Sequence record: MK327931.1
Length of the DNA stretch: 13,384 nucleotides
Reading direction: 5' to 3' (one strand)
The position numbers were made by a program, and so were the translations under genes. Within the stretch, counting starts at the first letter, position 1. The number at the start of each line of letters is the position of its first letter. The notes under the pieces were generated by a model. That model searched no databases, was not told where the DNA came from, and saw only the letters and a list, made by a program, of their open reading frames with translations. Shown here piece after piece: positions 1 through 13,384 of this stretch.

Positions 1-521
1 AATAAATCATAAACTACATGGACTAAATTTAATTGAATATAAAATTTTAAACCTTTAATTAATGAATTCAAATGCATTGTACTGAATAACATTAGATACA
101 TCATCTCATGCGGTTTTGTGATTAATGATTTTTGAAATACGCCAGCTTCATCATAAGGGTCTATGAACTGAAATTTGTCTTCATCATAATTTGTATTGGA
201 ATGCTGATATATAAAATAATCATCATTGGTATTGTACCACAAATATCCTTCGAATCCTGTACTAACATCTTTGGTCAATGGGGATGCTGATACTGGATTT
301 GAACTGATTAATGCACCTACATCAACAATCCCCGTTGTATCATATTCGATTTCAACATCAATATCAATGTATTTCCTTGCGATATCTGCGTTTATGGACA
401 AATATAAACTACCACCTGTCCTCTGACTCAGGATTCCATCTATATGCGATATAGGATGGTTGTTATTGAGGATAAGCATTATTGTACTTATCTTGTGTGC
501 TAATAACTCTATCTCATTCAT
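1..521 (-). CDS. Hypothetical protein, 3'-truncated by the window edge (at least 173 aa, MNEIELLAHKISTIMLIL...)
   Basis: Not in the ORF track. Manual translation from ATG at 521 (ATGA overlap with the stop of 518..721) is open to position 1. Contains DPYDEAGVFQKSLI, loosely like the family B motif. Confidence 0.8.
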   Translation of the reverse strand, partial: MNEIELLAHKISTIMLILNNNHPISHIDGILSQRTGGSLYLSINADIARKYIDIDVEIEYDTTGIVDVGALISSNPVSASPLTKDVSTGFEGYLWYNTNDDYFIYQHSNTNYDEDKFQFIDPYDEAGVFQKSLITKPHEMMYLMLFSTMHLNSLIKGLKFYIQLNLVHVVYDL

Positions 522-721
522 AATTTACCTATCGATGGATACCTAGGATTTGTAGGATGTAAAATCCTGTCCTGTACTGAAAGGTGCTCAAATGTAATTA
601 AACTCAAATAATAATCGTAATTATCAATACCACCCTTCAAATGTATATTGTAATACATCTTAATACTATCTAATAATGAATCCTGTAATGCATTTAATGT
701 TATCGTATTAATCTTTTGCAT
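518..721 (-). CDS. Hypothetical protein (67 aa)
   Basis: ORF track. Coupled on both sides (TAATG overlap at 721, ATGA at 518-521). Confidence 0.75.
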   Translation of the reverse strand: MQKINTITLNALQDSLLDSIKMYYNIHLKGGIDNYDYYLSLITFEHLSVQDRILHPTNPRYPSIGKL

Positions 722-882
722 TAATGTTCTTCTCTTAAAAATCGTTTGATAGCATAATCTAAATAAAATTCATAACACATGCTATCTCTGTTCTTTATCC
801 ATATTTTGTAATCGGATTTTATATTACGCAACAAATAATTTGTATTAATTGTGTAATAATCTAATCGCCCTAATCTTTCCAT
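721..882 (-). CDS. Small hypothetical protein (53 aa, MERLGRLDYY...FLREEH)
   Basis: Not in the track. Manual translation; AAGGAG upstream of the ATG at 882; the stop overlaps the next ATG; fills the gap exactly. Confidence 0.7.
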   Translation of the reverse strand: MERLGRLDYYTINTNYLLRNIKSDYKIWIKNRDSMCYEFYLDYAIKRFLREEH

Positions 883-1262
883 TTAATAGGATACTCCTTT
901 CCTTGTACTATATATGACAAAATCCATCCGTAATGAATAGGATGATTTTTGTCTGAATCAGGAATAAAATATAAAGCTGTACTTGGATTATGACTGAATA
1001 AATCTTTATTGTCAAATGTAAAATGTGATAATATAATTTTCCTTGCACTTGGACGAATAACATTCTTAACACTGAACTCTGAACCTTTGTATTTCTCCGA
1101 TAATTCAAATAATGCATCTGTAATTAAATCACTGATCTCTTGGATTACAAAATTCTGATAAAATGCATTAATCTCTTTTAACTCTGTATACAATTCACTT
1201 CTGGTATTCAAAAGAAATATTACTTTTTTAAGATCCTGAACTATTTCTGGATTCATATTCAT
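870..1262 (-). CDS. Hypothetical protein (130 aa)
   Basis: ORF track. Same strand and packing as its neighbours. Confidence 0.8.
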   Translation of the reverse strand: MNMNPEIVQDLKKVIFLLNTRSELYTELKEINAFYQNFVIQEISDLITDALFELSEKYKGSEFSVKNVIRPSARKIILSHFTFDNKDLFSHNPSTALYFIPDSDKNHPIHYGWILSYIVQGKEYPIKWKD

Positions 1263-1494
1263 TTATCTCATTCTGTAACTTAAGCATCAAAATTTGCATA
1301 TTAATTTTTTGTAAAAGGTGCTTGATAAATTTCTGTGCCATTTCTTCTTGTTCTTTTGTACCAAGATAAAATAACAGATTAAATTCTGATAATCGCAAAG
1401 AAAAATCTTCATCACCACCCTTTAAACAAAAATCCCTGTACTTTGTAGCGTACAAATATTGGTTTACCTTTTTATAATACCCTGTGTTTTGCAT
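1228..1494 (-). CDS. Family A paralog A31
   Basis: Motif YLGTKEQEEMAQKFIKHL; GGAG 5 nt before the ATG. Confidence 0.85.
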   Translation of the reverse strand: MQNTGYYKKVNQYLYATKYRDFCLKGGDEDFSLRLSEFNLLFYLGTKEQEEMAQKFIKHLLQKINMQILMLKLQNEINEYESRNSSGS

Positions 1495-1682
1495 ACTATC
1501 TCCGTTCGCAACGAATTTATATAATAATGAACAAATTGTTCTTGTGAACGTGTTCCAAGAAAAATAAACATATCAAACTCTGTTGTTTTTAAATTCAATG
1601 CATCTTTTGTAAAATTCCTGTTGAATTCCCTGTACTTTTGGGTCTTCCATTCTTGATTAATTGTCTTGTATATCGATTTCAA
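1464..1682 (-). CDS. Family A paralog A30 (TTG start)
   Basis: Motif FLGTRSQEQFVHYYINSL; GGGAG upstream of the TTG. Confidence 0.85.
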   Translation of the reverse strand: MKSIYKTINQEWKTQKYREFNRNFTKDALNLKTTEFDMFIFLGTRSQEQFVHYYINSLRTEIVCKTQGIIKR

Positions 1683-1977
1683 TGATTCTCCCTGATGTAC
1701 CTTGTATTAGCTTATCATACATATCGAGCATCACTTTTTGAATACTAATTAGTACTGGCATCGTGCAAATATCAATGTCGTATACTAAGCTGTACTGGAA
1801 TAATTCATCTTCCTGCATTTGTACTAAATTAGGTAAAGGATAATTGTCTGCCTCTTCATCCTGGTACTTGAAATGCATAACACCATCCTTTTTGTACAAA
1901 AGAATGTCAATATCACCTAACTCATCAGCATAACCAAAAATACATATACTCGATGTTTTTGCTATATTAAATTTCAT
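1657..1977 (-). CDS. Family B paralog B3
   Basis: Motif EDELFQYSLVYDI. Start moved to the ATG at 1977 (ATGA overlap, GAGGTGGAG upstream). Confidence 0.85.
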   Translation of the reverse strand: MKFNIAKTSSICIFGYADELGDIDILLYKKDGVMHFKYQDEEADNYPLPNLVQMQEDELFQYSLVYDIDICTMPVLISIQKVMLDMYDKLIQGTSGRIIEIDIQDN

Positions 1978-2219
1978 CTCCACCTCTCTCCGTCAGCACA
2001 AGAGTACTGGTACGTTGTCGTTAGGGTAGGGACCATGTTTGTAATGGGCATATTATTAACAATAACGGTAACAGGCATAAGAATCGTCTCTACTCTACTC
2101 TGTCCTGTCCTTGTACAATTCATCTTCTGCATTTCATCTGAATCCATGAAATACAATACAAATGGTGCAATCCCAAGAACAATACACAAGACGATAAGGA
2201 AATTTAAAAAATTTAACAT
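1974..2219 (-). CDS. Small predicted membrane-anchored protein (81 aa)
   Basis: N-terminal hydrophobic stretch (FLIVLCIVLGIAPFVLYF) followed by a Thr/Val/Pro-rich segment bracketed by two Cys. Has its own promoter. Confidence 0.8.
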   Translation of the reverse strand: MLNFLNFLIVLCIVLGIAPFVLYFMDSDEMQKMNCTRTGQSRVETILMPVTVIVNNMPITNMVPTLTTTYQYSCADGERWR

Positions 2220-2248
2220 AATTTTTACCCTATGATTAACGTTAGTGT

Positions 2249-2277
2249 ACTATATCAGTAATGAAAAGTACTGTCAA
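2249..2277 (-). promoter_or_regulatory. Sigma70-type promoter
   Basis: TTGACA-17 nt-TATAGT with a TG extended -10, immediately after the stop of 2279..2683. AGTACT abuts the -35. Confidence 0.8.
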
Positions 2278-2278
2278 G

Positions 2279-2683
2279 CTAGTATTGCACTGTTCTAATG
2301 AAAGTACCTTTACTCATGGATTTAAGCTTATGAACCTCTTCCTGCATACCCTTAATTAACCCTAAAGGTATAGGTAAATCATGTACTAAGCTGTACTGAA
2401 AGTATTCTTCTTCAGATAAAGTACTAACATCTGGAACGCCAATTTTAGTTATATAATCTTGATGTGTTGACCAATAAATTATATCTTCAGTACTATTGTA
2501 CTCCCCATATACTGAACAATATTGATGAATATCTTTCCTGTACCCTTGAGCAATAAAGAACTTATCTAATGCATTACCAGCATTAATAGAATTTACTTCG
2601 ATTGTCACAGTACTTGAGCTTGTATAACTCTTAATATTATCAGTACTCTTAATACTCAACGATGTGTTCTTCATAATCACCAT
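2279..2683 (-). CDS. Family B paralog B2
   Basis: Motif STLSEEEYFQYSLVHDL; AGGAG upstream. Confidence 0.85.
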   Translation of the reverse strand: MVIMKNTSLSIKSTDNIKSYTSSSTVTIEVNSINAGNALDKFFIAQGYRKDIHQYCSVYGEYNSTEDIIYWSTHQDYITKIGVPDVSTLSEEEYFQYSLVHDLPIPLGLIKGMQEEVHKLKSMSKGTFIRTVQY

Positions 2684-2993
2684 TAGGCTCCTGTTTAGAT
2701 TCTTTCATTAGTACTATCATCTTATGTACTAATGGCATAGGGAACTCTAAATCCCATACTAATGATTCCTGGAAGTATTCCTCTGGTGATAAAGTACTTA
2801 AATCTTTAATATCAACGTGCTTGTATATTTTATTTTCGTAATTAACAAATGATATATATAAATCACTAACATAAGAATCATAGGTAATTGTGAATGGCTT
2901 ACCCTTGTAATCCATTACATCTCTACATAGACTACTTTTGATATATGTATGTTCAAATGATTTATATACCTTGAGTTGTATATTAGTTTTCAT
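2649..2993 (-). CDS. Family B paralog B1
   Basis: Motif STLSPEEYFQESLVWDL. Confidence 0.85.
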   Translation of the reverse strand: MKTNIQLKVYKSFEHTYIKSSLCRDVMDYKGKPFTITYDSYVSDLYISFVNYENKIYKHVDIKDLSTLSPEEYFQESLVWDLEFPMPLVHKMIVLMKESKQEPNGDYEEHIVEY

Positions 2994-3225
2994 ATTTCTC
3001 TTTATTAGCTTGTTTGGTTTTATAGTGAATTAAATCTATTAATGTAATCAAGTACAACGTCAAATAGTACTCTTGTTGATCTGTACCTAATGATACAAAG
3101 AACTTGTGCTCATAGATTAAAACCTGTTTCTCTTCAAATGGACATTTAATCCTCTGTATAGGCTTAAGTAAATGATAGTACTTATTAAATCTATGATACA
3201 TTTCTAGTTCTGTCAGTACTTTCAT
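2983..3225 (-). CDS. Family A paralog A29
   Basis: SLGTDQQEYYLTLYLITL. Start reassigned to MKVLT (3225) by family consensus; the track start is 3258. Confidence 0.85.
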   Translation of the reverse strand: MKVLTELEMYHRFNKYYHLLKPIQRIKCPFEEKQVLIYEHKFFVSLGTDQQEYYLTLYLITLIDLIHYKTKQANKEKYEN

Positions 3226-3226
3226 A

Positions 3227-3448
3227 TTAAACACATACTCCATTAGCTGTAGCATCACGTAAAGCTGTCAAATACTTCTGTACGGCTTGCTCTTGCTTAT
3301 TTGTACCTAAAAGTATATACATCCATAATTCACTGTAATGTACATCTTGTGTATAAGGGTCATTGTAACTTTTTGATAATATAGCATCAAATTCAGATGC
3401 ATGAACCCTTGTGAACTTAAGAATATCTTGTTGTGTTATGATTCTCAT
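3227..3448 (-). CDS. Family A paralog A28
   Basis: LLGTNKQEQAVQKYLTAL; ATGA overlap. Confidence 0.9.
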   Translation of the reverse strand: MRIITQQDILKFTRVHASEFDAILSKSYNDPYTQDVHYSELWMYILLGTNKQEQAVQKYLTALRDATANGVCV

Positions 3449-3660
3449 ATCTTTTCCTGTACAATCTGTATAAGAATACCTATGTGTGAATTAACAGTTC
3501 TCTCTTGATGCTGTGTTCCTAAGAGTGTCAGTACTATCATATCTGAACGCAAAAGATTTTTTTCAAGTTCACTTATATCAGTTCTTGAATCAAGTGCCAT
3601 ATATTTGTGATTATTCTTCCTGAATAGTGCCAAGTACTCTTGGTTTGATATTATCTTCAT
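3445..3660 (-). CDS. Family A paralog A27
   Basis: LLGTQHQERTVNSHIGIL; ATGA overlap. Confidence 0.9.
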   Translation of the reverse strand: MKIISNQEYLALFRKNNHKYMALDSRTDISELEKNLLRSDMIVLTLLGTQHQERTVNSHIGILIQIVQEKI

Positions 3661-3872
3661 AGTTTACTTTTAATTTCCATTAAAAGTGCTCTAATATGCT
3701 CATTGACAAATCGCTCTTGGGAATCTGTGTCTAGGGTGAGAAGCATTCTTAAATCGGAACCTCTGATGGTATATTCTAAATCATTCTTTGATTCTCGCAT
3801 AAGTTTCTGAAAGGATGAGAAGTGTAATCCCATGAGTTCAATGTATTCTGCTGTTCCTAGTGGTTTTGGCAT
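3657..3872 (-). CDS. Family A paralog A26 (G>D variant)
   Basis: TLDTDSQERFVNEHIRAL; ends IKSKL. Confidence 0.9.
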   Translation of the reverse strand: MPKPLGTAEYIELMGLHFSSFQKLMRESKNDLEYTIRGSDLRMLLTLDTDSQERFVNEHIRALLMEIKSKL

Positions 3873-4078
3873 TTTAGTTCAATAGCTCGTTTAAGTGTAT
3901 TAATATAATCTTTAATGTCGTGTTCTTGATAGTTCGTTCCAAGGGTAGCTAGAACATAGACTTCATTTCTCTTAATAATTTTATCCATATCTGGTATATC
4001 TGATGTGTTAATGACGAAGAGCTTCAAAAACAGTCCATTTATGATTGTTAGGTATTCTACATCGGTAATGATTTTCAT
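3857..4078 (-). CDS. Family A paralog A25
   Basis: TLGTNYQEHDIKDYINTL. Start moved to MKIIT (4078, ATGA overlap). Confidence 0.9.
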   Translation of the reverse strand: MKIITDVEYLTIINGLFLKLFVINTSDIPDMDKIIKRNEVYVLATLGTNYQEHDIKDYINTLKRAIELKCQNH

Positions 4079-4296
4079 TTGCATTTGCATTTTCTCAGTA
4101 CTGATTCTTTAAGTTCATTGATGTAGCACTCTACATATTCTTCTTGTAGGTTTGTTCCGATATGTAACAGTACTCTTAAATCTGCTCTCAGTACTTCTTT
4201 GTCATCTTCATCTATATCAGACAGTGTTATGTTTAAGAATTTACTTGAACTCTCTATAAGTAATATTACTGAATCACCTTTGCTTAAAATTTTCAT
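4075..4296 (-). CDS. Family A paralog A24
   Basis: HIGTNLQEEYVECYINEL. Confidence 0.9.
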   Translation of the reverse strand: MKILSKGDSVILLIESSSKFLNITLSDIDEDDKEVLRADLRVLLHIGTNLQEEYVECYINELKESVLRKCKCK

Positions 4297-4504
4297 AATC
4301 TCTTTTTGCTTTCCTCGCCAAAAGGTACATATACGATTCTTCGTATTGTGCTTGGTAGTTTGTGTTTAAGAGTCGAAACAACTTCTGTTCTGCTAGAACT
4401 AGTTGCTTATCTTCATAACAACGGTAGCGTATCAACTTTTTGTATTCGATGTTGATTACATCCATTACTATAAGCCCATGTTCATCATCTGTCAAGTGTT
4501 TCAT
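4274..4504 (-). CDS. Family A paralog A23 (G>N variant)
   Basis: LLNTNYQAQYEESYMYLL; starts MKHLTDDE like A9. Confidence 0.9.
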   Translation of the reverse strand: MKHLTDDEHGLIVMDVINIEYKKLIRYRCYEDKQLVLAEQKLFRLLNTNYQAQYEESYMYLLARKAKRDYENFKQR

Positions 4505-4743
4505 GCATTTTTTCTTTTTCTTATATGTTTAGTTAAAAGGTATATTAGTTTTCTGATGTATTCTTCTTGATAGTTTGTTCCTAAGAGTGCAAGAAGTTTT
4601 GCTTCAACTAAAGCTAGTTGTCGTTCTTCGAATGTGTGTTCCAGTATGTACTTGGGGTTTGATTTTTTAGCGTAAGCACTATTAGTCTTCATTACAATCT
4701 TATGATATTCATTAGCTGTTAGGATTTTTAAATACTTGATCAT
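4501..4743 (-). CDS. Family A paralog A22
   Basis: LLGTNYQEEYIRKLIYLL. Confidence 0.9.
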   Translation of the reverse strand: MIKYLKILTANEYHKIVMKTNSAYAKKSNPKYILEHTFEERQLALVEAKLLALLGTNYQEEYIRKLIYLLTKHIRKRKNA

Positions 4744-4963
4744 GTATCTTTTCCTTTATAGAGAATTTAAGATATCGAAGCATACTTTCAATGTAATACT
4801 CTTGTCTGTCAGTGCCAAGAAAGTACATGAGTTGAATGTATAAAACTTCTGCACTCCTTTCCGCTGGAGACTTGTTTGTGTCGTTTGGAAGTTGATTTGT
4901 ATGTTTTCTTGATTTAATTAGTCGTTCTTTTAACTCATCGTCTGTTAAGTATTTCATTTTCAT
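4712..4963 (-). CDS. Family A paralog A21
   Basis: FLGTDRQEYYIESMLRYL; close to A20 (PAERSAEVL shared). Confidence 0.9.
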   Translation of the reverse strand: MKMKYLTDDELKERLIKSRKHTNQLPNDTNKSPAERSAEVLYIQLMYFLGTDRQEYYIESMLRYLKFSIKEKIHDQVFKNPNS

Positions 4964-5189
4964 TTACTTTTTCCTTAATAGTGATTTTAAGATATCTAAT
5001 CATACGTGCAACATATTCCTCTTGTCTATCAGTTCCCAGAAGATATGGTAGTGATTGGAATAATACTTCTGCACTCCTTTCTGCTGGGGTTTGGTTTAGG
5101 TCAATTGGACGTTTATTGGTATATCTCTTGGCACGAACTAATCTCTCGACGTATTCATTATAGGTTAAGTATATCATTTCATTTTGCAT
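4935..5189 (-). CDS. Family A paralog A20
   Basis: LLGTDRQEEYVARMIRYL. Confidence 0.9.
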   Translation of the reverse strand: MQNEMIYLTYNEYVERLVRAKRYTNKRPIDLNQTPAERSAEVLFQSLPYLLGTDRQEEYVARMIRYLKITIKEKVNENEILNRR

Positions 5190-5409
5190 TTACTTTTTCC
5201 TTAATACTCATTATAAGATGTTCAATCATATTTTGAACCATAAATTCTTGTTTATCAGTTCCAAGAACGTATGGTAGCTTCTGAAACAATACATTTGCAG
5301 ATACTTCAGATATTGATTGATTTGGAACGAACTTAAGAGTAATGTTTTTGGTTTTTAACATCTTCTCTTGAAATTCTTCATTCGTTAAGTATATCATTTC
5401 ATTTTGCAT
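5179..5409 (-). CDS. Family A paralog A19
   Basis: VLGTDKQEFMVQNMIEHL; N-terminus MQNEMIYLT identical to A20. Confidence 0.9.
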   Translation of the reverse strand: MQNEMIYLTNEEFQEKMLKTKNITLKFVPNQSISEVSANVLFQKLPYVLGTDKQEFMVQNMIEHLIMSIKEKVNAK

Positions 5410-5625
5410 TTACATTCTCTCATATATATTTTGGGTTAAAAGGTCAATCCAGATTTCCACATATCGTTGTTGGTGTTGCGTCCCTAACAGTACACCCAAC
5501 TTAGCTTCACACTCTAATAACAATCTGGTTTTGTATGGTAGACTTTGGAATCCTATAGTAGCATCTAATTTGGTAATTGCATAGTTGATTCGGATGAATC
5601 TTTCTTGCAATGTGATGTTGTTCAT
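5410..5625 (-). CDS. Family A paralog A18
   Basis: LLGTQHQQRYVEIWIDLL. Confidence 0.9.
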   Translation of the reverse strand: MNNITLQERFIRINYAITKLDATIGFQSLPYKTRLLLECEAKLGVLLGTQHQQRYVEIWIDLLTQNIYERM

Positions 5626-5885
5626 TTCTTAGTACACCTCAGTGGTTGGGTCATTTGATAAAAGTACAGCTTACCTTTGATTTCCAGTAGTAACTCCGCG
5701 ATTAAGCGATTTACTTCTGTATCTTGATAGTTTGTTCCTAAGAATACACCCATCTTTAACTCACGCATCATAATCATTTTCTTACTGTGTTGAATTTCTG
5801 GGTTGTGATAGATTGTATTACGTTTGTGCGTAATTTTTGTCATACGCTCGGTATATTCATCTTTACTTAAATTGATCATTTGCAT
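5622..5885 (-). CDS. Family A paralog A17
   Basis: FLGTNYQDTEVNRLIAEL. Start moved to MQMINLSK (5885; GAGGT 8 nt upstream). Confidence 0.9.
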   Translation of the reverse strand: MQMINLSKDEYTERMTKITHKRNTIYHNPEIQHSKKMIMMRELKMGVFLGTNYQDTEVNRLIAELLLEIKGKLYFYQMTQPLRCTKK

Positions 5886-5914
5886 GTTCATCAACCTCAC
5901 ATTTATTTTCAATA

Positions 5915-6154
5915 CTATTCTTTAGTTTGTAGATATAGTTTTCTTCCAATGTATCTCTTAAGTGCGATTATGTATTCATCTACATAATACTCCTGATAGT
6001 TTGTTCCTATGAATGCACCCACCTTTAACTCAAGTTTCATAATCATCTTATTTCCGTGTTTAATGACTTCTCCGTGATGGATTTCATTAAGTCCAGGTGC
6101 AATTTTCACCAGGCGTTCTTTATATTTTGCTTGAGATAATTTAATCATTTTCAT
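5915..6154 (-). CDS. Family A paralog A16
   Basis: FIGTNYQEYYVDEYIIAL. Start moved to MKMIKLS (6154; AAGGGT upstream). Confidence 0.9.
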   Translation of the reverse strand: MKMIKLSQAKYKERLVKIAPGLNEIHHGEVIKHGNKMIMKLELKVGAFIGTNYQEYYVDEYIIALKRYIGRKLYLQTKE

Positions 6155-6155
6155 G

Positions 6156-6386
6156 TTAATTACCCTTACATTTATTTTCAATACTATTCATGAGTTCTAT
6201 AAGATAGTTTTCTACCTTACCTTCCTGATAGTTAGTCCCTAGGAAGTTGCACAACACGGCTTCTATGATTTTGATTTTCCTGATATCAGGCTTCAATCTT
6301 TTGTTATTGAATATTTGAATCCTTATATCTCTGGATGCATTTAAACGTTTTTGATATTCATGGTAAGTTAAATGAATCATTTTCAT
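6156..6386 (-). CDS. Family A paralog A15
   Basis: FLGTNYQEGKVENYLIEL. Confidence 0.9.
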   Translation of the reverse strand: MKMIHLTYHEYQKRLNASRDIRIQIFNNKRLKPDIRKIKIIEAVLCNFLGTNYQEGKVENYLIELMNSIENKCKGN

Positions 6387-6601
6387 TTACGTTTAACCTC
6401 TCGCTGGAGGGCATCAATTAACATCAGTACAGCATTCTCTTGATAGTTTGTTCCTAAGACTGAAAGCATCTTTATCTCATTTACTAAAATCAACTTCTTT
6501 GAGGGTTCAATAATGTGACTATCATAAACGGCCTTACGTGCTGGATAAGTTTTCGCCAGTATAACATAAAATTCGTCTTTACTTAAATTAATCATTTGCA
6601 T
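6383..6601 (-). CDS. Family A paralog A14
   Basis: VLGTNYQENAVLMLIDAL. Confidence 0.9.
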   Translation of the reverse strand: MQMINLSKDEFYVILAKTYPARKAVYDSHIIEPSKKLILVNEIKMLSVLGTNYQENAVLMLIDALQREVKRK

Positions 6602-6810
6602 TTACTTTTAACCTCTTTCTGTAGAGCGTCAATCCATAGATCTACATACATTTGTTGATAGTTTGTGCCTAAGAGTGCACCTACATAGAGTTCAGTTACT
6701 AGTGCGTGCTTAAGGTTAGCTTGGATGCTCTTATCGCTTGATATCATTCTCCTTCTGCTTCCACATGTTTTCAGGAGTCTGATGTATTCAAAGCCTTGTA
6801 AATTTCTCAT
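6592..6810 (-). CDS. Family A paralog A13
   Basis: LLGTNYQQMYVDLWIDAL. Confidence 0.9.
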   Translation of the reverse strand: MRNLQGFEYIRLLKTCGSRRRMISSDKSIQANLKHALVTELYVGALLGTNYQQMYVDLWIDALQKEVKSKCK

Positions 6811-7022
6811 ATTTTGGATACCACCTTGTTACGTAAGGAACTTAATAATACGTCAGTGTAGATGTTTTGATAGTTTGTCCCTACGAATACACCCAACTTC
6901 ATTTCAGCTATTATAACACATTTGTCCTCTTGTGCAATAGATTTGTTTAACACAATACTATACACTTTTGATTTGATAGTTTGTAACCTCCAATGATACT
7001 GATACTCATTAAGGATTATCAT
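6807..7022 (-). CDS. Family A paralog A12
   Basis: FVGTNYQNIYTDVLLSSL. Confidence 0.9.
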   Translation of the reverse strand: MIILNEYQYHWRLQTIKSKVYSIVLNKSIAQEDKCVIIAEMKLGVFVGTNYQNIYTDVLLSSLRNKVVSKI

Positions 7023-7257
7023 TCTCTTTCCTCCAGATTTCGGTTCTCATGTGTTGGCAGTGTGCATCAATATATTGCTCTATCGATCTGGCGATTGCTG
7101 TTTTATCAGTGCCTGTCATCAGTACAAGCATCTCGGCCTCACAGTGAAGTAAACGCATGATATCATAGGGTAATATTTCAGATACCGTGTCATAGTGTTT
7201 CTGTGCCAGTGTCTGCAATAGTTTACAATACATTTTGTGATTTAGTCTTTGTCGCAT
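7009..7257 (-). CDS. Family A paralog A11 (divergent)
   Basis: EAEMLVLMTGTDKTAIARSIEQYIDAH; lacks the conserved Q. Start placed at MRQRL (7257). Confidence 0.75.
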   Translation of the reverse strand: MRQRLNHKMYCKLLQTLAQKHYDTVSEILPYDIMRLLHCEAEMLVLMTGTDKTAIARSIEQYIDAHCQHMRTEIWRKENDNP

Positions 7258-7493
7258 TGTTTCTTCCATTCTCTTCTGGCTTGGCGGGTTTTATCTGATA
7301 TTTCGTTTCTCAATGCAGAGATATATCGTAGAGTGAACAGTTCTTGATAGTTAGTCCCTATGAATTTATTAAGATATACATCAGCGTTGACGATATCAGC
7401 TTCACGGGAATTATAAAGTTTATTGTTAGTGCGAAGGGTGTTTAGAAGAGAGAAGAGGGCAGTCTGATACTCAGTGCTTGATAAAGTTTTCAT
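7242..7493 (-). CDS. Family A paralog A10
   Basis: FIGTNYQELFTLRYISAL. Start moved to MKTLSSTEY (7493). Confidence 0.9.
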   Translation of the reverse strand: MKTLSSTEYQTALFSLLNTLRTNNKLYNSREADIVNADVYLNKFIGTNYQELFTLRYISALRNEISDKTRQARREWKKQCDKD

Positions 7494-7728
7494 ATTTTTC
7501 CACAATTCGTTCATTTAGTTTTATCTGTATAAGATCCATTAGTTGTTCAAGATAATCGGTACAATATTTCTCTTGATATTGGGTTCCCACAAAGTACAGC
7601 AACCATAGCTCATGAACTTTAACTTTCATCTCGTTCCATGAAAGTGCATCGTCATCGTAGATTACTCTTGCTTCTGGGGTGAGCTTTCGAATTCTAAGTG
7701 AATATTCATCGTCCGTCAAGTGTTTCAT
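7471..7728 (-). CDS. Family A paralog A9
   Basis: FVGTQYQEKYCTDYLEQL. Confidence 0.9.
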   Translation of the reverse strand: MKHLTDDEYSLRIRKLTPEARVIYDDDALSWNEMKVKVHELWLLYFVGTQYQEKYCTDYLEQLMDLIQIKLNERIVEKYENFIKH

Positions 7729-7883
7729 TTACATTTATCCCTTATTAGATTTGTGAGTGCAACTATGTGTTCATGGATATAAAAATTTTGATGAGAAGTT
7801 CCAAGAAAGTACAGCATCCATCCCTCACTCTGCTCGACTTCTAGTTTAGTATCGAGTTGGTCAGATATGTTAATGAAAACCAT
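7725..7883 (-). CDS. Family A paralog A8 (short, 52 aa)
   Basis: Not in the track. Manual translation MVFINISDQLDTKLEVEQSEGWMLYFLGTSHQNFYIHEHIVALTNLIRDKCK; TAATG and ATGA overlaps on its two sides. Confidence 0.85.
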   Translation of the reverse strand: MVFINISDQLDTKLEVEQSEGWMLYFLGTSHQNFYIHEHIVALTNLIRDKCK

Positions 7884-8107
7884 TAGTTCTTTTCCTTTCT
7901 TTCTATTTGTTTCATAAGAACATCGATATACTCACCCGCAAACCTATTCTGATACTGCGTCCCCATGAATTCCAACATCCATACTTCAGCAACCTTTTCT
8001 TCAATTTCAGTCCATTGTAAGTACATCATAGTGAAGTAAATGGTGTTCTCTTTTTTTCTGGCACTCTTAGCACGGGCCTCGTATTCAAAGTTATTAATGA
8101 TGTTCAT
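7883..8107 (-). CDS. Family A paralog A7
   Basis: FMGTQYQNRFAGEYIDVL. Start moved to MNIIN (8107). Confidence 0.9.
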   Translation of the reverse strand: MNIINNFEYEARAKSARKKENTIYFTMMYLQWTEIEEKVAEVWMLEFMGTQYQNRFAGEYIDVLMKQIERKEKN

Positions 8108-8321
8108 TACATTTGTCCATAATGTAATTCTTGAGTGCAACTATGTGTGCAATAACATACTCTTCCTGGAAGTTCGTCCCCAGTACAGCCAACATGCGTA
8201 CATCGGTGGTGTTTATCTTGTGTTCCAATCGAGTTAAACCTTTTATTTGTAAAAGGGTATCGTATTTGTTTAATGCATCAATGATAATTCTCATCTTCTC
8301 AATATTACTTAAATGTTTCAT
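8094..8321 (-). CDS. Family A paralog A6
   Basis: VLGTNFQEEYVIAHIVAL. Confidence 0.9.
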   Translation of the reverse strand: MKHLSNIEKMRIIIDALNKYDTLLQIKGLTRLEHKINTTDVRMLAVLGTNFQEEYVIAHIVALKNYIMDKCNEHH

Positions 8322-8530
8322 AGTTTACTCTTAATGTAGTTCTGAAGTTCAATTAAGTATTTCCCTACATAATACTCCTGAAAGTCTGTATCCAAAAATG
8401 CACCCAAAAGTAAATCCTTCTCCATTGCCCTTGATAAGTTAAGGTCTGCATTTGAAAGGTATATAAGTAATATTTCAGTCTGGACAGAATTAAAACGTTT
8501 CTTATATTCTTCAGGTGTTAATATAATCAT
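8318..8530 (-). CDS. Family A paralog A5 (G>D variant)
   Basis: FLDTDFQEYYVGKYLIEL. Confidence 0.9.
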   Translation of the reverse strand: MIILTPEEYKKRFNSVQTEILLIYLSNADLNLSRAMEKDLLLGAFLDTDFQEYYVGKYLIELQNYIKSKL

Positions 8531-8742
8531 AATTTGCTCCTGATGTATTTCTCAAGAGATGACAAATACTTTTCCTCATAATACTCCTGATAGTCTGTTC
8601 CCAAGAATGCACCCATAAGTATTTCATTTTCCAATACCTCGGCTAAGTTTAAATCAGACGTCTCTTCGTATATTATGAGGATTTCAAGTTGTCTGGCAGC
8701 GATGCGTTCAGTATATTGATATGAGTTTTCTATAATAATCAT
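8527..8742 (-). CDS. Family A paralog A4
   Basis: FLGTDYQEYYEEKYLSSL; close to A5. Confidence 0.9.
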   Translation of the reverse strand: MIIIENSYQYTERIAARQLEILIIYEETSDLNLAEVLENEILMGAFLGTDYQEYYEEKYLSSLEKYIRSKL

Positions 8743-8948
8743 ATTTTACTCTTAATATCTTCTATTAAAAATCGAATCCATTCTTCAACATAATCTTCCT
8801 GATGGTTTGTGTTCAGTACAGCCAACATGCGGATCTCTGCTCTTGCAACTTCAATTTCAGTTTTAGGCAGGTCTTTGCTGATATCCACCATTAAGTCCAT
8901 GTATTTCAAGATAAGACCGTATGATTGGGTTCGTGTTATAGTTTTCAT
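8739..8948 (-). CDS. Family A paralog A3 (G>N variant)
   Basis: VLNTNHQEDYVEEWIRFL. Confidence 0.9.
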   Translation of the reverse strand: MKTITRTQSYGLILKYMDLMVDISKDLPKTEIEVARAEIRMLAVLNTNHQEDYVEEWIRFLIEDIKSKI

Positions 8949-9145
8949 TGTTTCCTCGTGGACAATATTTTATTTTTCAATGTATCCATATATTGCCACA
9001 CCCATCTACCCTGATAGTTTGTTCCCAATGTAATCAAAAGGTATAACTCCATTCGTTCTACGTGTGTGTCTGTGTTGTAAATCTTTACGTAGTTTTTACG
9101 TAACAGTGATTGATATTCTTCTTTATTTAAAATACGCATTTTCAT
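8945..9145 (-). CDS. Family A paralog A2
   Basis: TLGTNYQGRWVWQYMDTL. Confidence 0.9.
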   Translation of the reverse strand: MKMRILNKEEYQSLLRKNYVKIYNTDTHVERMELYLLITLGTNYQGRWVWQYMDTLKNKILSTRKQ

Positions 9146-9339
9146 AGTTTACTCGTTATATCTTCAATTAAATACCAAATCCAATCGTTGACATACCTTT
9201 CCTGAAAGTTAGTTCCAATGAATAGTGCCATAATTAATTCACGCTTATAGGCAATACCACGGTCATGGGACTTATACATTATCATAGCCATGTTATTGAT
9301 AAGTCTTTCGTGGTGCTGTTCTTTAGTTAAAATACGCAT
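9142..9339 (-). CDS. Family A paralog A1 (first gene of the array)
   Basis: FIGTNFQERYVNDWIWYL. Start moved to MRILTKEQ (9339; GGGAG upstream; the track start abuts the -10 box). Confidence 0.9.
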   Translation of the reverse strand: MRILTKEQHHERLINNMAMIMYKSHDRGIAYKRELIMALFIGTNFQERYVNDWIWYLIEDITSKL

Positions 9340-9369
9340 AGGGACTCCCTTAAAATTAATATCAATCAT

Positions 9370-9397
9370 ATTTTATACGATTCATATAAAAAGTCAA
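9370..9397 (-). promoter_or_regulatory. Predicted promoter of the family A operon
   Basis: TTGACT-16 nt-TAAAAT, 30 nt upstream of the A1 start. Confidence 0.65.
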
Positions 9398-9494
9398 TAA
9401 CATTTTATTCGTAATACCCCTTTATCGAAGTCGCTAAGGTTACCCGCCCTTTAGCCCCCTACGCATTTTGCCATAGTCCAATCCCTTTTATTTC

Positions 9495-9560
9495 AAAAAA
9501 GTCAAGGGATTACCTATGCATTTTTTTAACGCATAATTTTAAAAACGCCTTGACTTTTTT
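9495..9560. terminator. Long inverted repeat, possible bidirectional terminator
   Basis: AAAAAAGTCAAGG (9495-9507) and CCTTGACTTTTTT (9548-9560) form a perfect 13 bp inverted repeat ending in a T-tract on both strands, enclosing a second 8 bp stem (9515-9535). Confidence 0.5.
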
Positions 9561-9588
9561 CTGAATCAGTACTAGATCCCTTTACGCA

Positions 9589-9798
9589 TTAATCCTTCGT
9601 TACGCTAACGATTATCTGTGTATCCCCGTAGTCCTGCCATACTTCCACGCCATCGGTCGCCCTGGTTAGTCGTGCTGTCATCTGCTTAATGGTCTTAGGC
9701 TTTAGTGGAACCTGTTGCAGTACTGTACGCATAGCATCATTGACGTTATCATGTACGCCTGCAATAGTACCTAGAACGCTGTATACTGTATAGAACAT
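9589..9798 (-). CDS. Hypothetical protein (69 aa)
   Basis: ORF track; AGGAGG 8 nt upstream. Confidence 0.85.
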   Translation of the reverse strand: MFYTVYSVLGTIAGVHDNVNDAMRTVLQQVPLKPKTIKQMTARLTRATDGVEVWQDYGDTQIIVSVTKD

Positions 9799-9822
9799 AT
9801 GTATGCCCTCCTGATATAGTTA

Positions 9823-9842
9823 AGGCCGCTACAAGGCGGCCT
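9823..9842 (-). promoter_or_regulatory. Leader/intergenic hairpin
   Basis: AGGCCGC-6 nt-GCGGCCT, a perfect 7 bp stem just upstream of the RBS. Confidence 0.6.
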
Positions 9843-9866
9843 ATGATGTTTGGTGATGTGTAACGC

Positions 9867-10268
9867 TTACAGTCCTAAGATAGTGCGTGCTTCGTTACGT
9901 TCCGTACACAGCTGCATGATGTGAGCAAGTAAGTCCTTGCTAATGTATCCGGTGTTCATAGCTTCACGAATAGATACATCATACGCACCGAACCCCGTGC
10001 GAACGATACGCACATCATTCAGGTTAGTATTATAGATACCGCCGAGATCAACGGCTTCGAATACTACATCAACAGAATATTCATTGTTGCCATCGTGGAA
10101 GTTTTCCAGTGCAATAGTATTGGATACCGCCCAACGTTTGCAGTTTCCAATGATGCGGCACTGTTCCGGTTGGATAGTACCATTACTTACAGCGTACTCC
10201 AGTGCATCTTTACCAAAAGTCCGAGCCAGTACTAAAACGTCAGCGAAGGAATTGATTGAGAAGGTCAT
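9867..10268 (-). CDS. Hypothetical protein (133 aa)
   Basis: Start moved to MTFSINS (10268; AAGGAG upstream). The track extension runs through the leader hairpin. Confidence 0.85.
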   Translation of the reverse strand: MTFSINSFADVLVLARTFGKDALEYAVSNGTIQPEQCRIIGNCKRWAVSNTIALENFHDGNNEYSVDVVFEAVDLGGIYNTNLNDVRIVRTGFGAYDVSIREAMNTGYISKDLLAHIMQLCTERNEARTILGL

Positions 10269-10288
10269 GATAAAACTCCTTAATTTAG

Positions 10289-10350
10289 GAGGGAGAACCA
10301 TTTCCCCCTCTCTATGTAAAACATTATACTTGATTCTAAGTACTATGCAA
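10289..10350 (-). promoter_or_regulatory. Cassette module: promoter plus leader hairpin
   Basis: TTGCAT-16-TATAAT (10350-10323), then hairpin GAGGGGGAA-ATGG-TTCTCCCTC (10310-10289). Confidence 0.85.
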
Positions 10351-10357
10351 GTACTTT

Positions 10358-10690
10358 TTACATTTTAATACCTGGATTCAGGTAGCGGTGAGATCCATAT
10401 TCTGGATCGGTTTCGGTCCAGTACTGTAAATCGATAGTACCTTTCGCGTTAATCTTGTCTACCAGCTTATTCATCTTAGTGTATACTACGTCAGCATCGA
10501 TGCGTTTAAAGCCAGTAGCTTTAGTGAAGTAGTAGTGATTTGCTTCACTATCATTAAGGATATACCGAGCACCGTTTGCAGTCTGTGCGATAATGATTGA
10601 GTATTCTACTTCCCGATCCAGACCGTCGATGAATACAGATGAAACATTGGTACGGATGAAAGCTTTAACGATAGCGATTGAAGTACTCAT
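10358..10690 (-). CDS. Hypothetical protein (110 aa)
   Basis: ORF track; AGGAG RBS; C-terminal IDLQYWTETDPEYGS motif. Confidence 0.85.
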   Translation of the reverse strand: MSTSIAIVKAFIRTNVSSVFIDGLDREVEYSIIIAQTANGARYILNDSEANHYYFTKATGFKRIDADVVYTKMNKLVDKINAKGTIDLQYWTETDPEYGSHRYLNPGIKM

Positions 10691-10710
10691 TTTGAATCTC
10701 CTAACTTTGT

Positions 10711-10772
10711 GGGCCGTCGCACCATTGCCGCCCTACGAGATACATTATTGCAGTACTGATATACTTTGTCAA
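10711..10772 (-). promoter_or_regulatory. Cassette module, variant
   Basis: TTGACA-17-AATAAT; the upstream half is identical to the 12723 and 13217 copies; imperfect hairpin GGGCGGCA-ATGG-TGCGACGGCCC. Confidence 0.7.
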
Positions 10773-10885
10773 TACTTTTTTTATTAATAGTTTTCACCCC
10801 ACCAGCAGATAGTTACTCACCGTTATTAACTATATATTTTAGATACACTCCTGCACCCAGTGGGCTAGTTTTTGTCTATGCGTAT

Positions 10886-10914
10886 ATAATAGCAAAGGGA
10901 CTGACCGGAGTCAA
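10886..10914 (-). promoter_or_regulatory. Orphan sigma70-type promoter
   Basis: TTGACT-17-TATTAT with a TG extended -10, overlapping a terminator-like hairpin. Confidence 0.6.
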
Positions 10915-10925
10915 TCCCTTTTTTT
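10894..10925. terminator. Intrinsic terminator-like hairpin
   Basis: Minus strand: GGGAUUGAC-UCCG-GUCAGUCCC (UNCG-type tetraloop) followed by UUU; plus strand followed by T7. Lies 12 nt after the stop of 10937..11137. Confidence 0.7.
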
Positions 10926-10936
10926 ATTCTTTTTTG

Positions 10937-11137
10937 TTAGATGATTCTCCAATCTTCTACGATCATGGTAAGATAACGGACCATCGATTCAAGTGATTCG
11001 AATTCCCGATAGTCTGCCGCTCCACCAGCGGTACAAGTACAGCCGATTAAACCATTTTGTAATTCCTTAATCTGTACATCGATAAGGTTGGCTTTAGCTT
11101 CTTTCAGTACTTCAACCAGGGCGATAGCGATAGACAT
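10937..11137 (-). CDS. Hypothetical protein (66 aa)
   Basis: ORF track; GGAG RBS; has its own promoter module. Confidence 0.85.
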   Translation of the reverse strand: MSIAIALVEVLKEAKANLIDVQIKELQNGLIGCTCTAGGAADYREFESLESMVRYLTMIVEDWRII

Positions 11138-11160
11138 AATGTTTTACTCCAAACTATTGA

Positions 11161-11220
11161 CGGGAGAACTATTCCCCCGCTCTATGTAAAACATTATACA
11201 TTACTGGTTAGTACTGTCAA
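11161..11220 (-). promoter_or_regulatory. Cassette module: promoter plus leader hairpin
   Basis: TTGACA-16-TATAAT (11220-11193); hairpin CGGGGGAA-TAG-TTCTCCCG. 11161-11199 is identical to 12136-12174. Confidence 0.9.
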
Positions 11221-11226
11221 ATAGTT

Positions 11227-11484
11227 TTATGAAATATCTTCGATGTAGTCGGCCCATTTCATTTTTTCAGTACTGTCAATGGCTACCGGATTATTTGGAT
11301 CAAACCATTCACCATTCCCGCAATACATACCCACGGCAACGGTTTTATATCCATCCTGTGCAGTACTCCACGACATAGCACGATAGATATGGCCTTTAAC
11401 TGGTTGCAATACTGGTAATGTTTTATGGTCTTCTACGTAGGCCATAGCTTGAGGATTTACCCGATATTGTGTGAACTGTTCCAT
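11227..11484 (-). CDS. Hypothetical protein (85 aa)
   Basis: ORF track; AAGGGG RBS. Confidence 0.85.
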   Translation of the reverse strand: MEQFTQYRVNPQAMAYVEDHKTLPVLQPVKGHIYRAMSWSTAQDGYKTVAVGMYCGNGEWFDPNNPVAIDSTEKMKWADYIEDIS

Positions 11485-11512
11485 TATGTTTCCCCTTGTA
11501 GTTAGTAAAGTT

Positions 11513-11541
11513 ATTACATCAGTACTATCAAGCTATGTCAA
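11513..11541 (-). promoter_or_regulatory. Promoter without a leader hairpin
   Basis: TTGACA-17-TGTAAT; AGTACT both in the spacer and upstream of the -35. Confidence 0.65.
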
Positions 11542-11560
11542 TAGTACTGAAATAAAACTT

Positions 11561-11785
11561 TTAGATTAGATTATTGATGCCGTTGATGGTAGACTCGCTT
11601 TCTTCTTTCTCCCATTGGCGGTAGTACTTCCATGCTTCATGATATGTGGCGATTAGTTCATCTTTTTGATCCTGAGTACATGCCAGTACTGAATCACGGT
11701 GAGCGGTTTTATAGATAGAATCGAATGATTTCTTCTCTTCTGCCAGGTTAGCTACTTCCCGCATCAGTTCATCAAAGTTAGCCAT
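11561..11785 (-). CDS. Hypothetical helical protein (74 aa)
   Basis: ORF track; AAGGAG RBS. Confidence 0.85.
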   Translation of the reverse strand: MANFDELMREVANLAEEKKSFDSIYKTAHRDSVLACTQDQKDELIATYHEAWKYYRQWEKEESESTINGINNLI

Positions 11786-11803
11786 TTTATTACTCCTTTT
11801 AGT

Positions 11804-11860
11804 GGGGGAGGATATCTCCCCCTATGCAAAACATTATACTTTGTTTTAGTTATTATGCAA
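11804..11860 (-). promoter_or_regulatory. Cassette module: promoter plus leader hairpin
   Basis: TTGCAT-16-TATAAT (11860-11833); hairpin GGGGGAG-ATATC-CTCCCCC. Confidence 0.85.
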
Positions 11861-12116
11861 GTACTTTTTTCATATAAAGATTATATTCTACACCGCCGTA
11901 ACCTTCTACGATGATATGTTTTGCGTTATCACGTTTGCACATAGTGAAACCGTTGTTGATGTGTTCTGCATTTTCCAGGGCGACATCACCGATAGCGGCA
12001 CATACGGCACTAATAACAGTATTCCGCAAAGTACTGGTATCATTAGCGGTCATAGTAGTTTGCAGTACTACGTTGTCGTATACGTGTGCATTGATAGTGA
12101 TTTCGATAGTGTTCAT
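11853..12116 (-). CDS. Hypothetical protein (87 aa)
   Basis: ORF track; AGGAG RBS; its last codons overlap the next promoter. Confidence 0.85.
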   Translation of the reverse strand: MNTIEITINAHVYDNVVLQTTMTANDTSTLRNTVISAVCAAIGDVALENAEHINNGFTMCKRDNAKHIIVEGYGGVEYNLYMKKVLA

Positions 12117-12134
12117 GGTGTATCTCCTGGACTG

Positions 12135-12195
12135 GCGGGAGAACTATTCCCCCGCTCTATGTAAAACATTATACGTTAATCTAACTACAATGCAA
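12135..12195 (-). promoter_or_regulatory. Cassette module: promoter plus leader hairpin
   Basis: TTGCAT-16-TATAAT (12195-12168); hairpin GCGGGGGAA-TAG-TTCTCCCGC. Confidence 0.9.
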
Positions 12196-12202
12196 GTACT
12201 TT

Positions 12203-12394
12203 TTAAATTTTATTTCCGATATAGTCCGGTCTATTCTTTTCGGTCATACGCTTTGCTAATGTTTGCATATGGCTTATTGCGTTTAATGTGTCTTCCTCCA
12301 GGGATGAATCAACATAATCAGGATCATTCTTCACCTTGCAATGATTATGATAGCGTAGTACTGCCAGTACTTTTTTAACTTCTTCTACTGTCAT
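12203..12394 (-). CDS. Hypothetical protein (63 aa)
   Basis: ORF track; ATGA-coupled to 12391..12663. Confidence 0.8.
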   Translation of the reverse strand: MTVEEVKKVLAVLRYHNHCKVKNDPDYVDSSLEEDTLNAISHMQTLAKRMTEKNRPDYIGNKI

Positions 12395-12663
12395 AATAAG
12401 TACCCCACTTCGTTAGCTTTCAGGTTAGTATCAATCATCAGTGGATTTTTGTAGTTCACAAAACGATTAGTTTTCTCGATAGCGAATCCCATATAATCCA
12501 GCTTACTAACAGTACATTCATTCTTAAAAACTTCTTTCGCTGCATCGATGGCTGATTGCATGGATAACCGACCATCTAAATTAATGTTTCCAAATGATCC
12601 ACCAGCAGAAGTAGGATTACCGTTCATATCTTTAATGATCATAGTAGCGGAGTAGCTGGACAT
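12391..12663 (-). CDS. Hypothetical protein (90 aa)
   Basis: ORF track; AAGGA RBS; has its own promoter module. Confidence 0.85.
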   Translation of the reverse strand: MSSYSATMIIKDMNGNPTSAGGSFGNINLDGRLSMQSAIDAAKEVFKNECTVSKLDYMGFAIEKTNRFVNYKNPLMIDTNLKANEVGYLL

Positions 12664-12685
12664 AATTTTGTTTCCTTTTAGTATC

Positions 12686-12744
12686 GGGGAGAACTATTCT
12701 CCCCTTGATGTAAACTATTATACAGTACTGATATACTTTGTCAA
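12686..12744 (-). repeat. 59 bp direct repeat, copy 1 (promoter plus hairpin module)
   Basis: Identical to 13180-13238; TTGACA-16-TATAAT followed by GGGGAGAA-TAG-TTCTCCCC. Confidence 0.95.
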
Positions 12745-12750
12745 ATACTT

Positions 12751-13158
12751 TTATTCGCCCATATAGATTAAGTTATCATCGCCTACATAGGGATCGCAAA
12801 CGTTGATTTCTTCGCAGTACTTCGTGAATACATCGCCATAGTGACCTAAACCACGATCCCAAAAACCAGTTCCGTGACCTTCGCGGGTAAGGAACAGATC
12901 ATGACCAGCTTGCTCATAACCGTAATCAATAAACATACCGCGAACTACTTCCAGATCATTACCGTGTTTCTCAATGAAGCGAGAACATGCAATCACCGCC
13001 GCTTGACGTGCTTCATCAGATAACTCATAATCTTCCAGGTAATCGCCGTTATCATTATGTACAGTACTGAATTGCATAGCTTCAATGTAAGCTACAACCA
13101 TTGCAGCATGATTTTTATCGTTAGTGATGTTCCGAGCGAGATTAGTAGTAGTAGACAT
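12751..13158 (-). CDS. Acidic hypothetical protein (135 aa) with a GHDxxLTRxGHGxGFWDR motif
   Basis: ORF track; AAGGA RBS; has its own promoter module. Confidence 0.9.
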   Translation of the reverse strand: MSTTTNLARNITNDKNHAAMVVAYIEAMQFSTVHNDNGDYLEDYELSDEARQAAVIACSRFIEKHGNDLEVVRGMFIDYGYEQAGHDLFLTREGHGTGFWDRGLGHYGDVFTKYCEEINVCDPYVGDDNLIYMGE

Positions 13159-13179
13159 GATTTTATTCCTTATTGTATT

Positions 13180-13238
13180 GGGGAGAACTATTCTCCCCTT
13201 GATGTAAACTATTATACAGTACTGATATACTTTGTCAA
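13180..13238 (-). repeat. 59 bp direct repeat, copy 2 (promoter plus hairpin module)
   Basis: Identical to 12686-12744. Confidence 0.95.
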
Positions 13239-13241
13239 TAC

Positions 13242-13384
13242 TTAATTACGTTTAAAATGATATGTGCCTTTATCATCCTGTACGCCCCACACTGATTTAC
13301 CATCAACACCAGTGAAACCGGATTGTAATTCAATATGGAAACCATTATTATCAACTACAAAAACTTTTTTATTTTCATCCCGAT
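13242..13384 (-). CDS. 3' end of a hypothetical protein that starts outside the window (...GFTGVDGKSVWGVQDDKGTYHFKRN)
   Basis: Manual translation: 46 open codons ending in TAA at 13244-13242, directly before the next -35 box, the same layout as the other cassettes. Confidence 0.7.
   Translation of the reverse strand, partial: RDENKKVFVVDNNGFHIELQSGFTGVDGKSVWGVQDDKGTYHFKRN

What the first reader, a model, noticed from the sequence alone, without database searches (positions are those of the whole stretch)
1228..9339. Tandem array of 31 hyperdiverse paralogous mini-proteins (GTxxQ family), 29 of them contiguous
Seen: every ORF from 2983 to 9339, plus two at 1228-1682, shares one layout. It runs M-x-x-L-[ST]-x-x-E-Y, a highly variable middle, E-x-x-[ML]-x-x-x-[LIV]-G-T-[NDQ]-[YHF]-Q-E-x-Y-V-x-x-[YW]-[IL]-x-x-L, and a basic tail. 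Nearly all copies are intact at similar length although the N-terminal halves barely align. Inference: a small helical bundle with a conserved core or turn and a diversified surface, kept as a repertoire. That pattern fits an arms-race library (binders or decoys for host defence sensors, toxins or regulators, each tuned to a different allele or host) or a hetero-oligomer with many variable subunits. Gene accordions are established in poxviruses. I do not recognise this family or a described function for it.
Basis: partly seen in the sequence, partly recalled or inferred. Interest (0 to 1): 0.92.

Follow-up and report, generated by a model that had tools for sequence, protein, structure and literature searches.

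The report
Jumbo-phage array of 31 mini-proteins
A giant E. coli phage carries 31 old, very different but intact copies of one tiny four-helix protein, packed head to tail beside its terminal repeat; the array has been mentioned in print for sister phages, but nobody knows what it does.

Summary
The window is 100% identical to Escherichia phages vB_EcoM_G17 and Sharanji (Asteriusvirus, about 350-370 kb). Thirty-one minus-strand ORFs (two at 1228-1682, 29 contiguous at 2983-9339) form one family of 52-88 aa. Thirty pass a leave-one-out profile test strongly and one passes weakly.

The family is PHROG 4148, function unknown. It has no Pfam or PDB relative. A typical member is predicted as a compact four-helix domain (pLDDT 97.5). 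The invariant G-T-x-x-Q sits in the loop before the last helix.

The copies are old: median identity between paralogs is 25% and the maximum is 52%. They are syntenic across nine relatives, which carry 22-31 copies each. They are intact and under purifying selection (dN/dS 0.33-0.40). This is a stable repertoire, not a recent accordion.

The array starts 98 nt inside the unique DNA next to the 20.7-kb terminal repeat. That repeat carries perfect sigma-70 consensus promoters on the same strand. No member appears in the phAPEC6 virion proteome.

My best reading is inferred, not shown: an early operon of about 30 cytoplasmic binders on one scaffold, used for host takeover or counter-defence.

The array was already noted for 121Q (Hua 2017) and phAPEC6 (Wagemans 2020). 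It is therefore known but uncharacterised.

The parts
9437..13384 (-). Part of the 20,668-bp direct terminal repeat of the G17 record. It holds small genes with consensus sigma-70 promoters, upstream of the array and on the same strand.
   Evidence: G17 record positions 1-3948 are 100% identical to window 9437-13384. There are three perfect TTGACA-N16-TATAAT sites at 11193-11220, 12717-12744 and 13211-13238, against 0.06 expected.
9370..9397 (-). Sigma-70-like promoter candidate of the array (TTGACT-16-TAAAAT, 10 of 12). It lies in unique DNA just inside the repeat boundary.
   Evidence: This is a consensus match only. AAGGGAG lies six nt before the ATG at 9339.
9142..9339 (-). Family copy 1, first in transcription order, 65 aa.
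   Evidence: Leave-one-out score 47.1 bits. Orthologs 58-100% identical.
8945..9145 (-). Family copy 2, 66 aa.
   Evidence: Leave-one-out score 44.1 bits.
8739..8948 (-). Family copy 3, 69 aa.
   Evidence: Leave-one-out score 60.6 bits.
8527..8742 (-). Family copy 4, 71 aa.
   Evidence: Leave-one-out score 47.6 bits. 49% identical to its neighbour 8318-8530.
8318..8530 (-). Family copy 5, 70 aa (D-T in place of G-T).
   Evidence: Leave-one-out score 58.6 bits.
8094..8321 (-). Family copy 6, 75 aa.
   Evidence: Leave-one-out score 60.0 bits.
7883..8107 (-). Family copy 7, 74 aa.
   Evidence: Leave-one-out score 52.4 bits.
7725..7883 (-). Family copy 8, short at the N-terminus, 52 aa.
   Evidence: Leave-one-out score 47.2 bits. 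Reciprocal orthologs only in PBECO4 and SD-15_S21.
7471..7728 (-). Family copy 9, 85 aa.
   Evidence: Leave-one-out score 68.0 bits.
7242..7493 (-). Family copy 10, 83 aa.
   Evidence: Leave-one-out score 46.4 bits.
7009..7257 (-). Family copy 11, a divergent member, 82 aa, with an insertion after G-T and no Q.
   Evidence: Leave-one-out score only 10.5 bits against 6.5 shuffled. It is syntenic and 63-91% identical in all eight relatives.
6807..7022 (-). Family copy 12, 71 aa.
   Evidence: Leave-one-out score 51.3 bits.
6592..6810 (-). Family copy 13, 72 aa. This is the member that was modelled.
   Evidence: Leave-one-out score 66.0 bits. AlphaFold2 pLDDT 97.5, pTM 0.83.
6383..6601 (-). Family copy 14, 72 aa.
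   Evidence: Leave-one-out score 63.2 bits.
6156..6386 (-). Family copy 15, 76 aa.
   Evidence: Leave-one-out score 65.4 bits.
5915..6154 (-). Family copy 16, 79 aa.
   Evidence: Leave-one-out score 68.2 bits. 74% DNA identity to the next copy over 226 nt.
5622..5885 (-). Family copy 17, 87 aa.
   Evidence: Leave-one-out score 65.7 bits.
5410..5625 (-). Family copy 18, 71 aa.
   Evidence: Leave-one-out score 45.5 bits.
5179..5409 (-). Family copy 19, 76 aa.
   Evidence: Leave-one-out score 55.6 bits.
4935..5189 (-). Family copy 20, 84 aa.
   Evidence: Leave-one-out score 58.8 bits. 52% identical to 4712-4963, the closest pair in the genome.
4712..4963 (-). Family copy 21, 83 aa.
   Evidence: Leave-one-out score 63.0 bits.
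4501..4743 (-). Family copy 22, 80 aa.
   Evidence: Leave-one-out score 56.1 bits.
4274..4504 (-). Family copy 23, 76 aa (N-T in place of G-T).
   Evidence: Leave-one-out score 32.2 bits.
4075..4296 (-). Family copy 24, 73 aa.
   Evidence: Leave-one-out score 57.3 bits.
3857..4084 (-). Family copy 25, 75 aa.
   Evidence: Leave-one-out score 58.7 bits.
3657..3872 (-). Family copy 26, 71 aa (D-T in place of G-T).
   Evidence: Leave-one-out score 43.9 bits.
3445..3660 (-). Family copy 27, 71 aa.
   Evidence: Leave-one-out score 56.9 bits.
3227..3448 (-). Family copy 28, 73 aa.
   Evidence: Leave-one-out score 43.2 bits.
2983..3225 (-). Family copy 29, last of the contiguous block, 80 aa.
   Evidence: Leave-one-out score 43.1 bits.
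1464..1682 (-). Detached family copy, 72 aa, TTG start, not annotated in the G17 record.
   Evidence: Leave-one-out score 42.2 bits. Orthologs 83-100% identical in 121Q, phAPEC6 and UE-S1.
1228..1494 (-). Detached family copy, 88 aa, with a long last helix.
   Evidence: Leave-one-out score 26.5 bits. AlphaFold2 pLDDT 87.

Best explanation
SHOWN. The region is an old, lineage-restricted tandem expansion of one mini-domain of about 70 aa, PHROG 4148. The predicted fold has four helices, with a short bridge between the N-terminus and the G-T loop.

What is conserved between copies is a hydrophobic stripe and the G-T-x-x-Q junction before the last helix. I read T-x-x-Q as a helix N-capping box, preceded by a glycine C-cap; that reading is inference. 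Everything else on the surface differs from copy to copy.

Each copy is itself conserved, syntenic and intact in related phages, under purifying selection.

The 29 contiguous genes sit on one strand. They overlap or abut at 24 of 28 junctions, and 12 of those are ATGA. They begin 98 nt inside the unique DNA that adjoins the terminal repeat. They are co-oriented with a battery of perfect sigma-70 consensus promoters in that repeat and have a weaker sigma-70-like promoter of their own.

INFERRED.
- The host RNA polymerase transcribes the array early as one long operon.
- Translational coupling yields about 30 small cytoplasmic, non-virion proteins together.
- Each protein uses its own surface to bind a different partner, so the array is a fixed repertoire of binders or inhibitors for host takeover or counter-defence.

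The anatomy and evolution are well supported. The timing is plausible. The binding function is a guess by analogy.
For: Family and layout:
- establish the family and its motif.
- Fold: pLDDT 97.5, pTM 0.83, helices at 6-14, 17-25, 31-45 and 52-71.
- Conserved columns of the last helix are spaced 4-3-4-3; the others have entropy above 3 bits.
- pI ranges from 4.3 to 9.9 across copies.

Old duplication:
- Median identity between paralogs is 25%.
- The six closest pairs are all neighbours (permutation p 1e-4).
- TRF finds no DNA repeat.

Maintenance of each copy:
- Nine relatives carry 22-31 full copies and 1-2 partial ones.
- The order is syntenic.
- There are 33 groups at 50% identity, 15 of them in all nine phages.
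- Pooled dN/dS is 0.33-0.40, and equal in the N-terminal and C-terminal parts.
- Columns that vary between paralogs still show pN/pS 0.49 among orthologs.

Expression context:
- The terminal repeat boundary is at window 9437.
- There are 9 perfect consensus promoters on the coding strand in the repeat part of L001, against 0.08 expected, and none in the array.
- The array has a candidate promoter of its own and a Shine-Dalgarno sequence.
- Shine-Dalgarno-like motifs precede 19 of 31 starts, against a background of 0.11. The junction overlaps are counted.
- No terminator is predicted inside the array.

Not structural: none of the orthologs gp462-gp489 is among the 62 virion proteins of phAPEC6, although a 4.7-kDa protein was detected there.
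Against: - No interaction, target or phenotype is known for any member.
- No transcript or proteome time course exists for this genus, so 'early' rests on promoter consensus and position alone.
- The overall count of promoter-like sites in the window is not above chance. The array's own promoter matches only 10 of 12.
- There is no sign of positive selection at the gene level. Only 6 of 156 ortholog pairs have dN/dS above 1.
- No similarity was found to any known anti-defence or host-takeover protein by sequence or fold. Foldseek is weak for small helical proteins, so this is not strong evidence.
- Conserved polar residues (E, N/D, Y, E, K) could mark a shared binding site rather than only structure.
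Confidence: 0.4

Rival explanations
1. Adaptor family. The conserved C-terminal half (the E...LGT[ND]YQE..Y[VI]..L...I..K face) docks every copy onto one common phage or host machine. The variable N-terminal half brings a different target to it. This is how the F-box, BTB and ankyrin expansions of large eukaryotic viruses work.
For: Several conserved positions are polar or aromatic, not only hydrophobic: E 22/31, [NDQ] 28/31, [YHF] 21/31, E 23/31, K 25/31. Conservation is concentrated in the second half of the protein. All copies would be made together from one operon.
Against: The protein is a single compact domain of about 70 aa, not two modules. Among orthologs the two halves have the same dN/dS. 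No candidate partner gene co-varies with the array in the loci examined. T-x-x-Q and G are explained more simply as helix caps (inference).
Confidence: 0.15
2. Nucleic-acid-binding regulators or nucleoid-type proteins. This would be a family of small DNA or RNA binders that tune phage or host gene expression, as was proposed for the ~35-copy zinc-ribbon expansion of Bacillus phage G.
For: The helix-G-T-helix junction resembles a helix-turn-helix at first sight. 22 of 31 copies have a net positive tail. Median pI is 8.1. The phage G precedent is described in PMC7824862.
Against: No copy matches any Pfam helix-turn-helix or other DNA-binding family. No PDB sequence or fold match was found. About a third of the copies are acidic, with pI 4.3-6.1. 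The hydrophobic positions after the turn do not fit the canonical helix-turn-helix register (my reading of the alignment).
Confidence: 0.12
3. Subunits of one intracellular hetero-oligomeric assembly built from many paralogs.
For: The genes are co-transcribed and translationally coupled, which suits fixed stoichiometry. The core is conserved and the length is uniform at 65-88 aa.
Against: Copy number differs from 22 to 31 between close relatives, and only 15 of 33 groups are universal. That is hard to reconcile with a fixed assembly. The monomer model is confident on its own. The proteins are not in the virion.
Confidence: 0.08
4. Filler DNA. Tandem duplicates were retained mainly because a larger capsid must be filled, which is the ratchet idea of Hua et al. 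2017. The individual copies would have no function.
For: Hua et al. cite this very array in 121Q as evidence of genome growth by tandem duplication (PMC5646251). Neighbouring copies are the most similar.
Against: The frames are intact in nine genomes, with 22-31 full and 1-2 partial copies. dN/dS is 0.33-0.40, well below 1. The order is conserved. Shine-Dalgarno motifs are enriched before the starts. The predicted fold is very confident.
Confidence: 0.05

Closest known systems
The same array in Escherichia phages 121Q and phAPEC6 (Hua et al. 2017, mBio, PMC5646251; Wagemans et al. 2020, PMC7247149); PHROG family phrog_4148
   Same: It is an orthologous locus in the same genus. G17 copies have syntenic orthologs 41-100% identical in 121Q and phAPEC6. 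30 of 31 copies hit phrog_4148.
   Different: The papers give one sentence each and call the genes 'very similar' or 'closely related'. In fact the paralogs share a median of 25% identity. I count 24-25 copies in the 121Q locus, not more than 30. No fold, selection analysis, position or function was reported.
Lineage-specific expansion of a zinc-ribbon protein (~35 copies) in Bacillus phage G (Iyer et al. 2021, PMC7824862)
   Same: It is also a jumbo phage with a tandem family of some 30 small proteins of unknown role, read as genome growth by duplication.
   Different: The fold and the phage lineage are unrelated. The family here has no metal-binding cysteines.
Host-takeover module in the terminal redundancy of Bacillus phage SPO1, and the pre-early genes in the terminal repeat of coliphage T5 (from my own knowledge of these phages, not tested here)
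   Same: These are blocks of small genes at a genome end, in or next to a long direct terminal repeat, driven by strong promoters for the host polymerase. Here there are 9 perfect consensus promoters in the repeat, and the array starts 98 nt beyond it.
   Different: Those modules are made of unrelated genes, not one expanded family. Their early timing was measured, whereas here it is inferred.
Poxvirus gene accordions
   Same: They are tandem copies of one gene in a large DNA virus, and copy number differs between relatives (22-31 here).
   Different: Accordions are recent, near-identical and transient. Here the closest pair in G17 is 52% identical, there are 0-1 recent duplicates per genome, and most copies are old orthologs.
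Tandem arrays of diversified immunity proteins of polymorphic toxin systems, such as the SUKH superfamily (Zhang et al. 2011, PMC3113570)
   Same: They are arrays of small, divergent paralogs on one scaffold, thought to neutralise different partners.
   Different: Those arrays are bacterial and of the alpha+beta SUKH fold. No copy here hits any Pfam family. The likeness is one of logic only.

Membership tests
PHROG phrog_4148 (phage protein family, unknown function) | Significant match to the family profile | tested here: met
   30 of 31 copies match, best E 9.3e-27. 16 of 31 also match phrog_28039.
One paralogous family within the window | Each copy is recognised by a profile built from the others | tested here: met
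   The leave-one-out test gives 26-68 bits for 30 copies and 10.5 bits for 7009-7257, against at most 10.4 bits for shuffles.
Gene accordion (recent adaptive amplification) | Near-identical tandem copies | tested here: not met
   Maximum paralog identity in G17 is 52% and the median 25%. TRF finds no array.
Gene accordion (recent adaptive amplification) | Copy number varies between close relatives | tested here: met
   Nine Asteriusviruses carry 22-31 full copies. The variation comes from scattered presence or absence of old copies, not from bursts of duplicates.
Arms-race (positively selected) family | dN/dS above 1 among orthologs, at least on the variable surface | tested here: not met
   Pooled dN/dS is 0.33-0.40, and 6 of 156 pairs exceed 1. 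Variable columns pooled give 0.49. Five single columns reach 1 or more, with no significance test.
Helix-turn-helix DNA-binding proteins | Match to a known helix-turn-helix profile or fold | tested here: not met
   No consistent Pfam hit, no PDB sequence hit, and no Foldseek hit with E below 1.
Virion (structural) proteins | Detected in purified particles | tested here: not met
   The phAPEC6 virion table of 62 proteins has no entry between gp347 and gp549. The array orthologs are gp462-gp489.
Early genes transcribed by the host polymerase | Transcripts appear in the first minutes from sigma-70 promoters | not testable with these tools
   The only evidence is consensus promoters, position and strand. 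No transcriptome for the genus was found.
Known anti-phage defence proteins (PADLOC) | Match to a defence-system profile | tested here: not met
   Only scattered single-copy hits appear, with E of 5.8e-4 or worse.
SUKH-type immunity protein arrays | SUKH domain | tested here: not met
   No Pfam family is matched consistently by any copy.

The most novel reading that the evidence does not exclude
The array is a hard-wired 'binder library'. About 30 surface variants of one otherwise unknown four-helix scaffold are made together in the first minutes of infection. Each neutralises a different host protein, whether a defence effector, a toxin or a housekeeping hub. A patch on the exposed face of the last helix (columns 68, 71 and 72, where pooled pN/pS reaches 1.0-1.5) would be the evolving contact site. 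That would make it the largest single-family host-takeover or counter-defence repertoire known in a phage.
Probability: 0.3. Interest if true: 0.8.

Novelty: already known. Interest (0 to 1): 0.5.

Why it matters
About a tenth of the open reading frames in the leading 30 kb of these 350-kb phages belong to this one family, and nothing is known about it.

If the copies are target-specific binders, the family would give about 30 ready-made probes for host functions that a jumbo phage needs to silence. It would also offer a compact new scaffold for protein engineering.

The array also bears on how jumbo genomes grow. The data here show that the duplicates are old and individually maintained. That argues against the view that they are mere filler.

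For people annotating Asteriusvirus genomes, which are used in phage-therapy studies, it explains a block of about 30 'hypothetical proteins'. It also flags an unannotated member.

Tried and rejected
- Pfam, PDB sequences and PADLOC: no consistent match.
- Foldseek against the PDB with two models: nothing with E below 1. Against BFVD it returned only members of the same family.
- The search for related loci with the 91-sequence alignment failed because no stretch was conserved enough.
- tblastn of the distant member P0187 against the phage collection: no match.
- P0167, a 1771-aa hit with 10 matched stretches, is a repetitive eukaryote-type protein. I rejected it as spurious.
- Rfam and tRNA scans of the window were empty.
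- TRF found no DNA-level array.
- Literature searches for PHROG or locus-tag names, and for transcriptomes of the genus, found nothing.
- Pfam and PHROGs on 17 flanking genes gave only 'unknown function'.
- I could not obtain model coordinates, so burial of the conserved residues was judged from helical periodicity only.
- I did not scan the remaining roughly 340 kb of the G17 genome for further copies.
- Orthology between the uncultured-lineage array (L012) and G17 could not be resolved, because identity is about 30% in every direction.

Full report
IDENTITY OF THE WINDOW

The 13,384 bases are 100% identical to Escherichia phage vB_EcoM_G17 (MK327931.1, 340714-354097) and to phage Sharanji. 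They are 90-98% identical to other Asteriusvirus jumbo coliphages and Salmonella phages of 310-386 kb. Every gene in the record is annotated as a hypothetical protein. Rfam and tRNA scans are empty.

THE OBSERVATION

All real genes lie on the minus strand. Thirty-one ORFs align almost without gaps: two at 1228-1682 and 29 contiguous at 2983-9339 (A1).

- T 31/31, Q 30/31, G 27/31.
- The later L 30/31.
- N-terminal L 20/31 and E 20/30.

In a leave-one-out profile test, 30 copies score 26-68 bits, against at most 10.4 bits for shuffled versions. ORF 7009-7257 is marginal at 10.5 bits but is syntenic and conserved in relatives.

Three further details:
- One copy (7725-7883) is short, at 52 aa.
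- ORF 1464-1682 has a TTG start and is missing from the G17 annotation.
- The 29-kb G17 locus holds no other member apart from one short partial match.

WHAT THE PROTEINS ARE

No copy has a consistent Pfam match. There is no PDB sequence relative and no PADLOC match. Thirty of 31 copies hit phrog_4148, whose function is unknown.

With a 91-sequence alignment, AlphaFold2 models the typical member 6592-6810 at pLDDT 97.5 and pTM 0.83. The model has helices at 6-14, 17-25, 31-45 and 52-71, and a bridge between residue 2 and residue 49. The outlier 1228-1494 gives pLDDT 87.

The G-T-x-x-Q motif is the loop and first turn before the last helix. I read it as a glycine C-cap followed by a T-x-x-Q capping box; this is inference.

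In the last helix the conserved columns (70, 74, 77, 81, 84) are spaced 4-3-4-3. The columns between them carry more than 3 bits of entropy. This is the pattern of a conserved buried stripe under a free surface. The pI ranges from 4.3 to 9.9.

Foldseek finds no PDB analogue: best E is 2.5 and TM is below 0.55. In BFVD it finds only members of the same family.

EVOLUTION

Paralogs within G17 share a median of 25% identity, with a maximum of 52%. The six closest pairs are all neighbours, and neighbours are more alike than expected (permutation p 1e-4).

TRF sees no tandem repeat at the DNA level. The DNA encoding the motif recurs every 215-270 nt, and three adjacent pairs keep 70-74% DNA identity. 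The family therefore arose by tandem duplication long ago.

Nine Asteriusviruses carry 22-31 full copies and 1-2 partial matches each. The order is syntenic, with ortholog identities from 41% to 100% in a mosaic pattern. Their 257 copies fall into 33 groups at 50% identity. Fifteen groups are present in all nine phages. Within a genome only 0-1 pair exceeds 60% identity.

Selection measurements:
- Pooled Nei-Gojobori dN/dS for orthologs is 0.33-0.40.
- It is equal in the variable N-terminal part and the conserved C-terminal part.
- It is 0.09-0.18 in the upstream flank and 0.15-0.42 in the equally plastic downstream flank.
- Six of 156 gene pairs exceed 1.
- By alignment column, paralog-conserved columns give 0.24 and paralog-variable ones 0.49.
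- Columns 29, 68, 71, 72 and 88 reach 1 or more, without a significance test.

Synonymous divergence in the array is two to three times that of the upstream flank in the more distant comparisons. The alleles are therefore old or exchanged between lineages.

An exhaustive profile search of 1.84 billion representative proteins finds only 92 clusters. Named hits are Asteriusvirus proteins, or 'E. coli' contigs of phage-genome size.

Distant members occur in two other lineages:
- RaK2-like Klebsiella phages, for example RaK2_00362. RaK2 has about five weak, dispersed members.
- An uncultured related lineage with 12 contiguous and 4 dispersed members. These are about 30% identical to everything else.

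CONTEXT AND EXPRESSION SIGNALS

Position 1 of the G17 record equals window 9437, and the next 3,948 bases are identical to the window. Window 9437-13384 therefore lies in the 20,668-bp direct terminal repeat as deposited. The first start codon of the array (9339) is 98 nt inside unique DNA.

The homologous region of the RaK2-like phage Muenster is annotated as a terminal repeat predicted by PhageTerm.

The repeat part carries perfect TTGACA-N16-18-TATAAT promoters. There are three in the window and nine in L001, all on the coding strand, against 0.06-0.08 expected. None lies in the array.

The array has a weaker candidate promoter, TTGACT-16-TAAAAT, at 9370-9397, and a good Shine-Dalgarno sequence. 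Twenty-four of 28 junctions overlap, 12 of them as ATGA, and the largest gap is 29 nt. Shine-Dalgarno-like motifs precede 19 of 31 starts, against a background of 0.11. No terminator is predicted inside the array.

None of the phAPEC6 orthologs (gp462-gp489) is among its 62 virion proteins, although a 4.7-kDa protein was detected there. No transcriptome of the genus was found.

INTERPRETATION

Shown: an old, stable, individually maintained repertoire of about 30 surface variants of one compact helical scaffold. It is encoded as a tightly coupled gene block next to the promoter-rich terminal repeat, and it is not part of the virion.

Inferred: early transcription by the host polymerase, and a role as target-specific binders for host takeover or counter-defence (confidence about 0.4).

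Rival explanations:
- An adaptor family with a common docking face.
- Nucleic-acid binders.
- A hetero-oligomeric assembly.
- Filler DNA. The selection data argue against this one.

COMPARISON WITH WHAT IS KNOWN

Hua et al. [quoted passage not shown] Wagemans et al. [quoted passage not shown] A 2026 review repeats the point (PMC13282480).

The array is therefore already known as an object, but its fold, age, selection, position and function were not described.

It is not a poxvirus-type accordion. In logic it resembles the zinc-ribbon expansion of phage G, immunity-protein arrays, and the terminal-repeat takeover modules of SPO1 and T5. The SPO1 and T5 comparison rests on my own knowledge.

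VERDICT

This is a real and striking feature of a known kind that has already been mentioned in print. Its function is open. Interest is moderate, at 0.5.

Consensus lines printed by the alignment tool were not used.

Noticed in passing
window 9437-13384 (= G17 record 1-3948): The right-hand third of the window belongs to the 20,668-bp direct terminal repeat of the G17 record. The boundary falls in the 250-nt gap just upstream of the array.
   Followed up: yes
window 11193-11220, 12717-12744, 13211-13238; L001 19193-27665: Nine perfect sigma-70 consensus promoters lie on the coding strand, most with the same spacer ending AGTACTG before TATAAT. An intergenic cassette of about 100 nt is repeated at 12651-12750 and 13147-13243 (91% identity).
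   Followed up: partly
window 2649-2993, 2279-2683, 1657-1977 (minus strand): A second, smaller paralogous family sits between the two parts of the array. Its members share a motif of the type EEYFQ-x-SLV-x-DL. BLASTP gives E 5e-10 for the first pair and 0.017 for the third member. It matches phrog_13866, function unknown.
   Followed up: partly
window 1464-1682 (minus strand): This intact family member has a TTG start, overlaps 1228-1494 by 31 nt, and is not annotated in the G17 record. Its orthologs are 83-100% identical in 121Q, phAPEC6 and UE-S1.
   Followed up: partly
protein hits: Many family proteins are filed under 'Escherichia coli' on contigs of 345-360 kb. These are whole jumbo-phage genomes inside bacterial isolate assemblies, which points to a carrier state or contamination.
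   Followed up: no
P0001 (ENA metagenome contig, 154 aa): This is a natural single ORF that fuses the counterparts of two adjacent copies (4501-4743 and 4274-4504). It shows that neighbouring copies can merge.
   Followed up: partly
L012 (ENA ERZ14189038 NODE_1, 101 kb) 9777-12787 and four dispersed genes: An uncultured relative of RaK2-like phages carries its own array of 12 contiguous and 4 dispersed members. A ParE-like gene lies upstream (L012 5375-5626). The homologous regions of K64-1 and Muenster are annotated with a YafQ-like toxin and a protein kinase.
   Followed up: partly
alignment A1 columns 68, 71, 72 (last helix), 29 and 88: These are the only columns where pooled pN/pS among orthologs reaches 1.0-1.5 (3.1 at column 88, in the ragged tail). 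Columns 68, 71 and 72 would lie on one exposed face of the last helix. No significance test was done.
   Followed up: partly
whole window: Megablast also hits 6 Campylobacter, 1 Shigella, 1 Klebsiella and about 40 further Escherichia phage records outside the genus. These probably match short shared early genes or promoter cassettes in the repeat part. The Campylobacter labels are unexplained.
   Followed up: no
window 2500-9000 versus 9500-13384: G+C is 30-37% across the array and 38-43% in the terminal-repeat part. The coding strand of the array is strongly A-rich, with AT skew down to -0.26 on the plus strand.
   Followed up: no
121Q locus L002: I find 24 full and 1 partial family members in the 121Q locus, whereas Hua et al. 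[quoted passage not shown] Either further copies lie elsewhere in the genome or the published count was looser.
   Followed up: no

Follow-up and report, generated by a model that had tools for sequence, protein, structure and literature searches.

Hyper-abundance of the AGTACT palindrome in RaK2-like jumbo phages, a putative selected DNA signal

The analyzed stretch of DNA (the window; 13,384 nucleotides of MK327931.1) is 100% identical to Escherichia phage vB_EcoM_G17 (Asteriusvirus, a RaK2-like jumbo phage) and is composed of two blocks that are rich in the six-letter palindrome AGTACT and two islands that are free of it. The rightmost block lies in the 20.7-kb terminal repeat of the phage, as established by the identity of 2500 of 2500 bases to G17 1-2500 and by the end of the repeat at record position 20668. 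The features of the window, with the gene layout based on the G17 annotation, are as follows:

1-1494, minus strand: the window end of island A, which as a whole comprises about 7.3-8.3 kb and about 20 unrelated genes and continues beyond the window (L001 10061-17207); no AGTACT, but the one-off variant AGTACA on the coding strand (TGTACT on the window plus strand) at 78, 258, 483, 573, 904, 978 and 1437, the next copy, at 1631, lying in the intergenic gap just upstream of the island (1494-1657).
1751-4195, no strand assigned: the first AGTACT-rich block, 17 sites (7.0 per kb) in small early genes transcribed on the minus strand, between the two islands.
2249-2277, minus strand: promoter-like TTGACAGTACT-N-TATAGT outside the terminal repeat, with AGTACT at 2267-2272.
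4196-9436, minus strand: island B, 5.2 kb with no AGTACT, comprising 22 of the 28 tandem paralogous genes of about 70 aa that span 2983-9339; about half of them carry one TGTACT on the coding strand, around a conserved peptide motif of the family, and a promoter-like element TTGACT...TATAAA (9370-9397) without AGTACT sits at its upstream end.
9437-13384, no strand assigned: the second AGTACT-rich block, 26 sites (6.6 per kb), the inner part of the right-hand 20,668-bp direct terminal repeat of G17 (window base 9437 is base 1 of the G17 record), which carries 132 sites in total (6.4 per kb).
10323-10355, minus strand: early promoter with two sites 11 bp apart (10339 and 10350) that bracket the -35 hexamer TTGCAT.
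10745-10775, minus strand: promoter-like element of the 'TTGACAAAGTATATCAGTACTG' cassette type with a degenerate -10 hexamer and CAGTACTG at 10751-10758 (AGTACT at 10752), not recovered by the pattern search for promoters.
11193-11220, minus strand: early promoter TTGACAGTACT, with AGTACT (11210-11215) overlapping the downstream edge of the -35 hexamer.
11513-11548, minus strand: early promoter with two sites 22 bp apart, one (11543-11548) just upstream of the -35 hexamer TTGACA and one (11521-11526) in the spacer next to the -10 hexamer.
11833-11865, minus strand: early promoter of the same type as that at 12168-12200, with AGTACT (11860-11865) overlapping the upstream edge of the -35 hexamer TTGCAT.
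12168-12200, minus strand: early promoter AAAAAGTACTTGCAT-N16-TATAAT, with AGTACT (12195-12200) overlapping the upstream edge of the -35 hexamer.
12717-12744, minus strand: sigma-70-like early promoter of the same cassette type as that at 13211-13238, with CAGTACTG (12723-12730) abutting the -10 hexamer and a GGGGAGAATAGTTCTCCCC hairpin following in the leader.
13211-13238, minus strand: sigma-70-like early promoter TTGACA-N16-TATAAT, with CAGTACTG (13217-13224) abutting the -10 hexamer.

The extreme over-representation of AGTACT reported in the initial annotation was confirmed. The window contains exactly 43 sites (the first at 1751 and the last at 13218-13223), compared to 3.63 +/- 1.87 (largest 9) in 200 dinucleotide-preserving shuffles and 4.4 expected from base composition, and AGTACT is the single most frequent hexamer of the window. 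The first 4.4 kb holds 49 GTAC vs. 12.4 expected, also as annotated. The statement that the sites occur in or beside the -35/spacer region of TTGACA/TTGCAT promoters, but not in TTGACT promoters, holds as well: seven sigma-70-like promoters in 10323-13238, the one at 2249-2277 and the similar element at 10752 all carry AGTACT in this region, while the TTGACT element at 9370-9397 carries none. However, the sites are not spread over 1751-13223, as they are confined to the two blocks and entirely missing from 1-1750 and 4196-9436; the two islands had been overlooked in the initial annotation, which also treated the feature as local.

Indeed, the observed excess is a property of the whole genome and of the RaK2-like clade. 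A related coliphage, EC22.5-2, has 913 sites vs. 119 expected, and a RaK2-like Klebsiella phage (OU509535.1) has 945 vs. 117, AGTACT being the most frequent hexamer in both genomes. The excess also holds near polB of a Yersinia phage, but not in Pseudomonas phage PAC2 (4 vs. 8.7 expected) or in a sample of E. coli K-12 (12 vs. 13.3 expected), pointing to a phage-determined rather than host-determined feature. At the same time, these genomes display a textbook avoidance of other type II restriction sites (PMC6286503), with 23 of 64 hexamer palindromes and every GCGC being absent, whereas AGTACT, which is identical to the ScaI site (AGT^ACT) and contains the RsaI/CviQI site (GTAC), deviates in the opposite direction (about 8-fold enrichment). 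None of the papers found in our literature search mentions this feature.

We further asked whether the excess could be a nonfunctional by-product of codon and amino acid usage, of mutational or repair bias, or of the purge of other palindromes. Some observations are in line with this possibility: AGT, ACT and GTA are favored codons (34%, 46% and 38% of Ser, Thr and Val, respectively), RaK2 carries Ser and Thr tRNA genes (PMC3622015), and a fourth-order Markov model predicts 746 of the 913 sites, although the latter only restates that AGTAC and GTACT are themselves enriched. Nevertheless, the disappearance of the enrichment upon control for codon usage and amino acid content, which had been named beforehand as a refuting outcome, was not observed. 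In the window, 32 sites lie in complete genes in all three frames (10 AGT-ACT, 7 xAG-TAC-Txx and 15 xxA-GTA-CTx) compared to 13.3 +/- 2.8 (largest 23 of 500) in synonymous-codon shuffles, and the other 11 lie in the 10% of the window that is noncoding. Genome-wide, the 753 sites in genes exceed 219 +/- 12 obtained by shuffles that keep the protein sequence and per-gene codon usage, as well as 132 +/- 11 after codon permutation; all three frames are enriched (379, 140 and 234), and the density is 4.9 per kb in intergenic DNA vs. 2.4 per kb in genes. The proteins themselves are bent toward the word, with 717 Ser-Thr dipeptides vs. 493 expected, 53% of them (16% expected) being written AGT-ACT. 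One-mismatch neighbors are not depleted, and a genome-wide mutational drive cannot leave two old islands, conserved between subclades at 55-87% identity, entirely free of the word. Thus, an explanation without function is already largely refuted and appears very unlikely.

More exactly, the over-represented word is C-AGTACT-G (about 60-80-fold over): CAGTACTG occurs 202 times vs. 3.4 expected in the coliphage, and 246 times vs. 3.0 in the Klebsiella phage. Enrichment ratios upstream and (complemented) downstream match position by position to +/-8 in two genera, although about 90% of genes lie on one strand, which points to duplex DNA read by a dimer. The same symmetry has no rationale for a single-stranded RNA motif and renders improbable an RNA-level signal, in which AGUACU would be bound or cut in transcripts of either strand by an RNA-binding protein or endoribonuclease, by analogy with T4 RegB cutting GGAG. 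The RNA hypothesis is in line with the grading of density by temporal class (about 7 per kb in early genes vs. 1.5-2 per kb in the late region) and with the apparent coincidence of island A with one transcription unit bounded by intergenic gaps, but not with the highest enrichment being in noncoding DNA, with sites in the -35 and spacer DNA upstream of the likely transcription start sites, or with the island variants differing at opposite ends of the RNA word (AGUACA in island A vs. UGUACU in island B).

An AGTACT core is also present in the site GTGAGTACTCAC bound by the host nucleoid-occlusion factor SlmA (PMC3020112), a dimeric protein of the TetR family, showing that such a core can be a specific protein site in this host group. 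SlmA occurs in the enterobacterial hosts of these phages (slmA is annotated in E. coli K-12), and phage sites acting as SlmA decoys would block host cell division. This reading is the least likely of those considered, as there are 0 full SlmA sites in 350 kb, half-sites are below expectation (9 and 10 vs. about 19), and the flanks are incompatible: C at -1 and G at +1 in the phage, where SlmA needs a purine at -1 and GT further out (PMC3020112), G at -1 combined with C at +1 being the rarest flank pair (4 of 913). No SlmA homologue was detected in the phage by tblastn. SlmA sites in the host chromosome number only a few dozen, against about 900 per 350 kb here.

A Chi-like self-protection signal, recognized by a translocating helicase-nuclease of host or phage origin and attenuating degradation, as a palindrome from either end of the linear genome, is likewise doubtful. 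In its favor, density is highest in the terminal repeat, where ends are exposed (6.4 per kb vs. about 2 per kb in the late region), the host carries the word only at chance level, the oriented island variants recall polar signals, and genuine Chi (GCTGGTGG) is strongly enriched (28 copies vs. about 2 expected) and concentrated in the repeat, which would show that end protection is under selection in these phages, although the higher G + C content of the repeat alone may raise Chi counts there. Chi (RecBCD), KOPS (FtsK) and the uptake sequences DUS and USS are also genome-wide "self" words kept by selection on density rather than on individual sites, and carried only at chance level by the foreign (or host) genome. 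However, those words are asymmetric and orientation-biased, and known Chi-type signals are read on one strand, whereas the dyad symmetry of AGTACT flanks fits duplex recognition rather than a single-strand channel, and only the island variants are oriented. E. coli RecBCD does not recognize this word, and no candidate enzyme is known.

The sites are conserved above background, yet subject to turnover. In G17 vs. 121Q, 49 of 54 sites are kept, compared to about 77% for all hexamers, while between genera at 65% amino acid identity only 17-34% of sites share a position but density is kept. This behavior resembles that of HIP1, the highly iterated palindrome GCGATCGC of cyanobacteria (PMC4390886, PMC5861425, PMC13756078), which is also tens of times over-represented (as is the octamer here), scattered through coding DNA in all frames and through intergenic DNA, maintained across a whole clade with sites conserved above background, and of unresolved function. 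The phage word is different and is carried by a virus whose genome otherwise purges palindromes; its density gradient toward the terminal repeat, fixed registers on early promoters and islands with an oriented one-off variant have not, to our knowledge, been described for HIP1. By analogy with the role proposed for HIP1 and its orphan methyltransferases, AGTACT could be, or contain, the target of a phage methyltransferase, its abundance being selected for, or driven by, a methylation-dependent process. The phages do encode a Dam-family adenine methyltransferase (PF05869) and a C5-cytosine methyltransferase (PF00145) (PMC11895373, PMC5259590). Nevertheless, we consider this possibility unlikely. 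RaK2 DNA is reported to carry methylated CpG by bisulfite sequencing and to behave as Dam- and CpG-methylated in digests (PMC3622015); as AGTACT has no CpG, a modification target is not supported for the cytosine enzyme, while it remains possible for the Dam-family enzyme. No enzyme with AGTACT or GTAC specificity was identified, the deamination neighbors AGTATT and AATACT are not depleted (ratios 1.19 and 0.95), which argues against a drive of the very-short-patch-repair type, and fEgEco12 DNA is cut as predicted in silico by ten enzymes (ScaI and RsaI not among them), so there is no bulk modification (PMC13070987).

Both AGTACT-free islands are conserved within Asteriusvirus, island B being present in EC22.5-2 and in the divergent Asteriusvirus TH47. 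Island A holds 0 AGTACT but 42-43 AGTACA (about 5 per kb), all on the coding strand and with the same preference for C at -1 and G at +1; this is conserved between subclades down to 55% protein identity, with turnover that never passes through AGTACT, as if the reader of the word discriminates a single base. Such half-mutated, co-oriented sites could be explained if the word were a cleavage or nicking site of a phage-encoded endonuclease, with programmed nicks or breaks seeding recombination-dependent replication, clamp loading for late transcription or T5-like strand interruptions. A dyad-symmetric 6-8 bp word is typical of type II restriction-like enzymes, and a site with one good half-site is the classic way to turn a double-strand cutter into a strand-specific nickase; AGTACA sites would then be nicked on one strand only, which would explain why island A keeps oriented variants at the same density and excludes the palindrome. 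The phage encodes PD-(D/E)xK-fold (TnsA-like N, PDDEXK_1), HNH and T5orf172/GIY-YIG-like proteins, and its genome architecture is T5-like, with a long terminal repeat full of early genes. This alternative is also unlikely, since about 900 double-strand-cleavable sites in the phage's own genome would be suicidal without protection and no protecting methylase is evident. Restriction fragments of fEgEco12 virion DNA match the in silico prediction (PMC13070987), so virion DNA is not broken at these sites (although nicks would not show in such gels), and there is no direct evidence of nicks.

A comparison with promoters revealed that 15 of 22 sigma-70-like promoters in the G17 repeat carry the site, starting at -27 (6 promoters) or -7 (10 promoters) relative to the start of the -10 hexamer, and that intergenic sites peak 20-80 bp upstream of start codons. 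A dyad-symmetric site in fixed register over the -35 hexamer or next to the -10 hexamer of repeated early promoter cassettes recalls operator arrays of phage regulators and promoter-stem-loop cassettes of T4-type early regions. However, about 80% of sites are intragenic, far from promoters and spread over the whole 350 kb, so promoter control cannot be the main role, and no phage repressor is known to have about 900 operators. The promoter registers may partly reflect duplication of promoter cassettes, and a promoter-intrinsic "CTG" before TATAAT, rather than independent selection. Spacing between sites shows only a mild excess at 20-23 bp (24 vs. 11.7) and no clear helical periodicity, providing no sign of cooperative arrays.

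Overall, the core interpretation of the initial annotation, a positively selected genome mark at the DNA level rather than a codon or amino acid by-product, is well supported, but its interpretation is only partly supported as a whole; it listed many possible functions without choosing one, and our evidence does not settle which is right. The dyad symmetry and fixed promoter registers favor a dimeric DNA-binding protein, which we put forward tentatively as the most likely reading. Our analysis demonstrates the excess, its independence from coding, its dyad symmetry, its conservation and turnover across the clade, its promoter registers and the existence of conserved islands that exclude it, all from sequence and without experimental support, whereas the existence of a protein reading the word, its dimeric and phage-encoded nature, and the consequences of binding are inferred. 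No cognate protein was found: Pfam scans of 435 small ORFs of the relative genome revealed no classical HTH or ribbon-helix-helix regulator, and all ten terminal-repeat proteins of the window are of unknown function. Moreover, a strictly oriented, half-mutated site in island A is not what a simple homodimer model predicts.

In this view, the 8-bp palindrome C-AGTACT-G, with weak dyad-symmetric A/T flanks out to about +/-8 bp and recurring every 150-400 bp, is a positively selected word in the duplex DNA of the RaK2-like jumbo phages (Asteriusvirus, Alcyoneusvirus, Eneladusvirus), most likely an operator-like binding site for a sequence-specific homodimeric protein, probably encoded by the phage and not yet identified. 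This protein would decorate phage DNA far more densely than host DNA (about 11-fold for the hexamer, about 27-fold in the terminal repeat, and more for the octamer), making the word a "self" or organizing mark. In the terminal repeat, where the site overlaps the upstream edge of the -35 hexamer or abuts the -10 hexamer of strong sigma-70 early promoters, the same protein would be placed to switch off or modulate early transcription.

The window is 100% identical to Escherichia phage vB_EcoM_G17 (MK327931.1, positions 340714-354097) and to phage Sharanji, both of which are Asteriusvirus, that is, RaK2-like jumbo myoviruses of about 350 kb. All genes of the window are small, lie on the minus strand and have unknown function. 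Base 1 of the G17 record equals window position 9437, and the first 20,668 bases of the record repeat at its end, so that window 9437-13384 is the inner part of the right-hand direct terminal repeat; a terminal repeat of 20,993 bp was shown experimentally for the relative fEgEco12 (PMC13070987). The megablast search of the window also matched six records labelled as Campylobacter phage (host Campylobacter jejuni), which may be mislabelled or contaminant assemblies. The following features of the window are referred to in the analysis:

1-1494: the window end of island A, an AGTACT-free region that extends a further 6 kb to the left.
1494-1657, minus strand: the intergenic gap upstream of island A.
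1751-4195: first AGTACT block, 17 sites (7.0 per kb).
2249-2277: a promoter carrying the site.
2983-9339, minus strand: 28 tandem paralogous genes of about 52-87 aa.
4196-9436: island B, AGTACT-free, comprising 22 of the 28 paralogous genes.
9370-9397: a TTGACT element without the site.
9436/9437: the inner boundary of the 20,668-bp direct terminal repeat of G17.
9437-13384: second AGTACT block, 26 sites (6.6 per kb).
9495-9510: an element of the kind read as a 'TTGACT promoter'.
10300-10350, 11170-11220, 12140-12195, 12690-12744 and 13185-13238, minus strand: repeated early promoter cassettes.
10752: an element related to the promoters, carrying the site.
10799, 11022 and 12599: CCACCAGC, the Chi signal.

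The observation made in the initial annotation, an extreme over-representation of AGTACT, proved to be correct. The count of 43 sites is exact, compared with 3.63 +/- 1.87 (largest 9) in 200 dinucleotide-preserving shuffles and 4.4 expected from composition, and AGTACT is the most frequent hexamer of the window. The first 4.4 kb holds 49 GTAC against 12.4 expected. The sites fall in the two blocks listed, and none were found in 1-1750 or 4196-9436. Of the sites in the window, 32 lie in complete genes, in all three frames (10, 7 and 15), and 11 lie in the 10% of the window that is non-coding, whereas synonymous shuffling of the window's genes gives 13.3 +/- 2.8 against the 32 observed. The sequence contexts of the 43 sites are all different except for the promoter cassettes, which rules out the possibility that they are part of a longer repeat or of paralogous sequence; paralogy explains only the TGTACT copies of island B.

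The excess is not a local feature of the window but is both genome-wide and clade-wide. In the 45.8 kb of G17 around the window there are 194 sites. In the unannotated relative EC22.5-2 (350 kb read) there are 913 against 119 expected, and AGTACT is the commonest hexamer of the genome, ahead of all A/T-rich words. A RaK2-like Klebsiella phage genome (OU509535.1) has 945 against 117 expected, where it is again the top hexamer. The polB neighborhoods of Klebsiella phage KP13-7 (Alcyoneusvirus) and Yersinia phage fHe-Yen9-04 (Eneladusvirus) have 40 against 6.5 and 48 against 9.0, respectively, while the more distant Pseudomonas phage PAC2 (Wroclawvirus) has 4 against 8.7, and a 50-kb sample of E. 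coli K-12 has 12 against 13.3. Thus, the trait belongs to the phage clade and not to one host. A scan of IMG/VR returned only phage 121Q itself.

The possibility that the word is a by-product of coding was addressed in EC22.5-2, in which 753 of the 913 sites lie in genes, uniformly along gene length. Shuffling synonymous codons within each gene, which keeps protein sequence and codon usage, gives 219 +/- 12, and permuting codons gives 132 +/- 11. Each frame is enriched (379, 140 and 234), and non-coding DNA is twice as dense as coding DNA (160 sites in 32.8 kb). Even the proteins are affected: there are 717 Ser-Thr dipeptides against 493 expected and 483 Thr-Ser, and 53% of them are spelled AGT-ACT against 16% expected. 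Disappearance of the enrichment after controlling for codon usage and amino-acid content had been named beforehand as an outcome that would refute the initial reading, and it did not occur. A codon or dipeptide artefact is therefore rejected, both in the genome and in the window, and an absence of any function is considered very unlikely.

The preferred flanks of the word are C at -1 (44%) and G at +1 (47%). The resulting octamer, CAGTACTG, occurs 202 times against 3.4 expected, and 246 times against 3.0 in the Klebsiella phage, which makes it 60-80-fold over-represented. Enrichment ratios upstream and (complemented) downstream agree position by position out to +/-8 (C x2.8 and x2.6 at 1, T x1.26 and x1.23 at 3, T x1.30 and x1.29 at 4, A x1.2 at 7-8), and the pattern recurs in the Klebsiella phage. 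As about 90% of genes lie on one strand, such two-fold symmetry points to recognition of duplex DNA by a symmetric reader, and not to an RNA or translational signal; an RNA-level role is accordingly regarded as improbable. One-mismatch neighbors are mildly enriched at the outer positions (about 2-fold) and are not depleted anywhere that would indicate a repair drive; in particular, AGTATT and AATACT are not depleted, which argues against a drive resembling VSP repair. Spacing is close to random and slightly over-dispersed, with only a weak excess at 20-23 bp, and cooperative helical arrays were rejected on this basis. Density is about 6-7 per kb in the terminal repeat and neighboring early genes and falls to 1.5-3.5 per kb elsewhere.

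Evidence of selection was obtained from comparisons at two evolutionary distances. Between G17 and 121Q, 49 of 54 sites are unchanged, where about 77% of all hexamer windows are. Between genera at 65% amino-acid identity, only 7 of 21, 10 of 29 and 5 of 30 sites occupy the same aligned position, yet density is the same. This is selection on number, with some positional conservation, as for HIP1, Chi or uptake sequences.

The word runs against a very strong general trend, as palindrome avoidance in these genomes is extreme. In the same 350 kb of EC22.5-2, 23 of the 64 hexamer palindromes have no copy and six more have 1-7 copies, and GCGC has 0 copies against 292 expected. The Klebsiella phage shows the same pattern (0 GCGC against 224 expected), and the window itself has 0 GCGC and lacks 30 hexamer palindromes. 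The exceptions among G+C-rich palindromes are GTGCAC (72 copies, 2.3-fold over) and CACGTG (45 copies). AGTACT, the ScaI site, is in contrast 7.7-8.1-fold over-represented, which is the opposite of restriction-site avoidance. DNA of fEgEco12 is cut as predicted by ten enzymes, so the DNA is not bulk-modified.

The closest known phenomenon is HIP1 of cyanobacteria (PMC4390886, PMC5861425), with which AGTACT shares its abundance, its presence in coding DNA irrespective of frame and in intergenic DNA, and its clade-wide maintenance with sites conserved above background and turnover at constant density. The word itself differs from GCGATCGC (CGATCG occurs only twice in 350 kb), as do the viral carrier, the background of palindrome purging, the promoter registers and the oriented-variant islands. 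With regard to cognate methyltransferases, which accompany HIP1, the phages encode a Dam-family adenine methyltransferase and a C5-cytosine methyltransferase, neither of which has been shown to act on AGTACT or GTAC. RaK2 DNA is reported to be CpG-methylated (PMC3622015), and the C5 enzyme is linked to this methylation, which cannot involve AGTACT; these bisulfite data led us to reject the cytosine methyltransferase as the reader. No cognate methyltransferase is evident, and a methylation-linked, HIP1-like role appears possible but unlikely.

A host factor was considered as well, because SlmA binds GTGAGTACTCAC. This binding sequence is a 12-bp palindrome, GT(R)AGTACT(Y)AC, with G, T, A and G required at positions 1, 2, 4 and 5 (PMC3020112). 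We found 0 matches to it in 350 kb, with 9 and 10 half-sites; the phage flank is C at -1, not a purine, and the phage has no SlmA homologue. An SlmA decoy was rejected on these grounds and is regarded as the least likely of the alternatives.

Polar genome words of the Chi/KOPS type are asymmetric, with a strand or orientation bias relative to replication or to DNA ends, whereas the main word here is a palindrome with symmetric flanks, and only the island variants are oriented. Chi itself (GCTGGTGG), the RecBCD signal, is enriched in EC22.5-2 (including its 30-50 kb region), with 16 + 12 copies against about 1 expected per strand, and nine co-oriented copies lie in the terminal repeat; the Klebsiella phage has 16 + 4. 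By our reading of Chi polarity, the repeat copies face a RecBCD entering at the left genome end. A Chi-like protection signal is considered an unlikely explanation of AGTACT, somewhat less favored than the methylation-linked one.

The initial annotation had also placed AGTACT in or beside the -35 hexamer or spacer of the TTGACA/TTGCAT promoters but not of the TTGACT ones, and this claim holds: seven sigma-70-like promoters in the repeat part, the related element at 10752 and the promoter at 2249-2277 carry the site, while the TTGACT element at 9370-9397 does not. In the G17 repeat, 15 of 22 sigma-70-like promoters carry it, in two registers (-27 and -7 relative to the start of the -10 hexamer): AAAAAGTAC-TTGCAx, where the site overlaps the upstream edge of the -35 hexamer (6 promoters), and AGTACTG-TATAAT, where it abuts the -10 hexamer (10 promoters). 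Intergenic sites genome-wide peak 20-80 bp upstream of start codons. A protein bound there would compete with RNA polymerase. A dyad-symmetric site overlapping core promoter elements in fixed register is what would be expected of the operator of a dimeric phage transcription regulator; however, the promoters are repeated cassettes, and the registers are not independent observations, nor are the sites confined to regulatory regions. Each cassette (within the window and in L001 25150-45817, the terminal repeat in the G17 sequence examined) has TTGACA or TTGCAx, N16 and TATAAT, followed by a conserved leader (G/A)TTTACAT(C/A)(A/G)AGGGG, often with a hairpin such as GGGGAGAATAGTTCTCCCC just before the start codon, and resembles the mobile promoter-stem-loop cassettes of T4-type phages. 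The elements read as 'TTGACT promoters' (aaaaagggaTTGACTccggtcagtccctttgcTATTAT), with four copies in the same terminal repeat and at window 9495-9510, contain an inverted repeat and look more like hairpins or terminators than promoters.

The AGTACT-free islands were found in the present analysis, EC22.5-2 having only two large gaps in 350 kb. Island B comprises 22 of 28 tandem paralogous genes of about 70 aa that share a motif like (W/R)ML(L/A)(Y/V)(F/L)xGT. These genes, whose function is unknown, evolve fast between G17 and 121Q (64-88% nucleotide identity, against 94% next door). The TGTACT copies of the island fall around a conserved peptide motif of the family, though not at one fixed nucleotide offset. 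Island B ends exactly at the inner boundary of the terminal repeat, where G+C content rises from about 0.33 to about 0.40-0.44 on entering the repeat.

Island A is more telling. It comprises about 20 unrelated genes bounded by intergenic gaps and has no AGTACT but 42-43 AGTACA, all on the coding strand (0 in the other orientation, TGTACT) and in all three frames, at the same density as AGTACT has next door and with the same C at -1 and G at +1 preference; codon shuffles give 15 +/- 3. Phage TH47, a divergent Asteriusvirus in which one island protein is only 55% identical, has the same two islands. Of 56 and 53 AGTACA sites in the two phages, 39 are shared, and none of the lineage-specific ones is AGTACT in the other phage. 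The islands are therefore not recent imports or accidents. No such islands were found in the Klebsiella phage genome, so they are specific to Asteriusvirus and not a general RaK2-like trait. The protein encoded by the island A gene G17_00569 (L001 12287-12901) is 99-100% identical in about 20 Asteriusviruses that differ by 6-10% elsewhere, but only 54-56% identical in a second subclade, so that either the island module was exchanged recently or it is under unusual constraint. The intergenic gap upstream of island A contains TATATAAATT about 20 nt before the ATG, which resembles the T4-type late promoter TATAAATA and the ATAAATA motif reported for RaK2-like phages (PMC5259590); island A might therefore belong to a different temporal class. 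Whatever reads the word thus tells AGTACT from AGTACA, and in one operon-sized region of Asteriusvirus the oriented half-mutated form is maintained by selection, a situation for which we have no tested explanation. Smaller local patches in EC22.5-2 (21-22 kb, 69-70 kb and 74-77 kb) carry another one-off variant that is locally frequent and strand-specific (AGTACC x4, GGTACT x5 and AGTACA x5 per kb), and dialects may therefore exist on a finer scale than the two big islands.

A search for the protein that would read the word did not identify it. Pfam and PHROGs searches with the ten terminal-repeat proteins of the window gave only families of unknown function, and a Pfam search of ten genes near the Dam gene found nothing relevant. 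Pfam scans of 435 small ORFs of EC22.5-2 found no classical operator-binding domain (no HTH or RHH family), although most early proteins have no family at all, so absence of a hit says little. These scans did reveal several nuclease folds (TnsA-like N, PDDEXK_1, HNH, T5orf172) and a sigma factor. The early region encodes a DksA/TraR-type zinc-finger protein and a protein with a ParE-like toxin domain, and elsewhere there are SIR2, IF3, ClpP, ClpS, an S30AE hibernation-factor-like protein, the TnsA-like nuclease domain and a sigma-70 region 3/4 protein. A role of AGTACT as a nicking or cleavage site is possible but unlikely, about as much so as the methylation-linked one.

Overall, the analysis establishes a dyad-symmetric duplex-DNA word under positive selection across a phage clade, over-represented about 8-fold (60-80-fold as an octamer), densest in the terminal repeat, overlapping early promoters and excluded from two conserved islands. 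That it is the binding site of a dimeric, probably phage-encoded protein that marks or organizes phage DNA and modulates early promoters is our inference, which we favor over each of the alternatives but hold only tentatively; some room is left for explanations that we have not thought of. The interpretation offered in the initial annotation is partly supported: its core, a positively selected genome mark, is well supported. A more speculative, and in our view unlikely, reading is that the RaK2-like jumbo phages carry a genome-wide sequence code with dialects, in which the palindrome CAGTACTG would mark almost all phage DNA, while a conserved operon-sized island would instead carry the same word with one half-site mutated (CAGTACAG), always in the same orientation relative to transcription. 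A machinery that reads both forms, for example a dimeric nuclease or binder that acts on both strands at the palindrome but on one defined strand, or in one direction, at the variant, would then program strand-specific nicking, polar roadblocks or directional replication and transcription in that region, which would be a new kind of cis-acting genome organization for a virus.

Literature searches on AGTACT, CAGTACTG, Asteriusvirus or RaK2 promoters and palindrome over-representation found no prior description, and none of the RaK2, CBB, Sharanji, fEgEco12 or jumbo-phage overview papers that we read mention the feature. Phages are expected to lose short palindromes, and these phages do so to an extreme. 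A palindrome that is at the same time the commonest hexamer of a 350-kb genome, bends protein sequences toward Ser-Thr and has been kept across three genera on different hosts must pay for itself. It is a viral counterpart of the cyanobacterial HIP1 puzzle, but in a much more tractable system, a lytic coliphage that grows on E. coli K-12, with about 900 sites, a sharp consensus and natural negative-control islands. The word would also give a practical sequence signature for recognizing this clade in metagenomes, and its reader could reveal how a non-nucleus-forming jumbo phage tells its DNA from the host's, how it organizes or protects 350 kb of unmodified DNA, or how it shuts off its terminal-repeat early promoters.

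What the first reader, a model, noticed from the sequence alone, without database searches (positions are those of the whole stretch)
9589..13384. Gene-cassette array built from repeated promoter-hairpin-RBS modules
Seen: unrelated small genes are each fronted by a roughly 60-90 bp module, and the stop of one gene sits within a few nt of (or overlaps) the next A-tract/-35. Exact repeats are 59 bp (12686-12744 = 13180-13238), 39 bp (11161-11199 = 12136-12174) and 27 bp (10751-10777 = 13217-13243). Established: PeSL promoter/stem-loop repeats in RB49-type T4-like phages mediate modular gene shuffling and excision. Differences here are that the stem-loop lies downstream of the promoter and most cassettes have no terminator. 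Inference: a recombination-driven exchange platform for early host-takeover or anti-defence genes, producing nested 3'-coterminal transcripts with increasing dosage downstream.
Basis: partly seen in the sequence, partly recalled or inferred. Interest (0 to 1): 0.8.

Follow-up and report, generated by a model that had tools for sequence, protein, structure and literature searches.

The report
Promoter-hairpin gene cassettes in phage terminal repeat
This stretch is the inner end of the 20.7-kb terminal repeat of a jumbo E. coli phage, where small unknown genes each sit behind a copy of the same strong promoter plus hairpin, and those copies mark the points where related phages have gained, lost or swapped genes.

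Summary

All genes and modules lie on the minus strand. The window is 100% identical to Escherichia phage vB_EcoM_G17 (Asteriusvirus).

The DTR carries 53 small genes and 33 near-consensus sigma-70 promoters. Of these promoters, 23 are followed 10-14 nt after the -10 by a G-run/C-run hairpin, then a Shine-Dalgarno site and ATG. Module copies were found only inside the DTR.

Comparison with relatives supports exchange at the modules:
- The 494-bp cassette between the 59-bp repeats is absent from four fetched relatives, which have a clean one-module empty site.
- Modules are mosaics of each other.
- G17 and fEgEco12 differ by a replacement bounded by promoter cores.
- An unrelated rV5-like phage shares the module and 12 cargo genes in scrambled order.

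Cargo functions are unknown, and the hairpin's role (mRNA 5' stabiliser or insulator) is inferred.

Verdict: a variant of the PeSL promoter/stem-loop system of T4-like phages, sited in jumbo-phage terminal repeats.

Noticed in passing: an oriented array of Chi sites and a 23-fold excess of AGTACT.

The parts
9437..13384 (-). Inner 3.95 kb of the right copy of the 20,668-bp direct terminal repeat (DTR). The repeat continues about 16.7 kb beyond the window end. G+C rises from about 33% to about 40% at this boundary.
   Evidence: G17 record 1-20668 is identical to 350150-370817, with 0 mismatches; 350150 = window 9437. Composition. DTR length matches the PhageTerm result for Sharanji.
13159..13250 (-). 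Module M1: A/T tract, -35 13233-13238, -10 13211-13216, hairpin 13180-13198 (8 bp, loop TAG), SD, ATG at 13158. Upstream copy of the 59-bp repeat.
   Evidence: (MFE -13.3 kcal/mol, z -3.6)
12751..13158 (-). 135-aa cargo gene (phrog_1915, function unknown). Together with one module copy it forms the 494-bp cassette that is present in some relatives and absent in others.
   Evidence: AF2 pLDDT 92, with no PDB match.
12664..12750 (-). Module M2: -35 12739-12744, -10 12717-12722, hairpin 12686-12704. Downstream copy of the 59-bp repeat.
12203..12663 (-). Two overlapping cargo genes, 90 aa (12391-12663, phrog_8099) and 63 aa (12203-12394, phrog_9599), served by one module. A Chi site lies at 12599-12606 (sense strand).
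12117..12205 (-). Module M3: -35 12190-12195, -10 12168-12173, hairpin 12135-12155 (9 bp with one G.U). It is a mosaic: its spacer is identical to that of a module 13.4 kb away, and its hairpin half is identical to M6 (the 39-bp repeat).
11853..12116 (-). 87-aa cargo gene with no PHROG or Pfam family.
11786..11870 (-). Module M4: -35 11855-11860, -10 11833-11838, hairpin 11804-11822 (7 bp, loop of 5 nt; stem sequence differs from the others).
11561..11785 (-). 74-aa cargo gene (phrog_24380).
11485..11550 (-). Module M5, without a hairpin: -35 11536-11541, 17-nt spacer, -10 TGTAAT 11513-11518, short leader.
11227..11484 (-). 85-aa cargo gene (phrog_34861).
11138..11226 (-). Module M6: -35 11215-11220, -10 11193-11198, hairpin 11160-11180 (two G.U pairs). 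M6 and its gene are absent from phage BF17.
   Evidence: (z -5.1)
10937..11137 (-). 66-aa cargo gene (phrog_14244), the last gene before the terminator. A Chi site lies at 11022-11029.
10886..10921 (-). Composite terminator/promoter. A 12-bp hairpin followed by a T-run holds a -35 (TTGACT) in its 5' arm and is followed by a TGnTATTAT extended -10. This is the classical PeSL-like arrangement; there are four copies in the DTR.
   Evidence: ARNOLD terminator in the G17 record; MFE -19.9 kcal/mol, z -5.3
10778..10885 (-). Conserved non-coding leader downstream of the composite promoter, containing the motif CCCACNGGGTGC. Only this copy has an extra insert of about 23 nt that carries a Chi site (10799-10806).
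   Evidence: (families D9, D12). No Rfam family.
10691..10777 (-). Module M7: -35 10767-10772, 17-nt spacer, -10 AATAAT 10744-10749, a different and imperfect hairpin. Its -35 and spacer equal those of M1 (the 27-bp repeat).
10358..10690 (-). 110-aa cargo gene (phrog_1507).
10269..10360 (-). Module M8: -35 10345-10350, -10 10323-10328, hairpin 10289-10310. A nearly identical module precedes the orthologous gene in Klebsiella phage fENko-Kae01.
9867..10268 (-). 133-aa cargo gene (phrog_10173). The G17 record annotates it from an upstream in-frame ATG at 10301, inside the hairpin. Homologues occur in rV5-like, RB49-like, Eneladusvirus and RaK2-like phages.
9823..9842 (-). G+C-rich intergenic hairpin without a U-run, between the 133-aa gene and the SD of the 69-aa gene.
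9589..9798 (-). 69-aa gene (phrog_17833), the last gene of the DTR. The order 133 aa then 69 aa at the inner DTR end is conserved in other genera.
9495..9560 (-). Long A-run/U-run hairpin (13-bp outer stem). It looks like a terminator in both directions and lies between the last DTR gene and the DTR boundary.
   Evidence: MFE -27 kcal/mol, z -3.5

Best explanation
The region is the promoter-distal end of the early-gene array that fills the 20.7-kb direct terminal repeat of an Asteriusvirus jumbo coliphage.

**Module anatomy.** Each small gene, or pair of genes, sits behind a portable regulatory module made of:
- an A-rich UP-like tract that contains the previous gene's stop codon;
- a near-consensus sigma-70 promoter (-35, 16-nt spacer, TATAAT);
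- an AT-rich discriminator ending in CAT, the predicted start;
- a purine-arm/pyrimidine-arm RNA hairpin in the first ~25 nt of the transcript;
- a strong Shine-Dalgarno site and ATG.

**Expression (inferred).** Unmodified host RNA polymerase fires at every module as soon as the DNA enters the cell. Terminators are rare (two in this 3.9 kb, about 12 for 33 promoters in the whole repeat). Transcripts would therefore form nested sets sharing a 3' end. The hairpin at or near each primary 5' end would hinder 5'-end-dependent decay by RppH and RNase E, and would keep the ribosome site free of upstream sequence.

**Evolution (shown by comparison).** The 60-95 nt modules are copies of one another. 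They serve as patches of homology at which whole promoter-gene cassettes are inserted, deleted or replaced, both within the genus and between unrelated phages that carry the same module. This is how PeSL elements of T4-like phages work.

**Shown versus inferred.** Shown: anatomy, DTR location, copy relationships and natural indels at the modules. Inferred: early timing, nested transcripts, hairpin function and any host-takeover role of the cargo.
For: **Location.**
- The window is identical to G17.
- The DTR is exact and starts at window 9437.
- DTR lengths were determined independently for Sharanji (20,668 bp) and fEgEco12 (restriction mapping).

**Density and confinement to the DTR.**
- 33 promoters in 20.7 kb, all on one strand, 11 of them perfect 12/12; 23 carry the hairpin at a fixed offset of 10-14 nt.
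- 29 of 53 genes have their own promoter.
- The covariance model finds 27 hits in the DTR and none in 17 kb of adjacent unique DNA.
- blastn finds 34 places in G17 (two DTR copies) against 17 in Sharanji, whose record length implies one copy. That implies none outside the DTR.

**The hairpin acts at RNA level on the sense strand.**
- 15 G.T pairs have the G in the 5' arm, against 1 the other way.
- The sense strand folds 4-8 kcal/mol better than the antisense strand for M3, M6 and M8.
- There are 17 distinct stems with GC/AT and GC/CG exchanges.

**Modules are copies and mosaics.** Spacer families differ by 4 mismatches or fewer; the chance of that for random 16-mers is 1.5e-4.

**Exchange at modules.**
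- Clean empty site for the 494-bp cassette in CRJP21, phAPEC6, BF17 and Turkey3.
- The cassette protein occurs at >=80% identity in 11 records, against 37 for its neighbour.
- A G17/fEgEco12 replacement runs from just after one module's -10 to the next module's A-tract.
- A homologue of the same gene sits at a different array position in a metagenomic phage contig.

**Spread beyond the genus.**
- The same architecture occurs in the DTRs of fENko-Kae01 and RaK2-like Muenster, and near the start of Eneladusvirus records.
- It also occurs in the early region of rV5-like phage A73. Twelve of 34 A73 proteins there have homologues in the G17 DTR, in scrambled order, with up to 87% nucleotide identity.

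**Early timing by analogy.**
- DTR genes of the related jumbo phage PA5oct are highly transcribed early (PMC7318152).
- Phage K terminal-repeat transcripts appear at 2 min (PMC9241854).

**Hairpin as stabiliser.** 5'-terminal stem-loops stabilise E. coli mRNAs; the primary references are listed in PMC3997798.
Against: - No transcript, start-site or half-life data exist for any Asteriusvirus in the searched literature.
- The formal covariation test is weak, because the hairpin arms are G-runs and C-runs. 86.8% of cells pair, but 86% also pair when the register is slid by one column, and double changes only modestly exceed shuffles.
- With the start at the A of CAT, most hairpins leave about 5 unpaired nt. 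That is at the edge of what a 5' stabiliser tolerates (this limit is from my own knowledge of Emory, Bouvet and Belasco 1992).
- Ten of the 33 promoters lack the hairpin.
- Within the genus the array is mostly colinear at 94-100% identity.
- Two of the four further G17/fEgEco12 indels do not map to modules.
- The BF17 deletion junction lies in A-rich microhomology, not in the module core.
- Viable indels are expected at gene boundaries whatever the mechanism.
- Cargo function is unknown.
Confidence: 0.65

Rival explanations
1. The modules are simply strong early promoters with a conserved leader. They stay similar through functional constraint and old tandem duplication. Recombination at them is incidental, not a working exchange platform, and the array is inherited vertically.
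For: - Gene order within the genus is largely fixed: colinear at 94-100% identity in the relatives compared, with only two indels in 3.9 kb.
- The two innermost genes (133 aa, 69 aa) keep their place in other genera.
- Two of the four G17/fEgEco12 indels lie away from modules.
Against: - Spacer sequences, which promoter function does not constrain, are identical between modules kilobases apart.
- Modules are mosaics.
- The 494-bp cassette has a clean empty site with duplicated 59-bp flanks.
- Cargo is shared in scrambled order with an unrelated phage subfamily, at up to 87% nucleotide identity.
Confidence: 0.2
2. The inverted repeat works at the DNA level. It would be an operator for a dimeric phage repressor that shuts off early transcription, or a cruciform or protein target that promotes recombination, as the PeSL authors speculated for GGGG...CCCC.
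For: - It is a palindrome placed just downstream of every start site, where a bound protein would block elongation.
- The conserved core is GGGGA...TCCCC.
- The PeSL authors raised this possibility.
- One recombination breakpoint lies at the edge of a hairpin.
Against: - 15 G.T pairs would be C.A mismatches on the other strand, so the two half-sites are not symmetric.
- Antisense folding is weaker.
- Stems, stem lengths (7-10 bp) and loops (3-5 nt, 11 different loop sequences) vary, which suits structure rather than sequence-specific dimer binding.
Confidence: 0.1
3. The hairpins are transcription attenuators or terminators, as shown for PeSL stem-loops. They would limit read-through from upstream modules so that each gene depends mainly on its own promoter.
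For: A PeSL stem-loop of similar composition reduced downstream reporter expression about as much as rrnB T1.
Against: - The hairpins are not followed by U-runs, and the terminator scan did not call them.
- They lie downstream of their own promoter's start, so they would attenuate their own transcript as well.
- Separate, canonical terminators with U-runs exist in the array.
Confidence: 0.08
4. The array is an integron-like, site-specific cassette system.
For: It is a one-directional array of promoter-proximal small cassettes separated by a repeated element with an inverted repeat.
Against: - No recombinase domain was found in any window protein.
- The repeat is itself a promoter, whereas integron cassettes are promoterless.
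- Crossover points vary within the module: inside the 59-bp core in one case, just after the -10 in another, and in A-rich microhomology in a third. That fits homologous or microhomology-mediated exchange.
Confidence: 0.02

Closest known systems
PeSL (promoter-early stem-loop) cassettes of T4-like phages RB49/phi1, T4/PST and KVP40/nt-1 (Arbiol et al. 2010, PMC2839356; Comeau et al. 2014, PMC4122927)
   Same: - AT-rich tract holding the upstream stop codon.
- Near-perfect sigma-70 promoter.
- polyG/polyC stem-loop with G-T pairs, then SD and ATG.
- Clusters among small ORFan genes.
- Lies at insertion, deletion and replacement boundaries between close relatives.
- The cargo pool overlaps: the 133-aa gene has a 37%-identical homologue in RB49-like phages, where it sits behind a PeSL.
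   Different: - The host phage is an Asteriusvirus jumbo phage, not a member of Straboviridae.
- The array fills the direct terminal repeat rather than internal hyperplastic regions.
- The stem-loop sits at a fixed place 10-14 nt after the -10, inside the transcript. In RB49-like JSE it overlaps the -10, and in PST it lies upstream of the promoter.
- The hairpins lack U-runs, so a terminator role is unlikely.
- A separate terminator-plus-promoter composite (10886-10921) plays the classical PeSL part.
- Mini-circles have not been looked for.
Early or 'host-takeover' gene arrays in long terminal repeats: Bacillus phage SPO1 terminal redundancy and coliphage T5 pre-early region (both from my own knowledge), Staphylococcus phage K (PMC9241854), Pseudomonas jumbo phage PA5oct (PMC7318152)
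   Same: - A long DTR packed with small unidirectional genes of unknown function behind strong host-type promoters.
- In PA5oct and phage K the DTR genes are the first and most highly transcribed.
   Different: - No expression data exist for Asteriusvirus.
- The uniform promoter-plus-5'-hairpin module and its role as a recombination joint have not been described for those phages in the papers read here.
5'-terminal stabiliser stem-loops of E. coli mRNAs (ompA, papA; Belasco laboratory papers listed in PMC3997798)
   Same: A stable hairpin at or within a few nucleotides of the predicted 5' end, upstream of a free ribosome-binding site.
   Different: - The start site is only predicted.
- Most copies would leave about 5 unpaired nt.
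- The function is untested.
RpoD-like promoters with UP elements reported for Rak2-like phage CBB (PMC5259590)
   Same: The same phage clade, with sigma-70 promoters plus an UP-like element concentrated among short hypothetical genes, some of them in the terminal repeat.
   Different: That paper reports 18 promoters, only three of them in the DTR. It mentions no hairpin, no repeated module and no link to gene exchange.
Integron gene cassettes
   Same: An array of single-gene units separated by a repeated element containing an inverted repeat.
   Different: There is no integrase and no attC-type site. Each unit brings its own promoter. Exchange appears to be driven by homology.

Membership tests
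PeSL regulatory cassettes | AT-rich tract upstream of the -35 that contains the stop codon of the upstream gene | tested here: met
   Stops lie 6-8 nt before the -35 in M2, M3, M4 and M8.
PeSL regulatory cassettes | Near-consensus sigma-70 early promoter | tested here: met
   All eight window promoters score at least 10/12 and three are 12/12. The DTR holds 11 perfect promoters.
PeSL regulatory cassettes | Stem-loop with a G tract followed by a C tract, with G-T pairs, inside or next to the promoter (five positional subclasses, one of them downstream of the -10) | tested here: met
   23 of 33 DTR promoters have one; the 5' arm is 96% purine; there are 16 G-T pairs. [quoted passage not shown]
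PeSL regulatory cassettes | Shine-Dalgarno site and start codon at the 3' end of the element | tested here: met
PeSL regulatory cassettes | Sits at insertion, deletion or replacement boundaries between closely related phages | tested here: met
   Empty site for the 494-bp cassette. Replacement bounded by promoter cores. Two of the other indels are not at modules.
PeSL regulatory cassettes | The stem-loop terminates or attenuates transcription coming from upstream | not testable with these tools
   There is no U-run after the module hairpins and the scan did not call them. By sequence this is unlikely for the 5'-UTR hairpins and likely for the composite at 10886-10921.
PeSL regulatory cassettes | Recombination between neighbouring elements yields excised mini-circles | not testable with these tools
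   This needs read-level or physical data on phage DNA.
PeSL regulatory cassettes | Resident in a T4-type (Straboviridae) genome | tested here: not met
   The host genome is Asteriusvirus. Therefore it is filed as a variant that works like PeSL, not as a member of the original set.
Terminal-repeat early gene region | Lies inside the long direct terminal repeat | tested here: met
   supported
Terminal-repeat early gene region | Transcribed first after infection, by host RNA polymerase | not testable with these tools
   Only promoter sequence is available, plus analogy with PA5oct and phage K.
Terminal-repeat early gene region | Products act on host functions | tested here: inconclusive
   Window proteins have no known domain. 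Elsewhere in the DTR of relatives, depositors annotate a Ser/Thr kinase, a DksA-like zinc finger, a GNAT acetyltransferase and 'spackle', and a ParE_like Pfam hit is recorded.
5'-terminal mRNA stabiliser hairpin | [quoted passage not shown] | tested here: inconclusive
   Hairpins of -13 to -18 kcal/mol. With the start at the A of CAT there are 1-5 unpaired nt, but the start is only predicted.
5'-terminal mRNA stabiliser hairpin | Lengthens transcript half-life | not testable with these tools
   This needs decay measurements.
Integron | Integrase gene with attI/attC recombination sites and promoterless cassettes | tested here: not met
   No recombinase domain was found, and each unit carries a promoter.

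The most novel reading that the evidence does not exclude
The long terminal repeats of Rak2-like jumbo phages (Asteriusvirus, the fENko-Kae01/7t3 group, Eneladusvirus, RaK2-like) may be an organised early-gene platform built to recombine.

Three features would work together:
- a shared promoter-hairpin module that acts as a universal joint;
- an array of Chi sites, oriented so that host RecBCD entering at the physical DNA ends is switched to loading RecA within the repeat;
- a dense palindrome (AGTACT) that overlaps the promoters.

Together these would drive repeat-to-repeat recombination and the trading of single-gene cassettes with unrelated coliphages, such as rV5-like phages, that carry the same module. 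That would amount to a homology-driven counterpart of the integron for phage early genes.
Probability: 0.3. Interest if true: 0.75.

Novelty: new variant of a known kind. Interest (0 to 1): 0.55.

Why it matters
**Reach of the PeSL principle.** If this holds, repeated promoter cassettes acting as joints for gene shuffling are not confined to T4-like phages. They also occur in the terminal repeats of at least four groups of jumbo phages and in rV5-like phages.

**Practical handles.**
- It gives a simple sequence rule for finding the early, fast-evolving accessory genes of these phages. Nearly all of those genes are of unknown function, and they are the likeliest place for host-takeover and counter-defence functions.
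- It explains why phages used in therapy differ by whole small genes at these sites.

**Possible expression design.** The fixed 5'-UTR hairpin may be a compact natural design for strong, context-independent expression in E. coli.

**Side observations.** The Chi array and the AGTACT excess bear on how a 370-kb linear genome survives RecBCD and how it joins its ends.

Tried and rejected
- **Rfam.** No family matched in the 37.7 kb around and including the window at gathering thresholds. The hairpins and the conserved leaders are therefore not known RNA families.
- **MAFFT alignment of modules (A1).** It put 3-nt and 4-nt loops in different registers. A covariance model (R1) was built and the sequences realigned.
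- **Formal covariation test.** It gave only weak support, because G-run and C-run arms still pair when slid by one column. I do not claim covariation as proof.
- **Cargo function.**
  - Pfam: one sub-threshold DUF7217 hit only. NCBIfam and PADLOC: nothing. PHROGs: unknown-function families only.
  - PDB sequence search of three proteins: nothing.
  - The 135-aa cassette protein gave a confident AlphaFold model (pLDDT 92). It matched no solved structure (best E 3, TM 0.27) and only uncharacterised phage proteins in BFVD.
- **Rejected ideas.**
  - N4-type hairpin promoters for a virion RNA polymerase: rejected because perfect sigma-70 promoters sit upstream and the hairpin lies downstream of the start.
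  - Lambda nut/boxB-like antitermination sites: rejected because the loops are not conserved (11 different loops).
- **Literature.** The Asteriusvirus genome papers, the CBB paper and the rV5 paper do not describe the module.
- **Not done.**
  - I did not scan IMG/VR or the metagenome collections for the module.
  - I did not fetch the middle 310 kb of the G17 genome. Absence of modules there rests on the 34-versus-17 count and on 20 kb of unique flanks.

Full report
**1. What the sequence is**

- The window is identical, base for base, to Escherichia phage vB_EcoM_G17 (MK327931.1, genus Asteriusvirus, 370,817 bp), record positions 340714-354097.
- The region matches Sharanji at 100% and about 30 other jumbo coliphages at 94-99%.
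- All genes in the window lie on the minus strand.

**2. Check of the observation**

- The three exact repeats are at the stated coordinates and cannot be extended. Dinucleotide shuffles of the window give a longest repeat of 13.9 bp on average, at most 19.
- Read on the minus strand, the region holds eight promoters.
  - Six have the full module: A-tract, -35 TTGACA or TTGCAT, 16-nt spacer, TATAAT, a conserved TTTACAT stretch, a 7-9 bp hairpin with a 3-5 nt loop starting 10-12 nt after the -10, SD and ATG.
  - Two lack the canonical hairpin.
- The stop codon of the preceding gene lies in the A-tract.
- The ten complete proteins belong to nine different PHROG families plus one with none.

**3.

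- The G17 record begins and ends with an exact 20,668-bp direct repeat: 1-20668 equals 350150-370817 with no mismatch.
- The right copy starts at window 9437, which is also where G+C jumps from about 33% to about 40%.
- The same repeat length was found for Sharanji with PhageTerm (PMC11895373). A 20,993-bp repeat was confirmed by restriction mapping for fEgEco12 (PMC13070987).
- The finding is therefore the inner 3.95 kb of the terminal repeat, and the array runs on for about 17 kb past the window end.
- Contents of the whole repeat:
  - 53 annotated genes, all in one direction;
  - 33 promoters by a strict pattern (41 at 10/12 or better), 11 of them perfect consensus;
  - 23 with the hairpin at the fixed offset;
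  - 12 annotated terminators.
- Module copies are confined to the repeat.
  - A covariance model built from them finds 27 hits in the repeat and none in the adjacent 17 kb.
  - blastn finds 34 places in G17, which has two repeat copies. It finds 17 in Sharanji, which is identical over the window region and whose record length implies one copy. That leaves none outside the repeat.

**4. The hairpin**

- The 23 hairpins have 17 different stems and 11 different loops.
- The 5' arm is 96% purine.
- 15 G.T pairs have the G in the 5' arm, against one the other way round.
- Where G.U pairs occur, the sense strand folds 4-8 kcal/mol better than the antisense strand.
- This points to an RNA structure in the sense transcript, not a symmetric DNA site.
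- Some stem positions switch between GC, AT and CG. However, the formal test on a model-based alignment is weak, because G-runs and C-runs still pair when slid by one column. I treat covariation as suggestive only.
- The conserved CAT, 7-9 nt after the -10, is the usual E. coli start context (my own knowledge). A start at that A would place the hairpin 1-5 nt from the 5' end.
- The hairpins have no U-run and were not called as terminators.
- The most economical reading is a 5' stabiliser or insulator of the ribosome site. The primary literature is listed in PMC3997798. This is inference.

**5. Are the modules recombination joints?**

Several independent comparisons say yes.

- **(a) A clean empty site.**
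  - The 494-bp unit between the 59-bp repeats (one module plus the 135-aa gene) is missing in CRJP21, phAPEC6, BF17 and Turkey3.
  - Each of these has a single module. Its left flank is that of the G17 upstream copy and its right flank is that of the downstream copy.
  - The cassette protein occurs at >=80% identity in 11 phage records, against 37 for the neighbouring 133-aa gene.
  - A 71%-identical homologue sits at a different position in a similar array on a metagenomic contig.
- **(b) Modules are mosaics.**
  - Spacers fall into families that are identical or nearly so across kilobases. The chance of 4 mismatches or fewer is 1.5e-4.
  - M3 combines the spacer of a module 13.4 kb away with the hairpin half of M6.
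- **(c) A replacement bounded by promoter cores.**
  - Between G17 and fEgEco12, an 891-nt segment is replaced by 192 nt.
  - The break starts just after the -10 and initial transcribed stretch of one module and ends at the A-tract and -35 of another. The promoter cores therefore frame the swapped hairpin-plus-gene unit.
- **(d) Counter-examples.**
  - Two other G17/fEgEco12 indels are not at modules.
  - BF17 lacks M6 and its gene, with a junction in A-rich microhomology.
  - The modules are therefore not the only route.
- **(e) Spread beyond the genus.**
  - The same architecture, sometimes with the same hairpin, is found in the repeat of Klebsiella phage fENko-Kae01. There, 7 of about 20 promoters have a perfect hairpin and 2 more an imperfect one.
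  - It is also found in Eneladusvirus and RaK2-like phages, and in the early region of the unrelated rV5-like phage A73.
  - Twelve of 34 A73 early-region proteins have homologues in the G17 repeat, in scrambled order, with up to 87% nucleotide identity that stops at gene ends.

**6. Comparison with what is known**

- PeSL elements are defined by:
  - an AT-rich tract;
  - a near-perfect sigma-70 promoter;
  - a polyG/polyC stem-loop with G-T pairs, in one of five positions;
  - an SD and start codon;
  - a location at indel boundaries in plastic regions.
- They form mini-circles, and their stem-loops terminate transcription (PMC2839356; PMC4122927).
- The modules here meet the sequence-level features and the comparative one.
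- They differ in four ways:
  - the host phage;
  - their location in the terminal repeat;
  - a fixed hairpin position inside the transcript, whereas the RB49-like phage JSE has it over the -10;
  - probably, the job of the hairpin.
- A separate unit at 10886-10921 is a true terminator whose 5' arm contains a -35, followed by an extended -10. It has four copies in the repeat and a conserved leader of about 100 nt. That unit is the closer structural match to classical PeSLs.
- Papers on this phage group report sigma-70 promoters with UP elements (CBB). None mentions the hairpin module or its link to gene exchange.
- Early timing is supported only by analogy. DTR genes of the related jumbo phage PA5oct are highly transcribed early, and terminal-repeat transcripts of phage K appear at 2 min.

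**7. Cargo**

- No window protein has a known domain or a solved relative.
- The mobile 135-aa protein gives a confident all-helical model with an invariant GxGFWDR motif. It matches no PDB structure and only uncharacterised phage proteins in BFVD.
- 'Host-takeover or anti-defence' therefore remains a guess for this window.
- Elsewhere in the repeat of relatives, depositors annotate a protein kinase, a DksA-like protein, an acetyltransferase and 'spackle'.

**8. Verdict**

- The feature is a new variant of a known kind: a PeSL-like promoter plus 5'-UTR-hairpin cassette system that fills the terminal repeats of jumbo phages.
- Interest is moderate.
- Two side observations deserve their own follow-up: an oriented array of Chi sites and a 23-fold excess of AGTACT.

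Noticed in passing
window 10799-10806, 11022-11029, 12599-12606; whole DTR = L001 17038-37705: - The E. coli Chi octamer GCTGGTGG occurs 10 times in the 20.7-kb repeat, against 0.18 expected from 200 shuffles. Nine of the ten are on the gene-sense strand. None occurs in 20 kb of flanking unique DNA.
- By orientation, the nine sense-strand sites would be read by RecBCD entering at the left physical end (left repeat copy). The single opposite-strand site lies 592 bp from the right physical end.
- fEgEco12 has 10 Chi on the sense strand and 2 on the other; fENko-Kae01 has 12 and 2.
[quoted passage not shown]
   Followed up: partly
window 9437-13384 (26 copies); L001 17038-37705 (132 copies); L015; L013: - The palindrome AGTACT is about 23-fold over-represented in the repeat: 132 observed against 5.8 in dinucleotide shuffles. 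Of the 26 window copies, 16 lie inside coding sequence.
- It overlaps the upstream edge of many -35 boxes and the last bases of many spacers.
- It is also enriched 9-11 fold in adjacent unique DNA, and in the repeats of fENko-Kae01 and an Erwinia jumbo phage. It is not enriched in rV5-like A73 or RB49-like JSE.
- No explanation yet. A binding site for a dimeric phage protein is one possibility.
   Followed up: partly
window 10778-10885; other copies at L001 21145-21250, 24417-24520, 27703-27810: - A conserved non-coding leader of about 100 nt follows the terminator-embedded promoter. It contains the motif CCCACNGGGTGC and then AGGAGTGTATCTA.
- The motif recurs in a distant metagenomic phage (L017) and, on the opposite strand, near the outer end of the repeat.
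- No Rfam family matches it. It could be a small RNA or a protein site.
   Followed up: partly
L001 34288-34429 and 24262-24438 (outside the window); L014 1977-2157: A tandem-promoter unit with a transcribed spacer of about 118 nt is conserved at 84-88% between G17 and the unrelated rV5-like phage A73. It is a candidate small RNA or structured leader.
   Followed up: no
window about 2980-9370, minus strand: About 30 tandem paralogous genes of about 70 aa (phrog_4148, unknown function) lie directly downstream of the repeat, behind a single promoter at 9397. Read-through from the right repeat copy would run into them. In BF17 a segment of about 500 bp carrying a 366-nt gene is inserted between that promoter and the first paralogue.
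   Followed up: partly
window 9437: G+C content steps from about 33% in the unique DNA to about 40% in the repeat, exactly at the repeat boundary. The repeat's genes therefore have a different composition from the rest of the genome.
   Followed up: no
window 10266-10301: The G17 record starts the 133-aa gene at an in-frame ATG at 10301, inside the module hairpin (giving 144 aa). The SD-preceded ATG at 10268 and the 132-position PHROG profile favour the shorter protein.
   Followed up: yes
L001 36100-37705 (outer end of the repeat, outside the window): The outermost ~1.6 kb of the repeat has no annotated gene. It contains promoter-like units on the opposite strand and a pair of Chi sites, one in each orientation.
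   Followed up: no
L016 1033-1287; L004, L009, L011 annotations: Elsewhere in the repeat of relatives, one 84-aa product has a ParE_like Pfam hit. Depositors annotate a Ser/Thr protein kinase, a DksA-like zinc-finger protein, a GNAT acetyltransferase and 'spackle'. These are hints at host-directed functions in the array outside the window.
   Followed up: no

What the first reader, a model, noticed from the sequence alone, without database searches (positions are those of the whole stretch)
10289..13198. Conserved 5'-leader RNA hairpin with compensatory changes and a recurring loop sequence
Seen: seven modules carry a GC-rich stem a few nt after the predicted TSS (10289-10310, 10711-10733, 11161-11179, 11804-11822, 12135-12155, 12686-12704, 13180-13198). 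Stem ends co-vary (GA/TC, C/G, GC/GC, G/C). Three copies have a G-T mismatch that pairs as G.U only on the transcribed strand. The apex is AATRGT in six of seven, even in the 10711 copy whose stem is unrelated. There is no U-tract, so it is not an intrinsic terminator, and the RBS lies outside the stem. Inference: an RNA element, either a 5' stabiliser against RNase E/RppH or a protein-binding site (antitermination, translational control or timed cleavage) that tags this transcript class.
Basis: partly seen in the sequence, partly recalled or inferred. Interest (0 to 1): 0.68.

Follow-up and report, generated by a model that had tools for sequence, protein, structure and literature searches.

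The report
Early-promoter leader hairpin, jumbo phage repeat
A short GC-rich RNA hairpin sits just after about 25 strong early promoters in the terminal repeat of a giant E. coli phage and is kept by compensating mutations, so it is a real, uncatalogued leader element whose job (probably to protect or insulate early messages) has not been tested.

Summary
The window is Escherichia phage Sharanji/G17 (Asteriusvirus, a RaK2-like jumbo phage). It spans the junction between unique DNA and the roughly 20.7-kb direct terminal repeat (DTR), which starts at window 9437.

**Observation.** Each starts 10-12 nt after a consensus sigma-70 -10 box and ends 18-22 nt before the start codon. The Shine-Dalgarno site is left unpaired and no U-tract follows. 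The 10711 copy is weak and is not a family member.

**Extent.** A covariance model finds 21-25 copies per genome. All are on one strand and all lie inside the DTR, so they appear twice in records that hold both repeats.

**Relatives.** The same layout, with different stem sequences, occurs in RaK2, Salmonella phage 7t3, an rV5-like phage and a phi92-like phage.

**Structure evidence.**
- In 73 distinct copies, 98.4% of cells pair and all 8 pairs show double changes.
- Mismatches are almost all G·T on the transcribed strand.
- The loop varies: more than 20 forms, including TAG inverted to CTA.

**Reading.** This is an RNA-level hairpin, not an operator or an intrinsic terminator. Its function is untested. 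My best guess is that it protects or insulates early mRNAs, within a promoter cassette that also marks gene-cassette indel boundaries, as PeSLs do in T4-like phages. It is a new variant of a known kind.

The parts
10289..10310 (-). Leader hairpin, stem GAGGGGGAA / TTCTCCCTC, loop ATGG, one internal G·U
   Evidence: model R1 hit at 52.4 bits
11160..11180 (-). Leader hairpin, stem GCGGGGGAA / TTCTCCCGT, loop TAG, internal and terminal G·U
   Evidence: R1 hit
11804..11822 (-). Leader hairpin, stem GGGGGAG / CTCCCCC, loop ATATC, shorter 10-nt leader
   Evidence: weak R1 hit (E 0.18), stronger with R2
12135..12155 (-). Leader hairpin, stem GCGGGGGAA / TTCTCCCGC, loop TAG, internal G·U
   Evidence: R1 hit
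12686..12704 (-). Leader hairpin, stem GGGGAGAA / TTCTCCCC, loop TAG
   Evidence: R1 hit
13180..13198 (-). Leader hairpin, stem GGGGAGAA / TTCTCCCC, loop TAG. It lies in a module that shares a 59-letter overlap with the 12686 module.
   Evidence: joint 12685->13180 in metagenome contigs
10711..10733 (-). Doubtful or degenerate copy: interrupted 4-6 bp stem after an AATAAT -10. Not a family member.
   Evidence: z -0.65; MFE pairs leader with the SD; absent from the matches listed by the models
10323..10350 (-). Sigma-70 promoter of the 10289 module (TTGCAT, 16-nt spacer, TATAAT); presumed +1 at 10315
11193..11220 (-). Sigma-70 promoter, 12/12 match to consensus; presumed +1 at 11185
11833..11860 (-). 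Sigma-70 promoter (TTGCAT, 16-nt spacer, TATAAT); presumed +1 at 11825
12168..12195 (-). Sigma-70 promoter (TTGCAT, 16-nt spacer, TATAAT); presumed +1 at 12160
12717..12744 (-). Sigma-70 promoter, 12/12 match to consensus; presumed +1 at 12709
13211..13238 (-). Sigma-70 promoter, 12/12 match to consensus; presumed +1 at 13203
9437..13384 (.). Part of the window inside the direct terminal repeat. All hairpin modules of the genome lie in this repeat.
   Evidence: PMC13070987

Best explanation
**What it is.** The element is an RNA stem-loop (7-9 bp, G-rich 5' arm, C-rich 3' arm, 3-5 nt loop, about -12 kcal/mol). It is transcribed as the first structured part of the 5' leader of the sigma-70-dependent (host RNA polymerase, hence presumably early) mRNAs of the direct terminal repeat.

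**The cassette.** The hairpin belongs to a repeated, self-contained unit: an upstream A-tract and AGTACT box, the -35 and -10, a conserved CAT start region, the hairpin, an AU-rich spacer, the Shine-Dalgarno site, and then one ORFan gene.

**Shown here:**
- The hairpin exists.
- Pairing, not sequence, is what is conserved.
- Pairing is better on the transcribed strand.
- The RBS stays free.
- The element is confined to the terminal repeat.
- Cassette copies coincide with gene insertion/deletion breakpoints.

**Inferred function.** The hairpin acts after transcription to raise and standardise expression of these short early messages, in three possible ways:
- It shields the 5' end region.
- With the ribosome bound 16-22 nt downstream, it leaves almost no naked single-stranded leader.
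- In read-through transcripts from the promoter upstream, it gives the preceding cistron a 3' hairpin that blocks exonucleases.

As a repeated 60-100 bp unit, the cassette also provides homology for recombination that shuffles the ORFans.
For: **Identity and location**
- The window is 100% identical to Sharanji and G17.
- Model R1 finds 21 hits at E<1e-3 in Sharanji, all on the minus strand between 16.6 and 34.8 kb and none elsewhere in 350 kb.
- In fEgEco12 and G17 every hit occurs twice, once in each terminal repeat, at constant offsets of 353,740 and 350,149.
- The repeat starts at window 9437.

**Structure**
- The hairpin is the MFE and centroid structure in six leaders, with the SD free.
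- Over 82 distinct modules, mean dG is -13.4 +/- 1.7 kcal/mol, and the distance from hairpin to start codon is 16-22 nt in 73 of 80.

**Covariation**
- 98.4% of 570 cells pair.
- 8 of 8 pairs carry double changes.
- 60 double-change cells, against 10 +/- 5 in shuffles (0 of 500 shuffles reach the observed value).
- Slid controls score at most 0.10, against 0.42 observed.

**Strand asymmetry**
- 49 G·T cells against 5 A·C cells.
- In 42 unique hairpins, all 8 internal mismatches are G·T.

**Same position, different stems in other lineages**
- RaK2: GGGGATACA/TGTATCCC and GGGAATGAA/TTCATTCCC. Also present in 7t3, the rV5-like ZYD and the phi92-like FBKp34.
- In each, hits cluster in one early region on one strand.

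**Cassette boundaries**
- The gene at window 12751-13158 is absent in SP27, and the join lies inside the flanking modules.
- A roughly 0.9-kb replacement is bounded by a hairpin and a promoter.
- The same joints appear in wastewater contigs.
Against: - No transcription start, RNA end or half-life has been measured. The RNA runs were available only as contigs, which cannot show ends.
- With +1 at the conserved CAT, the unpaired 5' tail is 1-6 nt, with a mode of 5. From my own recollection of the ompA work, unverified here, that is at or beyond the limit for classical 5'-terminal protection.
- RNase E is reported to bypass simple stem-loops while scanning (PMC9943677).
- About a quarter to a third of sister promoters in the same repeat (about 9 against 23), and all those sampled in GAP32, lack the hairpin. 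It is therefore not essential for this promoter class.
- The constant G-rich-5' / C-rich-3' polarity, and the semi-conserved GAA...UUC top of the stem, are not explained by a purely structural role.
- The covariation counts come from an alignment fitted to the model, and many rows are paralogues or orthologues, so events are fewer than cells.
Confidence: 0.42

Rival explanations
1. The hairpin is a recognition tag for an RNA-binding protein, either a phage early or middle product or a host factor. That protein would time the fate of terminal-repeat transcripts as a class, through shut-off by cleavage or translational repression, or through antitermination in the manner of lambda N with boxB.
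For: - The element is confined to one transcript class.
- It has constant purine-5' / pyrimidine-3' polarity and a semi-conserved GGGRAA...UUYCCC core across four lineages.
- A bare stem-loop is a poor obstacle for RNase E, whereas a bound protein is a good one (PMC9943677).
- The neighbouring genes are dozens of ORFans of unknown function.
Against: - The loop, the usual specificity determinant, has more than 20 variants of 3-5 nt, up to 15 nt, and is inverted in one orthologue.
- Stem sequences in RaK2 are quite different.
- There is no RegB homologue, although that search's controls also found nothing.
- No candidate protein was identified.
Confidence: 0.2
2. The hairpin acts during transcription. 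It would be a pause or attenuation signal for polymerases arriving from upstream promoters (the role proposed for PeSL stem-loops in T4-like phages), or a hairpin-stabilised pause near the RBS that couples transcription to translation.
For: - The cassette architecture and G-run/C-run stems resemble PeSLs, whose stem-loop reduced lacZ expression like a strong terminator (PMC2839356).
- Some annotators called hairpins upstream of genes in related phages terminators or stem-loops. This was checked directly only for FBKp34 (module confirmed); GAP32 annotations are similar.
- There are no terminators between most modules, so read-through must occur.
Against: - No U-tract follows the stem in any lineage.
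- The hairpin lies inside its own gene's leader, so efficient termination would silence that gene.
- The region has separate, canonical terminator hairpins, one of them a true promoter/terminator composite at 10886-10921.
Confidence: 0.15
3. The palindrome works as DNA. It would be an operator for a repressor that shuts off early promoters, a cruciform, or mainly a recombination hotspot.
For: - It is centred about +15 to +17, where a bound protein would block promoter clearance.
- Indel joints fall in the modules.
- The TAG-to-CTA loop inversion is a typical palindrome-mediated DNA event.
Against: - Half-site sequence and half-site spacing both vary.
- Mismatches are G·T on one strand only, which is meaningless for duplex DNA.
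- Stems of 7-9 bp are short for cruciform extrusion.
- Recombination needs only the repeat, not a palindrome.
Confidence: 0.08
4. The hairpin has no function of its own. It is a passenger inherited with a promoter cassette that spread by duplication and horizontal transfer.
For: - Copies are paralogous and the leader around the hairpin is also highly conserved.
- Hairpin-less sister promoters exist.
Against: - Pairing is maintained through double changes at every pair, and across lineages with unrelated stem sequences.
- No disruptive internal mismatch was seen in 42 unique hairpins.
Confidence: 0.05

Closest known systems
PeSLs (promoter-early stem-loops) of T4-like phages RB49/phi1, PST, nt-1 (Arbiol 2010, PMC2839356; Comeau 2014, PMC4122927)
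   Same: - A repeated intergenic cassette of roughly 60-100 bp that joins a consensus sigma-70 early promoter, with an AT-rich upstream region, to a G-run/C-run stem-loop and an SD.
- The cassettes flank ORFans in a hyperplastic region.
- Cassette copies coincide with indel boundaries between close relatives.
   Different: - In PeSLs the stem-loop mostly lies between -35 and -10 or over the -10. It therefore precedes the TSS and is read as a terminator for upstream transcription.
- Here it always starts 8-14 nt after the -10, inside the gene's own leader.
- There is no sequence relationship: model R2 finds 0 hits in RB49.
- The host phages are unrelated lineages, and here the cassettes are confined to the terminal repeat.
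5'-terminal stabiliser stem-loops (E. coli ompA leader; phage T7 gene 10 leader). Recalled from my own knowledge, not verified here.
   Same: - A GC-rich hairpin at the start of the 5' UTR.
- Structure rather than sequence is conserved.
- The RBS is left free downstream.
- The T7 gene 10 leader also begins with a GGGAGA-type purine arm.
   Different: - The classical elements need the stem within a few nucleotides of the 5' end.
- Here the predicted tail is 1-6 nt and the TSS has not been mapped.
- No stability data exist.
Lambda nut boxB / N antitermination hairpins. Recalled from my own knowledge.
   Same: A short GC stem-loop transcribed soon after early promoters, marking early transcripts.
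   Different: - boxB has a conserved pentaloop read by N, and an adjacent boxA.
- Here the loop is hypervariable.
- The element occurs at about 25 promoters, with almost no terminators to overcome.
Intercistronic protective hairpins (REP elements; 3' stems left at T7 RNase III sites). Recalled from my own knowledge.
   Same: A stable stem-loop between cistrons of read-through transcripts could block 3' exonucleases and protect the upstream cistron.
   Different: - Those elements sit directly after the upstream stop codon, or are long RNase III substrates.
- This one is fixed relative to the downstream promoter and is only 7-9 bp long.

Membership tests
PeSL cassette | Consensus sigma-70 early promoter with an AT-rich upstream region | tested here: met
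   12/12 or 9/12 matches to TTGACA and TATAAT with a 16-nt spacer, preceded by an A-tract
PeSL cassette | GC-rich stem-loop in the same intergenic cassette, followed by the SD and start codon | tested here: met
PeSL cassette | Stem-loop placed between -35 and -10 or over the -10, the commonest positions given in PMC2839356 | tested here: not met
   The hairpin starts 8-14 nt downstream of the -10 in every module. One separate element at window 10886-10921 does meet this feature.
PeSL cassette | Stem-loop terminates or attenuates upstream transcription | not testable with these tools
   Only the sequence could be read: no U-tract follows the stem
PeSL cassette | Cassettes flank ORFans in a plastic region and mediate indels by recombination | tested here: met
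   All nine flanked proteins lack a known function. Breakpoints against SP27 and fEgEco12 fall in modules, as do the contig joints.
PeSL cassette | Sequence relationship to the RB49 elements | tested here: not met
   Model R2 gives 0 hits in the RB49 genome
5'-terminal stabiliser hairpin | Stem within a few unpaired nucleotides of the transcript's 5' end | tested here: inconclusive
   Predicted tail is 1-6 nt if +1 is the A of the conserved CAT. The TSS is not mapped.
5'-terminal stabiliser hairpin | Lengthens mRNA half-life in an RNase E / RppH-dependent way | not testable with these tools
   No expression or decay data. Published work states that simple stem-loops are bypassed by scanning RNase E.
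Intrinsic terminator | GC hairpin followed directly by a U-tract | tested here: not met
   The terminator scan lists none of the hairpins. The tails are AU-mixed, for example ACUAAUUAAGG.
boxB-type antitermination hairpin | Conserved loop sequence read by a cognate protein | tested here: not met
   More than 20 loop variants in 82 modules; TAG inverted to CTA in an orthologue
DNA operator palindrome | Fixed half-site sequence and fixed spacing | tested here: not met
   Stem sequences and loop lengths vary, and mismatches are strand-specific G·T
Any Rfam family | Match to a curated covariance model | tested here: not met
   No hit at E<=1 on the hairpins; none in neighbouring early DNA

The most novel reading that the evidence does not exclude
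The hairpin is a class tag. A phage-encoded (ORFan) or host protein would bind the GGGRAA...UUYCCC stem of every terminal-repeat transcript. Binding would turn a weak stem-loop into a large obstacle or a cleavage site, giving the phage one switch that stabilises and later shuts off about 25 host-takeover messages at once. The same system would be shared by horizontal transfer among RaK2-like, rV5-like and phi92-like phages.
Probability: 0.18. Interest if true: 0.72.

Novelty: new variant of a known kind. Interest (0 to 1): 0.48.

Why it matters
Terminal repeats of jumbo phages are probably the first DNA to be expressed. They carry dozens of unknown host-takeover or anti-defence genes.

A structured leader shared by about 25 of these genes, kept by compensatory evolution in at least four phage lineages and absent from Rfam, offers three things:
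- A marker for finding this gene class.
- A likely determinant of how strongly and for how long the genes are expressed.
- A compact promoter-leader-RBS part for phage engineering.

It also extends the PeSL idea (regulatory cassettes that drive ORFan shuffling) beyond T4-like phages, with a different placement of the stem-loop that changes what the stem-loop can do.

Tried and rejected
- **Own assembly.** It is not held, so I worked through the identical GenBank records.
- **Rfam.** No match.
- **Plain MAFFT plus RNAalifold.** The stems came out of register and no hairpin was found. A covariance-model alignment was needed.
- **RNA runs.** Only Logan contigs were available, so there are no 5' ends, no strand and no expression level. 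I make no claim of transcription from them.
- **RegB-like nuclease acting on the GGAG in the stem.** No homologue was found, but the control genomes were also silent, so this is weak evidence.
- **Leader peptide starting at an ATG in the loop.** Only 29 of 82 loops can supply an ATG, and the reading frames are inconsistent. Rejected.
- **The loop as a -10-like sigma-dependent pause element (AATAGT).** Rejected, because many loops (CGG, CAC, CTC, ACATC) do not fit.
- **The hairpin as an obstacle to RNase E scanning.** Weakened by PMC9943677.
- **Terminal G·T versus A·C extensions of stems.** The count was ambiguous (19 against 10). Only internal mismatches and the model alignment were used.
- **Literature.** I found no description of this hairpin in papers on Sharanji, fEgEco12, RaK2 or rV5.

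Full report
**Identity and setting**

The window is 100% identical to Escherichia phage Sharanji (OR545507.1, 6342-19725) and to vB_EcoM_G17. Both are Asteriusvirus, jumbo myoviruses of the RaK2-like group. All genes in the window lie on the minus strand.

The window is also identical, with 0 mismatches over 1001 nt, to the junction in G17 between unique DNA and the right copy of the direct terminal repeat. G17 position 1, where its repeat starts, corresponds to window 9437. A terminal repeat of about 21 kb has been shown experimentally for the relative fEgEco12 (PMC13070987).

Left of 9437 the window holds tightly packed, overlapping 70-90 aa ORFs, and only three perfect or near-perfect promoter matches on their strand. 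Right of it, every gene or gene pair has its own intergenic module.

**The observation**

Read on the minus strand, each module has these parts in order:
- An A-tract and an AGTACT box.
- A -35 (TTGACA or TTGCAT), a 16-nt spacer and TATAAT.
- A conserved 10-12 nt leader ending in ACAT(A/C)(G/A)A.
- A 7-9 bp hairpin with a G-rich 5' arm and a C-rich 3' arm.
- An AU-rich spacer, AAGGA or GGAG, and the ATG.

Folding the whole predicted leaders gives the hairpin as both MFE and centroid structure, with z from -1.7 to -3.75. The Shine-Dalgarno site is unpaired and no U-tract follows.

The seventh copy (10711-10733) is different. It has an AATAAT -10 and an interrupted 4-6 bp stem (z -0.65). Its best fold pairs the leader with the SD instead. 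Neither covariance model reported it among its matches.

**How many, and where**

A covariance model built from seven copies (R1) finds 21 hits at E<1e-3 in the 350-kb Sharanji record. All are on the minus strand between 16.6 and 34.8 kb, and there are none elsewhere.

A broader model (R2) finds 50-51 hits in G17 and fEgEco12. Every hit occurs twice, at a constant offset equal to the distance between the two terminal repeats. None lies in the roughly 330 kb of unique DNA. The element is therefore a property of the terminal repeat.

About a quarter to a third of the promoters in the same repeat (roughly 9 against 23 in Sharanji by the count) carry the same leader without a hairpin.

**Relatives**

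The same architecture occurs elsewhere, at the same distance from the -10 but with different stems:
- Klebsiella phage RaK2: GGGGATACA/TGTATCCC, GGGAATGAA/TTCATTCCC, GGGGCAA/TTGCCCC.
- Salmonella phage 7t3: GGGGGAA/TTCCCCC.
- The rV5-like phage ZYD.
- The phi92-like phage FBKp34, where one copy was annotated as a terminator.

Genome-wide, the hits in each of these phages cluster in one region on one strand. Cronobacter phage GAP32 has the promoter class but no hairpins. RB49, the type PeSL phage, has no hits.

**RNA or DNA?**

On the model-based alignment of 92 copies, 73 of them distinct:
- 98.4% of 570 cells form standard pairs.
- All 8 pairs show changes on both sides.
- 60 cells carry double changes, against 10 +/- 5 in shuffles.
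- No shuffle and no slid register comes close.

The alignment is fitted to the structure and the copies are related, so the counts overstate the number of independent events. The cross-lineage stems are independent support.

The intermediates are one-sided: 49 G·T cells against 5 A·C cells. In 42 unique hairpins scanned without a model, the 8 internal mismatches are all G·T on the transcribed strand, with no other type.

Loop length (3-5 nt, rarely up to 15) and stem sequence both vary. A dimeric DNA-binding protein could not tolerate that. These points favour a structure selected in the RNA.

The loop is not conserved. There are more than 20 variants, and one orthologous pair differs by exact inversion of the loop, TAG to CTA.

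**Function**

Nothing here measures function. No TSS, RNA end or half-life is available. The RNA runs that contain the sequence are held only as contigs.

Geometry:
- If +1 is the A of the conserved CAT (the eighth base after the -10), the unpaired 5' tail is 1-6 nt, with a mode of 5.
- The stem ends 16-22 nt before the start codon in 73 of 80 modules.
- An initiating ribosome would therefore cover nearly all the remaining single-stranded leader.

This fits a protective or insulating leader. But the tail is at or beyond the limit I recall for classical 5'-terminal protection, and RNase E is reported to bypass simple stem-loops while scanning (PMC9943677). In read-through transcripts the stem could also protect the upstream cistron from 3' exonucleases.

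I rank the explanations as follows:
- A post-transcriptional protective role: 0.42.
- A protein-recognition tag: 0.20.
- A transcriptional pause or attenuator: 0.15.
- A DNA-level role: 0.08.
- A neutral passenger: 0.05.

**Cassette behaviour**

- Against SP27, the gene at window 12751-13158 is missing and the join lies within the flanking modules, which share a 59-letter overlap in the contig joint.
- Against fEgEco12 and SP27, a roughly 0.9-kb segment is replaced between a hairpin and the next promoter.
- Wastewater contigs show the same joints: 12685->13180, and 10924->11225.

This matches the modular shuffling described for PeSLs (PMC2839356, PMC4122927). The cassettes work like PeSLs in this respect. 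They fail the positional feature, since the stem-loop is downstream rather than upstream of the start, and they have no sequence relationship.

**Verdict**

The RNA-level reading is well supported. The conserved-loop claim and the seventh copy are not. The function remains an inference.

I found no description of the element in Rfam or in the genome papers I could read. I file it as a new variant of a known kind.

Noticed in passing
window 9436|9437: The window straddles the inner edge of the direct terminal repeat. G17 position 1 corresponds to window 9437, and window 8937-9937 is identical to G17 349650-350650, the junction of unique DNA with the right repeat. Gene architecture changes there: overlapping ORFs with few strong promoter matches on the left, one promoter per gene on the right.
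   Followed up: yes
window 10853-10864 (minus strand); also L001 31013, 33242, 35352 (+) and 19941, 23215, 26498, 33299 (-): A second conserved element. An invariant 12-mer, CCCAYNGGGTGC, lies about 20-30 nt after its own sigma-70-like promoter and is followed by a G·U-rich hairpin (GGGUGCR, 4-nt loop, YGUAUCU). Some copies also have an upstream hairpin with apparent compensatory differences. Copy numbers are 9 in Sharanji, 8 in RaK2, 10 in 7t3, 11 in GAP32 and 0 in the rV5-like phage, with 0 for the reversed-pattern control. Copies are on both strands and nearly all in the early region. Plus-strand copies end in an intrinsic terminator, giving sRNA-like units of roughly 100 nt. There is no Rfam match.
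   Followed up: partly
window 10886-10921 (minus strand): A true PeSL-type composite. A terminator-like hairpin (GGGATTGAC tccg GTCAGTCCC) carries the -35 TTGACT in its 5' arm and is followed by TATTAT. On the plus strand the same stem is followed by a long T-run, so it may terminate in both directions. G17's annotation lists ARNold terminators of the same -13.0 kcal/mol score at three further sites in the repeat; I did not compare their sequences.
   Followed up: partly
whole window; L001: AGTACT occurs 43 times in the window against 4.4 expected from base composition, and 209 against 16.7 in 50 kb. In the promoters it sits at fixed places, overlapping the upstream side of the -35 and abutting the -10, in Asteriusvirus, RaK2, 7t3 and GAP32. 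It may be a factor-binding or modification site.
   Followed up: partly
window 11485-11560 (minus strand): A sister promoter with no hairpin (TTGACA, then TGTAAT-like -10) ahead of the gene at 11227-11484. Its leader folds at only -1.8 kcal/mol.
   Followed up: partly
window 10301 (L001 16642); also L001 31342 and 22660: Deposited Sharanji annotations start three genes at an ATG or GTG inside or beside the hairpin loop. An in-frame ATG with a proper SD lies 33 nt downstream (10268), so these starts are probably mis-called.
   Followed up: partly
window 12203-12394: This 63-aa ORFan is shared at 70-85% nucleotide identity with many rV5-like phages of about 136-150 kb. Short stretches of the promoter-hairpin modules themselves (window 12134-12207 and 13152-13247) also match such phages. 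This indicates exchange of cassettes between phage lineages.
   Followed up: no
window 12751-13158: This 135-aa gene is a presence/absence cassette. It is missing in SP27 (shown directly). It may also be the gap in the relatives that cover only 89% of the query, which I did not check. In the wastewater contig the joint shows a 59-letter overlap between the two flanking modules.
   Followed up: yes
L001 19027-19045 versus L004 17723-17741: Orthologous hairpins differ by exact inversion of the loop, TAG to CTA, with identical stems. This is a palindrome-mediated DNA event and shows that loop orientation is not constrained.
   Followed up: yes
L001 23089-23132 and 33077-33122 (outside the window): Two modules carry a long-loop variant (ACGGGGAAC, about 12-15 nt of loop, then TTCCCGT) after the same leader. 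They score weakly with the models.
   Followed up: no
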